Assembly (NCBI RefSeq): GCF_964213995.1
Contig: NC_135825.1
Location: forward strand, 11,966,001 to 12,030,000
DNA: 64,000 nt
Direction of reading: 5' to 3'
DNA from: Mustelus asterias
Taxonomy: Eukaryota
Part shown: positions 1 to 64,000 of the stretch, piece after piece
Layout of the letters: each line of letters opens with the position of its first letter
Position numbering within the stretch: the first letter of the stretch is position 1
Program-made: the position numbers and the translations under genes
The notes under the pieces: model-generated
Seen by the model: the letters and a program-made list of their open reading frames with translations, nothing else
The model's database searches: none
What the model was told of the DNA's origin: nothing

Positions 1-1450
1 ATAGTTCTGACATTTATGTCAGGTAAATCTAGTTAACCAGTTATAGCCTCTATATGCTTGTCTAATTATAATGATTAATTACTAACAAGGTTTGCCTACA
101 TGGTTACACCAACCAAACATCCACGCCTGCTGTTATGGCTTGTGATTATCAGAGTTCTCCCCCTCTGTCTCTTGGGCAGCTTGTGTGTGCTGCCCATCTG
201 TAAGTGTGGGAGCTGCACTGAAACATCTTCACAGCAGTTTCCCAGTGAACCTGTAATTAATTCACAGGGGAACACTACTGCATTCAATGATGCTAATCCC
301 TTCAGAATGATAGCATCTTTCATATTCCTATCTCACAGTAGAACCAGCAGCGATCCTAAATTAGAATTAGCTACATCCATATTTAACACAAAGAAGTACA
401 TTTATTTGGAGCCTTCAACATAGTAAAATGCCCCAAGACAGAAACTAAACCAAGGAAGGAGATATTAGTGAAGGTGACCAAAATCTATCAAAGGCTTAAG
501 GCAGACATTTTAAGGAATGCCATAAAGGGATAATGAAGTGATGAATTAGACAGAGAGGATTCCAGAGCTTAGGGACACGATGGGTGAAGTTACAGCAAAG
601 CCAACGCTCATCACACAACAGATGGACTTGTTAGCGTTTGATAGCATTTTCTTATTCTGAAGTTTTGTTCTGTTTTGGCAGTAATACCTGAGACATTACA
701 GGAATATACGAGAGTGTAAACTGAAAAATGTCATCAAATCCAAAGTTGGGATGCAATAATTAACGAGGTCTCATTTCTGACGGTAAAGCCAAGGTCTATC
801 TCCCTTTATGCATTTCCAATTAGATTAAAGATTGGAGCCAATCCAAGGTGCAGTTCAGTAAAACAGCATCAATACATTTAAGGCAAATCTACAGAAGCAA
901 ATGTGAGTGAAAGGAACAGAAGCTTATGCTAGTCGGGTTAGATAAAGAGGGATGGGAGGAGGCTTGTGTTGAGCATCAAATCCAGCATGGACTAGTTGGC
1001 CTGAATGGCCTATTTCAGTCCTGTCAATTCTATATCATCCAGGTTTGAAAATTTCCAGACATCAGTCAGAGAATTCATACTTCATCTCCTCACCTGATTG
1101 TCAATAAGATTATCGTTATCTCTTCCATGGCTTATGTCATTTGTATCTGAAAAATGAAAATGTTAACATTGAAAAGGCTTTAATTGGAATGTTAGATATG
1201 CTTAGAATGTCTCAACTGAACATGTGTTGCAGGGTACATGGCCCCACATTGATTAGCATTGAAAGAAAGGCAAATGGGTTGTTATCATTTGCTGCAGAGG
1301 GGTTTGTGTATAAAATGGGGAATTGGTGAGGCCACACCTGGAGTGCAGTTTGTAGGTTTTGGCTCGAGGTAGGACATACCCACCCTCGGTTCACAGCGTT
1401 AATTCCCGATACGGGAAATTGTGTTATGAGGAAAGATTGAGTCGACCAGG

Positions 1451-1720
1451 TGTAATAATTCGAGGAGACTCGATGTGGTAAGTTACAAACTAAAGGATTT
1501 ATTGATTGAGAAGAACTCAATACAATGAAGGGTTTAACAGCACAACGATACAGGCCTACTCCTAACAATGTCCTGGCTTCAACAATAGCCTCCAGCCCCC
1601 GGGCTGCATGCCCTCACTCCCGATAGGCTCCCTATAGGCTGGTGCACTTGCACTCTATTGGTTACGGCCCAGTCACATGGCCCCTGAAGGATTACGCAAT
1701 AAAGGGGCAATGGTACCACA
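1451..1720 (-). mobile_element. Solo LTR (270 bp) inserted in a decayed CR1 relic
   Basis: TG...CA termini, flanked by CCAGG/CCAAG (5-bp TSD, 1 mismatch); minus-strand AATAAA at 1498-1503; flanks rejoin into CR1-like sequence. Confidence 0.6.
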
Positions 1721-2183
1721 CCAAGCCGATATTCTCTGCTGTTCAGCAGGATGAGCGATGATCACATTGAAAAAAAAAATCTTAATTGACTTCACAGGGC
1801 AGATATTGAGAAAATGTTTCCACTGACTGGAGAATCTAGAACACAGAGTCCATAAGACCATAAGATATAGGAGCAGAATTAGTCCATTCAGCCGATCGAA
1901 TCTGCTCCACCATTCAATCATGGCTGATAAGTTTCTCAACCCCATTCTACCGACTTTTCTCCACAACCTTTGATCCCCTTCCCAATTAAGAATCTATCTA
2001 TCTCTGCCTTAAATCTGTCACAGTCTCAGAGCACAGTGTGGGCCCATTTACTGAGATTGGGCGAGATTACAGAAAGTTCTGTATCTTTGGAATTCTCCAT
2101 CGCAGAGAGCTGTGAATGCTCCACCATTGAGTGCACTCAAGTCAGACATGGATAGATTTTTGGGAGCTTGGGGAACTAGGCTG

Positions 2184-2501
2184 TGTGGTGAACCATCGTT
2201 GGTTACCACTGTGGGGTTATTCTAATGTTGCTGTTGGGCTAGGGTGTTCACACTGTGGGGTTGTTATAATGTTGTTGTTGGGCTAGGGTGTTTACACTGT
2301 GGGATTAATACACCTGTGGTGGATGCTGTTGTGGCACATCCCGGTCGGGCCCCGCCTCCTGGGAGAGGTATAAGACCCTCTGCTCGGGCGGGACCCCTCC
2401 AGTCTGGAATGGTGTACTCGTGTTTAAATAGTTCCATTGTTAGACAATAAAAGCCTTCAATCACTGAAGCCTTGTGTCTCGTGCTCGATTGTCGCGCATC
2501 A
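2184..2501 (+). repeat. Gypsy 5' LTR (318 bp, extra 44-bp tandem unit)
   Basis: Direct repeat of 6584-6857; TATA-like GTATAAG at about 2368; AATAAA at 2446-2451. Confidence 0.95.
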
Positions 2502-2542
2502 ATTTTATTGTCTAACACGAAACTCTCGACAGAAAGGAGAGT

Positions 2543-4723
2543 ATGGAACAAATGCTAAAGCCAGAGCGTCTGACGCTGGATCCACATGCGGTCGGCGCCT
2601 CTAACACCTTCGACCACTGGCTGAAGTGTTTCGAGGACTACCTGGCAGCCTCTGCAGCAGTCACTACGGATAACGACAGACTCCAGGTCCTCCATGCGAG
2701 AGTAAGCGACACTGTCTACCTCGCGATTCGTGCGGCCACCACTTACCCGAGGGCCCTCGAGCTTTTGAAAAAGCGATACACGAGACCTCCCAACGAGATC
2801 CACGCTCGTTACCTCCTCGCTACACGACGTCGGCAGTCGGGCGAAACCATGGAGGACTACGCCAATGAGCTCTTGCAGCTTGCCAGGGGCTGCGACTGCA
2901 AAGCTGTGTCGGCTGAGCAGTACATGTACGACCTCGCCCGAGATGCGTTTGTGGCAGGGGTAGGGTCTTCGTACATCCGGCTCAAGCTGTTGGAGAAGGG
3001 GAATCTCAACCTGACCCAAGCTATGGAGATGGCTGAAATGCTGGAGGCGGCGTCGAAAAGCTTGGCCCTGTATCCGGAGGACCACGTGGAGACAACGTGG
3101 CAGGAGCAATCACAAATCCCTCCTCGCCCCACGGGCTCGCGCTCCCATATCGACCCGACGACGGCGGCAGCCCCAGGCGGCCCGCGGTGCTATTTTTGCG
3201 GAGGAGCCAAGCATCCACGGCAACAGTGTCCTGCTAAAACGGTGGTCTGCAATCAATGCGGTAAAAAGGGGCACTACGCGAAAGTCTGCAGATCGAAGCC
3301 CAAGAACGGCAGTGCAGCCTGTGACCCTCCAGAACGGAGATCATCTCCATCGGCGTCGCAGTACCCACGAGGTCCGTCCACGTGCGAGCCCAGGACGACG
3401 CCATTGTGGCTGGCGGAGGAGGAGGATGACCACCAGGAGTCGCTACGCTTGGCGCCCTCAACCATGTGCGATTCATGGGGGCGGCCATCTTGGTCGACGA
3501 CGACCAGGAGCGACCAGCAGGGGTCCTCAGCATCAACCTCGGCTGCCTGCAGTGACGTCCAAGGGCCAACGGTGGCATCGATCACCCTGGACCAGGCTAA
3601 GCACCACAGGCTTGACTGTTCAATGATGAACATTAAGGTAAATGGTCGTACTGTTTATTGTCTGTTTGACAGTGGGAGCACCGAGAGTTTTATTCACCCT
3701 GACACTGCAAAGAGGTGTGGACTCCGGGTTCTTCCTGCCAAACAGACAATTTCTATGGCATCACGGTCCCGGTCTGTACCGATCCAAGGACGTTGTGTGG
3801 TAACTCTGAAAGTGCAGGGCACAATTTACGAGCGATACAGGCTCCTTGTGTTGCCGCATCTTTGCGCGCCAATTCTCCTCGGACTAAACTTTATGGTCCA
3901 CATGAAGAGTGTGATCCTACAGTACGGTGGGCCACTCCCTTCGCTAACAGTAGGGGATCAGCCGCAGCCTCCAAATTGTCCAAAGCGCCCCGCATGCAAT
4001 CTTTCCACACTAAAGATCACCACACCCTCTTTATTTAAGAATCTGGTACCAGGCTGCAAGCCCATCGCTACTAAAAGTAGGCGTTACAGTGCTGAAGACC
4101 GGATCTTCATCAGATCTGAGGTTCAGCGACTCCTCAAAGAAGGGATCATACAGTCTAGCGTTAGTCCGTGGAGAGCACAGGTCGTGGTGGTTAAGAGCGG
4201 GAACAAACCCCGGATGGTCATCGACTACAGTCAGACCATTAATCGTTATACGCAGCTGGATGCGTATCCTCTACCACGCATATCTGATATGGTCAATCAG
4301 ATTGCGCAGTACCGGGTGTTCTCCACCATAGACCTTAAGTCCGCCTACCACCAACTCCCCATCCGCCCAGAGGACCGACATTACACGGCTTTTGAGGCGG
4401 ATGGTCGTCTGTATCAGTTTCTTAGGGTTCAATTTGGTGTCACCAATGGGGTCTCGGTCTTCCAGCGTGCTATGGACCGAATGGTGGACCAGAACGGGCT
4501 GCGGGCTACCTTCCCGTACCTGGATAATGTCACCATCTGCGGCCATGACCAGCAGGACCATGACACAAATCTCCAGAACTTTTTGCGCACTGCATCTCGC
4601 CTGAATCTGACCTACAACAGGGAGAAGTGTGTATTCCGTACGCGCCGGTTAGCCATCCTGGGATACGTAGTGGAAAACGGGGTCATTGGCCCTGATCCCG
4701 ACCGTATGGTGCCCCCTTACTGA
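2543..4723 (+). CDS. Gypsy Gag-protease-RT (N-terminal part of a polyprotein split by a 1-bp insertion near 4709)
   Basis: Zinc knuckles CYFCGGAKHPRQQC and CNQCGKKGHYAKVC; protease LFDSGS; RT motifs IDLKSAYHQ, FGVTNG, YLDN. Confidence 0.9.
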   Translation: MEQMLKPERLTLDPHAVGASNTFDHWLKCFEDYLAASAAVTTDNDRLQVLHARVSDTVYLAIRAATTYPRALELLKKRYTRPPNEIHARYLLATRRRQSGETMEDYANELLQLARGCDCKAVSAEQYMYDLARDAFVAGVGSSYIRLKLLEKGNLNLTQAMEMAEMLEAASKSLALYPEDHVETTWQEQSQIPPRPTGSRSHIDPTTAAAPGGPRCYFCGGAKHPRQQCPAKTVVCNQCGKKGHYAKVCRSKPKNGSAACDPPERRSSPSASQYPRGPSTCEPRTTPLWLAEEEDDHQESLRLAPSTMCDSWGRPSWSTTTRSDQQGSSASTSAACSDVQGPTVASITLDQAKHHRLDCSMMNIKVNGRTVYCLFDSGSTESFIHPDTAKRCGLRVLPAKQTISMASRSRSVPIQGRCVVTLKVQGTIYERYRLLVLPHLCAPILLGLNFMVHMKSVILQYGGPLPSLTVGDQPQPPNCPKRPACNLSTLKITTPSLFKNLVPGCKPIATKSRRYSAEDRIFIRSEVQRLLKEGIIQSSVSPWRAQVVVVKSGNKPRMVIDYSQTINRYTQLDAYPLPRISDMVNQIAQYRVFSTIDLKSAYHQLPIRPEDRHYTAFEADGRLYQFLRVQFGVTNGVSVFQRAMDRMVDQNGLRATFPYLDNVTICGHDQQDHDTNLQNFLRTASRLNLTYNREKCVFRTRRLAILGYVVENGVIGPDPDRMVPPY

Positions 4724-6518
4724 ACTTCCTTTGCCCGCTAGCGCAAAAGCACTGAGGAGATGCCTCGGCTTCTTCTCCTATTATGCGCAGTGGGTCCCCA
4801 ATTACGCGGACAAAGCCCGTCCGCTTATTAAGTCCACGACTTTTCCACTCACGCCAGAGGCCCATTTGGCCTTCAAGGCATTGAAAAGCGACATTGCGAA
4901 AGCCACGATGCACGCGGTGGATGAATCCATCCCTTTTCAGGTGGAAAGCGATGCATCTGATTTCGCCCTGGCCGCCACACTAAACCAGGCAGGCAGGCCC
5001 GTCGCGTTTTTCTCCCGCACACTTCAAGGTCCCGAAATTCGGCATTCAGCGGTGGAAAAGGAGGCCCAGGCTATTGTGGAGGCCGTCAGACACTGGCGCC
5101 ATTACCTGGCGGGGAAGCGGTTCACCCTGATCATGGACCAGAGGTCCGTGGCGTTTATGTTCAATAATACGCAGAGGGGCAAGATCAAGAATGACAAGAT
5201 CTTGCGGTGGAGAATTGAGCTCTCCACCTATAATTACGATATTATGTATCGTCCAGGGAAACTCAATGAGCCCTCGGATGCCCTCTCGCGCGGAACATGC
5301 GCTACTATGCAGGAGGACCGCTTGAATGCCCTCCATAATGACCTGTGCCATCCTGGGGTCACTCGGCTCTACCACTTCATCAAAGCCCGCAACCTGCCCT
5401 ACTCGGTGGAGGATGTCAGGTCAGTAACAAGAAGGTGTCGGATTTGCGCGGAATGCAAACCGCACTTTTACCGACCTGACCGGGCACAATTGGTCAAGGC
5501 CACTCGCCCCTTCGAGAGGCTGAGTGTGGATTTTAAGGGCCCCCTTCCCTCAACGGACCGGAACGTGCACTTTCTTAACATCATAGATGAGTACTCCTGG
5601 TTCCCGTTTGTTGTCCCCTGTGCGGACACGTCGACTGCCACGGTGATCAAGGCATTCCATGATCTTTTTACCCTGTTCGGGTACCCCTGCTATATACATA
5701 GCGACAGGGGCTCGTCGTTCATGAGTAACGACTTGAGGCAATTCCTGCTCTCATATGGGATTGCCTCTAGTAGAACCACGAGTTACAACCCTAGGGGCAA
5801 CGGACAGGTGGAGAGAGAGAATGCTACAGTCTGGAAGGCTGTCCTATTGGCGCTGAAGTCCAAAGGCCTTCCAGTCTCCCATTGGCAGGAGGTCCTCCCA
5901 AATGCGCTTCACTCCATTCGCTCCCTCCTGTGTACGGCAACCAATGCTACTCCCCATGAGAGGATGTTCTCATTCCCTCGGAAGTCGTCCTCGGGGATAT
6001 CTTTACCAGCCTGGTTGACGTACCCAGGACCCGTCCTTCTGCGGCGACATGTAAGGGCCCGCAAGTCCGACCCCTTGGTCGAGCCGGTCCACCTCCTCCA
6101 CGCCAACCCTCAGTATGCCTATGTGGCATATCCTGACGGGCAAGAGGACACAGTCTCGATCCGAGACCTGGCGCCCGCAGGGGACGTAGCAACTCCTGTC
6201 GCTCCCATACCCCCAGTCACGAATCCCCTATCGCTTATTTCTCCCCCGGACGTGGCGCGGTCAGCACCGGGACCAGTGCATAACAGTTATACTCCCATGT
6301 ACAGCTTGCCTGAGACTCAGAGATCGGCGCCACCACAGAAGGTACCGGGATCCCCTGCACCGCCGCTTCACCAGGGTCAACCGGCCCGTGAGTCATCGAG
6401 GGGACAGCCGGACGCTGTTTTGGAGAGAACGCCACCGCAAGCACCTGCTCCGGTGTCACAACCGGTATTGAGGAGGTCACAACGACGGTGCGGTCCTCCA
6501 GACCGTCTGGACTTGTAA
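4686..6518 (+). CDS. Gypsy RT thumb-RNase H-integrase (C-terminal part)
   Basis: RNase H ESDASDFA...EKEAQA; integrase HHCC (HNDLCHPG...CRIC), DFKG, HSDRGSSF, NGQVER. Confidence 0.9.
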   Translation: MALIPTVWCPLTELPLPASAKALRRCLGFFSYYAQWVPNYADKARPLIKSTTFPLTPEAHLAFKALKSDIAKATMHAVDESIPFQVESDASDFALAATLNQAGRPVAFFSRTLQGPEIRHSAVEKEAQAIVEAVRHWRHYLAGKRFTLIMDQRSVAFMFNNTQRGKIKNDKILRWRIELSTYNYDIMYRPGKLNEPSDALSRGTCATMQEDRLNALHNDLCHPGVTRLYHFIKARNLPYSVEDVRSVTRRCRICAECKPHFYRPDRAQLVKATRPFERLSVDFKGPLPSTDRNVHFLNIIDEYSWFPFVVPCADTSTATVIKAFHDLFTLFGYPCYIHSDRGSSFMSNDLRQFLLSYGIASSRTTSYNPRGNGQVERENATVWKAVLLALKSKGLPVSHWQEVLPNALHSIRSLLCTATNATPHERMFSFPRKSSSGISLPAWLTYPGPVLLRRHVRARKSDPLVEPVHLLHANPQYAYVAYPDGQEDTVSIRDLAPAGDVATPVAPIPPVTNPLSLISPPDVARSAPGPVHNSYTPMYSLPETQRSAPPQKVPGSPAPPLHQGQPARESSRGQPDAVLERTPPQAPAPVSQPVLRRSQRRCGPPDRLDL

Positions 6519-6583
6519 ATTTTTTGTATATATGTAGTCTGTTTTCGCACCCCGCCGGCCTTTGTTTTCAAAGGAGGGGTGAA

Positions 6584-6857
6584 TGTGGTGAACCATCGTT
6601 GGTTACCACTGTGGGGTTATTCTAATGTTGCTGTTGGGCTAGGGTGTTTACACTGTGGGATTAATACACCTGTGGTGGATGCTGTTGTGGCACATCCCGG
6701 TCGGGCCCCGCCTCCTGGGAGAGGTATAAGACCCTCTGCTCGGGCGGGACCCCTCCAGTCTGGAATGGTGTACTCGTGTTTAAATAGTTCCATTGTTAGA
6801 CAATAAAAGCCTTCAATCACTGAAGCCTTGTGTCTCGTGCTCGATTGTCGCGCATCA
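6584..6857 (+). repeat. Gypsy 3' LTR (274 bp)
   Basis: Follows the PPT; matches the 5' LTR by eye except for the 44-bp unit. Confidence 0.95.
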
Positions 6858-7200
6858 GGCTGTCACACTGAAAGATCACTGAAAGATTTCCCTCACGTAG
6901 CTAAGCAAAGAAATGACTTGGGGCGGAACTTTCCCATCCCATCCACATTGTGAATCGTAGCGGGTGGGACAGAGAATTTCTCAGACCATTTAAAAGGTCC
7001 GTTGACCTGAGACAGGAACTTCCAATCTTGGGGTGTACACAGCCAAAACAATCCCGCCCTTGGTCTTAAACAGATCTTCATGATCCTATTGAATGGTGGA
7101 GCAGACTCGATGGGCTGAATGGCCTACTCCTGTTCCTATTTCTTATTGACTTATGGTCTCTATCATTCCAAACCCATGTTAGTTTCACTTCCTCCAGAGT

Positions 7201-7268
7201 TCACAGGGTTATTTGTTGTTTCCGAACAACAGCAACAACTTCAATATTCTTCCATGTTGAATACATCT
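7201..7268 (-). CDS. Gene A putative last (cytoplasmic) exon, (E)MYSTWKNIEVVAVVRKQQITL*
   Basis: Acceptor ttctaatag, in frame with the phase-1 end of the TM exon, 125-nt intron; no independent support. Confidence 0.35.
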
Positions 7269-10200
7269 CTATTAGAATGTGCAGGATACCAGAATCAGAG
7301 ATGTTTGTTGATTGCAGCAAATTAGGTTCTCTTTATATTCTTCAGAAAATGATTGTAATATAACAAAATGATTTGGGGGAAACAGAAACTCACCCTTGTC
7401 GATTCGCCTCCGGTACAAAAGTAGAGAAACAGCGAACACCACAAGAATGGCCCCCAGCACCCCGAGCACAATGTAAATCAGACTGTGACACAGAGAATAG
7501 GAAATGAGCAGTGTTGGACTTTACAATCATAGAAAGTTTACAGCACAGAAAGTGACCACTTGGTCCATCATGTCTGTTGTGTCTAAAAACCGGCCCCCCA
7601 GTGCAGTCCCATTCTCCAGCATTGTGTCCATTGCCCTGCAGATTATCCAGACATCTCTGAAATGAGTTGAGTGTTTCTGCCTCTACCACCCTTTCAGAAA
7701 TCTGCAGCCCTCTGGGTGAAAACACTTTTCCTCATCTCTCCTCCCATCTTTCTACCAATTTCTTTAAATTTATGCTCCCGAGTCACTGACCTCTCTGCTA
7801 AAGTAAACTGGTCCTTCCCGCCCACTCTATCTGGGCTGCTTTTAATGTTGTCCATCTCAATCAATTCTCCCCTAAACCAAGGACAACAACCCCAGCCGAC
7901 CAATGTTTTCTTCTTGGCTGCAATTTTCCAGTCCTGGCAACATCCCTGTAAGTCTCCTCTCTGATACATCCTTTCTGTCATGAGGTGACCAGAACTGCTC
8001 ACAGTGCTCAAGTTATGGCCTAACTCATATTTTATATAGTTCCAGCATAACCTTTCTGACCTGAAATTCCATACCTTGGCTAATGAATGAAAGGATTCCA
8101 TGTGCCTTCTTAACCACCTTATCGACCTGTCCTGCTACCTTCAAGGACCTCTGGGCATTCACTCCTAGGATTTTCACTTCCTCTATATCCCCCAGTATCC
8201 TCCCATTTATTGTCTAACCATTTGCTTTGTTTGACCTGCTCAAATGCATCACCTCACCCTTCTCTGAGTTGAATTCCATTTGCCACTTTTCTGCCCACCT
8301 GACCAGTCCATTGATATCTTCCTGCAGCCGATAGCAATCCTCCTCGCTATCTACTGCATTGGTAATTTTCATTACATTACATCTAAATCATGAATATATG
8401 CCAGAGAAAGCAGGGGACCGAGCACTGAGCATTGGAAACAGCCTTCCAGTCACAAAAACAGCCATCAACAATCATCCTTTGTTTCCTGCCACAATTGATT
8501 CTTGGCCATTTGTTCAAGGAAGTGGGTTTTGAAATTATACATTCATGACCTTTGGATGGTCTAAAGAATTTTACAATCTGGGAAGTATTTTTAGACAATC
8601 ACCACTGTTGTGATATGGGAGATGTGGAAGCCAATTTGCTCACAGCAAAATCTCAGAAACAGCAATGAACTTTGACCAGATCAATATTGGCCATTTCTTC
8701 AGAGATCTCCTTGTCGGCTTTCTCTGTAGATAAGAAGTGACCTGCTGCGTATTTCCAGCAGCTTTTTCATCATTTTGATGTTTAGTTGGTATTTTTTCCT
8801 CATTGCCATTGTAACCTCCGCATTAACACAGCAGCCTGAGCACGCACCCTAATGACATCACATCAAATCAACCCTTTTTAAAACTCGCACCTTCATTATG
8901 AAGCGAACACAACAACATCCCGCCAAGGTTTCTGATCTGAGAGTTATTGAAAAATGATGCCCAGTCTCCCGGATCGTCAGAGACTGGACATATGACCCAA
9001 GATGTGTGTCAGAACCCTGCAGATGACGCAACATGATGACCTCCATGGGAATTGCCTGGGACGTTGGAACTTCCAACGGACAACTCTGCTGTACCCTGAG
9101 TCCCTCTGTGAAAATCTTCAGCTCTGGGTAAGAGTCAGACACTTCAAACAATTCCATGGGGCTTAACTGGATAGTTACCCAGGAAATGTTAGACTGAAAG
9201 AATCAAGTTTAATTCCTGGGTAATCACAGAACTGACCCCCGAATAATCACACTGACCCCCTGGAGTCCCCCCAATCCTCTGATGAACCCCCTGACACACC
9301 AACTATCACCCCACACCCCGACTATCCCATCTGACCTTGTGACGACGCCACAACCTGAGCCAATCCGATTACTCTCACAGACTACTCTTTGCACCCACCA
9401 CTAGCTTACCCAAGGTCCAAATCAGATTAGCCCCCAAACCAGGCTACCCCTGCCAATCTGACCCGATTACCATCCTATTCATCTACCACCTCATCAACCT
9501 CCTACCACACCCAACTGCCACCCTCCACATCTACCACCTCACCTATCTGCAACCCTACCCATCTCACACACCTATGACCTCCCACAACTGTCTTCTCACC
9601 CACCTACCACCATTGCCTCCTACTACCAACACATCGATACACCTGTCTCCCGATCCATCGTTCACCCGACCCACCTGTGGTCCTACTGAGTTGCGATGGA
9701 ATTCTCCGAGGGACGCTGCGCTCCACAGTTCTGGAGAATCTGGACTTGGAAGATCAGGCAAGAAATGTGGAGCTGAGTCGAGGGTGGAAAGCTTCAAGCG
9801 GAGTGGCAATCCAACAATGATTGCTGCTCTGTGACTGGCCCAGGACAATAAATTACATCCATTCTCACGCCAAAGTTGTTAAAGAGGATTTAATCACTCA
9901 CACAGAAGCCATGTCATTTAAACACTAACAATAAAAACAGCGTACCTTTCAGCAGGTTTGGAGTTTGGAATTGACGAATGCATTGACGATACCGTTAAAA
10001 CTTCACAAGAATTTTCAGGTCCGACTGAAAGAAGGAAACAACATTCAGATCAGCCTCATTTTCATTGTCGTGAACCGAGAGAGTCACATTGTCAAATGGC
10101 ACTTCGACCTGAGGGAGAACCACGTTGAGGGAGCACCTCTTCTTGGGATGTGGTTATTGCTGTTTAGGTCAGCAATTATTGCCCATCCCTAATTGCCCTG

Positions 10201-13200
10201 TGAAGATGTTCATGAGATGCCTCTTGAACCGCTGCAGTCCACGTGGTGTAGGTACACCCACAGTGCAGTGAGGGAGGGAGCACCCATCGTGTCTATGCCA
10301 GTCAAACACAATTGTCTTTCCAGCACGTGGCCCATAGCTTTGTGTGCCTTGGCATCACGAGTGCACATCAAAATATTTCTTAAATGTTATGAGGGTCTCT
10401 GAGACACCAGGAAAATTTGCCTATTCCTCTTGGAAGAGGGCCATGTAATCATTTACATTTAGCTCAAAGGACGTGTGGATCAGCAGTTCAACCAGACAAT
10501 AGCACCGTCAACAGCAGAGCGCAATCTCCGTGCTGTACAGTGATATCAACCCCTTTCTCGGAAGGAGAATTTGAACTCACAACCCATTGGTTTCAGAAAT
10601 CAGGCTGCGACCAACTGAGCCCCTTCTGACACTGACATATTTGAATATTAAACATTCAAACTGGTTAAAGTCCTCATTAATTCAGGACTATCGTTAGTGT
10701 TTATGTTAACACTGAGTAATTCAGTGTTTAGAACATGGAATTCTGAGATTTTGAGCAGCATTTTGTGATGATAGAATTTTTCGGCAAAGAAGGAAATTTG
10801 GTCCATTGCCCTCCATCGCTATGAAAGAATTTGCCATTTAGAATCAGAGAATCCATGCAGCGCACAAGGAGGCCATTTGGCCCATCGAGTCTACAACGAC
10901 ACTCCCATTGTCGTGTCTTTTCCCCAAATCCTCCTAAATGTCTGCTCCTTTTTAGCTTCCCTTGTGAAAGCTGTTATTTATTCTGTTTCTCACACAATCC
11001 ATATCTTAATAATCATTTGCATCAATAAAATTCTCCCAATTTCTCCCGCTGTCCATGTTGTGATGATCTTAACTGTATTCTCTCCAGTATTCACTCACTT
11101 ACTCCTGGAAATAATTCGTCTCAATTTATCTTATCAAAGCCTCTAATAATTTTGAATAGATTTAGCAGATCATTTCCTTCTATTCTAATGATTCTTTGCC
11201 GGTGTTAGCTGTTGGTAGCACTCTTGTGTCTGCAGCCACAAGGTTCTGTGTTCTCGCCCTACTCTTGGACTCAAAAATCAAAGCTGACACTCCTGTGCAG
11301 TACTGAGGAAGTGCTGCACTGTTGGAGGTGCTGCCTTTCGGATGGCTGTTGAACTGAGTCCCCAATCTGCCTGCTCTATGGGCAGCATGGTGGCACAGTG
11401 GTTAGCACTGCTGCCTCACAGCGCCAGAGACCCGGGTTCAAATCTGGCCTCGGGTGACTGGCTGTGTGGAGTTTGCACATTCTCCCCGTGTCTGCGTGGG
11501 TTTCCTCCGGGCACTCTGGTTTCCTCCCACAGTCCAAAGATGTGCGGATTAGGTGGATTGGCCAAGCTAAATTGCCCCTCAGTGTCAGGGGGAACTAGCT
11601 GGGGTAAATGCATGGGATTATGGGGATAAGGCCTGGGTGGGATTGACGTTGGCGGAGACTCGATGCGTCAAATGGTCTCCTTCTGCACTGTAAGATTCTA
11701 TGGATTCTATGAATCTATGGATGTATAAGATCGATGGCACTCGATCTCCTGAAGAAAAAACAGAAGCGTTATCCCAAAATCACCCGGTGATCCTTATCCC
11801 TCAATCAAAAACATGTTATCAGTTCATTATTTTGATCTTGCAGTGTGTAAATTGGCTGCTGTGTTTGGTTCCTGCCTGACAACAGTGACAGGGCTTCAAA
11901 AAGCATTTCATTGGTTGGAAAGTGCTTCGAGAAGTCAGGTGACTGTGAAAGTAAATGTAAGACATTCTTTCATTTTGTAAGTGAGACCTCTTAAGATGCT
12001 ATCATTTCACATCAACTCTTCAACTCTCGGGCCTTACCATTCATCCTAAAGCAAGAGTCATCAGCTAAAGATTGTTATTCACAATTTGATCTCCAAGAAA
12101 TGGGAACAGGAATGGTTAATGGAGACCTTGTCAGTCAAGTTCTATTTAATATTAATGGGATTACTGCAAAATTTACACATGTTTGGGGAATATTTTACGA
12201 TCCTGATATTTTCGATCAATATTTTAATCAGTAAGTTTGTTCCGAGTGGTTGAGGGACAAAGCAGAGTGAATTTTTGTCAGTTGCAGTCATTCAGAGAGA
12301 CATTAGGAAGCGAACCAGCAACCAGTATAGACAAACATCAATAAATATTTCACTGACCACATCGTATGTTTACACTATCACTTACCAACGTTGTTGATCT
12401 GTGTCACATAACTGCAATTCTCCCCTAATCCGTTGATCACTGAAATGTTAAACATTTCACTGGATTTTTCTCCCTGGTTATTTGAGGCTGTGCAGTAATA
12501 TTGATGATGTTGCTGTGTGAAGGATTGACAATGTAGATCCAGTTTATTGGTGTCAGAGATCTTTGAATCTTCGGACGGGGTCTTTTCATACCATGTGTAC
12601 TGAATGGGAAGTGATCCCTGGACAGACTCACAGGAGGCGGACACTGAGCCCCCAGAACATGAGGCATTTGGTGGTGATAGAAATTTAAGTTCAGGAACAG
12701 ACACAGGTTCTGTGGGAAAAAGACAATCATTCATGGATTTTCACAGTAACCTCATTGCAGTGTGAATGGAAGCCTACTTGTGACACTAATTTAAAAAAGC
12801 TTTAACTTTAAACTTTAAAATTTTAAACATAAGAATTACCAAAAAATTAAATAATTTCATATTACCAATATTTCAACACCTCACCCAGGGTGTGAGGAGG
12901 AAGGGGAAGTGTTAGAGAGAGAGAGAGATGGCAGTGGGAACTTGCCGAATGCAGGTAGTATCTCTTGATTGCTGACATGGACAGCAGATATTCATGATCG
13001 CAGATTAGTTCGTAACAAGCATTGGAGTGTGACCTGAGATAGTATCGAGTGATCCACCCCTGCTGCCAGTTGGAATAGGGAATTTGGCGCTCAGCCAAAT
13101 CTCCATTCACAGCAGCGGGACTGGATAATTCCAGCTGCGGACGAGTTCGGTGAAATTTGGCCATTGTTTGTATTTGTATTTAACATTTAACAGTAAGTAA

Positions 13201-16200
13201 CATTTAACATTTAAGTGTGAATACTGTTTCAATTTGAGGGTGGGGTTTTATGGCCTCGAATAAGCGAGACTGTAAAATCCCGGCCAAGGTCAACAGACAT
13301 TTCCGTTGTCTGCCCCACACCCGCTCCGATACCATGGCGGGCGAGGCAGTAAAATTCTGACGTAAGTACCATCCAAAGGACATGAGCTGGGAGATAGAAG
13401 CTATCCACTGGCAGCAACTGGATTAGTTAATTGGGGAAACTGGCTTGAACTGGTCGTTTTGTACTGAGTCCCTTTGTTCTTGAACATGTAAATTCAGACA
13501 TTCTCAGGGCAACCAGCACTGGAGTCTGACTCCGACTGAGTCTGGAGGTTTAATGAGCTGAAGGAATTTACTACGCGAGAAGAAGTGAGCTGTTGGTGAA
13601 TATCTGGTGAGTATCTAGGAAGTGGTCAAGGTCTATTTTCCATCCATCGGGAGCATGGGTGTGGTTCCTGCCAACTTGTTAACCAGGCGAGCGGGTTCCA
13701 AGGTGCAATAAATCTGACCCCATCTCTCTGGATCATTACTCTGGGCCTCTGAATTACAATTCCTCCAACATAATCATTGTGCTAACTACCCTCTAGCTCC
13801 AGACCCTACACTGCTGCGGAGCCTCGGGATATCGGAGCTGTCAATGTCTCCCCCCAGATAAAGCACCGATCACGCATTTGAGTCGAGAGTAATAACGATA
13901 ATCACTGAGAACAATGTACCGTCAGATATTTGTAGCTTTACAGGAAATATTGAAAGGAAGCCATGCTTATGAACACCACAGCTGTACCATCCTGCATCTC
14001 CTGAATGAAGATCCTCCACAGTAACAACAAATGATCTTTGTGTCTTGTGATCTGTGATCGACATTCTCCCTCGCCGTCCATCTGGATCGTCTGATTTTAC
14101 CAAAACAGAGCACTGACGACTCCAAGATTTCACATGGGACTGGGACAATTTGTCATAGTGACAATCTATAGTGATCGATCTTCCCAAAACTCCTGTTACT
14201 TTATTTTTTGCCCACAAGGCACTTGGAGCTGAAAAGACAACAGGTCAAAAGTTGAACTGAAAATAATTGCTCAATACAAACAGATATATTTCAATAGGAA
14301 TTACCACTGTGTTCAGATAAATCTTTCCAATACATCTTCTAATGCAATTGGATACTTCCTTGTTTGAGATCATTGGGCACAGTGAATATGTGCTTCCTGC
14401 GGATTGATAATTAGACAACCATATTGAGATTGTACACCAAGCCCTTTATAAAACAAGACCCTGAGTGGTTCCATTAATCTTTTAGTCCTGGTTGGGACCT
14501 GTTGGGTTCACTACAGGTGTGTGGTAATTCATTATTTTCATTTTGTACAATTGAAGCACGGTTCCTTCACAGCCAGCTCCTGGAGTTATTGTATTCTCAA
14601 ACAGCAATTGTCAGACAGCAGATTGTCTGCTCATGATCACGTTGCTCTTCGAGGGAGCTTCGTGCTCACAAATTGGTGCTGAGCTTCCTACATCACAACA
14701 ATGGCCCTGAATCAGTCCCAGCATTGACCAGAACGGACTTTAAAACTATCCTGAAGTTGTGAGAAGTGAAAAATAAATGCAATTCTATTTTTATTAAAAT
14801 TGCTTTGAACGACCAATCGAACTAAACCTGTGAGCATTCAACCAGACATTCATTTAAAAATTAGTTGAATCTTTTGAAACTTAAAGTGATATTTACCAAT
14901 GTTGCTGATTTGTGTTAAGTAACTGCAATCATTCTCTGAAATGTGGATCACTGACACTGTAACCATTTCACTGGATTTTTCCCCCTGGTTATTTGAGGCT
15001 GTGCAGTAATATTGATGATGTTGCTGTCTGAATGATTGACAATGTAGATCCAGTTTATTGGTGCCAGAGATCTTTGAATCTTCAGACGGGGTCTTTTCAT
15101 ACCATGTGTACTGAATGGGAAGTGATCCCTGGACAGACTCACAGGAGACGGACACTGAGCCCCCAGAACATGAGGCATTTGGTGGTGATAAAAATCTAAG
15201 TTCAGGAACAGACATGGGTTCTGTCGGAAAAAGACAATCATGAATGGATTTTCAAAGTAACTTTATTGCAGTGTTAATGTAAGCCTAATTGTGACACAAA
15301 TTTTAAAAAGCTTTAACTTTAAACTTTGAAACTTTAAACTTGAGAATGACCAAAAAATTCAATAGTTTCATATTACCAATATTTCTACACCTCATCCAGG
15401 GTGTGAGGAGGAAGGGAAATTGTTAGAGAGAGAGAGAGAGATGGCAGTGGGAGCTTGGCCGAATGCAGGTAGTATCTGTTGCTCGCTGTCACGGACAGCA
15501 GATATTCATGATAGCAGATTAGATAGCAACAAGCATTGGAGTGTGACCTGAGATAGACTGTGGACGTTTACTGAGATAATGGAGACTGAAAATATCTATC
15601 TAAAAATCTAATCTTGACCTGAAATCTCTGATATCGAGTGATCCGCCCCTGCTGCCAGTTGGAATAGGGAAATTGGCGCTCAGCAAAACTCAGTTCACAG
15701 CAGCGGGACTGGATAATTCCAGCTGTGGACAGGTTCGGTGAAATTCGGCCATTATTTGTATTTGTATTTAACATTTAACAGTAAGTACCATTTAACATTT
15801 AAGTGTTTAAAGTCGTTGGCGGGGATTTATGGCCTCGAATGAGCGAGACTGGATAATCTTGCCCAATGTCAACAGACATTTCCGTTGTCTGCCCCACACC
15901 CGCTCCGATACCATGGCGGGGCGAGGCAGTAAAATTCTGACGTCTCATCCAAAGGGCATGAGCTGGGAGATAGAAGCTATCCACTGGCAGCAACTGGAAT
16001 AGTTAATTGGGGAAACTGGCTTGAACTGGTCTTTTTGTACTGAGTCACTTTGTTTTTGAACATATAAATTCAGACATTCTAAATGCAACTAGCACTGGAG
16101 TCTGCCTTCAACCGAGTGTGGAGGTTTAATGAGCTGAATGAATTTACTGCAGGGGAAGAAGTGAGCTGTTGGTGAGTATCTGGTGAGTATCCGGGAAGTG

Positions 16201-19200
16201 GTCAAGGTCTATTGTCCAGGCATCGGGAGCATGGGTGGGGTCCTTGCCAACTTGTTAATCAGGAGAGCCGGTTCCTAGGTGCAATAAATCTGACCCCATC
16301 TCTCTGGATCATTACTCTGGGCCTCTGAATTACAATTCCTCCAACATAATCATTGTTCTAACTGCCCTCTCGCTGCCAGACTCTGCACTGCTGCGGAGCC
16401 TCGGGATATCGGAGCTGTCAATGTCTCCTCCCAGATAAAGCACCGATCAGACATTTCAGTCGCGAGGAAGAAAGACAATCAATGAGAACAATGTACCGTC
16501 AGATATTTGGAGCTTTACAGGAAATATTGAAAGGAAGCCGTGCTTATGAATACCACAGCTGTACCATCCTGCATCTCCTGAACGAAGATCCTCAATCGTA
16601 ACAACAAATGATCTTTGTGTCTTGTTATCTGTGATCGACATTCTCCCTCGCCGTCCATCTGGATCGTCTGATTTTACCAAAACAGAGCACTGACGACTCC
16701 AATATTTCACATGGGACTGGGGCAATTTGTCATAGTGACAATCTATAGTGATCGATCTTCCCAAAACTCCTGTTACTTTATTTTTTGTCCACAAGTCACT
16801 TGGAGCTGAAAAGACAACAGGTCAAAAATTGAACTGAAAATAATTGCTTCATACAAACAGATATATTTCAATAGGAATTACCACTGTGTTCAGAGAAATC
16901 TCTCCAATACATCTTCTAATGCAATTGGATACTTTCTTGTTTGAGATCGTTGGGGTCATTCAATATGTGCTTCCTGCGGATTGATAATTAGACAACCATA
17001 TTGAGATTGTATACACAGCCCTTTATAAAGCAAGACCCTGAGTGGTTCCATTAATCTTTTAGTCCTGGTTGGGACCTGTTGTGTTCACCACAGGTGTGTG
17101 GTTATTCTTTATTTTCATTTTGTACAATAGAAGCACGGTTCCTTCACAGCCAGCTCCTGGAGTTGTTATATTCTCAAACAGCAATTGTCAGACTGCAGAT
17201 TGTATGCTCATCATCACATTGCTCTTTGAGGGAGCTTATTGCTCACAAATTGGTGCTGAGCTTCCTACATCACAACAATGGCTCTGAATCAGTTCCAGCA
17301 TTGACCAGAACGGACTTTAAAACTGTCCTGAAGTTGTGAAAAGTGAAAAACGAATGCAATTCTATTTTTATTAAAATTGCTTTGAACGACCAATAGAACT
17401 AAACCTGTGATCAATTCAGACAGACATTAATTTAGAAATTAGTTGAATCTTTTGAAACTTAAGGTGATATTTACCAATGTTGCTGATTTGAGTCACATAA
17501 CTGCAATCATTCTCTGAAATGTGGATCACTGACCCTGTAACCATTTCACTGGATTTTTCTCCCTGTTTATTTGAGGCTGTGCAGTAATATTGATGATGTT
17601 GCTGTCTGAATGATTGACAATGGAGATCCAGTTTATTGGTGCCAGAGATCTTTGAATCTTCAGACGGGGTCTTTTCATACCATGTGTACTGAATGGGAAG
17701 TGATCCCTGGACAGACTCACAGGAGATGGACACTGAGCCCCCAGAACATGAGGCATTTGGCGGTGATAAAAATTTAAGTTCAGGAACAGACACGGGTTCT
17801 GTGGGAAAAAGACAATCATGAACGGATTTTCACAGTAACTTCATTGCAGTGTTAATGTAAGCGTACTTGTGACACAAATTTTAAAAAGCTTTAACTTTAA
17901 ACTTTGAAACTTTAAACTTGAGAATGACCAAAAAATTAAATAGTTTCATATTACCAATATTTCAACACCTCATCCAGTGTGTGAGGAGGAAGGGAAAGTG
18001 TTAGAGAGAGAGAGAGATGGCAGTGGGAGCTTGGCCGAATGCAGGTAGTATCTATTGATTGCTGTCGCGGACAGCAGATATTCATGATAGCAGATTAGAT
18101 AGCAACAAGCATTGGAGTGTGACCTGAGATAGACTGTGGATGTTTGCTGAGATAACGGAGACTGAAAATATCTATCTAAAAATCTAATCTTGACCTGAAA
18201 TCTCTGATATCGAGTGATCCGCCCCTGCTGCCAGTTGGAATAGGGAATTTGGCGCTCAGCCAAATCTCCATTCACAGCAGCGGGACTGGATAATTCCAGC
18301 TGTGGACAGGTTCGGTGAAATTCGGCCATTATTTGGATTTGTATTTTTCATTTAACAGTAAGTACCATTTAACATTTAAGTGTGAGTACTGTTTAAAGTC
18401 GAGGGCGGAGATTTATGGTCTCGAATGAGCGAGACTGGAAAATCTTGCCCAATGTCAACAGACATTTCCGTTGTCTGCCCCACACCCGCTCCGATACCAT
18501 GCTGGGCGAGGCAGTAAAATTCTGACGTATCATCCAAAGGGCATGAGCTGGGAGATAGAAGCTATCCACTGGCAGCAACTGGAATAGTTAATTGGGGAAA
18601 CTGGCTTGTACTGGCCTTTTTGTACTGAGTCCCTTTGTTTTTGTACATATAAATTCAGTCATTCTCAGTGCAACCAGCACTGGAGTCTGCCTTCAACCGA
18701 GTGTGGAGGTTTAATGAGCTGAAGGATTTTACTGCAGGGGAAGGAGTGAGCTGTTGGTGAATATCTGGTGAATATCCAGGGAGTGGTCAAGATCTATTGT
18801 CCAACCATCGGGAGCATGGGTGTGGTTCCTGCCAACTTGTTAACCAGGAGAGCGCGGTCCAAGGTGCAATAAATCTGACCCCATCTCTCTGGATCATTAC
18901 TCTGGGCCTCTGAATTACAATTCCTCCAGCATAATCATTGTGCGAACTGCCCTCTCGCTGCCAGACTCTGCACTGCTGTGAAGCCTCGGGATATCGGAGC
19001 TGTCAATGCCTCCTCCCAGATAAAGCACCATCAGACATTTCAGTCAAGAGTAATAAAAATAATCACTGAGAACAATGTACCGTCAGATATTTGTAGCTTT
19101 ACAGGAAACATTGAAAGGAAGCCGGGCTTATCAATACCACAGCTGTACCATCCTGCATCTCCTGAGTGAAGATCCTCCATAGTAACAACAAATAATCCTT

Positions 19201-22200
19201 GTGTCTTGTGATCTGTGATCGACATTCTCCCTCGCCGTCCATCTGGATCGTCTGATTTTACCAAAACAGAGCACTGAACACTCCAAGATTTCACATGTGA
19301 CTGGGACAATTTGTCATAGTGACAATCTATAGTGATCGATCTTCCCAAAACTCCTGTTACATTATTTTTTGCCCACAATGCACTTGCAGCTGAAAAGACA
19401 ACAGGTCAAAAATTGAACTGAAAATAATTGCTTAATACAAACAGATATATTTCAATAGGAATTACCGCTGTGTGCAGAGAAATCTCTCCAATACATCTTC
19501 TAATGCAATTGGATACTTTCTTGTTGAGATCGTTGGGCACATCAAATATGTGCTCCCTGCAGATTGATAATTAGACAACCATATTGAGATTGTATCCCAA
19601 GCCCTTTATGAAGCAAGACCTTGAGAGGGTCCATTAATCTTTTAGTCCAGGTTGGGACCTGTTGTATTTACCACAGGCGTGTGGTTATTGTATATTTTCA
19701 TTTAGTACAATAAAAGCACGGTTCCTTCACATCCGGCTCCTGGAGTTATTATTTTCTCAAACAGCAATTGTCAACCAGCAGATTGTCTGCTCATGATCAC
19801 ATTGCTCTTTGAGGGGTCTTATTGCTCACCAATTGGTGCTGAGCTTCCTACATCACAACAATGGCTCTGAATCAGTTCCAACATTGACAAGAGTGATAAG
19901 GGAAATATGAAGCCATCAGGCAGGAGATTAGAGGCGTAAATTGGAAGGAGGCACTCTCGAGGAAAAGTACCGAAGTAGGGTGGCAGATTTTCAAGGAATG
20001 TTTGTCTGGAGTTCTGCATGACAACGTTCCGATGAGACAGGGAGGTGTTTGTAGGTTACGGGAACCGTGGTTCACGAAAGCTGCACTGAACCTAGTCAAA
20101 AAGAAAAGGAAAGCGTACAAAAGGTTCAGAGAGCTAGGCAATGATAGCGATCTAGATGAGGATACGGCTTGTAGGAAGGGACTTAAGAAAGAAATTAGGA
20201 GAGCCAGAAGGGGTCACGAGAAGACCTTGGCAGATCAGATGAAGGAGAACCCTAATGCGTTCTATAAATATGTGAAGAATAAAAGGATGAGATGTGTAGG
20301 AATAGGACCTATAAAATGTGAAGGTGAGAAAGTCTGTACAGAACCGGAAGAAATATCAGAGGTGCTTAATGAATCTTTTACCTCGGTATTCACGGTAGAA
20401 AAAGACCTGGGTGGTTGTACGACAGGATTGAGGCGGACTGAAAAGATTGAGTGCATTAATAAAGAGGATGTATTGGAAATTTTGAATAGCATCAAGATAG
20501 ATAAGTCGCCGGGACCGGATGGGATGTACCCCAGGTTACTGTGGGAGGTGAAGGAAGAGATTGCAGAGCCTCTGGCGATGATCTTTGCGTCGTCGATAGA
20601 GACGGGAGAGGTTCTGGAGGATTGGAGGATTGCAGATGTGGTTCCTATATTCAAGAAAGGGAATAGGGATAGCCCAGGAAATTACCGGCCGGTGAGTCTA
20701 ACCTCAGTGGTTGGTAAGTTGATGGAAAAGATCCTGAGGGACAGGATTTATGAACATTTAGAGAAGTTTAGTATGCTCAAAAGGAGTCAGCACAGAACAA
20801 AGAACAAAGAACAAAGAACAGTACAGCACAGGAAACAGGCCCTTCGGCCCTCCAAGCCTGTGCCGCTCCTTGGCCCAACTAGACCAATCGTTTGTATCCC
20901 TCCATTCCCAGGCTGCTCATGTGACTATCCAGGTAAGTCTTAAACGATGTCAACGTGCCTGCCTCCACCACCCTACTTGGCAGCGCATTCCAGGCCCCCA
21001 CCACCCTCTGTGTAAAAAACATCCCTCTGATATCTGAGTTATACTTCGCCCCTCTCACCTTGAGCCCGTGACCCCTCGCGATCGTCACCTCCGACCTGGG
21101 AAAAAACTTCCCACTGTTCACCCTATCTATCCCCTTCATAATCTTGTACACCTCTATTAGATCTCCCCTCATTCTCTGTCTTTCCAGGGAGAACAACCCC
21201 AATTTACCCAATCTGTCCTCATAGCTAAGACCCTCCATACCAGGCAACATCCTGGTAAACCTCTGCACTCTCTCTAACGCCTCCACGTCCTTCTGGTAGT
21301 GCGGCGACCAGAACTGGACGCAGTACTCCAAATGTGGCCTAACCAGCGTTCTATACAGCTGCATCATCAGACTCCAGCTTTTATACTCTATACCCCGTCC
21401 TATAAAGGCAAGCATACCATATGCCTTCTTCACCACCGTCTCCACCTGTGTTGCTACCTTCAAGGATTTGTGGACTTGCACACCTAGGGTCCCTCTGTGT
21501 TTCTATAGTCCTGATGACTCTGCCATTTATTGTATAACTCCTCCCTACATTATTTCTTCCAAAATGCATCACTTCGCACTTATCCGGATTAAACTCCATC
21601 TGCCACCTCTCCGCCCAATTTTCCAGCCTATCTATATCCTGCTGTATTGCCCGACAATGCTCTTCGCTATCCGCAAGTCCAGCCATCTTCGTGTCATTCG
21701 CAAACTTGCTGATTACACCAGTTACACCTTCTTCCAAATCATTTATATATATCACAAATAGCAGAGGCCCCAGTACAGAGCCCTGCGGAACACCACTGGT
21801 CACAGACCTCCAGCCAAAGGCAAATCGTGCCTTACGAGCCTGGTGGAGTTCTTTGAAAATGTGACTAAACACATTGATGAAGGAAAAGCGGTAGATGTGG
21901 TTTACATGGACTTCAGCAACGCGTTCGATAAGGTCCCCCATGCAAGACTTCTCGAGAAAGTGAGAGGGCATGGGATCCAAGATGCTGTTGCCTTGTGGAT
22001 CCAGAACTGACTTGCCTGCAGAAGGCAGAGAGTGGTTGTAGATGGGTCTTTTTCTGAATGGAGGTCGGTCACCAGTGGAGTGCCCCAGGGATCTGTTCTG
22101 GGACCCTTGCTGTTTGTCATTTTCATAAATGACCTGGATGAGGAAGTGGAGGGATGGGTTGGTAAGTTTGCCGATGACACGAAGGTTGGTGGTGTTGTGG

Positions 22201-25200
22201 ATAGGTTGGAGGGATGTCAGAAGCTGCAACGTGACATAGATAGGATGCAAGACTGGGCGGAGAAGTGGGAGATGGACTTCAACCTGGATAAATGTGTAGT
22301 GGTCCATTTTGGCAGGTCAAATGGGATGAAGGAGTATAATATAAAGGGTAAGACTCTTAGCAGTGTAGAGGATCAGAAGGACCTTGGAGTCTGGGTCCAT
22401 AGGACTCTTAAATCGGCCTCGCAGGTAGAGGAGGTGGTTAAGAAGGCGTATGGTGTGCTGGCCTTCATCAAGTGAGGGATTGAGTTTAGGAGTCAGGAGA
22501 TAATGATGCAGTTTTATAAGACCCTCGTCAGACCCCACTTGGGGTACTGTGCTCAGTTCTGATCACCTCATTACTGGAGGGATGTGGAAATGATTGAAAG
22601 GGTGCAGAAAAGATTTACAAGGATGTTGCCTGGATTGGTTGGCATGCCTTAGGAGGATAGGTTGAGGGAGCTCGGTCTTTTCTCCTTGGAGAGACGAAGG
22701 ATGAGAGGTGACCTGATAGAGGTGTACAAGATGTTGAGAGGTATAGATCAGGTGGATTCTCGGAGGCTCTTTCCCCGGGCTGAAATGGCTGCTACGAGAG
22801 GACACAGGTTTACGGTGCTGGGGAGTAGGTACAGAGATGTCAGGGGTAAGTTTTTCACTCAGAGGGTGGTGGGTGAGTGGAATCGACTGCCGTCAGTGGT
22901 GGTGGAGGCAATCTCGATAGGGTCTTTTAAGAGACTTCTGGATGAGTACATGGGACTTAATAGGATTGAGGGTTATAAGTAAGCCTATATGTAAGCTTAG
23001 GTAGGTAGGGACATGACCGGTGCAACTTGTGGGCCGAAGGGCCTGTTTGTGCTGTATTTTTACTTTGTTCTATGTTCTATGAACTGACTTTAAAACTGTC
23101 CTGAAGTTGTGAAAAGTGAAAAATAAATGCAATTCCATTTTTATTGAAATTTCTTTGAACGACCAATAGAACTAAACGCGTGAGCAATGCAAACAGACAT
23201 TAATTTAAAAATTAATTGAATTTTCTGAAGCTTAAAGTGATAGTTACCAATGTTGCTGATTTGTGTCACATAACTGCAATCATTCTCTGAAATGTGGATC
23301 ACTGACACTGGAACCATTTCACTGGATTTTTCTCCCTGGTTATTTGAGGCTGTGCAGTAATATTGATGATGTTGCTGTTTGAAGGATTGACAATGTAGAT
23401 CCAGTTTATTGGTGTCAGAGATCTTTGAATCTTCAGACGGGGTCTTTTCATACCATGTGTACTGAATGGGAAGTGATCCCTGGACAGACTCACAGGAGAC
23501 GGACACGGAGCCCCCAGAACATGAGGCATTTGGTGGTGATAGAAATTTAAGTTCAGGAACTGACACAGGTTCTGTGGGAAAAGACAATCATCAACGGATT
23601 TTCACAGAAACTTCATTGCAGTGTTAATGTCAGCCTACTTGTGACAACAATTAAATAAATGTTTAACATTAAACTTCAAAACTTTGAACTTTCGAATGAC
23701 CAAAAAATTAAATAGTTTCATCATACCAATATTTCTACACCTCATCCAGGGTGTGAGGAGGAAGGGAAAGTGTTGGAGAGAGAGAGAGATGGCAGAGGGA
23801 TCTTGGCCGAATGCAGGTAGTATCTATTGATTGCTGTCACGGACAGTTAGTAACAAGCATTGAAGTGTCACCTGAGATGGACTGTGGATGTTTACTGAGA
23901 TAACGGAGACGTAAATATCTTTCTAAAAATCTAATCTTGACCTGAATTCTCCGATATCGAGTGATCCGCCCCTGCTGCCAGTTGGAAGAGGGAATTTGGC
24001 GCTCGGCCAAATCTCCATTCACAGCAGCGGGACTGGATAATTCCAGCTGCGGAGTTTGGTGAATTCCAGCCATTGTTTGTATTTGTATTTATCATATAAC
24101 AATAAATACCATGTAACATTTAAGTGCGAGTACTGTTTAAAGTCTATGGCGGGGTTTTATGGCCTCGAGTGAGCGAGACTGGAAAATCCTGCCAAAGGTC
24201 AACAGACATTTCCGTTGTCTGCCCCACACCCGCTCGGATACCGGGTAAATATGTGGGGGTAGGGCCTGGGTGGTCGGTGCAGATTCGATGGCCGAATGGC
24301 CTCCTTCTGCACTGTAGGGTTTCTATAATAAGAAAAAAAAATGGCGGGCGAGGCAGTAAAATTCTGACGAAAGTATCAACCAAAGGGCATGAGCTGGGAG
24401 ATAGAAGCTATCCACTGGCAGCAACTGGAATAGATAATTGGGGAAACTGGCTTGAACTGGCCTTTTTGTACTGAGTCACTTTGTTTTTGAACACATAAAT
24501 TCAGACATTCTCAGTGCAACCAGCACTGGAGTCTGCCTTCAACCGAGTGTGGAGGTTTAATGATCTGAAGGAATTTTCTACAGGAGAATAAGTGAGCTGT
24601 TGGTGAGTATCTGGTGAGTATCCGGGAAGTGGTCAAGGTCTATTGTCCAGGCATCAGGAGCAAGGGTGGGGTTTTCTCCAACTTGTTAACCAGGAGTGCA
24701 GTGTCCAAGGTGCAATAAATCTGACCCCATCTCTCTGGATCATTACTCTGGGCCTCTGAATTACAATTCCTCCAACATGATCATTGTTCTAACTGCCCTC
24801 TAGCTGCCAGACTCTGCACTGCTGCGGAGCCTCAGGATATCGGAGCTGTCAATGTCTCCTCCCAGATAAAGCACCGATCAGACATTTCAGTCGAGAGTAA
24901 TAAAGATAATCACGGAGAACAATGTACCGTCAGATATTTGTAGCTTTACAGGAAATATGGAAAGGAGGCCGGGCTTATCAATTCCACAGCTGTACCATCC
25001 TGCATCTCCCGAACGAAGATCCTCCATCGTAACAACAAATAATCCTTGTGTCTTGTTATCTGTGATCGACATTCTCCCTCGCCGTCCATCTGGATCGTCT
25101 GATTTTACCAAAACAGAGCACTGAACACTCCAAGATTTCACATGTGACTGGGACAATTTGTCAGAGTGACAATCTATAGTGATCGATCTTCCCAAAACTC

Positions 25201-28200
25201 CTGTTACATTATTTTTTGCCCACAAGGCACTTGGAGCTGAAAAGACAACAGATTAAAAATTGAACTGAAAATAATTGCTCAATACAAACAGATATATTTC
25301 AATAGGATTTACCACTGTGTTCAGAAAAATCTCTCCAATACATCTTCTAATGCAATAAAATACTTCCTTGTTTGATATCGTTGGGCTCAGTGAATATGTG
25401 CTTCCTGCGGATTGATAATTAGACAACCATATTGAGATTGTATAGTAAGACCTTTATAAAGCAAGACCTTGAGAGGTTTTATTAATCTTTTAGACCTGGT
25501 GGAGTTCTGTAGTGCTCACCATAAACATGTGGTAATTCTTTATTTTCATTTTGTACTATAGAAGCACAGTCCCTTCACAGCTGGCTCCTGGAGTTATTAT
25601 ATTCTCATACAGCAATTGTCAGACAGCAGATTGTCTGCTCAGGGTCACATTGCTCTTGGAGAGAGCTTATTGCTCACAAATTGGTGCTGAGCTTCCTACA
25701 TCACAACAATGGCTCTGAATCAGTTCCAGCATTGACCAGAACTGACTGTTAAAGCGAAAAAAAAATGCAATACTATTTTTATTAAAATTGCTTTGAACGA
25801 CCAACAGAACTAAACCCGTGAGCAATTCAGACAGACATTAATTTAAAAATTAGTTGAATTTTTTGAAGCTTAAAGTGATATTTACCAATGTTGCTGATTT
25901 GTGTTAAGTAACTGCAATCATTCTCTGAAATGTGGATCACTGACACTGTAACCATTTCACTGGATTTTTCTCCCTGGTGATTTGAGGCTGTGCAGTAATA
26001 TTGATGATGTTGCTGTTTGAAGGATTGACAATGTAGATCCAGTTTATTGGTGTCAGAGATGTTTGAGTCTTCAGGTGGGGTCTTTTCATACCATGTGTAC
26101 TGAATGGGAAGTGATCCCTGATCAGACTCACAGGAGACAGACATTGAGCCCCCAGAACATGAGGCATTTGGTGGTGATAGAAATTTAAGCTCAGGAACAG
26201 ACACGGGTTCTGTGGGAAAAAGACAATCATTAATGGATTTTCACAGTAACTTCATTGCAGTGTTAATGTAAGCCTACTTGTGACACTAATTTTAAAAATC
26301 TTCAAATTTAAACATTAAAATTTTGAATTTAGAATGACTAAAAATTAAATAATTTCATATTACTAATATTTCTACACCTCAACCAGGGTGTGAGGAGGAA
26401 GAGAAAGTGTTAGATGGAGAGAGAGATGGCAGTGGGAGCTTGGCCGAATGCAGGTAGTATCTATTTATTGCTTTCATGGACAGCAGATATCCATGATAGC
26501 AGATTAGATAGCAACAAGCATTGAAGTGTGACCTGAGATAGAATGTGAGTGTTTAGAAATAGAAACCTTACAATGCAGAAACAGGCCATTCGGCCCATCA
26601 AGTTTGCACCGACCACAATCCCACCCAGGCCCTACATCCCTACACTTTACCTGCTAATCCCTCTAACCTACGCATCTCAGGACAGTAAGGGGCAATTTTA
26701 GCATGGACAATCAACCTAACCCGCACATCTTTGGACAGTTGGAGGAAACCGGAGCACCCGGAGGAAACCCACGCAGACAAGAGGAGAATGTGCAAACTCC
26801 ACACAGACAGTGACACAAGCCGGGAATCGAACCCAGGTCCCCGGAGCTGTCAAGCAGCAGTGCTAACCACTGTGCTACCGTGGCGCCCCACGGTTTGCTG
26901 AGATAACGGAGACTTAGATATCTTTTTAACAATCGAATCTTGAACTGAATTCTCTGATATCGAGTGATCCACCCCCGCTGCCAGTTGGAATAGGGAAATT
27001 GGGGATCAGCAAAATCTCCATTCAAAGCAGCGGGACTGGATAATTCCAGCTGCGGACGGGTTCGGTGAATTCCGGCCATTGTTTGCATTTGTATTTAACA
27101 TTTAACAGTAAGTACCATTTAACATTTAAGTGTGAATACTATTTCAAGTCGAGGGCGGGGTTTTATGGCCTCGAATGCGCGAGACTGGAAAATCCCATCC
27201 AATGTCAACAGACATTTCCGTTGTCTGCCCCACACCTGCTCCGATACCATGGCGGGCGAGGCAGTAAAATTCCGACGTAAGTATCATCCAAAGGGCATGA
27301 GCTGGGAGATAGAAGCTATCCACTGGCAGTAACTGGAACAGTTAATTGGGGAAACTGGTTTGAACTGGTCTTTTTGTACTGAGTCCCTTTGTTTTTGAAC
27401 ATATAAATTCAGGCATTCTCAGTGCAACCAGCACTGGAGTCTGACTCCGACCGACTCTGGAGGTTTAATGAGCTGAAGGAATTTACTACAGGGGAAGAAG
27501 TGAGTTGTTGGTGAGTATCTGGTGAGTATCCGGGAAGTGGTCAAGGTCTATTGTCCAGGCATCGGGAGCAAGGGTGGGGTCCTTGCCAACTTGTTAACCA
27601 GGAGTGCGGGTTCCAAGGTGCAATAAATCTGACTCCATCTCTCTGGATCATTACTCTGGGCCTCTGAATTACAATTCCTCCAACATGATCATTGTGCTAA
27701 CTGCCCTCTAGCTGCCAGACTCTGCACTGCTGCGGAGCCTCGGGATATCGGAGCTGTCAATGTCTCCTCCCAGATAAAGCACCGATCAGACATTTCAGTC
27801 ACGAGTAATAAAGATAATCACTGAGAACAATGTACCGTCAGATATTTGTAGCTTTACAGGAAATATTGAAAGGAAGCCGGGCTTATCAATTCCACAGCTG
27901 TACCATCCTGCATCTCCTGAGTGAAGATCCTCCATAGTAACAACAAATAATCCTTGTGTCTTGTTATCTGTGATCGACATTCTCCCTCGCTGTCCATCTG
28001 GATCGTCTGATTTTACCAAAACAGAGCACTGATGACTCCAAGATTTCACATGTGACTGGGACAATTTGTCATAGTGACAATCTATAGTGATCGATCTTCC
28101 CAAAACTCCTGTTACATTATTTTTTGCACACAATGCACTTGGAGCTGAAAAGACAACAGGTCAAAAATTGAACTGAAAATAATTGCTTAATACAAACAGA

Positions 28201-31200
28201 TATACTTCAATAGGAATTACCGCTGTGTTCAGAGAAATCTCCATTACATCTTCCAATGCAATTGAATACCTCCTTGTTTGAGATGTTGGGAACATTAATA
28301 TCACAGGTGGAATTTTCCAGAAAAAATACAAATTGTCAGGTTGGGACTGAAAACTGGTAATTTTCTCTCCAGAAAGACAGCCAGGTTTTCCCACCAGATC
28401 CCCCGACATTTACCCCAAAAAATCAGGGGGCGTGGCCTGTGCTGTCACTCTGATGGGGCGGGGCCTGATTGAGCTGGCAAGGCCGTCTCCATAGAGATTT
28501 GGGCACCATTTTTAAAGTTGATGTGAACTTTCAGATAGAGACCCCCCCCCCCCCCCCCCCACCCACCCCAACACTGCCACAGATATCAGGCCCCACCCCG
28601 TGGACATCAGGACCCCCAGTGAACAAGGGGGCCACCTCTCACATAGAGGGTGATCCTCCCCTCAACATCCTACCACTCAAAGGTTAGGGCACTCCACCTA
28701 TTCCGCAGAAGGGTCAGGGTGACCAACTCCAGCCCATCTCCACCATCATTGTGGCATTCCCACTCCAACCCCCACAGCAACAATGCCCAAGCCCCCAATT
28801 CACAGTCTCAACCCCAATGCAGACACAAACTCCCCCCGCCCCTACTACCCACAGACAGGAGGCCCCACCCCATAGACATCGGGGCCCCCAGTAGACACGG
28901 GGAACAGTATTCCAAAGAAGGTCCACGGAATTCTCCCCAGACCTGGGGAAAGCTTATCTCTCAAACAGCAATTTTCAGACAGCAGATTGTATGCTCATGA
29001 TCACATTGCTCCTTGAGGGAGCTTATTGCTCAGAAATTGGTGCTGAGCTTCCTACATCACAACAATGGCTCTGAATCAGTTCCAGCATTATCCAGAACTG
29101 ACTTTAAAACTGTCCTGAAGTTGTGAAAAGCGAAATAAAATGCAATTCTATTTTTATTAAAATTGCTTCGTGCAATAGCACTAAACCCGTGAGCAATTCA
29201 GACAGACATTAATTTAAAAATTAGTTGTAATTTTTGAAGCTTAAAGTGATATTTACCAATGTTGCTGATTTGTGTTAAGTAACTGCAATTCTTCTCTGAA
29301 ACGTGGATGACTGACACTGTAACCATTTCACTGGATTTTTCTCCCTTGTTATTTGAGGCTGTGCAGTAATATTGATGATGTTGTCGTTTGAAGGATTGAC
29401 AATGTAGATCCAGTTTATTGGTGTCAGATATCTTTGAATCTTCAGACGGGGTCTTTTCATACCATGTGTACTGAATGGGAAGTGATCCCTGGACAGACTC
29501 ACAGGAGACGGACACTGAGCCCCCAGAACATGAGGCATTTGGTGGTGATAAAAATCTAAGTTCAGGAACAGACACGGGTGCTGTGGGAAAGAAACAAACA
29601 TTCAGAAACTGACTGAACATCTAAAAATCAAACACTCTGTGAATTTCAGCTCATCAACCTCTCATTCAGGGTCAGTCATGTTGCAATCTCACCAACACAT
29701 CCAGCTCTCCATATCTCTCCATCCTCCAAGCAGCCTGAACTACAACGTCTGCTATTATATCAGAACATCGCAGCTCTCCAGATCGGACCATGAAGCATGA
29801 GCTAAAGATTTAAATTAATTGGTGAATGGATTAGAGGAGATTTGGGGAGATTGGTTATTTCACTTGGGGGGATGTTGAGGGCCTGGAACTCACTGCCTGG
29901 AAGAATGGTAGAGGGTGGAAGAGGCGGATAGCCTGATTACATTAAACAAAATGGAATAAACTTGAGATGCTGCAACCTACAGAGCTCTGGATCAAGAACT
30001 GGATGGTGGGATTAGATTGGATTGCTTGTTCAGTCAACCCAGTGGGGCACAGTGGCACAGTGATTAGCACTGCAGCCTCACAGTGCCAGGGACCCGGATT
30101 CAATTCCAGCATTGGCTGTGTGGTCAGTGTGGAGTTTGCACGTTTTCCCCGTGTCTGCGTGGCTTTCCTCTGGGTGCTTCAGTTTCCTCCCACAACCAAA
30201 GATATGCAGATACCCACGGGGAGGTGATGGCCCAGTGGTGTTATCGCTCGCCTATTAATCCAGAATCTCATCTAATGTTCTGGGGACCAGGGTTCGAATC
30301 CCGCCATGGCAGCAGTTGGAATTTGATTTCAATAAAGAAAATCTGGAATTAAGAATCTACTGATCACCATGAAACCATTGTCGGTTGTTGGAAAACCCAT
30401 CTGGTTCACTCATGTCCGTTAAAGAAGGAAATCTACCATCCTTTCCTGGTCTGGCCTACATGTGATGTCAGAGCCAAAGCAATGTGGTTAATTCTTGACT
30501 GTCCTCTGAAATGGCCTCACAAACCTCTCAGGATGGGCAACAAATGCCACCCAGCCAGCGATGCCTATGTCCACAAATGAATAAAACAAATACTGGCACC
30601 TCCCACCAGGCACCAAGCAGTGCCAAAGTGGGTGGTGCTAGCGTGGGTGGGTGGCATTCTGGGGTGTGTGGCCTATTGGGGGCTCAATGAGTTGGGGGGT
30701 TTTCAGTGACACTGTGCACTGGGATCAGTGGGAGAGGGAGAGAGGAGGGGGATCAGGGCTGGCCATCTGGGTGGGGGGAGATCGGGGCTGGCCCGGGAGA
30801 GCTCTGGTAGGCCAGTGGTTGGATGGTTGTGGGGGGTCGGGATGGCCAGCGATCGGGAGGCCAGCGGTGAGGGGGCCAGTGTGCATGCGCCACTCTCCAC
30901 GGTGACAGATCGGTGTGTGTGCAGTGGCTCACTCAGCAATACGCTGCCGGCCTCTCCAGTGGGATTTGGACCCGCCGATCACATTTCAGACGGAATCACT
31001 CTGTCTTGGAGAATCGTTCTGGTCCGGCCCTAATATTGTTAAATGAGCCTCTTCAGACACTGGAGTTGCAACACATCAAGGAAGCTGATCAGGAAACATG
31101 TACTCCCTGTGTTGTGGGATAGCCCGTCAGTGAGCTGCTTGTCTCTGTTCATTCCTTTGTCTTGTGGAGCTCAGGGTCTGTGTGGAGGAGGCAGTTGCTG

Positions 31201-34200
31201 CTATTGGTCACTTGGGTCCTTAAGGGTGAAAAATATACAGACAGGTACACATAAGAGCCTGGCACACTGTCACCTGGGAAAGAGACATGAAACAGGCACT
31301 GACTTTCAGTACAGACAGCCACCTGAGATTAAATCAGAAAGGACAGACAGCTATTCAAAGTTGAGCATGCAGGAATCAAATCCTGCTGGTAGCCAGCCAG
31401 GGCTGAGGTACTCTTAAGGATAAGGACAATAGGGTTGGATAATGAGATTCGCTGCAGGTGGGATCGGGAATACATAACTGCAGGAAAACCAATTACTGTA
31501 AATTACTGTCTGAATAGACCGAAACTAAAACCATTGATGGTCACTGATGTAGGAAATATATCCATTCATAGAACAATGCGATGTTAACATGGTTATGTCT
31601 GTATCTGTCTGTGTTAATGATCGATCACCTACTTGATTACAATGATGTGATAATGGCTAGATGTCCGGTCCGTCTATTGTGTAAAGGGTATAAAGATGGA
31701 CTGCTCCTATTGTCTCATTGAGAGAAGGTTTGCTGCTTGTTAGTGCCTTTTCTCCATGAAGCTTCGTTAAAATAAAACTATTCTTGAAACCTTCAAACCT
31801 GACTCAGTGGTACATTTCCCACAACAATTGGCACAGTCGGCATGGATCCTATTACTGGTGAGATCGATTGGCCACGATCGGAGCCGGGGTAGAGATCACT
31901 GAATCTGTGAGTGTCAGACAAGGTCAAGAATACAGTTTGCAAGGGGTTAATCTTAAGGGGTTAAACTTAAGGGGTATTTGTAGTGATAAGTTTTGTTGTA
32001 TATGATATACTGATAAGTACTAACTGCTGATAGTGATAAGTAACTGTTGCTTGTGCTCACACTGCCTTTGACCAGCTGTTAAGAGGAGGAACCTCCCACA
32101 CGAAGGCCAGGAGATTGAAGTGGGTAAAGAGACACCAAGGGCACTTAGGATTGTGAAGCACAAGTGGCAGAGTTCGGTTAACATCAAACTCTGTCGTGGC
32201 GAACAAACGCAGAGTTGCCATCTGATTGCATGAAAGTTTGGAAAGTTGGGAACTGTACTGTCAATGTTGTGAAAAGCGGGGCAGAAAAGGAGCTTGATCA
32301 TCTCTGACCTAAACCGGACTCCGGTGGAGAAGCACCTTGCCGAGGTGGTAATAGTGGAAGCTGTGAGTATAACTTGAAACCCTGTAACGGTAGTGAAACA
32401 CGGTGCTAGAGTAGTAATAGTGGCCGGGGGTAGCGAAGTCCCTACGGTAGAGAGCACACTTTACTAGGGAGTAATCATGGCCGGGGCTAATGAAGTCTGC
32501 AAAATAGCAGATAATGAAGTTAAAAGGGGACCTGCAGGTTCTCTCTTTGAAATTTACATGACAGACAGGAAAGAGTTAATAAAGAGAATGCAAAAGGATG
32601 GCTGGGATGCGTCTCAGACCTTAGAGCAGCAGAGAAAGTGGATAGATAAAGAAAAGAGAAACAAGACAAAGAAGATAGGAGTAATGTTAACACATCAGTT
32701 AGCTGGTCTAATTGAGCAAGTAGTCGCCTCTACTAAGAAGTGGAGTGAAGATAAGGAAAGGATTGGAGAATTAGAATCCCGAGTGAGGGAACTGGAAAAG
32801 CAAAACGAGGTTTTAGAAGAAAAGCAATGGCGAGAGGAAACTGTTCCTCTACCTCCTTATGAGTCCACACAGCAGGGACCAACCGCTCCTTCAGATGAGT
32901 GGGAAGCGCTAGAACACAACGTAGTGCCAGTACCCCGAGGGGGAACAAATGCACGACTAAAGGCAACTTATCAACCCTTCACCCCAGGTGAGAGACAGCA
33001 GATAATGGCTTCCCTGGGTAAATTACAACCGAGAAGCACAAACACTAAATTCTGGGAAGAATTAGACACAATCTGGATAGGACACCAATTACACCTTAGA
33101 GACGTACACCAGCTGGTCAGGGCAGCCTGTCCAACGGATAAGTGGAGGCAGGTAGCAGGTGGACCCGCCGCTCCTCCAGCACAGGATTATAACAAGGGAC
33201 GGTGGACACATGCAGTCGCCCTAACATCGGAGATAGATGCCCAACCTTTACCCAGTTTAAAGCAGAGATTCAGAGGGTATTAGGGAATGCTCCCACCAAC
33301 TGGAGCAGAATTACCACAACAAAACAGTCAAAATGGGAAGGAGCTTCTGAATACGGGGAACGATTGTTCCAGGTATATCAAGAGTGCTCAGGACAAGGGA
33401 ACCCAGGTCGAGGGGATCGAGCGTTCATCCAGGCTTTTAAGAATGGACTCTCCAGCGCTCACCAGGTCATCCTAAAAATGGGAGTGATTATGTCCCAAGA
33501 TTACGCTGAGTTGGTAGAGTGGGCTAGCGGAGTACCGGGAGAAGAGAAATCCCAGGCAAGAACAAGGCTGGAAAGAGTAGCAGCCTACAGTAATGGGAAT
33601 GGAACAAAGTCTAAACTGACTTGCTACAATTGTGGCCAGCGAGGACACTTTGCGAGGGATTGCGGGACTCCACGGAAAGGGAACAGATTTGGGAACAGTG
33701 GGAAACATTGCAGCCACTGTAATAAATATGGACACACAGAAGCAGCGTGTTGGAAGAAGCATGGGAAACCCCCGACCCGATCCATGACCACAGCAGAACC
33801 GGAGGAACCACAGGACCTCCGGGGTCAGCAAGATTGACGGTCTGCAGCCCCCATTCACAAGGATAAGAAGGAGGGAAGGATTTACGTGTCAGTACTAGTA
33901 GGGGGCAGACAATGTGAGATGCTAGTGGACACAGGAGCGTCCATATCTGTCACCGACTTACCCTTACCCACTACAAATAAAATGATTTACCTGACCGGGA
34001 TAGGAGAGAACAAAACACCCGCCTACCTGAGCGAGACCACCTTAGTAGAGATAAATAATCTGTACATACCAATGAGGTTTTATGTGTGCAAAAATAACGA
34101 GGGTACAATAATGGGAAATGATCTGAAGAAAGAATATGAGATTCTGATAGACTGGAAAGGGAGAATTAATCTGGCCAAGACAGGACGGTCAGAAAACTAG

Positions 34201-37200
34201 AATAGGGAAACTTACAAGTCACCTCGAAACTATTAAGGTGGCCACAGTCACCACCAGAAATTGGGAATTAGAAACAGGAGGGTTCAGAGCCATCTGTGCC
34301 TCCGTCCCTGGAGTATGGGCTAAAACGAAGTTAGAAACCGGTTTGACTAAAACGGACTCAATAAAGGTCCCGGGACCGGAGCATAAGCCACACCGACAAT
34401 ATCCAATAAAACCAGAGGCAGAGAAAGCTGCAGTGGAGATAGTTAAAGGGTTAGTGGAAAGGGGGATTCTGAGAGAAACCACAAGCACCACTAACTCCCC
34501 AACATGGCCAGTGAGCAAGCCTGACGGAAGCTATAGGCTCACGATAGATTACACCGGACTCAATAAAGTCACGTCCAAATTGCACCCCATTGTAGCAAGC
34601 CCTTCGACAATCCTGAATGGACTGTACAGGAGCATAAAATATTCACAGTGTTGGACATAGCCAACGGATTCTGGTCCTTACCATTGGATCCTGAATCCCA
34701 AGACAAATTTGCCTTTCCAGTGGGAGGCAGACAGTACACTTGGAGTCGTTCACCACAGGGATTCCACAACAGCCCCGCTATATTCCATCGAGCAATGAGT
34801 GACATCCTGAACAGAGTAGAACTGCCAGAGGGTAGTAAGATCCTACAATATGTAGACAATATCCTGATAGCTTCGGAGTCCAAGTCAGGACATCAAGAAG
34901 CCTTATATTTAGTACTGAATGAATTAAAAGCCGCAGGGTTAAAGGTGAGCCCCAAAAAGGCACAAATCGGGAAAACACAGGTCCTATACCGAGGACGCCT
35001 TATATCCCAAGGACTTAAAGAAATGCCAACGGACCGAAAGAAGGCAATACAACAAATGCCGCGACCCATCACCGGAAGAGGGGTCAGAAAGATGCTCGGA
35101 CTATTCAACTACAGCCGGAGTTTCATCCCAGGGTTTGCAAAATTAGCAGAACCCATACAAAGACGAGTCAATGGGGGAAAACCAGCTTTAGATCCTGTAG
35201 AATGGGGACCTGAGCAGGAAGAGGCTTACACTAAACTAAAAACAGAACTGATATCAACCCCTGGACTAGGATTACCCGATTCTAATAAGGACTTCCATAT
35301 CCATTGTAGTAATGAGGGAGGGTTCTATTCCGCCATGGTAACACAAGACCATGGCGACAGAAAGAGATGATGTGGAGATGCCGGTGTTGGACTGGGGTAA
35401 ACACAGTAAGAAGTTTAACAACACCAGGTTAAAGTCCAACAGGTTTATTTGGTAGCAAAAGCCACACAAGCTTTCGGAGCTGCAAGCCCCTTCTTCAGGT
35501 GAGTGGAAATTCTGTTCACAAACAGAGCATATAAAGACACAAACTCAATTTACATGAATAATGGTTGGAATGCGAATACTTACAACTAATCAAGTCTTTA
35601 AGAAACAAAACAATGTGAGTGGAGAGAGCATCAAGACAGGCTAAAAAGATGTGTATTGTCTCCAGACAAGACAGCCAGTGAAACTCTGTGGGGGTTACAA
35701 ATAGTGTGCCATGAACCCAATATCCCGGTTGAGGCCATCCTCGTGTGTGCGGAACTTGGCTATCAGTTTCTGCTCAGCGACTCTGCGCCGTCGTGTGTCG
35801 CGAAGGCCGCCTTGGAGAACGCTTACCCGAATATCAGAGGCCGAATGCCCGTGACCGCTGAAGTGCTCCCCAACAGGAAGGGAACAGTGTTGCCTGGTCA
35901 TTGTCGAGCGGAGCACTTCAGCGGTCACGGGCATTCGGCCTCTGATATTCGGGTAAGCGTTCTCCAAGGCGGCCTTCGCGACACACGACGGCGCAGAGTC
36001 GCTGAGCAGAAACTGATAGCCAAGTTCCGCACACACGAGGACGGCCTCAACCGGGATATTGGGTTCATGGCACACTATTTGTAACCCCCACAGAGTTTCA
36101 CTGGCTGTCTTGTCTGGAGACAATACACATCTTTTTAGCCTGTCTTGATGCTCTCTCCACTCACATTGTTTTGTTTCTTAAAGACTTGATTAGTTGTAAG
36201 TATTCGCATTCCAACCATTATTCATGTAAATTGAGTTTGTGTCTTTATATGCTCAGTTTGTGAACAGAATTCCCACTCACCTGAAGAAGGGGCTTGCAGC
36301 TCCGAAAGCTTGTGTGGCTTTTGCTACCAAATAAACCTGTTGGACTTTAACGACAGAAAGAGACCCATAGGATATTATTCCACAGCAGAAGGGCCGGTAG
36401 TCACCGGACTGCCAAGTGCATAGCCGCCTTGGATTGCCCCACCTGGGCCGTAAAGGTGAGCGAGCCAGTAATCATGGCAGGGAATAGGACAGGAGACAAT
36501 TGGCAAACTGCCAATAGCAGCAACAGAACAGACAGGAGACGAAATACATATTCGGGACTTACATGAGGATACCCCAAAGGAGGAAAAGGAGAAATGGAAA
36601 GCACAGGGAGCAGCCAAAGGGACTGATAACATTTGGAAACGGGAAGATAAGGTAATAGCACCAGAGCGCATACAAAACACCCTATTGGAACTACACCATG
36701 GACTCTCACAAGTGGGTAGAGAGGCCATGATAACTAGTATAGGAAAGGAATGGTGGTGGAAAGGAATGGGAAGAGATATAGCCCGACACTGTCACCGATG
36801 CATGACGTGCGCGCAACACAACCCTGGTAGACCCATAAAATTTAAATGGGACACCAGCCGAGACCAAAGGGACCCTGGGAACATCTGCAATTATATTTCA
36901 CACGGCCACTACCACAATCCCATGGCAAAACTTATTGTCTGGTTATTATAGACCAGTTCACCAGGTGGGTAGAAGCATTCCCTACGACAAATTGTACTGC
37001 TACCACGGTGACTCGGATATTGGCAGAAGAGGTAATCCCTAGATGGGGTGTACCCCTGCAAATTGATTCGGACCAAGGGACGCACTTCACTGGAAAGCTG
37101 GTAAAATCAGTATGCCAATTAATGGGGATACAACAAAAATTTCACATCCCTTACCACCCACAGAGTTCTGGAATGGTGGAATGTATGAATAGAACACTGA

Positions 37201-40200
37201 AACATGCACTAGCTAAAGCCATACAAACATCGGGAAAAATGTGGACAGAGGTATTGCCCGCTATACTAATGAGATTAAGAGCTACCACAAACCGGACAAC
37301 CGGATTAACCTCTCATGAGCTAATGACAGGACGGGCGATGCAATTACCCGAAAGCATCGGAACAGGTGGGACCAATGTAGGTCCATTAAAGATAAAATCA
37401 GGAGATATGTTTTAGAACTGAGCACCCAACTAAAAGGGATGCGCAAATTGGTAAAGGGCAATCAGGAAATAAAAGACGCAGAGAGAGAGCTTGAAATGCT
37501 CCCTGACGTCCCAACAGCGGGAAGTCGAGTCCTAGTAAAAACATTACCTGACAAACCAGGGTTTGCACCAAAATGGAATGGGCCATATGAAGTTATAATT
37601 AGTGGAGACACCTGTGCCAGTATAGACATAAGAGGGAAAGGGGTCTGGAAACACTGGACACAACTAAAATTACACAAGGGAACAAATAAGTAATTAAATT
37701 GATGAACTAACGAAAATGCTTTCCTCAACACAGGCAAAGATTGCAAGCAAGAACGACTGGCGGGCGCGGGGTGATAGATAATATAACTTGTAAAGATTAT
37801 ATGAATTATAGTGTGAAGTTTGATGTTTGATCGTTGTGAATATGTATGTAATCGTGTATGTAACTGTACTACTTTGCGTTGTCGCGACTGTAAATTTGAC
37901 TGGATTGGTGGATAACTTGTTTTACAAAGCTCACATACATTTACACGGGAATCAAAGTGTATGTTACCCGCTAGCACAATCGGTCGAAGCCCTAATTGTA
38001 GCCACCCCTGGGTGGACCCCTCATGACTTATACACTGTAGATACATCAGATACACCCACTAAGGGACAAATTGGCAAATATAAAAGAGTTATACAGGGGA
38101 GATGTGTGGGACTTGTAAACCGCACAGATCCAACAGGTGGGAGGAAAAGCTTGTTCAGGTACTGCAAGCTATCCGCTTTGTTTTACGGGGCTGGGATGGG
38201 GATGTGCCGATGCCTTGGTCCCTAAGAATGATTCCTGCGTACAGACCCAGTGTGTCCATCAACATTGTCGGGTTAATAAGGGACTACTTGCACTTGTGAT
38301 GAACAGAAATGTCTGAATATAACCGCGGGAAGACAGCTTATTTGTGGACAATGCAATGGAACTCACGTAAGCTCAGACAAATGGACATACCCATTTGATA
38401 CTTACTAGGTGGTGGGATCAAATGGGGAGTCAAGTAAACCGAACAACTGGCAATATGAGCAAACTCATAATCAAGACACTAAATGTTACCGGGCTAAGAA
38501 GGGATATGTGTTGCTCTTCAATGGTACTTACATGACAGAAACACCAAACCTCCCAAACCGTTTTGCAGCAGGAACAATCGGACCACTGACTGTTCCATGC
38601 CCCCAGAAGGGGCATATTCGGAGGAGAATAGTAACTCGGGCTATCAGCAAAGAATGCTGCGCTGACTGGGAAGTTCTGGGCACAATGGGATCCTCACTGG
38701 GATATGGGTTCCTTGGAGCCTTATTTCTCGGCGTGGGGGGGCGTGGGGGTGGGGGGGTGGGGGGAGGGGCAGCAGAAGTGATTTGTGCAAAGAGTAGGAA
38801 TCATATTGTTTGTGGACTAACAGTCCTGGAGAACAACACTTCAAAAGCACTGGAGGCTGTTAACCACGAAATGGCTGAACTGAGATTATATGCACAACAG
38901 ACACGATATGCAGTGGACTATCAGTTAGCACAACAAGGGGGAGTGTGTACAATTATAGGCAATAAATGCAGAACCCATGTCACAGACGAGTCCTATAACA
39001 ATACACAGGTCATCAATAGCATCAGAGAACAACTTGATAGCTTCAGACAGGGACCCAAGAAAGGAAGTAACTGGCTGGAATGGGTAGTGGGGGGGTCCTG
39101 GGAATCTTACTTATTACATGGATTGGTCATGCTCATTTCAATTGTAATTGCCTGTTGTCTAATTGTTGGATGCCTAAATGTCTGTTGCAAGGTGATGGTG
39201 ACTAGAATTGTGCCAGGAGCCAGTGTATACATCGAAGAAGAAACCCCGATGAAGATCCCCGAAGACATCAGAAGAAGCGAAGAAGGAAAGAAGAAGAACA
39301 AAGAATTATACATATAAAAATTGTTGGTCTCAGGATTAGTGAAACTCATAATCCGACCAAAAGTGGGGACTGAAGTGGGAAAAATATACAGATGGGTACA
39401 CATAAGATGGCTGCCTGGCACACAAACAGTCACCTGGGAAAGAGACATTAAACAGGCACTGACTTTCAGTACAGACAGCCACCTGAGATTAAAACACAAA
39501 GAACAGACACCAATTCAAAGTTCAACATGCAGGAATCAAATCCTACAGGAAGCCAGCCAGGGCTTGAGGCACTCTTTAGGATAAGGACAATAGGTTGGAT
39601 AACGAGATTAGCTACAGGTGGGATCGGGAATACATAACTGCAGGAAAACTAATTACTGTAAATTGCTGTATGAACAGACTGAAACTAAAACCATTGATGG
39701 TCACTGACGTAGGAAATGTATCCATTCATAGAACAATGCAATGTTACCATGCTTATGTCCGTGTCTGTCTGTATTTGTCTATAACGATGTGTTAACGATC
39801 GATCACCTACTTGATTACAACGATGTGATAATGGCGAGATGTCCGGTCCATCTATTGTGTAAAGGGTATAAAGATGGACCGCTCCTATTGTCTCATTGAG
39901 AGAAGGTTTGCTGCTTGTTAGTGCCCTTTCTCCACGAAGCTTCGTGAAAATAAAACTGTATTCTTGAAACCTTCAAGCCTGACTCAGTGGTACATTTCCC
40001 ACAACAGTCCTCATCTGAAGCCCAAAATAAAACAGCCTGAGAACCACCCGTGCTGATCTGATAGATACAATCACCAAAATATAACCCAGAAATACACATT
40101 ACCACCACTCTCGTGAAAGACAACAACCTGTAACTACTGATATTAAACCTTTCACACAATCAGGCGAGAAATAAGCAGTGAGGTTCCAATGCTCCTTGGT

Positions 40201-43200
40201 ATCTTTCCCAGTCACTTCTTCAGCCTCCCCCATTGCCTCTGTCTTCTGCCCTTGCTCAGTAACCCGAGCAGCCACAGTTAGATTCCACTAATTGCACTCA
40301 CTGAGCGATTAATAGACTGAAATTGGCAACTCGTCTCTCACTGGGGGGATTTGATCACACACGGATTGACACATTTAAAGTTTCCTTGGAGATTTTTATG
40401 ATCATTTGGAACATTTGGAATACTTGTCCAATTCTGGTCACCACACAACCAGAAGGACGTGGAGGCTTTGGAGAGAGTGCAGAAAAGGTTTACCAGGAGT
40501 TGCCTGGTATGGAGGGTATTAACTATGAGGAGAGTTTGAATGAGCTGAGATTGTTCTCCCTGGAAAGACGGAGGCTGAGGGGCGACCTGATAGAAGTTTA
40601 TAAAATTATGAGAGGTATCGATGGGGTGAACAGCTGGAAGCTTTTTCCCAGGGCAGAAATGACAATTACAAGGGGGCACAAGTTCAAGATAATGGGGGAA
40701 AGGTTCAGTGGAGAAGTGCGGGGGAACTTTTTTACACGGAGGGTGGTGGGGGCCTGGAACGCACTCACAAGTGAGGTGGTTGAGGCAGTTACATTAGCCA
40801 CATTTAAGACTTATCTTGACAGACATATGAACAAACAGGGAATACAGGGATAAAAACGGTTGGTCTAGATAGATAAATGTGATCGGTGCAGCATGGAGGG
40901 CTGAAGGGCCTGTTCCTGTGCTGTACTGTTCTTTGTTCTTTGCTCTTTGATCCCTTTAAGGGGCTTTCACCATTTTGGATTATTTAATTGTGAAATTTGC
41001 CAATTTGTTAACTTTTAATCTGTCAGCTTCACCCTGCGTTTTCAGTGGTTTATTTGAAAGAAGCACAAACTGACGCATGTTGGGAGTTTGACTGGCTTCC
41101 CAACATATTGTCAATTTCTGTGTATTTAACCCCCTCTGTGCTCCCCCACCCACCCCCACAGCCCCACCATTCAGCGCTAAACCAAGAAGGTACAATTACT
41201 GCCAACTGGCTGCTCACTTCACTTTGTTAATGTCTGACTATTGGATTGATCCGGACTGTAAAAATCTGACAGTGTGATATTTAATACATTTCAGAGACAG
41301 GAAAATATTCTGAGCATCGCGGGTAATGTCTTTCACAATATCCTATAGTTAAAGGAATTGTTTGTCTGATTATGTTTGAAGTTCTTGGGCAGAATGTTGG
41401 ACAGGCCACGAATTGAGTTTGTGTCACAAGAGTCGGATTTCCAGATCTCTGCCCTCTGGCTGCCAGACTCTGCATTGCTGCAGAGCCTCGGGATATCGGA
41501 GCTGTCAATGTTTCCTTGCGGATAAAACATGGATCAGACATTTCAGTAATAAAGAAAGTCATTGAGAATAATGTACCGTAAGATATTTGCAGCTCCACAG
41601 TAAACTTTGGATCTGAGAAATATTTAACAATTCCACAGCGATAGAATCCTGCATCTTCTGTGTGAAGATCCTCCATCGTAACAGCAAATATTCCTTGTGA
41701 CTTGTTATCTGTGATCGACATTTTCCCTCGCCGTCCATCTGGATCATCCGTTCTCACTAAATATGAGCACCGTTCAGTCCAACCGTGACACCAATATTTC
41801 ACATATTCTTTGTATGTTCCATCATAATAGCAATTTATTGTAATCGATCTTCCCACAATTCCTGTGACATTCGTTTCTGCCCACAACGCACCTGAAACTG
41901 AGGAGACAACATTTCAGCAATTGACCAAGTAAATAACTGCTTAATGCAGAGAGAAACATTTTAATAAGATTTACCACTGTGTACAGAGGAAACTCTCCAA
42001 TATCTGTATTCATCATTCTCTTTCTAGTTTGTGATTAATGAAAACATGAATATAGAGCCGTGCTGTCAGTGCCAAAGTACTTCATTGACAATGATTTCTT
42101 GTTAATGTACAGTGGCCATTGTTATTGTGTCACCTTGTCACTCAAGCTTTGCACTGGCGCCTCTGAATGGGTGGATTGCAGGGTCAGGTCCCACTCCAGA
42201 GACTGGAGTATAAAACCTACACTAACATTCCAGTGTAATACTGAGGGACAAGATGGCTCAGATTTTCCTCCCCCCAGTCATGTTCACAGAGCTCGGTGAT
42301 GTCTTTCAGGTGAAAGGTTCATCTGACACCCAAGTCTGGACATTCCCTGTCATGGAGAAAATCCCGGGAATGGCTGGAATTTCGAAGCCCGGAGAGTGGG
42401 AGTGGGACTGCAATCGGGCTGGCATTCACACATACGCGATTCGTTCAACTCTGGATTGCCTTAAATTCATCATCTGCCTCGACTGAAGTGGGATTTTGGA
42501 TGAACAGAAGTGTGTGTGGAATCTGGATTGTGCAGATTAGAATATTGAAGAAAAGGTCTGAACTTGGTGGATTCTTATAGACAGTAAGAAGTTTAACAAC
42601 ACCAGGTTAAAGTCCAACAGGTTTATTTGGTAGCAAAAGCCACACAAGCTTTCGAGGCTCTGAGCCCCTTCTTCAGGTGAGTGGGAATTCTGTTCACAAA
42701 CAGAACTTATAAGACACAGACTCAATTTACATGAATAATGGTTGGAATGCGAATACTTACAACTAATCCAGTCTTTAAGAAACAAAACAATGGGAGCTGT
42801 TTGTGAACAGAATTCCCACTCACCTGAAGAAGGGGCTCAGAGCCTCGAAAGCTTGTGTGGCTTTTGCTACCAAATAAACCTGTTGGACTTTAACCTGGTG
42901 TTGTTAAACTTCTTACTGTGTTTACCCCAGTCCAACGCCGGCATCTCCACATCATTCTTATAGACAGCCAGGGTCCAACTTCTGGAGAGGGAAGTTACTC
43001 TTTGGAAGGGGAAAGTTTCTCTTTGACACAAACTCTGGTGAGCCGGTCAGGGCCGGAGTGATTATTCAGCTGTTTAAATTATTTTACTTATTAACCATGG
43101 CGCTGGGGCACAGAAACAGGCCTTGTGTCCACCTCACCTCCGGGCTGAGCAGCATGTGGATTTGTTCCCGGGTCGCCCGTCCCGACTCACTTTTTAATGC

Positions 43201-46200
43201 CTTTCCCGACTCAGTGAACACGGCCCAGGGACGGCAGTCTGGGCCTCAGTCTGCCCCACAGGTCAGTGCACCAGGAATGACACATTACTCAGGAAAAAGT
43301 GCAATGAAGATTCCCTGGAACATAGAACATAGAACATTACAGCGCAGAACAGGCCCTTCGGCCCACGATGTTGCACCGACCAGTTAAAAAAAAAAACTGT
43401 GACCCTCCAACCTAAACCAATTTCTTTTCGTCCATGAACCTATCTACGGATCTCTTAAACGCCCCCAAACTAGGCGCATTTACTACTGATGCTGGCAGGG
43501 CATTCCAATCCCTCACCACCCTCTGGGTAAAGAACCTACCCCTGACATCGGTTCCATAACTACCCCCCCTCAATTTAAAGCCATGCCCCCTCGTGCTGGA
43601 TTTCTCCATCAGAGGAAAAAGGCTATCACTATCCACCCTATCTAAACCTCTAATCATCTTATATGTTTCAATAAGATCCCCTCTTAGCCACCGCCTTTCC
43701 AGCGAAAACAATCCCAAATCCCTCAGCCTCTCCTCATAGGATCTCCCCTCCATACCAGGCAACATCCTGGTAAACCTCCTCTGCACCCTCTCCAAAGCCT
43801 CCACATCCTTCCTGTAATGTGGGGACCAGAACTGCACACAGTACTCCAAGTGCGGCCGCACCAGAGTTGTGTACAGTTGCAACATAACGCTACGACTCCT
43901 AAATTCAATCCCCCTACCAATAAACGCCAAGACACCATATGCCTTCTTAACAACCTTATCTACTTGATTCCCAACTTTCAGGGATCTATGCACACATACA
44001 CCTAGATCCCTCTGCTCCTCCACACTATTCAAAGTCCTCCCGTTAGCCCTATACTCAACACATCTGTTATTCCTACCAAAGTGAATTACCTCACACTTCT
44101 CCGCATTAAACTCCATCCGCCACCTCTCGGCCCAACTTTGCAACCTGTCTAAGTCTTCCTGCAAACTACGACACCCTTCCTCACTGTCTACCACACCACC
44201 GACTTTGGTGTCATCAGCAAATTTGCTAATCCACCCAACTATACCCTCATCCAGATCATTAATAAATATTACAAACAGCAGTGGCCCCAAAACAGATCCC
44301 TGAGGTACACCACTTGTAACCGCACTCCATGATGAATATTTACTATCAACCACCACCCTCTGTTTCCTATCCGCTAGCCAATTCCTGATCCAATTTCCTA
44401 GATCACCCCCAATCCCATACATCTGCATTTTCTGCAGAAGCCTACCATGGTGAACCTTATCAAACGCCTTACTAAAATCCATATATACCACGTCCACTGC
44501 CTTGCCCCCATCCACCTCCTTGGTCACTTTCTCAAAAAACTCAATAAGGTTAGTAAGGCACGACCTTACTAACCTTATTGGTTAAGGACTGGTTCCTGGG
44601 ATAAGGGGGTGGGATGGGAACAGGTTGAGTCCACAAGGTGCATATTTCCTGTCAGTTGGAAGAATCAGAGGTGATTGAATTGAAATGTGTACAATTCTGA
44701 AGGGGCTTGACAGGGTACATTTTGAGCATATATGTACCACCCTACCAGGGCTGGGCATTCTGCATCACAGGATCACAGTCTCGGAATAAAGTGACAGACA
44801 CGAAGGTTGAGATGAGGAGATTTTTATTCACCCAAGGTGTTGTGAATCCTTGGAATTCTCTGCACCAGAGATCTTTAGATGTTCGGTCTTGAAGGATATT
44901 AAACACAGAGATTTATACAATTTTTTGGTACCAACATAATCGAGGGGTATGGGGATAGTGCAGGAAATAAGAATTGAAGTTGGAGATCAGTGAGCATGTT
45001 GCTGAATGATGCAGCAGGCTCAAAGGGACAAAGGCCAACTCCTGCTCCTATTTCTAATGTTGATCTTGTGGAGGAGAGGTGGCAGTATGAATCAAAAATT
45101 CCATTGCAGACAGCATAATAGCATCAGTTTGGTATGGGGCTGGTGTGAAAATTTAGATTTACTTTGTTAAATGTTAAAGAATGAAAAGAAAATGATTCCA
45201 TCTTGGATGGACAAAGTAGACAAAGCATGTACAAGTGATTGGGTGGCACGTTGACACAGTGCTGAACACAGCTACGTCACTGCGCCAGGGACCCGGGTTC
45301 AATTTCAGCCTCGGCTGACTGACTGTGTGGAGTTTGCACCTTCACCCCATATCTGTGTGGGTTTCCTCTGGGTACTCCAGTTTCCTCCCACACTGCAAAG
45401 ATGTTCAGGTTACGTTGATTGGCCATGCTAAATTGCCCCTTATTGTCCCAAGATGTATAGGTTAAGAAAATTAATGAGGTAAATATGTGGCGTTACAGGC
45501 ATGGGTAACACGCTCTTTGGTGCAGACTCAATGGGCCGAATGGCCTCCTTGTGCACTGTAGGGATTCTCTGAAACAGAGTCACTGACAGAGATTGATAAA
45601 ACTTTCATCAGATGTAATTTAAATAATAGAAACAATTGCAAACTTGAGGAATATTTTCCTGGAGCCTTTGTTGCCTCTGCAGTCTTCAGAGTCAATTCAA
45701 TGAGCAATAATCTGCAATGGGTCACAGGCATCTCTCAACATTAGGGAGAGATAATTGGTTACATTTAGTGTAGGGGGCACCACTCCACAGGAATGGGGAA
45801 AGATGAGGAGGCAGATTTCTATAAACTACCACAGCCGCTCTGAGGATTGAACTCCTGCCATTGGAATCATTCCGAATTGCACTCCAAACAACTGAGCCAA
45901 TCAAACCCTCCAGTCTCCAGGATATATTGAGCATGAAACTACATTAACAAGTTAACTTTTACTGGACTGAAATGTGTTGCTTCTGCATTTTAATTGTATT
46001 AATCATATCGCTTTTTAACAAAAATAAATAGGTTAATTTATATTCACAATCAATAATGCCGTTTACTATTTGCTGGGTAAATATTTCTGTGGTACAATAC
46101 TATCAACAAAATAGCTACAAATATCACACGAATGTCATTAATTTATTTTTGCTGAGTTTTTGAAGCTTTACATGTCTCCAAGTATTTAAATATCTCTGCG

Positions 46201-46305
46201 GGATAAACCATGCACGAGACTTAATCTAACACTCATCATCTCGGGATCCAGTTTTGTCCCTTACTCACCAGGCAGAGAAAAGATGAAAAGAATCAGAATC
46301 CACAT
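7201..46305 (-). CDS. Receptor gene A (spliced, 16 exons): CD300/CMRF35/pIgR-like type-I receptor, leader + 6x(V + C2-like) + stalk + TM + short tail, about 1360 aa
   Basis: Exons joined by GT-AG introns in compatible phases; V exons have CD300/pIgR-type motifs (GRSITINC, KYWC, ITDNK, DAGxYxCGI); C2-like exons have YTWY and YYCTASN; neutral TM. Confidence 0.8.
7394..7482 (-). CDS. Gene A transmembrane exon, LIYIVLGVLGAILVVFAVSLLLYRRRIDK
   Basis: Acceptor ctctgtgtcacag, donor G|gtgagt; hydrophobic helix then RRR; phase 2 matches the stalk exon. Confidence 0.88.
7528..8497 (-). mobile_element. Decayed CR1-clade LINE 3' fragment
   Basis: Frameshifted RT and 3' remnants (RKQRMIVDG, RGELIE, RVVEAETL); boundaries approximate. 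Confidence 0.7.
9946..10024 (-). CDS. Gene A stalk exon, (V)GPENSCEVLTVSSMHSSIPNSKPAE
   Basis: Acceptor tttccttctttcag, donor AG|gtacg; phase 1 in, phase 2 out; Ser/Thr/Pro-rich. Confidence 0.8.
11205..11970 (+). mobile_element. Old LF-SINE-like element interrupted by a younger HE1-type SINE
   Basis: Core gctgacactcctgtgcagtactgaggaagtgctgcactgttggaggtgc and tail aaattggctgc...acaacagtgac recognised from memory; boundaries approximate. Confidence 0.45.
11380..11711 (+). mobile_element. tRNA-derived SINE (HE1/V-SINE type)
   Basis: A box TGGCACAGTGG, B box GGTTCAAATC, core tgtgtggagtttgcacattctccc, TTCTATG-type tail. Confidence 0.85.
12386..12709 (-). CDS. Gene A C2-like exon 6 (membrane-proximal, divergent 3' end)
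   Basis: 324 nt; cag acceptor, G|gtaagt donor; EPVSVPE...YYCTASN...NCSYVTQINNV. Confidence 0.9.
13920..14228 (-). CDS. Gene A V exon 6
   Basis: 309 nt; ttttcag acceptor, G|gtacat donor; APSALWAK...DAGWYSCG. Confidence 0.88.
14897..15220 (-). CDS. Gene A C2-like exon 5
   Basis: 324 nt, open, phase 1-1. Confidence 0.88.
16497..16805 (-). CDS. Gene A V exon 5
   Basis: 309 nt, open, phase 1-1. Confidence 0.88.
17475..17798 (-). CDS. Gene A C2-like exon 4
   Basis: 324 nt, open, phase 1-1. Confidence 0.88.
19081..19389 (-). CDS. Gene A V exon 4
   Basis: 309 nt, open, phase 1-1. Confidence 0.88.
19889..23080 (+). mobile_element. 5'-truncated CR1-clade LINE, present in one array unit only
   Basis: RT motifs KSPGPDG, NYRPVSLTS, GVPQGSVLGP, FADD; TGTTCTA-type tail; other units are empty here (cattgaccagaac). 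Confidence 0.92.
20794..21814 (-). mobile_element. Second CR1-clade LINE fragment nested antisense in the first
   Basis: (AGAACAA)n tail at 20794; minus-strand RT C-terminus; host reading resumes at caaaggcaaatcg. Confidence 0.9.
23248..23571 (-). CDS. Gene A C2-like exon 3
   Basis: 324 nt, open, donor G|gtaact. Confidence 0.88.
24243..24340 (+). mobile_element. Short 3' SINE fragment, unit-specific
   Basis: HE1-type tail ggccgaatggcctccttctgcactgtaggg plus A-run; absent from sister units. Confidence 0.75.
24928..25236 (-). CDS. Gene A V exon 3
   Basis: 309 nt, open, phase 1-1. Confidence 0.88.
25886..26209 (-). CDS. Gene A C2-like exon 2
   Basis: 324 nt, open, phase 1-1. Confidence 0.88.
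26554..26889 (-). mobile_element. HE1-type SINE, unit-specific
   Basis: A/B boxes and core on the minus strand; absent from sister units. Confidence 0.85.
27836..28144 (-). CDS. Gene A V exon 2
   Basis: 309 nt, open; W>C change near the N-terminus (ALCAK). Confidence 0.88.
29257..29580 (-). CDS. Gene A C2-like exon 1
   Basis: 324 nt; acceptor tttctttcccacag, donor G|gtaaat. Confidence 0.9.
30218..30585 (+). mobile_element. DeuSINE (SacSINE1-like) element
   Basis: tRNA-like head (GGTTCGAATCC) and Deu-like core ggaaatctaccatcctttcctggtctggcctacatgtg, recognised from memory. Confidence 0.6.
31829..31847 (+). promoter_or_regulatory. ERV primer-binding site, tRNA-Ser-like
   Basis: TGGCACAGTCGGCATGGAT versus the expected Ser PBS TGGCG(T/C)AGTCGGCAGGAT, 2 nt after the LTR. 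Confidence 0.7.
32477..33837 (+). pseudogene. gag: ERV gag (one frameshift near 33250)
   Basis: PPPY-like motif LPPY; two knuckles CYNCGQRGHFARDC and CSHCNKYGHTEAAC. Confidence 0.85.
35462..35506 (-). ncRNA. Minimal hammerhead ribozyme motif (mirror copy)
   Basis: Reverse complement of the motif at 36272-36317. Confidence 0.6.
36272..36317 (+). ncRNA. Minimal type-I hammerhead ribozyme motif
   Basis: cac-CTGAAGA-a-GGGGC ttgca GCTCC-GAAA-GCT-T-gtg: core boxes, stem II, palindromic helix III, short helix I. Confidence 0.65.
37842..39317 (+). pseudogene. env: ERV env (frameshifted SU, open TM subunit)
   Basis: Signal-like MYVIVYVTVLLCVVA; basic site RRRIVTR; ISD-like QQTRYAVDYQLAQQGGVC-X6-C; TM helix. 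Confidence 0.88.
40411..40941 (+). mobile_element. CR1 3' fragment shared by both arms
   Basis: LFSLERRRLRGDLIEVYK; mirror at about 60381-60912. Confidence 0.85.
41577..41897 (-). CDS. Gene A exon 2, N-terminal V domain (V1)
   Basis: 321 nt; acceptor gtctcctcag; VSGALWAE...KYWCHGWTERC...DAGFYRCGI; keeps the extra C-C' cysteine pair typical of CD300/pIgR. Confidence 0.92.
42585..42953. mobile_element. Short Penelope-like fold-back insertion, left arm only
   Basis: 14-bp TSD ATTCTTATAGACAG at 42571-42584 and 42954-42967; inverted 3' ends; empty site near 56574-56587. Confidence 0.88.
42815..42860 (+). ncRNA. Minimal hammerhead motif (mirror copy at 42640-42685, minus)
   Basis: cac-CTGAAGA-a-GGGGCT cag AGCCTC-GAAA-GCT-T-gtg. 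Confidence 0.62.
43316..44585 (-). mobile_element. 5'-truncated CR1 LINE, left arm only
   Basis: Open 371-aa RT ORF at 43412-44527; GAACATA-type tail; empty site near 55868. Confidence 0.92.
45241..45570 (+). mobile_element. Older HE1-type SINE shared by both arms
   Basis: A/B boxes and core; mirror at about 54883-55212. Confidence 0.8.
46269..46305 (-). CDS. Gene A exon 1, leader MWILILFIFSLP
   Basis: Kozak-like acaATG; 37 nt; strong donor G|gtgagt; splices in frame to VSGALW. Confidence 0.88.
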
Positions 46306-48594
46306 TGTTATCTTGGCAATGTTTCGATCAGTATTTATCGTCTGTCACCCAGCTCTTTGTTGAGATGTTGAAAGGCGGATCCAATAAACTCTGATACGGA
46401 ATTGAAATAAGATTGAAGAAAGCAGCAAGCCAGGCCTCAGGAAATTCCAGCCTTCAGAAAGCTCCAGGACGGAGGTCCCAGCTGGCCATTGCTATCACTG
46501 GTTGTGCCAGCTCTAACGATCCCCTTTAGCTGCTGATCTCCTTGTTCCAGCAGGCACAGCTCTACATCTGCCTCTTTGGTGACCTGTGGACGGTTACTGT
46601 CCGGCTTTGATAGTGTCGCTTAGTGTGGTTGTTGATATCATGGGAGGTGTGATTCACCCTGACACTTCCTGCACTGTTGCTGAAAACAGAAACGCCCAGA
46701 ATTTGCTGAAAATACCACAGTGTGTAAACTGGCCAATGAACTGAGACAATGAAGAGATATCAAACTCATTACAAGTTATTGGCTGCTTTTTACGCCTCCT
46801 CCATTAGCTTTGAGAAAATGGTGGATCTTTCTTAAACCCGCCCTGACTTTGATGAAATTGTGACATTTACCAAATAAATACCAAATAAACAGGCCACAGA
46901 ATGTTCAGTCTCGTAACATCAGCCTCCCTGGCCCAGAATGTGAACAATTATAAACTCTGGAGTTTCACTCTCTCCTGGATTGAATAATTGACCTGGATTT
47001 TCCAATGAGAGGAACGGCGAAGGTTAACAAACATTCACTGTTATTATGGAGTAAATGAGGCGGTAAAGAGGGTGCGCATGTGCAATTAAATTCAGAAATG
47101 TACAAGTTGTGGCTCTAATTCCCCAGTTACCCCAGAGGCTGTGCTATGCTTGTACCTCACCGACAGAGGGAGCATGGTTTTCAAATCTAGCCGGTTCCTT
47201 GACTCCTGTTGGAGCTGCACTCATCCAGTGAAGTGGAGAATATTCCATCACACTCCTGACTTGTGCCTTGCAGATGGTGGACAGGACTTAGAGAGTCAGG
47301 AGGTGAGTTACTTGCTGAAGCATTCACAGCCTCGGACCCGCTTTTGTATAAATAGTATTTATATGGCTGATCCAGTTCAGTTTCTGGTCAACAGTAACTC
47401 CCAGGATGTTGATAGTGTGGGATGTAGCAATGATAATGCCACTGAATGACCGGGGAAGGTGCTTAGGTTATAACGATTTTGACATGGTGTAAGGTTCTCC
47501 AGACACGTCTGCGGTTCAACCCATTGTGAGCGAGAATGGAAAATTTGGCGTTCCAGCCCAAACTTCTTTCAGTGTCAGCGGCAGTGGTAAAACTCCAGCC
47601 GCGAAAGAGGACAGAAGATTTTGCCCATGGTTTATGTCTGAGAATTAGGTGGTGCTGATGTCACTTGGCATTCATCAGTACATATCTTAGTGCTGTCCAG
47701 ATCTTGCTCCATATATGGACACAGACTTTTCTAGTATCTGAAAATTGCTGAATGGTTCTGAACATTCTGCAACCACCAGTCGACATCTTCACATCTGGCC
47801 AGATGCTGAAGGGAAGGATTATGGGCAAGATTGAGGATCTGGGATGGAGCTTGACTCTTGTTCACTGAGTCAGCTCTGGAACAATGAGGTGAATTAATTC
47901 CTTCTATTCTGCCGTGTCTAGGTTTCTGATACACACTCACTGATGCCTCTCTCTGGGGTAACTTGTCCGCACCATGGTGTAGCTGCTATGATCCCTGGTC
48001 ATTCCTTCTTCACCCTGAATCATCTGGTGTTCAAGGAATGTAGCAACACCCGTGCTGTTTGCCTGTGACAAATTCTGTATCAATGCTGATCTTCTCGCTG
48101 CTGCAAACACAGCTCTGCATTTGGTATCTGACACCTATTGTACATTCACAGGGTTTCTATCTCACACCACCCTGAGGACAGCAACACATTTTTCTTGCAG
48201 TTTCAAACCATGAACATTGCAAGTTGCAGCAAACATAAACCCACATTTATTTCCAATGTCAATCTCTCTCTTTGCCTTTCTCATCAACCGTTAAAGAATT
48301 TGAGGAGTTAATGGAATATTGCTGTAAATTGGTGCTTATTTAGGATGGAGTCGTCACTCACAGAATTCTATACTCAATAAAAAATGATCAAACATTGGAA
48401 CCATTTGGAAAATTCAGAACTCTTGAGTACAATCTGTTACACGTGGGTAAGAACTTCACTCTGAGTAAATCTAAAGTTAGAACTCTCATTGACCACAGCC
48501 TTGGGTGGAGAAACACGTTCATTTTTTATTATTAACTCATTCGTGGAATCAACAACAACAGCAATAACTTGTTCTTTTTAAAGGGCCTTTCACT

Positions 48595-48905
48595 CATAGA
48601 ATTTTGCAGTGCAGATGGAGGCCATTCGGTCCATCGCGCCGACACAATGCCACCCAGATCCTATCCCCATAACTCCACATATTTACCCTGCTGATCCCCT
48701 GACACAATGGAGCAATTTAACATGGGCAATGAATCTAACCTTCACATCTTTGGATTGTGGGATGAAACCGGAGCGCCTGGAGGAAATTCACACAGACCAC
48801 GGGGAGGAAATTGTGCAAACTCCACACTGCCAGTCACCCAAGTTCGGAATTGAACCTGGGCACCTGGCACTGTGAGGCAGCAGTGCTAACCACTGTGCCA
48901 CCATA
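48595..48905 (-). mobile_element. HE1-type SINE shared by both arms
   Basis: Mirror at about 51301-51612. Confidence 0.8.
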
Positions 48906-49229
48906 TTGCCCGGTAAAACCTCCTCAGGCATTTTATGACATCAGACAAGTGTTGTTGCTGAGGCAAAGATTAGATCAAAGAGACTGGTCAGTTTTAGGGA
49001 GAGGTTGCTGGAGTTTTCAATCTCGACAATTGGAAACAGGAGGGACTAGGAGGAAGGGTCTGAGAGTCTGAGAGTTGGCACTCAGCCTCTGCAACAACAT
49101 CATTACACTTCATCGCAGGTCAAGGCTGCTCCCACAACAATTTTAAAGGAAATATGTGGTCTGCAAAAGAGGAAGTGAAACCACTTGTAATAACTCAGAA
49201 AGCCACTGGAAAGGCATGGTGTTTTATTT

Positions 49230-50260
49230 CACAAAGCAGAAGTGAAACCACAAGCCTGCGGTGCAGGTACACAAGTGCCAGCCGCCTTCATCTTTTTCCT
49301 GCGTCTTCTTTCCATTTCGTACTCTGCCTGGACAGGTGAGCTATACCGGGTCCGTGAGCGTCTCTTTCTGGATGACCGCCAATCTATCACTGGAGGCGTC
49401 TCACTCTTAGCAACAACCTCTCGCTGAGGTTCTGCTCCCTTTGTTTCCATTTCAGAGGTGGAGCTCTCGTAGGCAGTCTTTGAGCCTCCAGTTGGTTGGG
49501 TTCCTTCACTGCCTCTTGTTGTAGCTGGTGTCCCAGATGGTATTCCCGCTGTGTTAGTTGTTTCTGTCAACAGTTCCCGACAGCGCAGGTGGTCAACATG
49601 TTTCCTTAAGATCTTATCCCAGACTTTTCCCGTATAAGACAATAAAAGGATCGTCCCTGGTGTCCATGGGTTCATAGAATCATAGAAACCCTACAGGGCA
49701 GAAGGAGGCCATTAGGCCCATCGAGTCTGCACCGACCACAATCCCACCCAGGCCCTACCCCCACATATTTTACCCGCTAATCCCTCTAACCTATGCATCC
49801 CAGGACTCTAAGGGGCAATTTTTTTAACCTGGCCAATCAACCTAACCCGCACATCTTTGGATTGTGGGAGGAAACCGGAGCACCCGGAGGAAACCCACGC
49901 AGACACGAGGAGAATGTGCAAACTCCACACAGACAGTGACCCGAGCCGGGAATCGAACCCGGGACCCTGGAGCTGTGAAGCAGCAGTGCTAACCACTGTG
50001 CTACCGTGCCACCCAGGGTTCTGTCTTCAAAATGTCAGATCTGGATGGTGTCTCCTGGTGAAAAACTCCACCAGGTTTACGTCCACCGTGGCCCCTTTTT
50101 GGGGCTTCTTGCTTTTCTTCAATTCTTCCACTTAAATTCGGGAAGGTGAGGCTTAGCCTGGTCTGCAGGTGTCCGCCCATGAGGAGTTCTGCTGGGGTTA
50201 ACCCCGTCATTATGTGTGGTGTTATCCTGTAATTAAAAAGGAATCTGCTTGAGACTTTCA
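49230..50260 (-). mobile_element. Gypsy integrase C-terminal relic in the palindrome spacer, split by a young SINE (49674-50015)
   Basis: RFLFNYRITPH..TGLTPAELLMG and RKHVDHLR; SINE flanked by GGGTTC repeats. Confidence 0.75.
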
Positions 50261-53200
50261 ATGGGATTATATGATGTGGTGGAAGCCATCAGGTGTACAT
50301 CAATCCACTTGGAGTGTCCTCGATTAGTATCAGACACATTGGGCCCATAAATGGTCTTGAAAATCCCCATGCACACAAACCCATAGTCTCCTTGGTCAGT
50401 CCCAGGGGTGCAGGGAGGCTAGTGATGGGGTCCTCTGCTTATCTTGGCACATTCTGCATGTTTTAAACATCTTCTCTACTTCCCCATCTCTGTCAGGCTA
50501 CCAAACATAGCTTCTCGGTAACATTTTCATTTTTCAGGTCCCCAGATGGCCGTTATGTGGCTCTTGGGGAATCGACCTTTGGGAGGGATATGAGAAAGCT
50601 ATCCAGCTTACAATGCCTTGTTCGATACTTAGTTCCTGGTATTTTCTTGCATATGGTTTTAAGTCTTGAGACCGCTGAGTATTTGGCATAAATGATTTAG
50701 CGACCCAAAGGTGGCTGTTCACCTGGAGGAAACCCCCCACAGACATGGGGAGAATGTGCAGACTCCGCACAGACAGTGACCCAAGCCATGCTAAATTGCC
50801 CCTTAGTGTTCCAGGATGTATAGGTTAGAGGCATTAGGAGGGTAACGGGGATAAGGCCTAGGTGGGATTGCTGTTGGTGCAGACTTGAATGGCCTCCTTT
50901 TGCACAGTAGGGTTCCTATGATTCTATGATTATTCCACATCGTACATAACAGATTGTTGTGATACCTGTCGGGTGCCCTTCCTTCATGTGTATGAATTCA
51001 TTGAGTGGTTCCCAATATCAAATCAACTCAACATTAAATTCTCATTCTCCTATTCCAATTTCTCCATGGTCTCATCAGCCCCTATCTTTACAAATGTTTC
51101 TGCAAATCTTGTGTTTCCCCCAACCGTGGCTTCTCGTATATATCCAATTCTTCACCACACCGCTGACAGTAATGTTTCCAATTGTCTCGATGCAAAACTC
51201 CAGCAACCTCTCCCTAAAACTGACCAGTCTCTTTGATCTAATCTTTGCCTCAGCAACAACACTTGTCTGATGTCATAAAATGCCTGAGGAGGTTTTACCG
51301 GGCAGTATGGTGGCACAGTGGTTAGCACTGCTGCCTCACAGTGCCAGGTGCCCAGGTTCAATTCCGAACTTGGGTGACTGGCAGTGTGGAGTTTGCACAA
51401 TGTCCTCCCCGTGGTCTGTGTGAATTTCCTCCAGGCGCTCCGGTTTCATCCCACAATCCAAAGATGTGAAGGTTAGATTCATTGCCCATGTTAAATTGCT
51501 CCATTGTGTCAGGGGATTAGCAGGGTAAATATGTGGAGTTATGGGGAAAGGATCTGGATGGCATTGTGTCGGCGTGATGGACCGAATGGCCTCCATCTGC
51601 ACTGTAGGATTCGATGAGTGAAAGGCCCTTTAAAAAGAACAAGTTATTGCTGTTGTTGTTGATTCCACGAATGAGTTAATAATAAAAAATAAACATGTTT
51701 CTCCACCCAAGGCTGTGGTCAATGAGAGTTCTAACTTTAGATTTACTCAGAGTGAAGTTCTTACCCACGTGTAACAGATTGTACTCAGAGTTCTGAATTT
51801 TCCAAATGGTTCCAATGTTTGATCATTTTTTGTTGAGTATAGAATTTTGTGAGTGACGGCTCCATCCTAAATAAGCACCAATTTACAGCAATATTCCATT
51901 AACTCCTCAAATTCTTTAACGGTTGATGAGAATGGCAAAGAGAGAGATTGACATTGGAAATAAATGTGGGTTGATGTTTGCTGCAATTTACAATGTTCAT
52001 GGTTTGAAACTGCAAGAAAAATGTGTTGCTATCCTCCGGGTGGTGTGAGATAGAAACCCTGTGAATGTACAATAGGTGTCAGATACCAAATGCAGAGCTG
52101 TGTTTGCAGCAGTGAGAAGATCAGCATTGACACAGAATTTGTCACAGGCAAACAGCATGGGGGTTGCTACATTTCTTGACCATCAGATGATGCAGGGTGA
52201 AGAAGGAATGACCAGGGATCATATCAGCTACACCATGGTGCGGACAAGTTACCCCAGAGAGAGGCATCAGGGAGTGTGTATTAGAAACCTAGACACGACA
52301 GAATAGAAGGAATTAATTCAGCTCATTGTTCTGGAGCTGACTCACTGAACAATAGTCAAGCTCCATCCCAGATCCTCAATTTTGCCCATAATCCTTCCCT
52401 TCAGCATCTGGCCAGATGTGAAGATGTTGACTGGAGGTTGCACAATGTTCAGAACCATTCAGCAATTTTCAGATCCTGGAAAAGTCTGTGTCCATATATG
52501 GAGCAAGATCTGGACAGCACTAAGATATGTACTGATGAATGCCAAGTGACATCAGCATCACCTAATTCTCAGACATAAACCATGGGCAAAATCTTCTGTC
52601 CTCTTTCGCGGCTGGGATTTTCCACTGCCGCTGACAGTGAATGGAGTTTGGGCTGGAAGGCCAAATTTTCCATTCTCGTTCACAACGAGTTGAACCACGG
52701 GTCTGGAGAATCTTACCCCATGTCCAAATGGATATAATCTAACCACTTTCCCTGGTCATTCAGTGGCATTATCATTGCTACATCCCCCACTATCAACATC
52801 CTGGGGGTTACTGTTGACCAGAAACTGAACTGGATCAGCCATATAAATACTATTTATACAAAAGCGGGTCCGAGGCTGTGAATGCTTCAGCAAGTAACTC
52901 ACCTCCTGACTCTCTAAGTCCTGTCCACCATCTGCGAGGCACAAGTCAGGAGTGTGATGGAATATTCTCCACTTCACTGGATGAGTGCAGCTCCAACAGG
53001 AGTCAAGAAACCGGCTAGATTTGAAAACCATGCTCCCTCTGTCGGTGAGGTACCAGCATAGCACAGCCTCTGGGGTAACTGGGGAATTAGGGCCACAACT
53101 TGTACATTTCTGAATTTAATTGCACATGCGCACCCTCTTTACCGCCTCATTTACTCCATAATAACAGTGAATGTTTGTTAACCTTCGCCATTCCTCTCAT

Positions 53201-53899
53201 TGGAAAATCCAGGTCAATTATTCAATCCAGGAGAGAGTGAAACTCCAGAGTTTATAATTGTTCACATTCTGGGCCAGGGAGGCTGATGTTACGAAACTGA
53301 ACATTCTGTGGCCTGTTTATTTGGTATTTATTTGGTAAATGTCACAATTTCATCAAAGTAAGGGCGGGTTTAAGAAAGATCCACCATTTTCTCAAAGCTA
53401 ATGGAGGAGGCGTAAAAAGCAGCCAATAACTTGTAATTAGTTTGATATCTCTTCATTGTCTCAGTTCATTGGCCAGTTTACACACTGTGGTACTTTCAGC
53501 AAATTCTGGGCCTTTCTGTTTTCAGCAATAGTGCAGGGAGTGTCAGGGTGAATCACACCTCCCATGATATCAACAACCACACTGAGCGACACTATCAAAG
53601 CCGGACAGTAACTGTCCACAGGTCACCAAAGGTGCAGATGTAGAGCTGTGCCTGCTGGAACAAGGAGATCAGCAGCTTAAGGGGATCTTTAGAGCTGGCA
53701 CAACCAGTGATAGCAGTGGCCAGCTGGGACATCCGTCCTGGAGCTTTCTGAAGGGTGGAATTTCCTGAGGCCTGGCTTGCTGCTTTCTTCAATCTTATTT
53801 CAATTCCGTATCAGAGTTTATTGGATCCGCCTTTCAACATCTCAACAAAGAGCTGGGTGACAGACGATAAATACTGATCGAAACATTGCCAAGATAACA

Positions 53900-53936
53900 A
53901 TGTGGATTCTGATTCTTTTCATCTTTTCTCTGCCTG
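53900..53936 (+). CDS. Paralog B exon 1, leader MWILILFIFSLP
   Basis: Same as the gene A leader; donor G|gtgagt. Confidence 0.85.
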
Positions 53937-54401
53937 GTGAGTAAGGGACAAAAATGGATCCCGAGATTGATGAGTGTTGGATTAAGTCTAGTGCATGGTT
54001 TATACCGCAGAGATATTTAAATACTTGGAGACATGCAAAGCTACAAAAACTCAGCAAAAATAAATTCATGAATTTGTATGATATTTGTAGCTATTTTGTT
54101 GATAGTATTGTACCACAGAAATATTTACCCAGCAAATAATAAACGGCATTATTGATTGTGAATATAAATTAACCTATTTATTTTTGTTAAAAAGCTACAT
54201 GATTAATCGAATTAAAATGCAGAATCAGCACATTTCAGTCCAGTAAAAGTTAACTTGTTAATGTAGTTTCATGCTCAATATATCCTGGAGACTGGAGGGT
54301 TTGATTGGCTCAGTTGTTTGGAGTGCAATTCGGAATGATTCCAATGGCAGGGGTTCAATCCTCAGAGCGGCTGCGGTAGTTTATGGAAATCTGCCTCCTC
54401 A

Positions 54402-54673
54402 TGATGTGGCTGTCCTGTCTGGAGACAATACACATCTCTTTAACCTGTGCTTAATGCTCCCCCCACCCACATTGTCTGTATCTTTAAGATCTTGTTGGCT
54501 GTAGGGATTCGCATTCTAATCAGTGTTCTGTAACATGATTTTGTGTCGCTGTGCACTGTTTGAGAGCGCATTTCCACTCCATCTGATGAAGGAGCAGCGC
54601 TCCGAAAGCGAATGGTATTTGCTACCAAATAAATCTGTTGGACTTTAACCTGGTGTTGTTAAAACTCTTACTG
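54402..54673 (+). mobile_element. Penelope-like 3' fragment, right arm only, with a hammerhead-like motif at 54579-54615
   Basis: TSD-like TCCTCA; ccat-CTGATGA-a-GGAGC a GCGCTCC-type stem-GAAA-gcga-atgg (helix III appears mutated). Confidence 0.8.
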
Positions 54674-56160
54674 TCCTCACCTTTCCCCATTCCTGCCCCC
54701 CACACTAAATGTAACCAATTATCTCTCCCTAATGTTGAGAGATGCCTGTGATCCATTGCAGATTATTGCTCATTGAATTGACTCTGAAGACTGCAGAGGC
54801 AACAAAGGCTCCAGGAAAATATTCCTCAAGTTTGCAATTGTTTCTATTATTTAAATTGCATCTCTGTCAGTGAGTCTGTTTCATAGAATCCCTACAGTGC
54901 ACAAGGAGGCCATTCGGCCCATTGAGTCTGCATCAAAGAGCGTGTTACCCATGCCCGTCACGCCACATATTTACCTCATTAATTTTCGTAACCTATACAT
55001 CTTGGGACAACAAGGCTCAATTTAGCATGGCCAATCAACCTAACCTGAACATCTTTGCAGTGTGGGAGGAAACTGGAGTACCCAGAGGAAACCCACACAT
55101 ATATGGGGAGAAGGTGCAAACTCCACACAGACAGTCAGCCGAGGCTGGAATTGAACCCGGGTCCTTGGCGCAGTGACGTAGCAGTGCTCATCACTGTGTC
55201 AATGTGCCGCCCAATCACTTGTACATGCTTCATCTGCTTTGTCCATCCAAGATGTAGTCTTTTTCTTCTCATTTTTTGACATTTAACAAAGTAAATCTAA
55301 ATTTTGACACCAGCCCCATACTAAACTGATGCTATTATGCTGTCTGCGATGGAATTTGTGATTCATACTGCCACCTCTCCTCCTCAAGATCAACATTAGA
55401 AATAGGAGCAGGAGTTGGCCATATGTCCCTTTGAGCCTGCTCCATCATTCAACAACATCCTAACTGATCTACAACCTCAATTCTTATTTCCTGCACCATC
55501 CCCATATCCCTCGATTATGTTGGTGCCAAAAAATTGTATAAATCTCTGTGTTTACTATCCTTCAAGACTGGACATCTGAAGATGTCTGGGGCAGAGAATG
55601 TCAAAAATGCGCAACACCTTGAGTGAATAGAAATCTCCTCATCTCATCCTTTGTGTCTCTCACTTTATTCCAAGAATGTGATCCTGTGATGCAGAATGCC
55701 CAGCCCTGGTAGGGTGGTACATATATGCTCAAAATGTATCCTGTCAAGCTCCTTCAGAATTGTACACATTTCAATTCAATCACCTCTGATTCTTCCAACT
55801 GACAGGAAATATGCACCTTGTGGACTCAACCTGTTCCCATCCCATCCCCTTATCCCAGGAACCAGTCTTGGGAATCTTCATTGCACTTTTTCCCTGAGTA
55901 ATGTGTCATTCCTGGTGCACTGACCTGTGGGGCAGACTGAGGCCCAGATTGCCGTCCCTGGGCCGTGTTCACTGAGTCGGGAAAGGCATTAAAAAATGAG
56001 TCGGGACGGGTGACCCGGGAACAAATCCACAGGCTGCTCAGCCCGGAGGTGAGCTGGACACAAGGCCTGTTTCTTTGCCCCAGCGCCATGGTTAATAAAT
56101 AAAATAATTTAAACAACTGAATAATCACTCCATCCCTGACCGCTTACCAGAGTTTGCCCC

Positions 56161-56557
56161 AAAAAGTAACTTTCCCCTCCCATAGAGTAACTTTCCTTTC
56201 CCAAAGAGTACCTTTCCCCTCCTAAAGAGTAACTTTCCCATCCCAAAGAGTAAATTTCCCCTCCTAAAGAGTAACTTTCCTTTCCCAAAGAGTAACGTTC
56301 CCCTCCTAAAGAGTAACTTTCCTTTCCCAAAGAGTAACTTTCCCCTCCCAAAGAGTAACTTTCCCCTCCTAAAGAGTAATTTTCCTTTCCCAAAGAGTAA
56401 TGTTCCCCTCCTAAAGAGTAACTTTCTTTTCCCAAAGAGTAACTTTCCCCTCCTAAAGAGTAACTTTGCTCCACAAAGAGTAACTTTCCTCTCCCAAAGA
56501 GTAACTTTCCTCTCCCAAAGAGTATCTTTCCCCTCCCAAAGAGTAACTTCCCTCTCC
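56161..56557. repeat. 21-bp minisatellite, 19 units (AAAGAGTAACTTTCCCCTCCC variants)
   Basis: Counted directly; only about 2 units at the mirror site 42981-43025. Confidence 0.95.
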
Positions 56558-56894
56558 AGAAGATGTACCCTGGCTGTCCATAAGAACCCACCAAGTCCAA
56601 AGATGTGCGGGTTAGGTTGATTGCCCAAGCTAAATTGCCCCTGAGTGTCCCAGGATGCGTAGATTAAAGGGTTTAGCGGGTAAATATGTAGGGATATGGG
56701 GATAGGGCCTGGGTGGGATTGTTGTCGGCGCAGACTCAGTGGGCCGAATGGCCTCTTTCTGTACTGTAGGGGTTCTATGGTTCTATGGTTCTAAGTTCAG
56801 ACCTTCTCTTAACTGTTCTAATCTGCACATTCCGGATTCCACACTCCTGTTCATCCAAAATCCCACTTCAGTCGAGGCAGATGTTGAATTTAAT

Positions 56895-57225
56895 CATCGA
56901 AACCCTACAGTGCAGAAGGAGGCCATTCGGCCCATCGAGTCTGCACCGAACACAATCCCACCCAGGCCCTACCCCCACATATTTACCTGCTAATCCCTCT
57001 AACCTACGCATCCCAGGACTCTAAGGGACAATTTTTAACCTGGCCAATCAACCTAACCCGCACATCTTTGGACTGTGGGAGGAAACCGGAGCACCCGGAG
57101 GAAACCCACGCAGACACGAGGAGAATGTGCAAACTCCACACAGACAGTGACCCGAGCCGGGAATCGAACCCGGGACCCTGGAGCTGTGAAGCAGCAGTGC
57201 TAACCACTGTGCTACCGTGCCGCCC
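56895..57225 (-). mobile_element. Young HE1-type SINE, right arm only
   Basis: TTAAT direct repeats; empty site near 42460. Confidence 0.88.
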
Positions 57226-57794
57226 TTAATGACAATCCGCCTCCACGAATCGCGTATTTGGAATGCCAGCCCGATTCCAGTCCCACTCCCACTCTTAGGA
57301 CTTGGAAATTCCGACCATTCCTGGGATTTTCTCCATGACAGGGAGCCTCCAGACCTGGGTGTTAGATGAACCTTTCACCTGAAAGACATCACCGAGCTCT
57401 GTGAACATGACTGGGGGCAGGAAAATCTGAGCCATCTTGTCCCTCAGTATTACACTGGAAGGTTAGTGTAGATTTTCTACTCCAGTCTCTGGAGTGGGAC
57501 CTGACCCTGCAATCCACCCATTCAGAGGCACCAGTGCAAAGCTTGAGTGACAAGGTGACACAATAACAATGGCCACTGTACATTAACAAGAAATCATTGT
57601 CAGTGAAGTACTTTGGCACTGACAGCACGGCTCTATATTCATGTTTTCATTCATCACAAACTAGAAAGAGAATGATGAATACAGATATTGGAGAGTTTCC
57701 TCTGTACACAGTGGTAAATCTTATGAAAATGTTTCTCTCTGCATTAAGCAGTTATTTACTTGGTCAATTGCTGAAATGTTGTCTCCTCAGTTTC

Positions 57795-59402
57795 TGAGTT
57801 TCAGTAAACAGAAGCTCAGAATCTGAAGCTCAGTAAACCGAAGGTCGATAAGTCCCCTGGGCCTGATGAAATATATCCTAGGATTCTTTGGGAGGCAAGG
57901 GATGAGATTGCAGAGCCTTTGTACTTGATCTTTGGGTCCTCACTGTCCACGGGGATGGTGCCAGAGGACTGGAGAGTGGCGAATGTTGTTCCTCTGTTTA
58001 AGAAAGGGAATAGAAATGACCCTGGTAATTATAGACCGGTTAGTCTTACTTCGTTGGTTGGTAAATTGATGGAAAAGGTCCTTAGGGATGGGATTTACGA
58101 CCATTTAGAAAGATGCGGATTAATCCGGGATAGTCAGCACGGATTCGTGAAGGGCAAGTCATGCCTCACAAATTTGATTGAATTTTTTGAGGTGGTAACT
58201 AAGTGTGTTGATGAAGGTAGGGCAGTTGATGTCATATACATGGATTTTAGTAAGGCGTTTGATAAGGTCCCCCATGGTCGGCTTATGATGAAAGTAAGGA
58301 GGTGTGGGATAGAGGGAAAGTTGGCCAATTGGATGGGTAACTGGCTATCTGATCTAAGACAGATGGTGGTGGTGGATGGAAAATTTTCGGACTGGAGGCA
58401 GGTTGCTAGCGGAGTGCCACAGGGATCAGTGCTTGGTCCTCTGCTCTTTGTGATTTTTATTAATGACTTAGAGGAGGGGGCTGAAGGGTGGATCAGTAAA
58501 TTTGCTGATGACACCAAGATTGGTGGAGTAGTGGATGAGGTGGAGGGCTGTTGTAGGCTGCAAAGAGACATAGATAGGATGCAAAGCTGGGCTGAAAAAT
58601 GGCAAATGGAGTTTAACCCTGATAAATGTGAGGTGATTCATTTTGGTAGGACTGATTTAAATGTGGATTACAGGGTCAAAGGTAGGGTTCTGAAGACTGT
58701 GGAGGAACAGAGAGATCTTGGGGTCCATATCCACAGATCTCTAAAGGTTGCCACTCAAGTGGATAGAGCTGTGAAGAAGGCCTATAGTGTGTTAGCTTTT
58801 ATTAACAGGGGGTTGGAGTTTAAGAGCCGTGGGGTTATGCTGCAACTGTACAGGACCTTGGTGAGACCACATTTGGAATATTGTGTGCAGTTCTGGTCAC
58901 CTCACTCTAAGAAGGATGTGGAAGCGCTGGAAAGGGTGCAGAGGAGATTTACCAGGATGCTGCTTGGTTTGGAGGGTAGGTCTTATGAGGAAAGGTTGAG
59001 GGAGCTAGGGCTGTTCTCTCTGGAGCGGAGGAGGCTGAGGGGAGACTTAATAGAGGTTTATAAAATGATGAAGGGTATAGATAGAGTGAACGTTCAAAGA
59101 CTATTTCCTCGGGTGGATGGAGCTATTACAAGGGGGCATAACTATAGGGTTCATGGTGAGAGATATAGGAAGGATATCAGAGGTAGGTTCTTTACGCAGA
59201 GAGTGGTTGGGGTGTGGAATGGACTGCCTGCAGTGATAGTGGAGCCAGACACTTTAGGAACATTTAAGCGGTTATTGGATAGGCACATGGAGCACACCAG
59301 GATGATAGGGAGTGGGATAGCTTGATCTTGGTTTCAGATAAAGCTCGGCACAACATCGTGGGATGAAGGGCCTCTTCTGTGCTGTACTGTGCTATGTTCT
59401 AT
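57795..59402 (+). mobile_element. 5'-truncated CR1 LINE inserted 4 nt into paralog B exon 2
   Basis: Open 468-aa RT ORF at 57919-59325; GTTTC duplicated at 57790-57794 and 59403-59407; absent in gene A. Confidence 0.93.
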
Positions 59403-59409
59403 GTTTCAG

Positions 59410-59724
59410 GTGCATTGTGGGCAGAAATGAAAGTCACAAGAATTGTGGGAAGATCGTTCTCAATAAATTGCAGTTATGATGGAAAATACAAACAAAACGT
59501 GAAATATTGGTGTCACGGTTGGACTGAACGGTGCTCACATTTAGTGAGAACGGATGATCCAAATGGATGGCGAGGGAGAATGTCGATCACAGATAACAAG
59601 GCACAAGGAATATTTGTTGTTACGATGAAGGATCTTCGCTCAGGAGATGCAGGATTGTATCGCTGTGGAATTGATACACCTGGCCTTGATCCAAAGTTTT
59701 TGTTGGAGCTGCAAATATCTTACA
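59410..59724 (+). CDS. Paralog B exon 2, V domain (predicted new acceptor)
   Basis: GALWAEMKVTRIVGRSFSINC...KYWCHGWTERC...DAGLYRCGI; open frame; weak donor A|gtatat. Confidence 0.75.
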
Positions 59725-61316
59725 GTATATTATTCTCAATGATTTTCTTTATTACTGAAATGTCTGATCCATGTTTTACCCACAAGGAAACATTGACAGC
59801 TCCGATATCCCGAGGCTCTGCAGCAATGCAGAGTCTGGCAGCCAGAGGGCAGAGATCTGGAAATCCGACTCTTGTGACACAAACTCAATTCGTGGCCTGT
59901 CCAACATTCTGACCAAGAACTTCAAACATAATCAGACAAACAATTCCTTTAACTGCAGGATATTGTGAAAGACATTACCCACGATGCTCCGAACATTTTC
60001 CTGTCTCTGAACTGTATTAAATATCACACTGTCAGATTGTTACAGTCCGGATCAATCCAATAGTCAGACATTAACAAAGTGAAGTGAGCAGCCAGTTGAT
60101 ACTTATTGGTTGATACTTGTTGGTTTAGCGCTGAATGGTGGGGCTGTGGGGGTGGATGGGGGAGCACAGAGGGGGTTAAATACACAGAAATTGACAATAT
60201 GTTGGGAAGCCAGTCAAACTCCCAACATCCGGATGTATCCGCAATGTGTCAGTTTGTGCTTCTTTCAAATAAACCACTGAAAATTCAGGGTGAAGCTGAC
60301 AGATTAAAAGTTAACAAATTGGCAAATTTCACAATTAAATAATCCAAAATGGTGAAAGCCCCTTAAAGGGATCAAAGAGCAAAGAACAAAGAACAGTACA
60401 GCACAGGAACAGGCCCTTCGGCCCTCCATGCTGCACCGATCACATTTATCTATCTAGACCAACCGTTTTTATCCCTGTATTCCCTGTTTGTTCATATGTC
60501 TGTCAAGATAAGTCTTAAATGTGGCTAATGTAACTGCCTCAACCACCTCACCTGTGAGTGCGTTCCAGGCCACCACCACCCTCCGTGTAAAAAAGCTCCC
60601 CTGCACTTCTCCACTGAACCTTTCCCCCATTATCTTGAACTTGTGCCCCCTTGTAATTGTCATTTCTGCCCTGGGAAAAAGCTTCCAGCTGTTCAAACCA
60701 TCGATATCTCTCATAATTTTATAAACTTCTATCAGGTCGCCCCTCAGCCTCCGTCTTTCCATGGAGAACAATCTCAGCTCATTCAAACTCTCCGCATAGT
60801 TAATACCCTCCATACCAGGCAACATCCTGGTAAACCTTTTCTGCAATCTCTCCAAAGCCTCCATGTCCTTCTGGTTGTGTGGTGACCAGAATTGGACAAG
60901 TATTCCAAATGTTCCAAATGATCATAAAAATCTCCAAGGAAACTTTAAATGTGTCAATCAGTGTGTGATCAAATCCCCCCAGTGAGAGACGGGTTATCAA
61001 TCTCAGTCTATTAATCGCTCAGTGAGTGCAATTAGTGGAATCTAACTGCGGCTGCTCGGGTTACTGAGCAAGGGCAGAAGACAGAGGCAATGGGGGAGGC
61101 TGAAGAAGTGACTGGGAAAGATGCCAAGAAGCACTGGAACCTCACTGCTTATTTCTAGCCTGATTGTGTGAAAGGTTTAATATCAGTATTTACAGGGTGT
61201 TGACTTTCACAAGAGTGGTGGTAATGTGTATTTCTGGGTTATATTTTGGTGATTGTACCTATCAGATCAGCATGGGTGGTTCTCAGGCTGTTTTATTTTG
61301 GGCTTCAGATGAGGAC

Positions 61317-64000
61317 TGTTGTGGGAAATGTACCACTGAGTCAGGCTTGAAGGTTTCAAGAATACAGTTTTATTTTCACGAAGCTTCGTGGAGAAAGGGC
61401 ACTAACAAGCAGCAAACCTTCTCTCAATGAGACAATAGGAGCAGTCCATCTTTATACCCTTTACACAATAGATGGACCGGACATCTAGCCATTATCACAT
61501 CATTGTAATCAAGTAGGTGATCGATCGTTAACACATCGTTATAGACAAATACAGACAGACACAGACATAAGCATGTTAACATCGCATTGTTCTATGAATG
61601 GATACATTTCCTACGTCAGTGACCATCAATGGTTTTAGTTTCGGTCTGTTCATACAGCAATTTACAGTAATTGGTTTTCCTGCAGTTATGTATTCCCGAT
61701 CCCACCCATAGCTAATCTCGTTATCCAACCCTATTGTGCTTATCCTAAAGAGTGCCTCAAGCCCTGGCTGGCTTCCTGCAGGATTTGATTCCTGCACGTT
61801 TAACTTTGAATCGCTGTCTGTCCTTTATGTTTTAATCTCAGGTGGCTGTCTGTACTGAAAGTCAGTGCCTGTTTAATGTCTCTTTCCCAGGTGACTGTTT
61901 GTGTGCCAGGCAGCCATCTTATGTGTACCCATCTGTATATTTTTCCCACTTCAGTCCCCACTTTTGGTCAGATTATGAGTTTCACTAATCCTTAGACCAG
62001 CAATTTTTATATGTATAATTCTTTGTTCTTCTTCTTTCCTTCTTCGTTTCTTCTGATGTCTTCGGGGATCTTCATCGGGGTTTCTTCTTCGATGTATACA
62101 CTGGCTCCTGGCACAATTCTAGTCACCATCACCTTGCAACAGACTTTTAGGCATCCAACAATTAGACAACAGGCAATTACAATTGAAATGAGCATGACCA
62201 ATCCATGTAATAAGTAAGATTCCCAGGACCCCCCCACTACCCATTCCAGCCAGTTACTTCCTTTCTTGGGTCCCTGTCTGAAGCTATCAAGTTGTTCTCT
62301 GATGCTATTGATGACCTGTGTAATGTTATAGGACTCGTCTGTGACATGAGTTCTGCATTTATTGCCTATAATTGTACACACTCCCCCTTGTTGTGCTAAC
62401 TGATAGTCCACTGCATAGCGTGTCTGTTGTGCATATAATCTCAGTTCAGCCATTTCGTGGTTAACAGCCTCCAGTGCTTTTGAAGTGTTGTTCTCCAGGA
62501 CTGTTAGTCCACAAACAATATGATTCCTACTCTTTGCACAAATCACTTCTGCTGCCCCTCCCCCCACCCCCCCCCACCCCCACGCCCCCCCCACGCCGAG
62601 AAATAAGGCTCCAAGGAACCCATATCCCAGTGAGGATCCCATTGTGCCCAGAACTTCCCAGTCAGCGCAGCATTCTTTGCTGATAGCCCGAGTTACTATT
62701 CTCCTCCGAATATGCCCCTTCTGGGGGCATGGAACAGTCAGTGGTCCGATTGTTCCTGCTGCAAAACGGTTTGGGAGGTTTGGTGTTTCTGTCATGTAAG
62801 TACCATTGAAGAGCAACACATATCCCTTCTTAGCCCCGGTAACATTTAGTGTCTTGATTATGAGTTTGCTCATATTGCCGGTTGTTCGGTTTACTTGACT
62901 CCCCATTTGATCCCACCACCTAGTAAGTATCAAATGGGTATGTCCATTTGTCTGAGCTTACGTGAGTTCCATTGCATTGTCCACAAATAAGCTGTCTTCC
63001 CGCGGTTATATTCAGACATTTCTGTTCATCACAAGTGCAAGTAGTCCCTTATTAACCCGACAATGTTGATGGACACACTGGGTCTGTACGCAGGAATCAT
63101 TCTTAGGGACCAAGGCATCGGCACATCCCCATCCCAGCCCCGTAAAACAAAGCGGATAGCTTGCAGTACCTGAACAAGCTTTTCCTCCCACCTGTTGGAT
63201 CTGTGCGGTTTACAAGTCCCACACATCTCCCCTGTATACCTCTTTTATATTTGCCAATTTGTCCCTTAGTGGGTGTATCTGATGTATCTACAGTATATAA
63301 GTCATGAGGGGTCCACCCAGGGGTGGCTACAATTAGGGCTTCGACCGATTGTGCTAGCGGGTAACATACACTTTGATTCCCGTGTAAATGTATGTGAGCT
63401 TTGTAAAACAAGTTATCCACCAATCCAGTCAAATTTACAGTCGCGACAACGCAAAGTACTACAGTTACATACACGATTACATACATATTCACAACGATCA
63501 AACATCAAACCTCACACTATAATTCATATAATCTTTACAAGTTATATTATCTATCACCCCGCGCCCGCCAGTCGTTCTTGCTTGCAATCTTTGCCTGTGT
63601 TGAGGAAAGCATTTTCGTTAGTCCATCAATTTAATTACTTATTTGTTCCCTTGTGTAATTTTAGTTGTGTCCAGTGTTTCCAGACCCCTTTCCCTCTTAT
63701 GTCTATACTGGCACAGGTGTCTCCACTAATTATAACTTCATATGGCCCATTCCATTTTGGTGCAAACCCTGGTTTGTCAGGTAATGTTTTTACTAGGACT
63801 CGACTTCCCGCTGTTGGGACGTCAGGGAGCATTTCAAGCTCTCTCTCTGCGTCTTTTATTTCCTGATTGCCCTTTACCAATTTGCGCATCCCTTTTAGTT
63901 GGGTGCTCAGTTCCAAAACATATCTCCTGATTTTATCTTTAATGGACCTACATTGGTCCCACCTGTTCCGATGCTTTCAGGTAATTGTATCGCCCGTCCT
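61317..64000 (-). mobile_element. Duplicated ERV 3' part (LTR 61317-61953, env, end of integrase)
   Basis: Same host junction (acaaca|gtcctcatc) as at 40006, so copied with the arm. Confidence 0.95.

Follow-up and report, generated by a model that had tools for sequence, protein, structure and literature searches.

The Ty3/Gypsy retrotransposon described here, from the genome of Mustelus asterias, carries a PBS that is complementary to a segment of its own LTR (the LTR arm), and comparison of sequences indicates that this arm-PBS pairing is a real feature of the entire clade to which the element belongs. Self-priming of some kind, in which the element's own RNA takes the place of a tRNA, is very probable, and the best reading of the data is a variant of self-primed reverse transcription that uses an internal arm, the mechanism of which we infer. 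All positions refer to the window, the 64,000-nucleotide stretch of contig NC_135825.1 (positions 11,966,001 to 12,030,000, forward strand) that was analysed. The element within it is a young Ty3/Gypsy insertion with a 5-bp TSD, TG..CA LTRs and a single gag-pol frame, and comprises the following features:

2179..2183, forward strand: left TSD, GGCTG, with its right copy at 6858-6862; a 5-bp TSD is found in 69 of the 80 scorable copies in a sample of 98
2184..2501, forward strand: 5' LTR of 318 bp, TG...CA, whose U3 holds 2.3 copies of a 44-bp unit
2369..2374, forward strand: TATA-like box, from sequence, present in 143 of 154 related copies
2399..2404, forward strand: Inr-like motif with predicted +1 at A2401, lying 31-34 nt 3' of the TATA in 141 of 154 copies
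2431..2437, forward strand: upstream R strand of a second predicted helix, whose partner is the gag start at 2543-2549 (from the fold and from cross-family pairing)
2438..2452, forward strand: LTR arm, candidate 3' end of the self-primer, with AATAAA at 2446-2451 (from complementarity and covariation)
2455..2469, forward strand: small hairpin predicted by folding directly 3' of the arm, within the 50-nt loop
2503..2517, forward strand: PBS, complement of the arm, without TGG (from sequence)
2543..6518, forward strand: gag-PR-RT-RH-IN frame with RT motif YLDN and no chromodomain; frameshift near 4705-4720 in the window copy
6570..6583, forward strand: polypurine tract, from sequence, ending in AA before the TG of the 3' LTR; the AA/TG junction is the same in most relatives
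6584..6857, forward strand: 3' LTR of 274 bp, with a copy of the arm at 6794-6808, where AATAAA would end the transcript

The two LTRs of the window element are identical apart from one 44-bp tandem unit which, together with the TSD GGCTG and the purine tract ending in AA, marks the insertion as very young. The 44-bp U3 unit (2207-2307) varies in number among close copies, whose LTRs measure 274, 318 or 362 bp. The gag-PR-RT-RH-IN region forms one frame from M2543 that is broken in the window copy by the frameshift, and open frames of more than 1,300 aa are found in many of its sister copies. Among solved structures, the RT matches Ty3 RT best (E 8e-30), with caulimoviral and retroviral RT ranking lower, and no Chromo domain was detected by Pfam at E 0.1 (the window's two ORFs, P0004, P0029). 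TG..CA LTRs, a TSD within the 4-6-bp range, a polypurine tract, the PR-RT-RH-IN domain order and a Ty3-like RT together identify a member of Ty3/Gypsy (Metaviridae). The two-zinc-knuckle Gag is one that we take to resemble that of Mag. The RT catalytic motif (4525-4536) reads YLDN in the window element and in most related families and YLDD in basal ones; YLDN is not diagnostic, as 17 of the 45 homologs with a scored motif have YLDD.

The LTR arm at 2438-2452 (TGTTAGACAATAAAA) is the exact reverse complement of 2503-2517, with no extension of the match either outward or inward, and the single base A2502 separates this complement from the end of the 5' LTR. Elements of the tRNA-primed class have a PBS that starts with TGG and matches the 3' end of a tRNA; at the PBS of the window element TGG is absent. 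When the bases of the LTR were shuffled, a 15-nt complement to the 24 nt that follow it arose once in 20,000 shuffles. Thus, a perfect 15-nt complement one base after the 5' LTR, without TGG and with AATAAA in its partner, as the initial annotation had described, is confirmed in the sequence. A search of Rfam at the PBS site and LTR returned no known RNA family or ribozyme, and only one match at chance level. The PBS starts with TTT in all scored copies of this genome. A separate 13-nt match to the PBS at 8206-8218 lies outside the element in an apparent LINE fragment and is likely due to chance.

Copies within the genome revealed that the two arms change together. One pattern spanning the arm and the PBS had 1,833 matches in the genome, against 15 for a control pattern. 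In a sample derived from this pattern (98 of the first 100 listed matches, the two others not being elements), all 15 pairs were formed in 79 copies; shuffling the PBS among copies reduced this to a mean of 15.2 and a maximum of 29. Arm positions 2442-2445 occurred in at least eight variants among these 98 copies, each with its own matching PBS. A wider set of 168 loci was also assembled; an anchor that holds the first six pairs constant was matched by 154 of them and missed by 14, and one further locus was dropped as a second element. In the resulting 153 copies, pairs 8-13 counted from the junction were Watson-Crick in 897 of 918 cells, with 6 G-U and 15 mismatched, compared with 220-374 Watson-Crick cells in a slid control; these cells come from related copies and do not represent independent events. 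Among 22 family representatives, each the best-paired copy of its group, every one of the six variable arm pairs varies on both sides, a single cell being G-U, and their covariation score was reached by none of 500 shuffles. Across the families of this genome the AATAAAA:TTTTATT block is invariant. Compensatory covariation, which had been proposed as a check on the initial annotation, is therefore found both within and across families.

The pairing extends well beyond the host genome. The named sources of homologous proteins are sharks, rays, Trichinella and Armadillidium, and 73 loci were collected from metagenome and genome contigs, which we suppose to be of animal origin; 35 of them possess a gag start plus upstream DNA, and removal of seven near-copies and one short locus left 27. 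Loss of complementarity in diverged relatives, which would have spoken against the initial annotation, did not occur: 21 of the 27 loci, representing about 18 families, form 10-19 perfect pairs beginning 1-3 nt after a CA, each exceeding the maximum of 25 shuffles. Of the six unpaired loci, four seem decayed on visual inspection, and in the other two no LTR can be recognised. Save for a few that are decayed or shifted, the PBS of the 21 paired loci begins with TTT, and almost every arm has TAA(A) as its last bases and A/GCCT next to them. A stem of at least 4 bp starting at the first base past the arm was counted, with no null run, in 11 of the 18 families. An RT tree unites the non-host loci with the families of this genome, to the exclusion of two distant outgroups, and its deepest branches, which carry YLDD and not YLDN, also show arm-PBS pairing. 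No relative of the element was found in viral contigs, and the ESM Atlas returned generic Gag clusters only. Full elements of the clade also lie within contigs of bacterial MAGs (L127-L133), where host contamination is likely.

The motifs of the 5' LTR suggest that the arm does not form the 5' end of the transcript. The initial annotation placed a TATA box at about 2368 and an Inr at about 2400; both motifs are present, and the spacing between them is kept in the related copies as listed above; in 133 of 141 copies the distance from the Inr to the end of the arm is 49-54 nt. A start at A2401, as predicted from these motifs, would put the arm about 37 nt inside the transcript. This internal position is backed for the families of this genome only, since no TATA at a fixed distance was found across the 18 non-host families. 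The predicted fold adds a second helix, between 2431-2437 and the gag start at 2543-2549, in which 98.5% of cells are paired across families and one pair appears as C-G in 14 families, U-G in 4 and U-A in 4. Covariation here rests on that one pair, as most of the conservation reflects the fixed gag start; nevertheless, a helix of this kind requires RNA upstream of the arm. It tolerates inherited G-U in many copies, and this contrast between the helices is as expected if the arm helix is templated and the second helix merely selected.

As to the exact route of self-priming, we lean slightly towards one in which the internal 5' copy of the arm is cut out as the primer and the PBS is then rewritten. 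The 5' arm copy would fold onto the PBS, stacked between the small hairpin on its 3' side and the helix of upstream R with the gag AUG. The element's RNase H, as in Tf1, would then cut at the 3' edge of the arm, after A2451 or A2452, leaving a capped primer of roughly 50 nt. Strong-stop DNA would span only U5 and the short stretch of R past the cut before jumping to the 3' R, and plus-strand synthesis would write the primer end back into the PBS. A changed arm would be written into the PBS in a later cycle in this way, which can account for arm and PBS staying strictly Watson-Crick as families diverge. Pairing starts at the position required of a primer end: the AT that follows CA on the right is the counterpart of the AA that precedes TG on the left, and integrase trims these two extra bases. 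There is precedent for both halves of the scheme in Tf1, where the PBS is bound by the first 11 nt of the transcript, which RNase H frees as the self-primer by cutting after base 11 (available text of PMC7175516), and where the PBS is copied from the primer (available text of PMC11042837).

Chimeric copies bear on this route. Of an estimated 900 copies genome-wide, 7 join the arm of one subfamily to the PBS of the other. In L363 the PBS of the other subfamily sits on the copy's own, otherwise different backbone, and L383 has all five U5 markers of the other type together with its own arm, PBS and gag; both fit strong-stop DNA that ends at the 3' edge of the arm and, hence, a primer from the 5' copy. 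L317, with a foreign arm and the old PBS, and L399, with a foreign arm and matching PBS on the same type of backbone, look like two steps of PBS rewriting. L364, in which the PBS alone is foreign, needs either priming in trans or a short gene conversion. Neither L365 and L366, in which only the arm of the 5' LTR, through two transversions, belongs to the type of the other subfamily and the 3' arm and PBS are unchanged, nor the mosaics L240 and L367 fit the self-priming route simply, and short gene conversion could explain several of the chimeric copies. Of the 24 copies that combine the U5 of one type with the PBS of the other, most are an ancestral grade and not recombinants, which weakens the marker painting. 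A four-gamete incompatibility matrix for the strand-jump point was uninformative, being swamped by homoplasy in the arm.

Self-priming might alternatively draw on the 3' R copy of the arm, or on the arm of a second packaged RNA: a cut after AAUAAA(A) would remove the poly(A) tail, and strong-stop DNA would run to +1, with the 37 nt upstream of the arm used for the strand jump. This would explain a start upstream of the arm and would provide a longer R overlap than the 12-25 nt remaining after a 5' cut; moreover, L364 fits priming in trans and L317 fits as well as it does the 5'-copy route. Yet arm and U5 should then move together, whereas L363 and L383 separate them, and the one copy genome-wide that joins this PBS type to the other type's leader is L364, whose arm has not moved. 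The nearby 5' arm, across a loop of 50 nt, should also win the folding race on modelling grounds. We therefore regard priming by the 3' copy as rather unlikely. The internal arm invoked by the self-priming mode of the initial annotation is well supported by covariation and by the retention of pairing, while the choice that it offered between internal cleavage and the 3' R copy is only weakly resolved.

How far the PBS is rewritten bears on whether the arm is internal at all. Pair 14 carries an inherited mismatch in 9 of the 98 copies, pair 13 is open in one family and pair 11 is open in 3 of 4 copies of another; these inherited mismatches limit rewriting to 10-13 pairs at most. A short Tf1-like primer would equally explain this limit, which resembles run-off from such a primer. 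Packaged RNA would then start at or near 2438-2442 with the arm as its 5' end, as in ordinary Tf1-type self-priming, and the TATA-Inr pair would drive another transcript or be misread. Alternative transcription starts are known in LTR elements, and the non-host families, as noted, lack a fixed TATA. Against this reading stand the conserved TATA-Inr spacing in this genome and the second helix, which uses bases upstream of the arm and shows the C-G/U-G/U-A series; with AATAAA inside the arm, R would also be only some 30 nt long. Furthermore, in one 7-copy subfamily the PBS is extended to 19 pairs, which requires template sequence upstream of the arm, or two lucky changes. A start at the arm is, on balance, improbable. 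Copying beyond the arm as a common event is rejected, as the window's group yielded 3 single matches and none with a 4-nt extension.

The presence of AATAAA within the arm raises a different possibility, that the hairpin serves mainly to hide the poly(A) signal of the 5' LTR or to control gag translation, with priming left to something else. The signal lies some 45 nt past the predicted start. In the predicted fold of the window copy its pairing probability is 0.91-1.0 in the 5' context, whereas in the 3' context five of its six bases fall to 0.05-0.11. Occlusion is thus predicted in the 5' context only; the invariance of AATAAAA:TTTTATT in this genome's families is in keeping with such a role, as is the occurrence of AATAAA or ATTAAA within the arm in 13 of the 21 paired non-host relatives. 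Conversely, neither hexamer is present in the other 8 of these 21 arms, and in three relatives (L074, L103 and L130) AATAAA lies free in the loop, so that occlusion is not the whole story. Pairing always starts 1-3 nt past the CA of the LTR, where a primer must end; the arm helix is nearly free of G-U, against the inherited G-U of the second helix; and no other primer site is left. Concealment of the signal, which the initial annotation had put forward, is hence predicted for the window copy and plausible as a side benefit of the arm helix on modelling grounds, and is very improbable as its main function.

Priming by a host RNA (a tRNA fragment, an snRNA end or an oligo-A RNA), with the LTR match incidental or kept by DNA-level conversion between the arms, is barely credible: short conversions may explain L364-L366, but the PBS occurs in more than 20 variants, each matched by the LTR of its own element, there is neither a TGG for a CCA end nor an Rfam family at the site, and direct copying of the 5' arm into the PBS, hinted at by L194 and L201, is infrequent, because the compensated hexamer change of L201 occurs once genome-wide, by chance or as a rare event, against 13 copies changed in the arm only.

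The remainder of the window contains further repeats and viral remnants. A broken, env-bearing endogenous retrovirus occupies 32468-39317 (forward strand), with a zinc knuckle, RT/RH, integrase and a TLV_coat/HR1-HR2 env fragment, and a second env-like ORF fragment with the same Pfam matches lies at 62007-62957 on the reverse strand. Tandem 2.5-kb repeats and two ORFs with Ig V-set domains, at 41281 and 59367, are spread over 12300-29500, 41281-41913 and 59367-59912; the ORF at 41281 overlaps a diverged copy of the 2.5-kb repeat, and no exact consensus RSS was found. A 21-bp minisatellite of about 19 copies spans 56116-56618, and more RT-bearing ORF fragments, probably of LINEs, lie at 19900-22316, 43412-44581 and 57808-59325.

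Among known systems, the closest comparison is with Tf1. Self-priming is established for Tf1 and inferred for Tf1/sushi chromoviruses with a 'pretzel' fold (available text of PMC7175516, PMC4600332 and PMC10085805). As far as those texts describe them, Tf1, Tf2, Tj1 and the Tf1/sushi group share with the window element the Ty3/Gypsy domain order, the lack of a tRNA site, an LTR-adjacent PBS complementary to their own LTR and extra helices around the primer duplex. The window element differs from Tf1/sushi in having no chromodomain. Moreover, the Tf1 primer is, in the same partial account, the first 11 nt of the transcript, whereas the arm of the window element is 13-15 nt long, is predicted to lie about 37 nt inside the transcript and carries a poly(A) signal; and the Tf1 pretzel has two extra duplexes with LTR sequence downstream of the primer, where the window element has a predicted helix of upstream R with the gag AUG and predicted loop hairpins. 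Lacking both chromodomain and pretzel, the element is not filed under Tf1/sushi.

Self-priming has also been predicted for the Tcn1 clade and for the TAR/Houba/Osr-1 Copia elements of plants (available text of PMC6317226). There, as here, it is read from complementarity between PBS and LTR, and the strategy spans more than one lineage; these are, however, chromovirus or Copia elements, from plants and predicted only, and the part of that text available describes no link to a poly(A) signal. The element resembles Troyka in being among the compact single-ORF LTR elements of aquatic animals, but identity with Troyka is rejected, as Troyka has CG..CG ends and a 3-bp TSD in the available text of PMC12440569 and the window element has TG..CA ends and the 5-bp TSD noted above. 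GalEa, with its conserved hairpin site, and bivalve TRIMs likewise have no tRNA site and an inverted repeat proposed to aid priming; both of their arms are internal, whereas the window element has one arm in the LTR (PMC6934838, in its available part). Our literature search found no description of arm-PBS pairing in a chromodomain-less animal clade; the primary Tf1 papers, Repbase and GyDB entries and supplements were outside its scope and may already note the pairing. Such pairing is not described in the available portions of PMC11673190, PMC3601003, PMC6934838, PMC13524379, PMC6238403 and PMC8556966, and the search returned no PBS data for MolGy1, Cigr-1 or YLDN elements, the main texts of PMC6238403 and PMC8556966, in the portions available, being without them. 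What this genome adds is the conserved TATA-Inr spacing, the AUG helix and the chimeric copies. With regard to the poly(A) signal, the 5' poly(A) hairpins of retroviruses such as HIV-1 also bury AAUAAA in the 5' LTR context, by a hairpin within R-U5 while a tRNA still primes; in the window element, by contrast, the partner of AATAAA is the PBS itself.

It is tempting to speculate on a broader model, which we hold only tentatively and with rather less than even confidence. An old, animal-wide clade of chromodomain-less Gypsy elements would use a second form of self-priming, in which the primer is cut inside R exactly at the poly(A) signal. One helix would both set the primer end and silence 5' polyadenylation and, with the helix of upstream R and the AUG, would switch the RNA from translation to copying; the PBS would be rewritten in every cycle, possibly with a primer from a co-packaged RNA.

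To our knowledge, Tf1 is the only element in which self-priming has been demonstrated; the mechanism is regarded as characteristic of the Tf1/sushi chromoviruses and has been predicted in a few plant lineages. The present clade is abundant (the 1,833 matches above represent one group) and young, and its short leader RNA suits in vitro work; annotation tools based on the PBS would miss it. Were RNase H to cut with about 37 nt of RNA still upstream, the known activity of the enzyme would be broadened. If the reading of self-priming is true, the element would escape control by tRNA supply and by 3' tRNA fragments, and the finding would bear on which came first, hairpin or tRNA priming, a question raised in the available text of PMC3601003. 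If true, an animal clade of this size that lacks a chromodomain and primes from an internal arm would represent a separate solution to self-priming.

What the first reader, a model, noticed from the sequence alone, without database searches (positions are those of the whole stretch)
7201..46305. 12-Ig-domain CD300/pIgR-like receptor built from six alternating V/C2 modules
Seen: all 12 Ig exons are open, of fixed length (V 321 or 309 nt, C2 324 nt) and keep their splice sites, while introns carry indels and TE insertions, suggesting selection. Known: mammalian CD300 has one V domain, and pIgR has up to five V domains without C2. Inference: an unusually long, multivalent receptor of cartilaginous fish, possibly binding polymeric Ig, lipids or pathogens. 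I do not recognise this architecture from described families.
Basis: partly seen in the sequence, partly recalled or inferred. Interest (0 to 1): 0.85.

Follow-up and report, generated by a model that had tools for sequence, protein, structure and literature searches.

The report
Twelve-Ig-domain shark MDIR immune receptor gene
This is a real, intact shark gene for a very long cell-surface immune receptor with twelve antibody-like domains, but it belongs to a receptor family (MDIR) already described in skates, so it is a long new member and not a new kind of molecule.

Summary
On the minus strand lie a leader exon (ATG at 46305), one 321-nt V exon, five 309-nt V exons and six 324-nt C2 exons. 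They alternate strictly, and all are open, phase 1-1 and bounded by AG/GT. Introns carry indels and retroelements.

A stalk exon (10024-9946), a TM exon (7482-7394) and a first cytoplasmic exon (1146-1094) follow, and the tail runs off the window.

The exons are 51-69% identical to clearnose-skate "modular domain immune-type receptor 3", which is V-V-C2-V-C2-TM. Automated models with 12 Ig domains in Mustelus asterias and 18-19 in Amblyraja radiata are already public.

V resembles CD300f/pIgR and C2 resembles FCRL5. Absence of indels and stops, and dN/dS of 0.28-0.68, argue for selection.

RNA-like contigs show C2→V and V→C2 splice joints, but at 90-95% likeness, so not provably from this gene. 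Whether one mRNA carries all 12 domains is untested.

The scan's notes list similar genes elsewhere in this genome.

The parts
46269..46305 (-). Leader exon: ATG at 46305, MWILILFIFSLP plus 1 nt, GTGAGT donor, phase 1
   Evidence: the same leader peptide starts the Mustelus asterias models P0001 and P0152
41577..41897 (-). V1 exon, 321 nt. V-set domain with four Cys, including the CD300/pIgR-type second pair (YWC...ERC)
   Evidence: borders, translation; Pfam V-set, E 4.5e-12; CD300f 1e-20; pIgR 4.4e-43 summed
29257..29580 (-). C2-1 exon, 324 nt
   Evidence: class (run on C2-5 and C2-6)
27836..28144 (-). V2 exon, 309 nt. Short 'v' type: 4-residue deletion and loss of the first Cys of the extra pair
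25886..26209 (-). C2-2 exon, 324 nt
24928..25236 (-). V3 exon, 309 nt
23248..23571 (-). C2-3 exon, 324 nt
19081..19389 (-). V4 exon, 309 nt
   Evidence: (51% identity to MDIR3 V domains, E 4e-34)
17475..17798 (-). C2-4 exon, 324 nt
   Evidence: its 3' border is one side of the C2->V joint in runs X1 and X2
16497..16805 (-). V5 exon, 309 nt
   Evidence: (Pfam V-set, E 3.6e-11)
14897..15220 (-). C2-5 exon, 324 nt
   Evidence: Ig_3, 30.1 bits; FCRL5, 3.4e-39 summed; 69% identity to MDIR3 C2, E 5e-46
13920..14228 (-). V6 exon, 309 nt
   Evidence: both of its borders appear in splice joints of run X2
12386..12709 (-). C2-6 exon, 324 nt. Most divergent C2 (89.5-92.9% nt identity to the others)
   Evidence: run X2 holds a 148-nt contig with 1 differing letter
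9946..10024 (-). Membrane-proximal stalk exon, 79 nt (VGPENSCEVLTVSSMHSSIPNSKPAE), AG/GT, phase 1 in and phase 2 out
7394..7482 (-). Transmembrane exon, 89 nt (LIYIVLGVLGAILVVFAVSLLLYRRRIDK). No charged residue in the membrane span
   Evidence: this 29-residue stretch is identical to the TM of P0152
1094..1146 (-). First cytoplasmic exon, 53 nt (DTNDISHGRDNDNLIDNQ), AG/GT. Later tail exons are not in the window
59404..59724 (+). V1 exon of a head-to-head paralog lying in the inverted duplicate arm (37328-49038 mirrored at 64000-51173). Context, not part of the gene

Best explanation
[quoted passage not shown] In this gene an internal V+C2 exon pair of about 2.6 kb was duplicated in tandem, giving leader-V1-(C2-V)x5-C2-stalk-TM-tail, that is 12 in-frame Ig exons. 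All copies have since been kept intact by selection. Shown: the exon anatomy, the family relationship, the duplication history, and the lack of disabling changes. Inferred: the product sits on leukocytes. The fast-evolving membrane-distal V1 is the main ligand-binding tip. The repeated modules extend its reach or add binding sites. The uncharged TM, together with a tail like that of paralog P0152 (which carries two ITIM-type motifs), makes it inhibitory. Every Ig exon is a symmetric phase-1 cassette, so shorter isoforms are equally possible. A 12-domain mRNA is plausible but not demonstrated.
For: Anatomy: 12 of 12 Ig exons are open with AG/GT borders and fixed lengths. Leader, stalk, TM and first cytoplasmic exon have consensus borders and no junction codon is a stop, giving 1356 codons inside the window. 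Family: V is 51-52% and C2 is 69% identical to skate MDIR3. MDIR3 has the same domain types. 46 of 47 long homologues come from 18 elasmobranch species, and a Callorhinchus protein named MDIR2 lies in a related cluster. Domain affinities: V matches CD300f at 1e-20 and pIgR at 4.4e-43 summed; C2 matches FCRL5 at 3.4e-39 summed. Duplication: repeat units are 93-97% identical in exons and about 90-94% in introns, and direct repeats are offset by one unit. Selection: pN/pS is 0.28-0.38 for C2 and 0.68 for V2-6. There are 0 indels against about 6.4 expected (P about 0.002), and the same number of random substitutions would leave all 11 repeated exons open in only 0.3% of 5000 simulations. V1 tip: V1 is 88.2% identical to the paralog's V1 while flanking DNA is 96.8%, with pN/pS 2.0. 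Transcription of this kind of array: in run X2 depth sits on the five exons and is about 0-3 in most intron bins away from repeats. There is a C2->V joint at 14229|17478 (X1 and X2) and a V->C2 joint at 15212|13922 with exactly the 10 letters expected between them. Tail: the TM matches P0152, whose tail reads ...SIVYASV...VTYATL....
Against: No transcript is tied to this gene. Most laid contigs are only 90-95% alike, and runs X1 and X2 are RNA only by the tool's guess. The two joints map as unit-skipping or backward, which is what paralogous or foreign transcripts would give. No database protein equals the window exons: the best Mustelus asterias models reach 97% on single exons, and a search with V1 found nothing in the 58-185 aa range. 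The ITIM exons are outside the window, so inhibitory signalling is by homology only. The V1 pN/pS excess is not significant on its own (Fisher p 0.13) and could reflect gene conversion. The indel and stop tests are rough. The described MDIR range of 1-6 Ig domains is recalled from the 2006 abstract, because the paper was not held.
Confidence: 0.75

Rival explanations
1. Cassette-exon locus: the 12 exons are a genomic reservoir. Normal mRNAs carry only a subset (2-6 Ig domains, as in typical MDIRs), chosen by alternative splicing among symmetric phase-1 exons.
For: All Ig exons are phase 1-1, so any subset keeps the frame. The commonest architecture among homologues is (V-C2)x3. The observed joints map as a unit-skipping C2-4->V6 and a backward V6->C2-5. 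An earlier scan note proposes the same idea (s1-892590).
Against: The odd mapping of the joints is expected from 90-95% alike paralogous or foreign contigs. Every unit shows purifying selection, so each must be used in some product. Automated models in two other species join 12-19 domains. This rival is compatible with the main explanation.
Confidence: 0.35
2. Shark counterpart of pIgR or an Fc receptor: a multivalent receptor for polymeric IgM or IgW, which would fill the reported absence of pIgR and FcR in cartilaginous fish.
For: V1 matches all five pIgR domains (4.4e-43 summed) and C2 matches FCRL5. NCBI names several relatives 'polymeric immunoglobulin receptor-like' or 'Fc receptor-like protein 5'. 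Akula et al. 2014 reported no pIgR or FcRL homologues in sharks (PMC4016189, passages read).
Against: pIgR has V domains only. The best single-domain match is CD300f (1e-20), not a pIgR domain (best stretch about 4.5e-09). The TM and tail resemble an ITIM-type paralog. There are no binding data, and database names are automatic.
Confidence: 0.1
3. Non-functional array or assembly artefact: a decaying duplicate, or an over-expanded repeat in the assembly.
For: The locus is a young, TE-rich, inverted-duplicated cluster. No exact protein or transcript match was found.
Against: 12 of 12 exons are intact, with P of about 0.002-0.003 under neutrality. pN/pS is below 1. The units differ from one another by 3-10% and carry private insertions, so they are not one copy assembled repeatedly.
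Confidence: 0.05

Closest known systems
MDIR3, modular domain immune-type receptor 3 of the clearnose skate (UniRef name of P0190; GenBank ABC86797.1 as listed in PMC3031540)
   Same: The two domain types and the family sequence signature are the same: V is 51-52% and C2 is 69% identical. V and C2 are intermixed, followed by a TM. MDIR3 has an ITIM-type tail, and the paralog P0152 has one too. Both belong to multigene families.
   Different: MDIR3 has 5 Ig domains (V-V-C2-V-C2); this gene has 12 in strict alternation. The internal V domains here have lost one Cys and 4 residues. The tail of this gene was not seen.
Mustelus asterias Gnomon models XP_ 'titin-like' (P0153, 1314 aa) and LOC144511684 (P0152, 1458 aa)
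   Same: Both have 12 Ig domains. P0153 has the identical order V-(C2-v)x5-C2. P0152 has the identical TM and a near-identical first cytoplasmic exon.
   Different: They are not the same gene. V1 is only about 73% identical, and there is no position-by-position correspondence of units. Both are automated predictions.
CD300 / CMRF35-like molecules (e.g. CD300f/CLM-1, PDB 6c74)
   Same: This is the best single-domain match of V1 (E 1e-20). V1 keeps the extra Cys pair typical of CD300 and pIgR V domains.
   Different: CD300 proteins have one V domain and no C2 (established knowledge).
pIgR (PDB 7jg2, 5d4k)
   Same: V1 aligns to all five pIgR domains. Both are tandem multi-Ig ectodomains.
   Different: pIgR has no C2 domains. 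There is no evidence here for Ig binding or transcytosis signals.
FCRL5 (PDB 9loc)
   Same: The C2 exon aligns to six FCRL5 domains and shares the GSLPIxY...YYCTAxN pattern.
   Different: FCRL proteins lack CD300-like V domains.

Membership tests
MDIR (modular domain immune-type receptors) | Ig ectodomains belonging to the MDIR sequence subfamilies | tested here: met
   V1 is 51% identical (E 2e-37), v-type V4 is 51% (E 4e-34) and C2-5 is 69% (E 5e-46) to skate MDIR3
MDIR (modular domain immune-type receptors) | Modular mixing of the domain types in variable number (1-6 described; recalled from the 2006 abstract, paper not held) | tested here: met
   The same V and C2 types as MDIR3 are mixed. 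The number, 12, exceeds the recalled range.
MDIR (modular domain immune-type receptors) | Type I membrane protein with either a charged TM residue or cytoplasmic ITIM(s), or neither | tested here: inconclusive
   Leader and uncharged TM were found. The tail beyond the first cytoplasmic exon lies outside the window. ITIM-type motifs were seen only in paralog P0152.
MDIR (modular domain immune-type receptors) | Membership of a large multigene family in cartilaginous fish | tested here: met
   There is a head-to-head paralog in the window. Five long Mustelus asterias models lie on one contig, and 46 of 47 long homologues come from elasmobranchs. Scan notes of neighbouring genes were not checked.
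CD300 | Single V-type Ig ectodomain | tested here: not met
   6 V and 6 C2 exons
CD300 | V domain with a second (C-C') disulfide | tested here: met
   V1 has both Cys. V2-V6 keep only one.
pIgR | Ectodomain made only of V-type domains | tested here: not met
   C2 exons alternate with V exons
pIgR | Binding of polymeric Ig and transcytosis | not testable with these tools
   No binding or expression data are available, and the tail is outside the window
FCRL | Ectodomain of C2-type domains without CD300-like V domains | tested here: not met
   C2 matches FCRL5 but alternates with V

The most novel reading that the evidence does not exclude
The array is a germline isoform generator. Twelve symmetric phase-1 Ig cassettes, whose V copies differ mainly in loop-like stretches, would be spliced in varying numbers and combinations, giving a repertoire of receptors of different length and specificity. 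Alternatively, the full 12-domain chain is a disulfide-stapled rod: each C2 has an odd fifth Cys, each internal V has an odd third Cys, and the stalk has one more. Such a rod could serve sharks as a multivalent receptor for polymeric Ig or lipids, a role thought to be missing in cartilaginous fish.
Probability: 0.15. Interest if true: 0.75.

Novelty: new member of a known kind. Interest (0 to 1): 0.38.

Why it matters
MDIRs have hardly been studied since 2006. My two searches that included the family's name, spelled out in the singular or the plural, found it in one open paper. Sharks were reported to lack pIgR and FcRL homologues (PMC4016189). This gene shows how far the family can be stretched by exon-pair duplication while all copies stay intact. 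It also shows that one chondrichthyan receptor family unites CD300/pIgR-type V domains and FCRL-type C2 domains, which are separate families in mammals. It gives concrete exons and unit-specific variants for long-read cDNA and binding tests. It does not reveal a new kind of molecule.

Tried and rejected
1. Exact source or orthologue. None of the five long Mustelus asterias models matches the window exon for exon (best 97%). P0153 shows no diagonal of unit-by-unit identity.

2. Transcript of this gene. The single read-laying run gave only short Logan contigs, and I could not assign any joint to this gene. A protein search with the V1 exon was blank, which says little given its length filter.

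3. Inter-domain disulfide idea. AlphaFold2 of the natural V-C2-v-C2 protein P0005, with an 11-sequence alignment, gave mean pLDDT 55.7 and pTM 0.32. That is too poor to judge domain contacts, so I ran no fold search.

4. Literature. The 2006 MDIR paper (PMC3701310) and the review PMC2823954 are not held. What I say of their content is recalled. From PMC3031540 and PMC4016189 I read passages only. PMC6795676 and PMC13428168 held nothing relevant. Searches found no paper on long MDIR, CD300-like or pIgR-like arrays in sharks. I did not ask for supplements; those of shark genome papers might list such genes.

5. Joined model. Exons were searched one by one.

6. Rejected readings. A pseudogene or an assembly artefact is unlikely. 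It is not a true CD300, pIgR or FCRL, because the defining architecture is not met.
Full report
OBSERVATION. A tblastn of one V and one C2 translation against the window found six V-like and six C2-like stretches on the minus strand between 12.4 and 41.9 kb, and a seventh V on the plus strand at 59.4 kb. I refined the borders. V1 is 41897-41577 (321 nt). V2-V6 are 309 nt each. C2-1 to C2-6 are 324 nt each. All 12 are open in a phase-1 frame, all 12 are preceded by a pyrimidine tract and AG, and all 12 are followed by GT.

A 37-nt leader exon starts at the ATG at 46305 (MWILILFIFSLP, then G|GTGAGT).

Pfam calls the V exons V-set (E 3.6e-11 to 4.5e-12). The C2 exons score as Ig_3 or Ig_2 at or just under the curated cut-offs.

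Using the tail of a homologue (P0152), I found three further exons, each with AG/GT borders:
- a stalk exon, 10024-9946;
- a TM exon, 7482-7394 (LIYIVLGVLGAILVVFAVSLLLYRRRIDK, uncharged);
- a first cytoplasmic exon, 1146-1094.

The remaining tail is not in the window. Read one at a time, none of the 15 junction codons is a stop, and the exons in the window add up to 4068 nt, or 1356 codons.

IS IT MORE THAN CHANCE?
- Repeated exons are 93-97% identical (C2-6 is 89.5-92.9%). Repeated introns are about 90-94% identical, and the first C2->V intron is much more diverged.
- pN/pS among copies is 0.68 for V2-6 and 0.28-0.38 for C2.
- The aligned repeat introns hold 16 small gap blocks. At that density about 6.4 would be expected in the 3489 copy-nt of repeated exons. 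None is seen (P about 0.002, a rough estimate).
- Placing the observed number of substitutions at random leaves all 11 repeated exons open in 0.3% of 5000 trials.
- The units differ from each other and carry private insertions, so they are not one copy assembled several times.

Introns hold retroelements:
- a retrovirus-like element (zinc-knuckle gag, RT, RNase H, integrase, TLV_coat-like env) at about 32.4-39.3 kb, in the V1->C2-1 intron;
- LINE-type RTs at 20-23 kb and at 43.4-44.5 kb;
- a Gypsy-like element at 2.5-6.5 kb, between the TM and cytoplasmic exons.

WHAT IT IS. A profile-free scan of 1.84 billion representative proteins with the C2-5 exon gave 1074 hits at E up to 0.001. The best was a 1254-aa protein with six matched stretches at 89% identity. 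That protein is Mustelus asterias XP_078098046.1.

Searching with it returned 47 long proteins at E up to 1e-20. Of these, 46 come from 18 elasmobranch species and one is hare FCRL5. One of the 46 is named 'Modular domain immune-type receptor 3' of the clearnose skate (P0190).

The window's exons compare with MDIR3 as follows:
- V1: 51% identical, E 2e-37;
- V4: 51% identical, E 4e-34;
- C2-5: 69% identical, E 5e-46.

A Callorhinchus protein named MDIR2 sits in the cluster of a more distant C2 hit.

I classified domains in 55 retrieved proteins. 52 contain both V and C2, and 3 have C2 only. Examples:
- MDIR3 is V-V-C2-V-C2-TM.
- (V-C2)x3-TM is the commonest form.
- The Mustelus asterias models P0153 ('titin-like') and P0152 have 12 Ig domains.
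- The Amblyraja radiata models P0155 and P0154 have 18 and 19.

All of these except MDIR3 are automated models, and several others are visibly fused neighbours, with internal leaders or TMs. None equals the window. The best single-exon identity is 97%, V1 is about 73% identical to P0153's V1, and there is no unit-by-unit diagonal. The window is therefore from a paralog or from a close relative of M. asterias.

Against solved structures, V1's best single-domain match is CD300f/CLM-1 (1e-20), and it aligns to all five pIgR domains (4.4e-43 summed). The C2 exon aligns to six FCRL5 domains (3.4e-39 summed) and to CD22 d6-d7 (7.4e-06). The family thus joins two Ig lineages that are separate in mammals.

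SURROUNDINGS. The window contains an inverted duplication: 37328-49038 is mirrored at 64000-51173 at about 96.5% identity. A head-to-head paralog therefore starts at about 53.9 kb on the plus strand, with its V1 at 59404-59724.

The two V1 exons are only 88.2% identical, while 800 nt of the adjoining intron are 96.8% identical. pN/pS is 2.0, which is not significant alone (Fisher p 0.13). This fits diversifying selection on, or gene conversion of, the membrane-distal domain.

TRANSCRIPTION. The run search found no holder on record as RNA. There were four small runs guessed to be RNA, with 5-6% of the words, and four runs of a third organism with 22-34%. I laid X1, X2, X5 and X7 on 12300-17900 at 90% likeness; all are Logan contigs.

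In X2, depth lies on the five exons (20-341 per bin), is 0-3 in the intron bins between 13422 and 17348, and is high in the repeat-rich bins. X5 and X7 cover introns too, so they look like DNA.

Two joints sit on exon borders:
- 14229|17478, in X1 and X2, joins a C2 3' end to a V 5' end.
- 15212|13922, in X2, has exactly 10 unmatched letters between the two sides. That is the number needed to reach the V 3' end and the C2 5' end.

Spliced C2->v and v->C2 molecules therefore exist in those samples. However, most contigs are 90-95% alike, and the joints map as unit-skipping or backward. They probably come from paralogs or another species. One X2 contig on C2-6 has 1 difference in 148 nt. Nothing shows all 12 exons in one mRNA. 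The V1 exon found no short database protein.

MECHANISM. Shown: a complete, selected, 12-Ig type I receptor gene of the MDIR family, made by tandem exon-pair duplication.

Inferred:
- It is expressed on leukocytes.
- V1 is the main binding tip.
- The repeated modules act as spacers or as extra binding sites.
- It gives inhibitory signalling. This rests on the TM, which is identical to that of P0152, and on P0152's tail, which carries SIVYASV and VTYATL.

Cys counts are odd in each C2 (5) and in most internal V domains (3), and the stalk has one more, which invites inter-domain disulfides. An AlphaFold2 model of a natural V-C2-v-C2 relative was too poor to test this (pLDDT 55.7).

NOVELTY. The family and its modular V/C2 principle were described in 2006. 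I could not open that paper. Its range of 1-6 domains is recalled, and its existence and accession numbers are cited from PMC3031540. Long arrays are already in automated annotation. Five literature searches found no open paper that discusses them. Akula et al. 2014 stated that sharks lack pIgR and FcRL homologues (passages read). I rate this a new, unusually long member of a known kind, of moderate interest.

Noticed in passing
window 37328-49038 and 51173-64000: A large inverted duplication at about 96.5% identity. It creates a head-to-head paralog whose leader starts at 53900 (+) and whose V1 is at 59404-59724 (+). The retrovirus-like element is shared by both arms, so it was inserted before the duplication.
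   Followed up: partly
window 41577-41897 versus 59404-59724: The two V1 exons are 88.2% identical while the adjoining intron is 96.8% identical. pN/pS is 2.0 (4.5 synonymous and 32.5 non-synonymous differences), Fisher p 0.13. This could be diversifying selection or gene conversion.
   Followed up: partly
window 57919-59403: In the paralog, a LINE-type RT ORF (57919-59325) ends just upstream of the V1 exon. The 150 nt upstream of that exon no longer resemble the corresponding stretch of the gene studied here, so the paralog's acceptor region has been replaced.
   Followed up: partly
window about 32400-39320 (+): A retrovirus-like element with gag zinc knuckle, RT/RNase H, integrase and a TLV_coat-like env ORF lies in the V1->C2-1 intron. 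Its pol region is interrupted by a 929-nt self-complementary stretch at 35428-36351.
   Followed up: partly
window 2543-6518 (+): A Gypsy-like LTR retrotransposon with two long ORFs (protease-RT, then RNase H-integrase) sits in the intron between the TM exon and the first cytoplasmic exon.
   Followed up: partly
window 12710-12860, 15221-15478 and 17799-17900: A very high-copy short repeat lies directly upstream of the acceptor of C2-2 to C2-6, but not of C2-1. Depths reach the millions, and there are many loose ends at 17824 and 17862-17879. It may have been co-duplicated with the unit.
   Followed up: no
window 9564-9848: The C-termini of two Mustelus asterias gene models (P0001 and P0152) match this repeat-like stretch on opposite strands. 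Those models therefore probably end in a transposable-element fragment.
   Followed up: partly
window 28144-27836 (V2): V2 has Cys where the other V exons have Trp (PSALC versus PSALW). This gives it an even Cys count, unlike V3-V6.
   Followed up: no

Follow-up and report, generated by a model that had tools for sequence, protein, structure and literature searches.

An inverted duplication with probable later arm-to-arm copying and a divergent outermost V exon at a predicted MDIR-family receptor locus of Mustelus asterias

Two Ig-type receptor genes that face away from each other across a long inverted repeat raise the question of whether they form an activating/inhibitory pair that is kept alike by exchange between the arms. 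MDIRs are cartilaginous-fish relatives of CD300, TREM and pIgR, and in the literature searched no MDIR ligand and no published account of MDIR genomic arrangement or arm exchange was found. For the window analyzed here (a 64,000-nucleotide stretch of M. asterias DNA), we favor, with somewhat better than even confidence, inverted duplication with later copying between the arms and diversification of the membrane-distal V exon (V1), not a ligand-matched activating/inhibitory pair. Nothing on the MDIR family was found in bioRxiv 2022.04.21.489081 or in the passages of PMC9321927.

The structure is an inverted duplication (Table 1). Self-BLAST of the 64-kb window traces the inverted blocks between outer ends at 37328/64000 and inner ends at 49038/51173, where the left-arm start is merely the mirror of the window end and not a true arm boundary, and the arms differ at 352 of 9,963 aligned columns (3.5%, or 96.5% identity). 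The ATGs at 46305 (minus strand) and 53900 (plus strand) are divergent and separated by 7,595 bp. The arms, the 2,134-bp spacer and the divergent start codons proposed in an earlier sequence-only reading were recovered, as were the private insertions that it described in each arm, two large ones on the left and four plus a 21-bp tandem expansion on the right; the large insertions of both arms are all confined to intron 1, and those at 42575..42960 and 54403..54680 we take to be Penelope-like. A tandem duplication followed by inversion is a possible alternative route to the same arrangement. The integrase remnant of the spacer matches Pfam Integrase_H2C2 (E=6e-07), the central SINE is flanked by a 6-bp direct repeat, and the non-SINE parts have no second copy within the window. 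With respect to the ancestral junction, nhmmer found no third copy within the window, and a tblastn search that used the young Gypsy pol present there gave no significant match; the right spacer junction may be crossed by a stretch resembling an L2-type LINE. An Rfam scan of 30000-64000 returned 0 matches.

Table 1. Positions of the features described, in window coordinates
Feature	Position	Strand	Details
Left arm (gene A 5' part)	37328..49038	-	11,711 bp; open-ended
Right arm (gene B 5' part)	51173..64000	+	12,828 bp; continues past window end
Single-copy spacer	49039..51172		2,134 bp; minus-strand decayed LTR-retrotransposon integrase remnant and two SINE pieces
Gene A leader exon	46269..46305	-	ATG 46305
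Gene A V1 exon	41577..41891	-	CD300/pIgR-type V domain
Gene A ectodomain array C2-(V-C2)x5	12386..29580	-	11 open exons
Gene A stalk exon	9946-10024	-	
Gene A transmembrane exon	7394-7482	-	uncharged
Gene A first cytoplasmic exon	1094-1146	-	
Gene B leader exon	53900..53936	+	peptide identical to A leader
Gene B V1 exon	59410..59724	+	open frame; 77/104 residues identical to A
A-only LINE fragment	43316..44584	-	intron 1
A-only insertion	42575..42960		intron 1; 14-bp flanking direct repeat
B-only insertion	54403..54680		intron 1
B-only 21-bp tandem expansion (19 copies) and two SINE insertions	56158..57228		intron 1
B-only LINE (RT ORF 505 aa)	57795..59407	+	at V1 splice acceptor; gene-sense
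Endogenous retrovirus	31220..40006	+	gene A intron 2; antisense to gene A; 4-bp target-site duplication
Provirus 5' LTR	31220-31826		
Provirus 3' LTR	39371-40006		
Mirror copy of provirus 3' end (gene B)	61317..64000	-	same integration junction
Low-divergence tract	37328..39496 (mirror 61828-64000)		17 mismatches/2169 columns; 99.2% identity

Both genes are predicted, from comparison with known proteins, to encode MDIR-family (CD300/pIgR-like) receptors. Foldseek top matches of the V domain were to CD300lf (TM 0.87, 42% identity), phmmer matched it to pIgR and CD300, and identity to clearnose skate MDIR3 is 50% for V1 (52/103) and 70% for C2 (76/108). The nearest proteins are those of M. asterias LOC144511684/5 (81%), and a V-domain tree groups A and B with Mustelus V1 domains in a seven-row clade (97/93), at an open fork, so that the two may or may not be sisters. 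True pIgR, the transcytosis receptor, has V domains only in its ectodomain, and this identity was rejected for gene A, in which V and C2 exons alternate. Gene A comprises 12 Ig domains (V-C2 six times), with internal V domains that lack a four-residue stretch containing one CD300-type pair cysteine; all 16 of its exons found in the window are open with GT/AG ends, and the remainder, including any tyrosine-motif exons, lies beyond position 1. The uncharged transmembrane segment matches that of the M. asterias family protein P0001, whose annotated tail carries two tyrosine motifs, and gene A is predicted from this segment and from its relatives to be inhibitory-type.

Only the leader and V1 of gene B fall inside the window, the transmembrane exon and the other 3' exons lying beyond 64000; if B is collinear with A, its 5' LTR would begin near 70.1 kb, its first C2 exon near 71.7 kb and its transmembrane exon near 93.8 kb. 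Its V1 donor is weakened by an A at -1, and the tail of the B-only LINE now provides the upstream tract of the V1 acceptor; because of these two changes at the V exon, gene B may be decaying. A homologue search with gene B V1 at near lengths gave no match.

The suggestion that the two genes are paired receptors is not supported: their V1 domains are 74% identical and form the part of the arms that has diverged most, where a pair would call for a highly similar ligand-binding domain, and both are nearest to inhibitory-type relatives. An activating/inhibitory pair kept alike by conversion, in the manner of SIGLEC11 and SIGLEC16, is accordingly improbable, even though the head-to-head spacing of 7.6 kb resembles the roughly 9 kb given for those genes in the consulted part of PMC5701461 and both classes occur in the family (35 inhibitory-type and 10 Arg-transmembrane short-tail members among 87, with 7 other and 35 lacking a transmembrane call). 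Conversion between SIGLEC11 and SIGLEC16 homogenizes the V-set exon, whereas here V1 has diverged most; the best inhibitory-type relative of gene B V1 shares 83% identity with it and the best activating-type relative 64%, and no activating-type transmembrane exon was found within the window. The signaling class of gene B, as far as these similarities indicate, leans toward that of A.

The provirus in intron 2 supplies a relative clock. Its gag, pol and env are all fragmented, and its insertion is older than the split of the arms, because the integration junction is identical in both and because the 5'-3' LTR distance is 6.1-7.2% compared with 3.0% from arm to arm. Absolute dating was dropped: at 7e-10 per generation, the rate given for the epaulette shark in PMC10587355, a divergence of 4% would take an implausible ~29 million generations. 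The sequence-only reading had also reported that at several sites the right 3' LTR matches the left 5' LTR rather than its own mirror. The pattern exists, at 11 of the 18 sites that differ between the two 3' LTRs (a column count good to about one column), but it was rejected as evidence for conversion: 11 left-only against 4 right-only sites is no significant imbalance (p=0.12), and 30 sites private to the 5' LTR are scattered among them, the longest run being 2 (p=0.96). The left 5' LTR acts here as an outgroup and nothing more.

Divergence along the arms is far from uniform, with a variance/mean ratio of 6.28 in 300-column windows, whereas 5000 permutations never exceeded 2.16. Mismatch rates rise, in the order that had been judged by eye, from the env frames (0.66-0.75%) through the 3' LTR (about 2.8-3.0%) to intron 1 (5.3%, 139/2634). 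A single sharp step stands out, between 0.8% in the dead provirus interior and 4.0% in the remaining arm. The low-divergence tract differs strongly from the adjoining LTR and intron 2 (17/2169 vs 67/2079, p=6e-9); the change-point at 39497 (LLR 35.8) exceeds all 300 permutations, although three mismatches at 39318-39370 blur the boundary, so that the tract ends at ~39.3-39.5 kb. Outside the tract, patchiness persists in this two-sequence comparison (variance/mean 4.16, p=0.0003), and no second change-point passes 0.05 (p=0.053). The proposed patchy conversion finds support in one tract only. In the tandem array, a Sawyer-type run test passed Bonferroni 0.05 for 3 of 30 pairs and for 0 of 10 V-block pairs, and two of the three passing pairs are short runs within the C2 exon.

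Several processes other than copying might produce such a step. Selection on env was rejected as the source of the high identity, and protein constraint does not account for it: both arms carry a fragmented env with an equivalent stop, and among 12 scored codon changes 8 are nonsynonymous. CpG decay was likewise rejected, since CpG-context sites are low in the tract too (2/100 vs 14/62 in intron 2) and the five-fold step remains when CpG sites are removed (chi-square 148, 11 df). That persistence, together with a nonsynonymous peak confined to the V1 exon, makes plain variation in mutation rate after a single duplication, with neither exchange nor selection, scarcely credible; the residual overdispersion without a significant change-point speaks for it, as does the somewhat raised divergence less than 600 bp from insertions (4.7-4.9% vs 2.4-3.9%, partly an alignment-edge effect). 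It is also very unlikely that the assembly is at fault, through head-to-head joining of two haplotypes or of mis-polished repeats, with read collapse or cross-mapping creating the provirus identity. Cross-mapping is a common problem in the interiors of multi-copy ERVs, and of the four small indels within the provirus part, two adjoin 7-base homopolymers; however, the window contains no N, the single-copy spacer has its central SINE inserted cleanly, the gene A exons are uniformly intact, and the 17 tract mismatches are dispersed along its length. The step fits a single later long-tract copying event between the arms, and conversion is what we infer here from two sequences.

Divergence between the arms peaks in the V1 exon, a feature overlooked in the earlier reading: the exon differs at 38 of 315 sites (12.1%), about three times the rate of the surrounding DNA. 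The excess is significant over intron 1 (p=1e-5) and over the 7.2% LTR ceiling (p=0.007), and it persists over intron 1 (p=0.015) when codons 88-92 and 97-98, possibly single complex events, are left out. It is nonsynonymous (32.5/239, pN 0.136, vs 4.5/73 synonymous, pS 0.062) and, relative to the flanks, confined to the exon, the 300 bp of intron on either side differing by 1.3% and 3.7%. Against its own dS, dN is not significantly raised (0.15 vs 0.064; Fisher p=0.09). Polarized, the 27 amino-acid changes fall into 12 A-derived, 12 B-derived and 3 ambiguous; against the highest neutral rate the A excess is significant (p=0.030) and the B excess is not (p=0.098). The three CDR-like loops are weakly enriched (9/22 changed vs 18/82 in the rest of V1, p=0.066). 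Several B-derived changes strike positions invariant in seven outgroups and five array domains (G10, I16, T17, E73), and these look like decay. The gene A controls behave differently, with pN 0.046 below pS 0.065 for the internal V and 0.049 below 0.118 for C2, and mean identity across the family is 78% for V1 as opposed to 91% for the internal V and 89% for C2. Because pN exceeds pS in V1 and the changes split 12:12, whereas pN is below pS in the internal V and C2, the peak most likely reflects diversifying selection on a domain that would contact ligands or pathogens.

Alternatively, V1 and parts of intron 1 could be a mosaic, imported by conversion from other paralogues without selection site by site. 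Seven family proteins of M. asterias are listed that might have served; P0001 matches A and B V1 at 83 and 85 of 103 residues, more closely than the two match one another (77/104), V69 and K73 of gene B co-occur in P0006-type V domains, and changes are bunched at codons 88-92. This explanation is nonetheless unlikely: import from a distant donor should push pS above the intron background, yet V1 pS equals that background (p=0.79). As donors, the array V exons of the window were rejected, since the 49 sites common to A and B against the array span the whole exon.

A model of duplication, copying and V1 diversification runs as follows. An intronic-provirus-bearing, inhibitory-type MDIR gene was duplicated in inverted orientation, giving divergent copies around the 2.1-kb spacer. 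The arms then drifted to about 4-5% and gained private transposons, in intron 1 only. The later reset of the provirus interior to 0.8% would come from one long stretch copied from arm to arm, by gene conversion or break-induced re-copying, with its end inside the 3' LTR or just short of it. Over the same period, amino-acid changes built up in the membrane-distal V exon of both copies, outpacing the neighboring neutral DNA. The outcome may be two receptors of the same class with different tips, or one receptor and a decaying spare.

Rapid amino-acid change is localized to one exon, with introns and LTRs as built-in neutral clocks and the internal V and C2 exons as controls, which names the V1 domain and its loops for assay, and a long-tract exchange between inverted arms is relatively dated in a non-mammalian genome. 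More generally, a nearly re-identical stretch beside a diverging outermost domain is well known from immune gene clusters that evolve fast; the ingredients are each known from other gene families, and the value lies in a well-controlled case rather than a new mechanism. A bolder, speculative and rather doubtful extension would see the MDIR cluster as a system of fast-diversifying innate recognition, in which long tracts continue to pass between arms that may also flip, the V-C2 array expands and contracts as a conserved stalk, a pathogen or viral ligand drives apart the tip V alone, and B serves as activating partner or donor pseudogene. Were that so, the locus would lend itself to testing how paired receptors and decoys evolve in the oldest lineage of jawed vertebrates.

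Comparison with known systems places these features in context. Clearnose skate MDIR3 and the elasmobranch genes labeled 'pIgR-like' or 'CMRF35-like' at NCBI share the modular V/C2 ectodomain and uncharged transmembrane segment; gene A departs from them in its 12 Ig domains and in the cysteine stretch missing from its internal V domains. The arms resemble mammalian X/Y palindromes in exceeding 8 kb, flanking a unique spacer and containing genes. Large palindromes are defined, in the part of PMC8327919 consulted, by arms of at least 8 kb with at least 99% arm-to-arm identity; the shark arms have the length, but at 96.5%, with kilobase private insertions and 99.2% in the 2.2-kb tract alone, that label was set aside. 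The primate SIGLEC11 and SIGLEC16, as described in the accessible sections of PMC5701461, are likewise head-to-head Ig receptors less than 10 kb apart with fragmented converted regions. Their conversion, however, spans the V-set exon and keeps ligand preference alike while signaling is opposite, whereas in the shark V1 is the divergence peak and the homogenized tract is a dead provirus. Finally, exon 5 of the red/green opsins forms an exon-confined peak of amino-acid divergence beside introns of lower divergence (PMC3924837, section 3.2), much as V1 does; unlike the opsin introns, which ongoing conversion holds low, the shark flanks differ by 1-5%, indicating that conversion is rare, and simple positive selection, not shelter from conversion, may account for the V1 peak.

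The inverse duplication of an MDIR-family gene in this window is a real event. Self-BLAST of the window recovered inverted-repeat blocks that pair the two arms from their outer to their inner ends (see table), with the outer limit representing the window edge rather than a biological end. The leader ATGs of the two head-to-head copies, gene A (46305, minus strand) and gene B (53900, plus strand), lie 7,595 bp apart, and the arm lengths, spacer and ATG spacing given in the sequence-only reading were measured correctly. When six BLAST-defined homologous blocks were realigned with arm-private insertions excluded, 352 mismatches (3.5%) and 20 small indels were found in 9,963 columns of the left arm. 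At this divergence, the arms fall short of the 99% identity or more used as the palindrome criterion in PMC8327919. Differences also cluster over a short stretch at 49020-49027 (mirror position near 51185), some 15 bp away from where the arms meet the spacer, in a pattern that resembles a micro-inversion.

Features of the inverted duplication and the associated provirus (window positions)
Feature	Position	Length	Basis or content
Left arm	37328-49038	11,711 bp	self-BLAST
Spacer	49039-51172	2,134 bp	
Right arm	51173-64000	12,828 bp	self-BLAST
Endogenous retrovirus	31220-40006		antisense to gene A, in intron 2; zinc-knuckle, protease, RT, integrase and class I-type env matches
V1 exon, gene A	41577-41891 (-)		
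V1 exon, gene B	59410-59724 (+)		

An assembly mis-join could place two arms in inverted orientation, but this is unlikely here. The spacer is single-copy within the window, SINEs excepted, and its central SINE carries a 6-bp flanking repeat, so that a join within that element is improbable; in addition, exons are open along all of gene A, which suggests good base quality. The window contains no Ns, and the remains of a decayed integrase lie in the spacer (E=6e-07). The central SINE (49678-50014) is 96.4% identical to a SINE found only in the gene B intron (56892-57225), far above the other SINE copies in the window, and the pair may belong to a young subfamily or result from local copying.

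Gene A consists of a leader, V1 (the membrane-distal V exon), C2-(V-C2)x5, a stalk, a transmembrane (TM) exon and a first cytoplasmic exon, with 16 of 16 exons open and bounded by GT/AG ends. V1 is a V-set domain that matches pIgR and CD300 in sequence, and its AlphaFold model (mean pLDDT 88.6) is structurally closest to CD300lf (TM 0.87). Elasmobranch proteins made up all 45 matches of an initial homologue search, with one from Mustelus asterias the most similar (81%); a profile search reached skate MDIR3 (50% identity in V1, 70% in C2). MDIRs are described as multigenic activating and inhibitory receptors related to CD300, TREM and pIgR (PMC3031540). The 12-domain ectodomain (12386-29580, minus strand) was built by tandem duplication of V-C2 units, which are 88-94% identical. 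Four residues are absent from each of the five internal V domains; one of these is a cysteine of the CD300-type pair, so that an odd cysteine remains, and V2 has an additional N-terminal cysteine. Related proteins of M. asterias have different repeat architectures, indicating that domain number turns over quickly; the M. asterias family protein P0001, almost identical to gene A in the TM and first tail exons, repeats a four-domain unit. Together with the homologue search, this would place the window in a shark close to that species; no match was annotated as a product of the window. The array is broken between V4 and C3 by two opposed LINE fragments (19893-23080), and the intron between the TM and first cytoplasmic exons holds a young Gypsy-type LTR retrotransposon (2251-6857, plus strand, antisense to gene A) with 98.8% identical LTRs and gag-pol in two long overlapping frames. 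A further stretch of gene A intron, 9657-9817, is 95% identical on its plus strand to what is annotated as the last exon of P0001, and its minus strand matches the last exon of a second family protein, P0003. The M. asterias cluster may therefore contain inverted paralogues too, or gene prediction may have taken up a repeat.

Divergence between the arms is uneven, as had been proposed, and not uniform along their length: in 300-column windows the variance-to-mean ratio reaches 6.28, whereas 5000 permutations gave no value above 2.16, and with CpG sites excluded the regional chi-square is still 148 (11 df). Binary segmentation of the columns outside the V exon identified a single change-point at 39497, with 17/2169 differences (0.78%) outward and 297/7478 (3.97%) inward, although three mismatches at 39318-39370 allow the tract to end nearer 39.3 kb. 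A second split fell below significance (p=0.053); the proposal of patchy arm-to-arm conversion is supported for one convincing homogenised tract only. Protein constraint does not explain the identity of this tract: both arms carry a fragmented env with an equivalent stop, and of the 12 codon changes scored, 8 are nonsynonymous. CpG content was likewise rejected (CpG-context sites, 2/100 in the tract versus 14/62 in intron 2). The simplest reading is that one arm was later copied onto the other over 2.2 kb or more, in a single event about one fifth the age of the background divergence; this may have been a bounded conversion or a re-copying of the entire outer arm.

Overdispersion also persists in the columns beyond the tract and V1 (4.16 versus a maximum of 2.25), a pattern that two sequences are too few to explain. 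The large private insertions are all located in intron 1, which is more diverged than any other non-coding part. This fits the statement in PMC3924837 that insertions end conversion, although divergence shows no monotonic trend with distance from the insertions (4.7, 4.9, 3.0, 3.9, 2.4%). Across the leader exon and the DNA just upstream of it (46270-47400), divergence is 1.4-2.8%, versus 4.2% further upstream; the promoter may be constrained or another short tract converted, but no significant change-point marks the difference.

The right 3' LTR had also been noted to agree at several sites with the left 5' LTR rather than with its own mirror. Such sites exist: across 607 gap-free columns, private sites number 30 in the 5' LTR, 11 in the left 3' LTR and 4 in the right 3' LTR, and all three differ at 3. 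They do not form a conversion tract, however, since the 11 versus 4 asymmetry is not significant (p=0.12) and the left-3'-private sites are interleaved with 5'-private ones (longest run 2, p=0.96). The agreement only reflects mutations in the left 3' LTR, 6 of the 11 being in CpG context.

The provirus has a 4-bp target-site duplication; in fish, epsilon-like elements are reported as a major class (PMC4977317). Its 3' junction is common to both arms, and its 5'-3' LTR divergence is 6.1-7.2%, compared to 3.0% between the two 3' LTRs; integration therefore most likely predates duplication, which sets 7% as a rough ceiling on neutral arm divergence. This argument would fail if the LTRs had exchanged sequence with each other, or if the provirus had passed from one arm to the other once the duplication was in place. 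At 35362-36351, pol is broken by nested inverted pieces, which we take to be Penelope-like, with kin in the arm-private insertions 42575-42960 and 54403-54680.

The sequence-only reading missed the V1 exon, which differs between arms at 38 of 315 sites (12.1%), compared to 1.3% and 3.7% in the 300 bp on either side. Changes amount to 32.5 over 239 nonsynonymous and 4.5 over 73 synonymous sites (dN 0.15, dS 0.064). Synonymous sites diverge at the rate of intron 1 (p=0.79), whereas nonsynonymous sites diverge faster than both intron 1 (p=1e-5; p=0.015 without clustered codons) and the LTR ceiling (p=0.007); the excess of dN over V1's own dS is not significant (p=0.09). Internal control pairs in gene A run in the opposite direction (V, pN 0.046 and pS 0.065; C2, pN 0.049 and pS 0.118), and mean identity across the family is 78% for V1, 91% for internal V and 89% for C2 domains. 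Polarized with seven shark V1 domains, the 27 residue changes divide into 12 derived in A, 12 in B and 3 unclear. The densest cluster, codons 88-92, lies where strand F passes into the FG loop; enrichment in the loops overall is weak (p=0.066). This pattern points to diversifying selection of the domain farthest from the membrane, and import of the changes from unseen paralogues remains a rival.

Gene B, represented within the window by leader and V1 only, has an open V1 frame. A 1,613-bp LINE in gene sense lies at the V1 acceptor, its tail substituting for the upstream tract; the donor has A at -1, versus G in 16/16 gene A donors, and some B-derived changes fall on otherwise invariant framework positions. 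Judged from these features, the odds that gene B is poorly spliced or decaying are roughly even. In a family survey of 93 fetched matches, 6 were omitted (teleost, mammalian, fused or divergent); the 87 elasmobranch and holocephalan proteins examined comprise 35 of inhibitory type, 10 with an Arg-TM and short tail, 7 others and 35 with no TM called. The family thus has two classes, inhibitory and activating, and gene A is inhibitory-type by its TM.

In the literature searched, with most subscription journals outside the search, nothing turned up about this locus or about conversion within MDIR clusters. The nearest known arrangement is SIGLEC11/16, described in PMC5701461 as head-to-head at about 9 kb, with the V-set exon kept alike by conversion. 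The A/B pair shares the geometry but shows the reverse in its V exon. Given this divergence, and given that gene B V1 shares 83% identity with its best inhibitory-type match versus 64% with its best activating-type one, the suggestion of paired receptors, in the sense of an activating and an inhibitory partner, is unsupported. The nonsynonymous peak in V1 is reminiscent of the opsin exon-5 peak described in section 3.2 of PMC3924837.

Follow-up and report, generated by a model that had tools for sequence, protein, structure and literature searches.

Fast amino-acid change and signs of patchwise conversion in the first V domains of MDIR/CD300-like receptor genes of a shark

Introduction

Why should two head-to-head receptor genes differ far more in one exon than in the introns that adjoin it? 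The question is raised by a 64,000-nucleotide stretch of the Mustelus asterias genome (the window, to which positions refer unless C25 is named), which forms an inverted duplication (37328-49038 against 64000-51173) and carries the first V exons (V1) of two MDIR/CD300-like receptor genes, A and B. A first-pass annotation had pointed to this contrast, and had offered as its cause either diversifying selection on the ligand-binding domain or conversion from other paralogs.

MDIR2 and MDIR5 of the clearnose skate were reportedly described by Cannon et al. in 2006. In the portion of PMC3031540 available, MDIRs are presented as a multigene family with activating and inhibitory members and with CD300, TREM and pIgR as relatives. 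The literature searched, with most subscription papers outside it, yielded no study that examines the V domains of shark MDIRs for selection or conversion.

Results

A and B are members of an MDIR-like gene cluster

A genome search located 59 related V exons in a cluster at C25:11.87-12.78 Mb, of which 54 (50 distinct) were examined, the five weakest matches being left out. Ten exons are of the V1 type and belong to genes named A, B, G2, G3-G7, G8 and G10; those of G3-G7 lie 0-2 nt apart, and G3 represents the five in our counts. All seven V1 genes checked (A, B, G2, G3, G5, G8 and G10) possess their own leader exon, and database models that fuse these genes therefore probably merge separate ones. 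The fused models, proteins of 1,250-1,460 residues, join several genes, each with its own leader and transmembrane exon, and draw their C-termini from repeat or antisense sequence. The V1 exons of the G3 group, G8 and G10 match database proteins labelled Mustelus asterias letter for letter, and A's or B's V1 was present in none of the database proteins fetched.

Gene A consists of a leader, V1, six C2 and five V2 exons, a stalk, an uncharged transmembrane exon and a tail, all open (Table 1), while gene B has eleven C2 and ten V2 exons, with transmembrane and tail exons near-identical to A's. The immunoglobulin domain totals are thus six V and six C2 in A, and eleven V and eleven C2 in B. A conserved stretch at 41894-42002 was considered as a leader and rejected, as it is intronic; the true leaders are found further upstream, 4.4 and 5.5 kb from the V exons.

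Table 1. Positions of the features discussed, in window coordinates except where C25 is given
Feature	Position	Strand	Details
Gene A V1 exon (CD300-type V-set domain)	41577..41897	-	acceptor CTCAG/TTTCAGGTG, donor ACG/GT; Pfam V-set
Gene A leader exon	46269..46305	-	sequence MWILILFIFSLP
Gene B leader exon	53900..53936	+	same sequence as A leader
Gene B V1 exon	59410..59724	+	donor ACA/GTATAT; usable solely from AG at 59408-59409
Gene A ectodomain array	12384..29580	-	6 C2-type and 5 V2 exons, all open
Gene A stalk, uncharged transmembrane and first tail exons	1094..10025	-	9948-10025, 7395-7484 and 1094-1147, respectively
Gene A last tail exon	C25:11964910		IVYASV, VTYATL; just beyond window
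39-nt tract identical in A and G2	41605..41643	-	candidate conversion tract; G2 exon C25:12305752-12306072 (+)
Gene A FG (CDR3-like) loop	41608..41628	-	residues 88-94, VKYFSDP; limits from model; derived state
Gene B FG loop	59673..59693	+	DTPGLDP; ancestral type
LINE at B V1 acceptor, 1.6 kb	57795..59407	+	reverse-transcriptase frame 57808-59325; GTTTC on both sides
LINE in intron 1 of A, 1.25 kb	43314..44564	-	absent from B and G8
Endogenous retrovirus, intron 2 of A	31213..40006	+	antisense to gene; same insertion site in B, G10
B copy of provirus	61317..64000	-	extends past window
B intron 2 zone of paralog tree flip	60020..60350 (approximate)	+	putative crossover or conversion border

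ITIM-like tails inhibit, and transmembrane arginines recruit activating adaptors. An uncharged transmembrane exon and a tail with tyrosine motifs (IVYASV/VTYATL) are found in A, B, G3 and G10, and an arginine-bearing transmembrane exon in G2 and G4-G8, accompanied by a short tail in G2 and G8; a search for the stalk exon of G2 did not locate one. A, B, G3 and G10 are accordingly predicted to be of the inhibitory type, and G2 and G4-G8 of the activating type. The idea that G2, G8 and G4-G7 encode soluble decoys was dismissed in view of these arginine-bearing exons.

The features that define MDIRs are present in this cluster. The V domains are of the CD300/pIgR type with a C-C' cysteine pair (C34/C41 in A and B), they are mixed with C2-type modules, and the multigene family includes members with inhibitory motifs and members with charged transmembrane segments. 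In pairwise BLAST, A's V1 shares 51% identity with skate MDIR2 (E 2e-40), A's C2 70% with MDIR5, A's transmembrane segment 52% with MDIR2, and the arginine-bearing segment of G2 56% with MDIR5. The skate proteins likewise combine V and C2 modules and have a leader beginning MWI, yet the arrays of shark genes A and B are far longer. True pIgR consists of tandem V domains only and is a single-copy gene. The alternating V and C2 exons and the 59 V exons of the cluster rule out that identity here; 'pIgR-like', as found among the database proteins, is the label of the source.

The five near-identical V1 genes G3-G7 occupy C25:12122354-12268705 at a spacing of ~36.5 kb. G3 ends in an ITIM-type transmembrane segment and tail, and G4-G7 have an inhibitory-type stalk followed by an arginine-bearing transmembrane exon, so that G4-G7 are apparently chimeras produced by unequal crossing over. 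The tails of A, B and G10 are cut short in their last exon by a stop immediately behind VTYATL, whereas G3 reads on; in a white shark homolog the tail extends ~30 residues past the VTYATL site. In all V2 exons of the window (13918-28147) a short deletion has removed the first of the two C-C' cysteines, and the KSW/KYW position varies (H or Y/S). Directly behind A's V exon, in intron 2, the stretch 41449-41547 is conserved in V2 units and in reads of other sharks, and is a possible regulatory or splicing element.

The V1 exons of A and B diverge beyond their introns

A and B differ at 38 of 315 nt in the V1 exon (12.1%) and at 43 of 1031 sites in the adjoining introns (4.2%; p = 3e-6 for exon against intron). 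At the protein level, 27 of 104 codons differ from ALWAE on; the first-pass annotation had given the same 27 differences over 102 residues. The FG loop, which it described as replaced, does read IVKYFSDPK in A and IDTPGLDPK in B, and the leader exons are indeed the same (0/37 differences). Its description of the adjacent introns as nearly the same holds for their sequence but not for their structure, as each gene carries a different LINE. The longer downstream intron differs at 52/1570 sites (3.3%) and the first C2 exon at 14/327; further downstream the two genes differ by just 1-3%, in a part of the gene whose history is other than that of the V1 exon.

Amino-acid change exceeds silent change across the V1 family

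For the A/B V1 pair (Nd 32.5, Sd 4.5) dN was 0.150 and dS 0.064. The nonsynonymous excess gave a one-sided Fisher p of 0.047-0.011 for kappa 1-4, and maximum likelihood gave an omega of 2.8-3.0 with p values of 0.063 and 0.050, borderline for the pair alone. For C2 the ratio was 0.6. Removal of the five loop codons left 11.0% nonsynonymous against 4.3% silent and 4.2% intron divergence (p 2e-5), so the excess extends past the loop.

Across six V1 lineages, the minimum numbers of changes were 68/232 nonsynonymous, 14/86 silent and 120/1318 in introns, and pN/pS exceeded 1 in all 15 V1 pairs. When the pairs A-G8 and B-G3 were pooled, 53 nonsynonymous and seven silent differences were counted (ratio 2.3-2.8, p 0.014-0.003), A against G8 alone contributing 31 and four. 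The control exon sets gave pN/pS values of 0.73 (V2, 28 exons), 0.63 (C2, 17) and 0.96 (V3, 8). Among five lineages, nonsynonymous density was 0.237 in V1 and 0.077 in C2 (p 2e-6), with silent densities of 0.117 and 0.112. Silent density over six lineages stood mildly above that of the introns (0.164 vs 0.091, p 0.036); within the 63 V1 codons whose amino acid is invariant, silent changes numbered 4/51, which equals the intron rate. By lineage, the excess was strongest in A (10/321 vs 6/1318, p 2e-4) and G10 (17/321 vs 12/1318, p 3e-6).

Neutral simulations that took in doublet mutations, CpG effects and conversion never reached 68 nonsynonymous changes at the intron rate (0/600 per setting, in three settings); when run at the total rate of the exon, they gave a silent share as low as the observed one in 0.5-1.3% of cases. 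The family-wide M0 omega was 1.9 (p 0.063), and the comparison of M2a with M1a gave a likelihood ratio of 38.8, a value inflated by recombination and multi-hit codons.

Amino-acid change in V1 thus runs about three times faster than change in the surrounding non-coding DNA, and omega exceeds 1 in the distal but not the proximal domains, as in other paired receptors, with the A/B pair alone borderline. The comparison proposed in the first-pass annotation, of dN/dS with intron divergence, showed neither an exon divergence equal to that of the introns (12.1% vs 4.2%) nor a dN/dS below 1 (2.3-3.0). The diversifying selection it suggested is borderline for A and B by themselves (maximum-likelihood p 0.05-0.06) and clear family-wide, and selection by a ligand or pathogen is likely.

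Among the loops, FG alone is enriched in changes

The changes were mapped on an AlphaFold model of A's V1 with a pLDDT of 96.2, an earlier model (11 sequences, pLDDT 49.5) having been discarded. Its best fold match is mouse CD300lf (PDB 6e47, 5ffl and 1zox; TM 0.90-0.92, 42-43% identity). The FG loop is enriched in changes both between A and B (5/27, p 0.012) and over six lineages, where its seven of 104 residues hold 13 of 68 changes (p 6e-4). The changes are not limited to binding loops: no enrichment was seen in BC, CC' or C'-D, the CC' loops of A and B do not differ at all, and beta strands hold 10 of the 27 A/B changes.

The loop of A recurs in one activating-type paralog

The IVKYFS loop of A (as a 26-nt pattern) occurs at exactly two places in the genome, A itself and G2, a paralog 300 kb away with an arginine-bearing transmembrane exon. 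Among 207 V-domain loops of shark and ray homologs (117 proteins, searched by regular expression) none was of A's type and 62 were of the IxxPG type, to which B belongs. By this comparison, A's loop is derived and B's IDTPG is the ancestral elasmobranch type, and a novel CDR3-like loop is shared by a predicted inhibitory-type gene and a predicted activating-type gene.

That the loop exists exactly once more in the genome, in a gene with an arginine-bearing transmembrane segment, points to microconversion. At 43 of 63 diagnostic sites G2 agrees with its flank sister G3, but at seven consecutive loop sites it agrees with A (p 0.006, in a triplet test that was picked after the loop had been seen and that counts sites of one codon as independent). 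The pairwise GENECONV-like run between A and G2 was not significant (13 sites, p 0.16), and the sole run to stand out among 15 pairs was B-G2 (16 sites, p 0.002 uncorrected). A 39-nt tract identical in A and G2 is the candidate for the exchange between inhibitory- and activating-type V domains that marks paired receptors (p 0.006 by triplet, 0.16 pairwise); the near identity of G3 and G4-G7 fits conversion too, but recent duplication explains it as well. No other template for A's loop was present within two mismatches in the 504 kb examined, overlaps included. The derived codons TAT CGC at 83-84 are common to A, B, G2 and G3 and are not seen in A's flank relatives G8 and G10, which slightly favours the entry of a G2-type tract into A.

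Conversion from other paralogs, the second cause put forward initially, is therefore upheld in part: A's loop is shared with G2, but the hint that B's IDTPG came from the IDKPG of the internal array is not sustained. B's loop codons are GGA ATT GAT ACA CCT GGC CTT GAT CCA, those of the array copy at 19082 are GGT ATT GAT AAG CCC GGC TTC CTT TCA, and the silent positions differ from the V2 array. As IxxPG is widespread in sharks and rays, the likeness reflects shared ancestry.

Reads from relatives were also placed on A, with non-A letters in the loop in two of four runs, and in one contig from a relative's run, guessed to be RNA, the V1 end was joined to C2-like letters; neither is evidence on A or B. 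A short-protein homolog search returned one match.

Mobile elements and lesions

The LINE at B's V1 inserted 4 nt past the original acceptor (AG ending at 57790). It fell inside a tandem acceptor, CAG TTT CAG (57791-59409), so that reading from the original acceptor now leads into the LINE, where a stop follows within five codons, while the second AG, which comes after the tail of the LINE itself, is predicted to give an in-frame exon two residues shorter. In B's third V2 exon (C25:12044421-12044734) adjacent stops, TGA TAG, stand where other copies read W-Y; the exon could be skipped, as its splice sites look intact and it is phase-symmetric. B is also changed at the near-invariant G10 and T17, and together with the acceptor LINE and the double stop this suggests that part of B's divergence may be decay.

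The provirus in intron 2 measures 8.8 kb in A and ~4.6 kb in B. Its LTRs differ by 7-12% within one gene (88% identity in A, 93% in B), and the 3' LTR is 97% identical between genes; since the LTRs differ more within a gene than between genes, the provirus predates the duplications. At least 40 similar LTRs occur elsewhere in the genome. On the env side (37328-39363 against 61961-64000) A and B differ by 1.0% (21/2036), less than the LTRs (2.8%) and the introns (3-4%), which may reflect constraint or a recent conversion event linking the two inverted arms. A further LTR retrotransposon, at 2251-6857 in the intron after A's transmembrane exon, has LTRs 98.8% identical and long gag-pol frames (2516-6518); the insertion is young, and B has no such element at the corresponding spacing.

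Heads and bodies of the genes have different relatives

In the vicinity of V1, A falls into one group with G8 and G10, and B joins G2 and G3; support for this grouping is modest, as it comes from ten sites in five close pairs. The picture changes about 0.5 kb into intron 2, beyond which A, B and G10 form a group of their own; these three share the proviral insertion, and G2, G3 and G8 are without it at that site. B is of the A/G10 type at 53 of 55 diagnostic sites from intron 2 position 600 on, and G8 switches from the A/G10 type to the G2/G3 type between positions 291 and 375. The head of A and its unique spacer are collinear with those of G8 at 95-98.5%, and the head-to-head block recurs at G8/G2. 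The head and body of G3, too, have different nearest relatives.

These relationships could have arisen if a head-to-head inhibitory/activating pair was duplicated and one crossover then took place between the inverted B and G8, inverting ~265 kb and swapping heads and bodies. We infer such a crossover as the simplest account of the tree flip, at about even chances; separate long conversions would leave the same pattern. Under a B/G8 head swap, B would carry the V1 of a lineage found mostly on activating bodies, which would help to account for the distance between the V1 exons of A and B, among the largest of all V1 pairs.

Discussion

The divergence of the A and B V1 exons is in our judgement probably best explained by diversifying selection together with patchwise conversion in a paired-receptor cluster. 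Across the V1 family, amino-acid change exceeds silent, intron, C2 and V2 change. A pathogen or ligand that binds the CDR3/G-strand face may have driven the V1 changes, and A's 39-nt loop tract may have moved between A and G2 by microconversion, with a slight lean toward transfer from a G2-type gene into A.

If V1 exons, B's above all, were instead drifting free of selection, B's lesions, its changes at near-invariant G10 and T17, and the lack of A and B V1 from the fetched database proteins would fall into place, and the part of PMC5701461 available reports that constraint is relaxed in SIGLEC11/16 exons that underwent conversion. Drift, however, caps nonsynonymous change at the neutral rate, and the observed rate is about three times that of the introns; the lineage excess is strongest in A and G10, A's exons are all open, and A and G8 differ by the 31 nonsynonymous and four silent changes given above. 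We regard decay as an unlikely account, largely refuted already for the family, though it may hold for B's private changes. Just as unlikely is that the V1 exons did not accelerate and are simply older than their introns, either because conversion homogenised the flanks or because whole exons were imported. The reticulate history and the mildly raised silent density (p 0.036) speak for it, as do a few private alleles that match other V subfamilies over 15-31 nt (codons 6, 76 and 78 in A; 69 and 73 in B). But older exons should carry silent changes throughout, and the invariant codons change silently no faster than introns do (4/51), V1 and C2 have equal silent densities, 17 of 25 private A/B nucleotides share at most 3 nt with any V2, V3 or outgroup exon, and the 504 kb examined held no donor for A's loop within two mismatches.

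A germline hypermutation targeted to the exon, such as AID-like tandem mutation, would raise all V1 changes, and 15 of the 38 exon differences do lie within 2 nt of another; the accessible text of PMC5931798 describes tandem changes made by shark somatic hypermutation. Silent sites should then rise as well, which they do not, and differences cluster in introns too (6/21 in intron 2), leaving this a very improbable cause. Conversion of B's loop from the internal V2 array, to which the protein-level resemblance of IDTPG to IDKPG had pointed, is hardly credible and in effect refuted, as B agrees with V1 both at silent positions and in the residues that come after PG, and IxxPG is common in sharks and rays. 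An assembly artefact, in which two haplotypes or base errors were set out as paralogs, deserves equally little credence. It could draw on the fact that none of the listed sequencing runs, with no RNA run among them, shares half of the window's words; yet A and B differ in LINE insertions and in C2 exon number (6 vs 11), the head-to-head block is seen again at G8/G2, G2 holds an exact copy of the loop, and the differences stay in frame and favour nonsynonymous sites.

Selection with patchwise conversion has parallels in mammals. In the N-domain of primate CEACAM1/3/5/6, according to the excerpted text of PMC8860441, positive selection in a distal V-type domain goes with repeated conversion between paralogs, breakpoints lie at the end of the N-domain, and an activating decoy tracks the inhibitory receptor. 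That family is unrelated, and pathogen ligands and effects on binding have been shown for it in the same excerpts. The evolutionary pattern is also reported for PSG in the part of PMC7893922 available. CD300A/CD300C and SIGLEC11/SIGLEC16 are paired receptors whose ligand-binding exons are exchanged by conversion, as stated in the available portions of PMC12447643 and PMC5701461, respectively. The V1 exons of shark G3 (inhibitory type) and G4-G7 (activating type), 0-2 nt apart, resemble these cases as described in those portions; there, however, conversion mostly homogenises whole domains, whereas A and G2 share just ~39 nt around one loop, and the other members of the family diverge.

According to the accessible part of PMC6166816, mouse CD300lf uses its CDR3 and CC' loops to bind lipid (phosphocholine), metal and norovirus. 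The C-C' cysteine pair is found in shark V1 as well, and judging from spacing, the K-x-G-x-D-x-M of the CD300lf CDR3 in that same part of PMC6166816 may correspond to the K-P-G-x-D-P-K/M of the shark loop. Against this spacing, A's loop has its Gly replaced by Phe and keeps the Asp. Mouse CD300lf is a single-domain receptor, unlike the multi-domain shark genes.

A bolder reading, which we hold as tentative and rather doubtful, is that a 265-kb inversion swapped the B and G8 heads and that the new IVKYFS loop moved alone between A and G2, with G2 acting as a decoy for whatever exploits A. If true, specificity would have been rewired to signal in two ways in the midst of an arms race, CEACAM-style counter-evolution would extend to cartilaginous fish, and a defined five-residue switch would be at hand toward finding the first MDIR ligand.

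Fast evolution of distal V domains along with conversion is well known in mammalian paired receptors, and a specialist would expect it. The value of the present case is that it documents the pattern for a cartilaginous fish, where C2, V2 and introns serve as internal controls. The locus is, moreover, a candidate case of a structural rearrangement that exchanges signalling polarity, and the natural loop-swap series of A, G2, G3, G8, B and G10 makes the question of the MDIR ligand testable.
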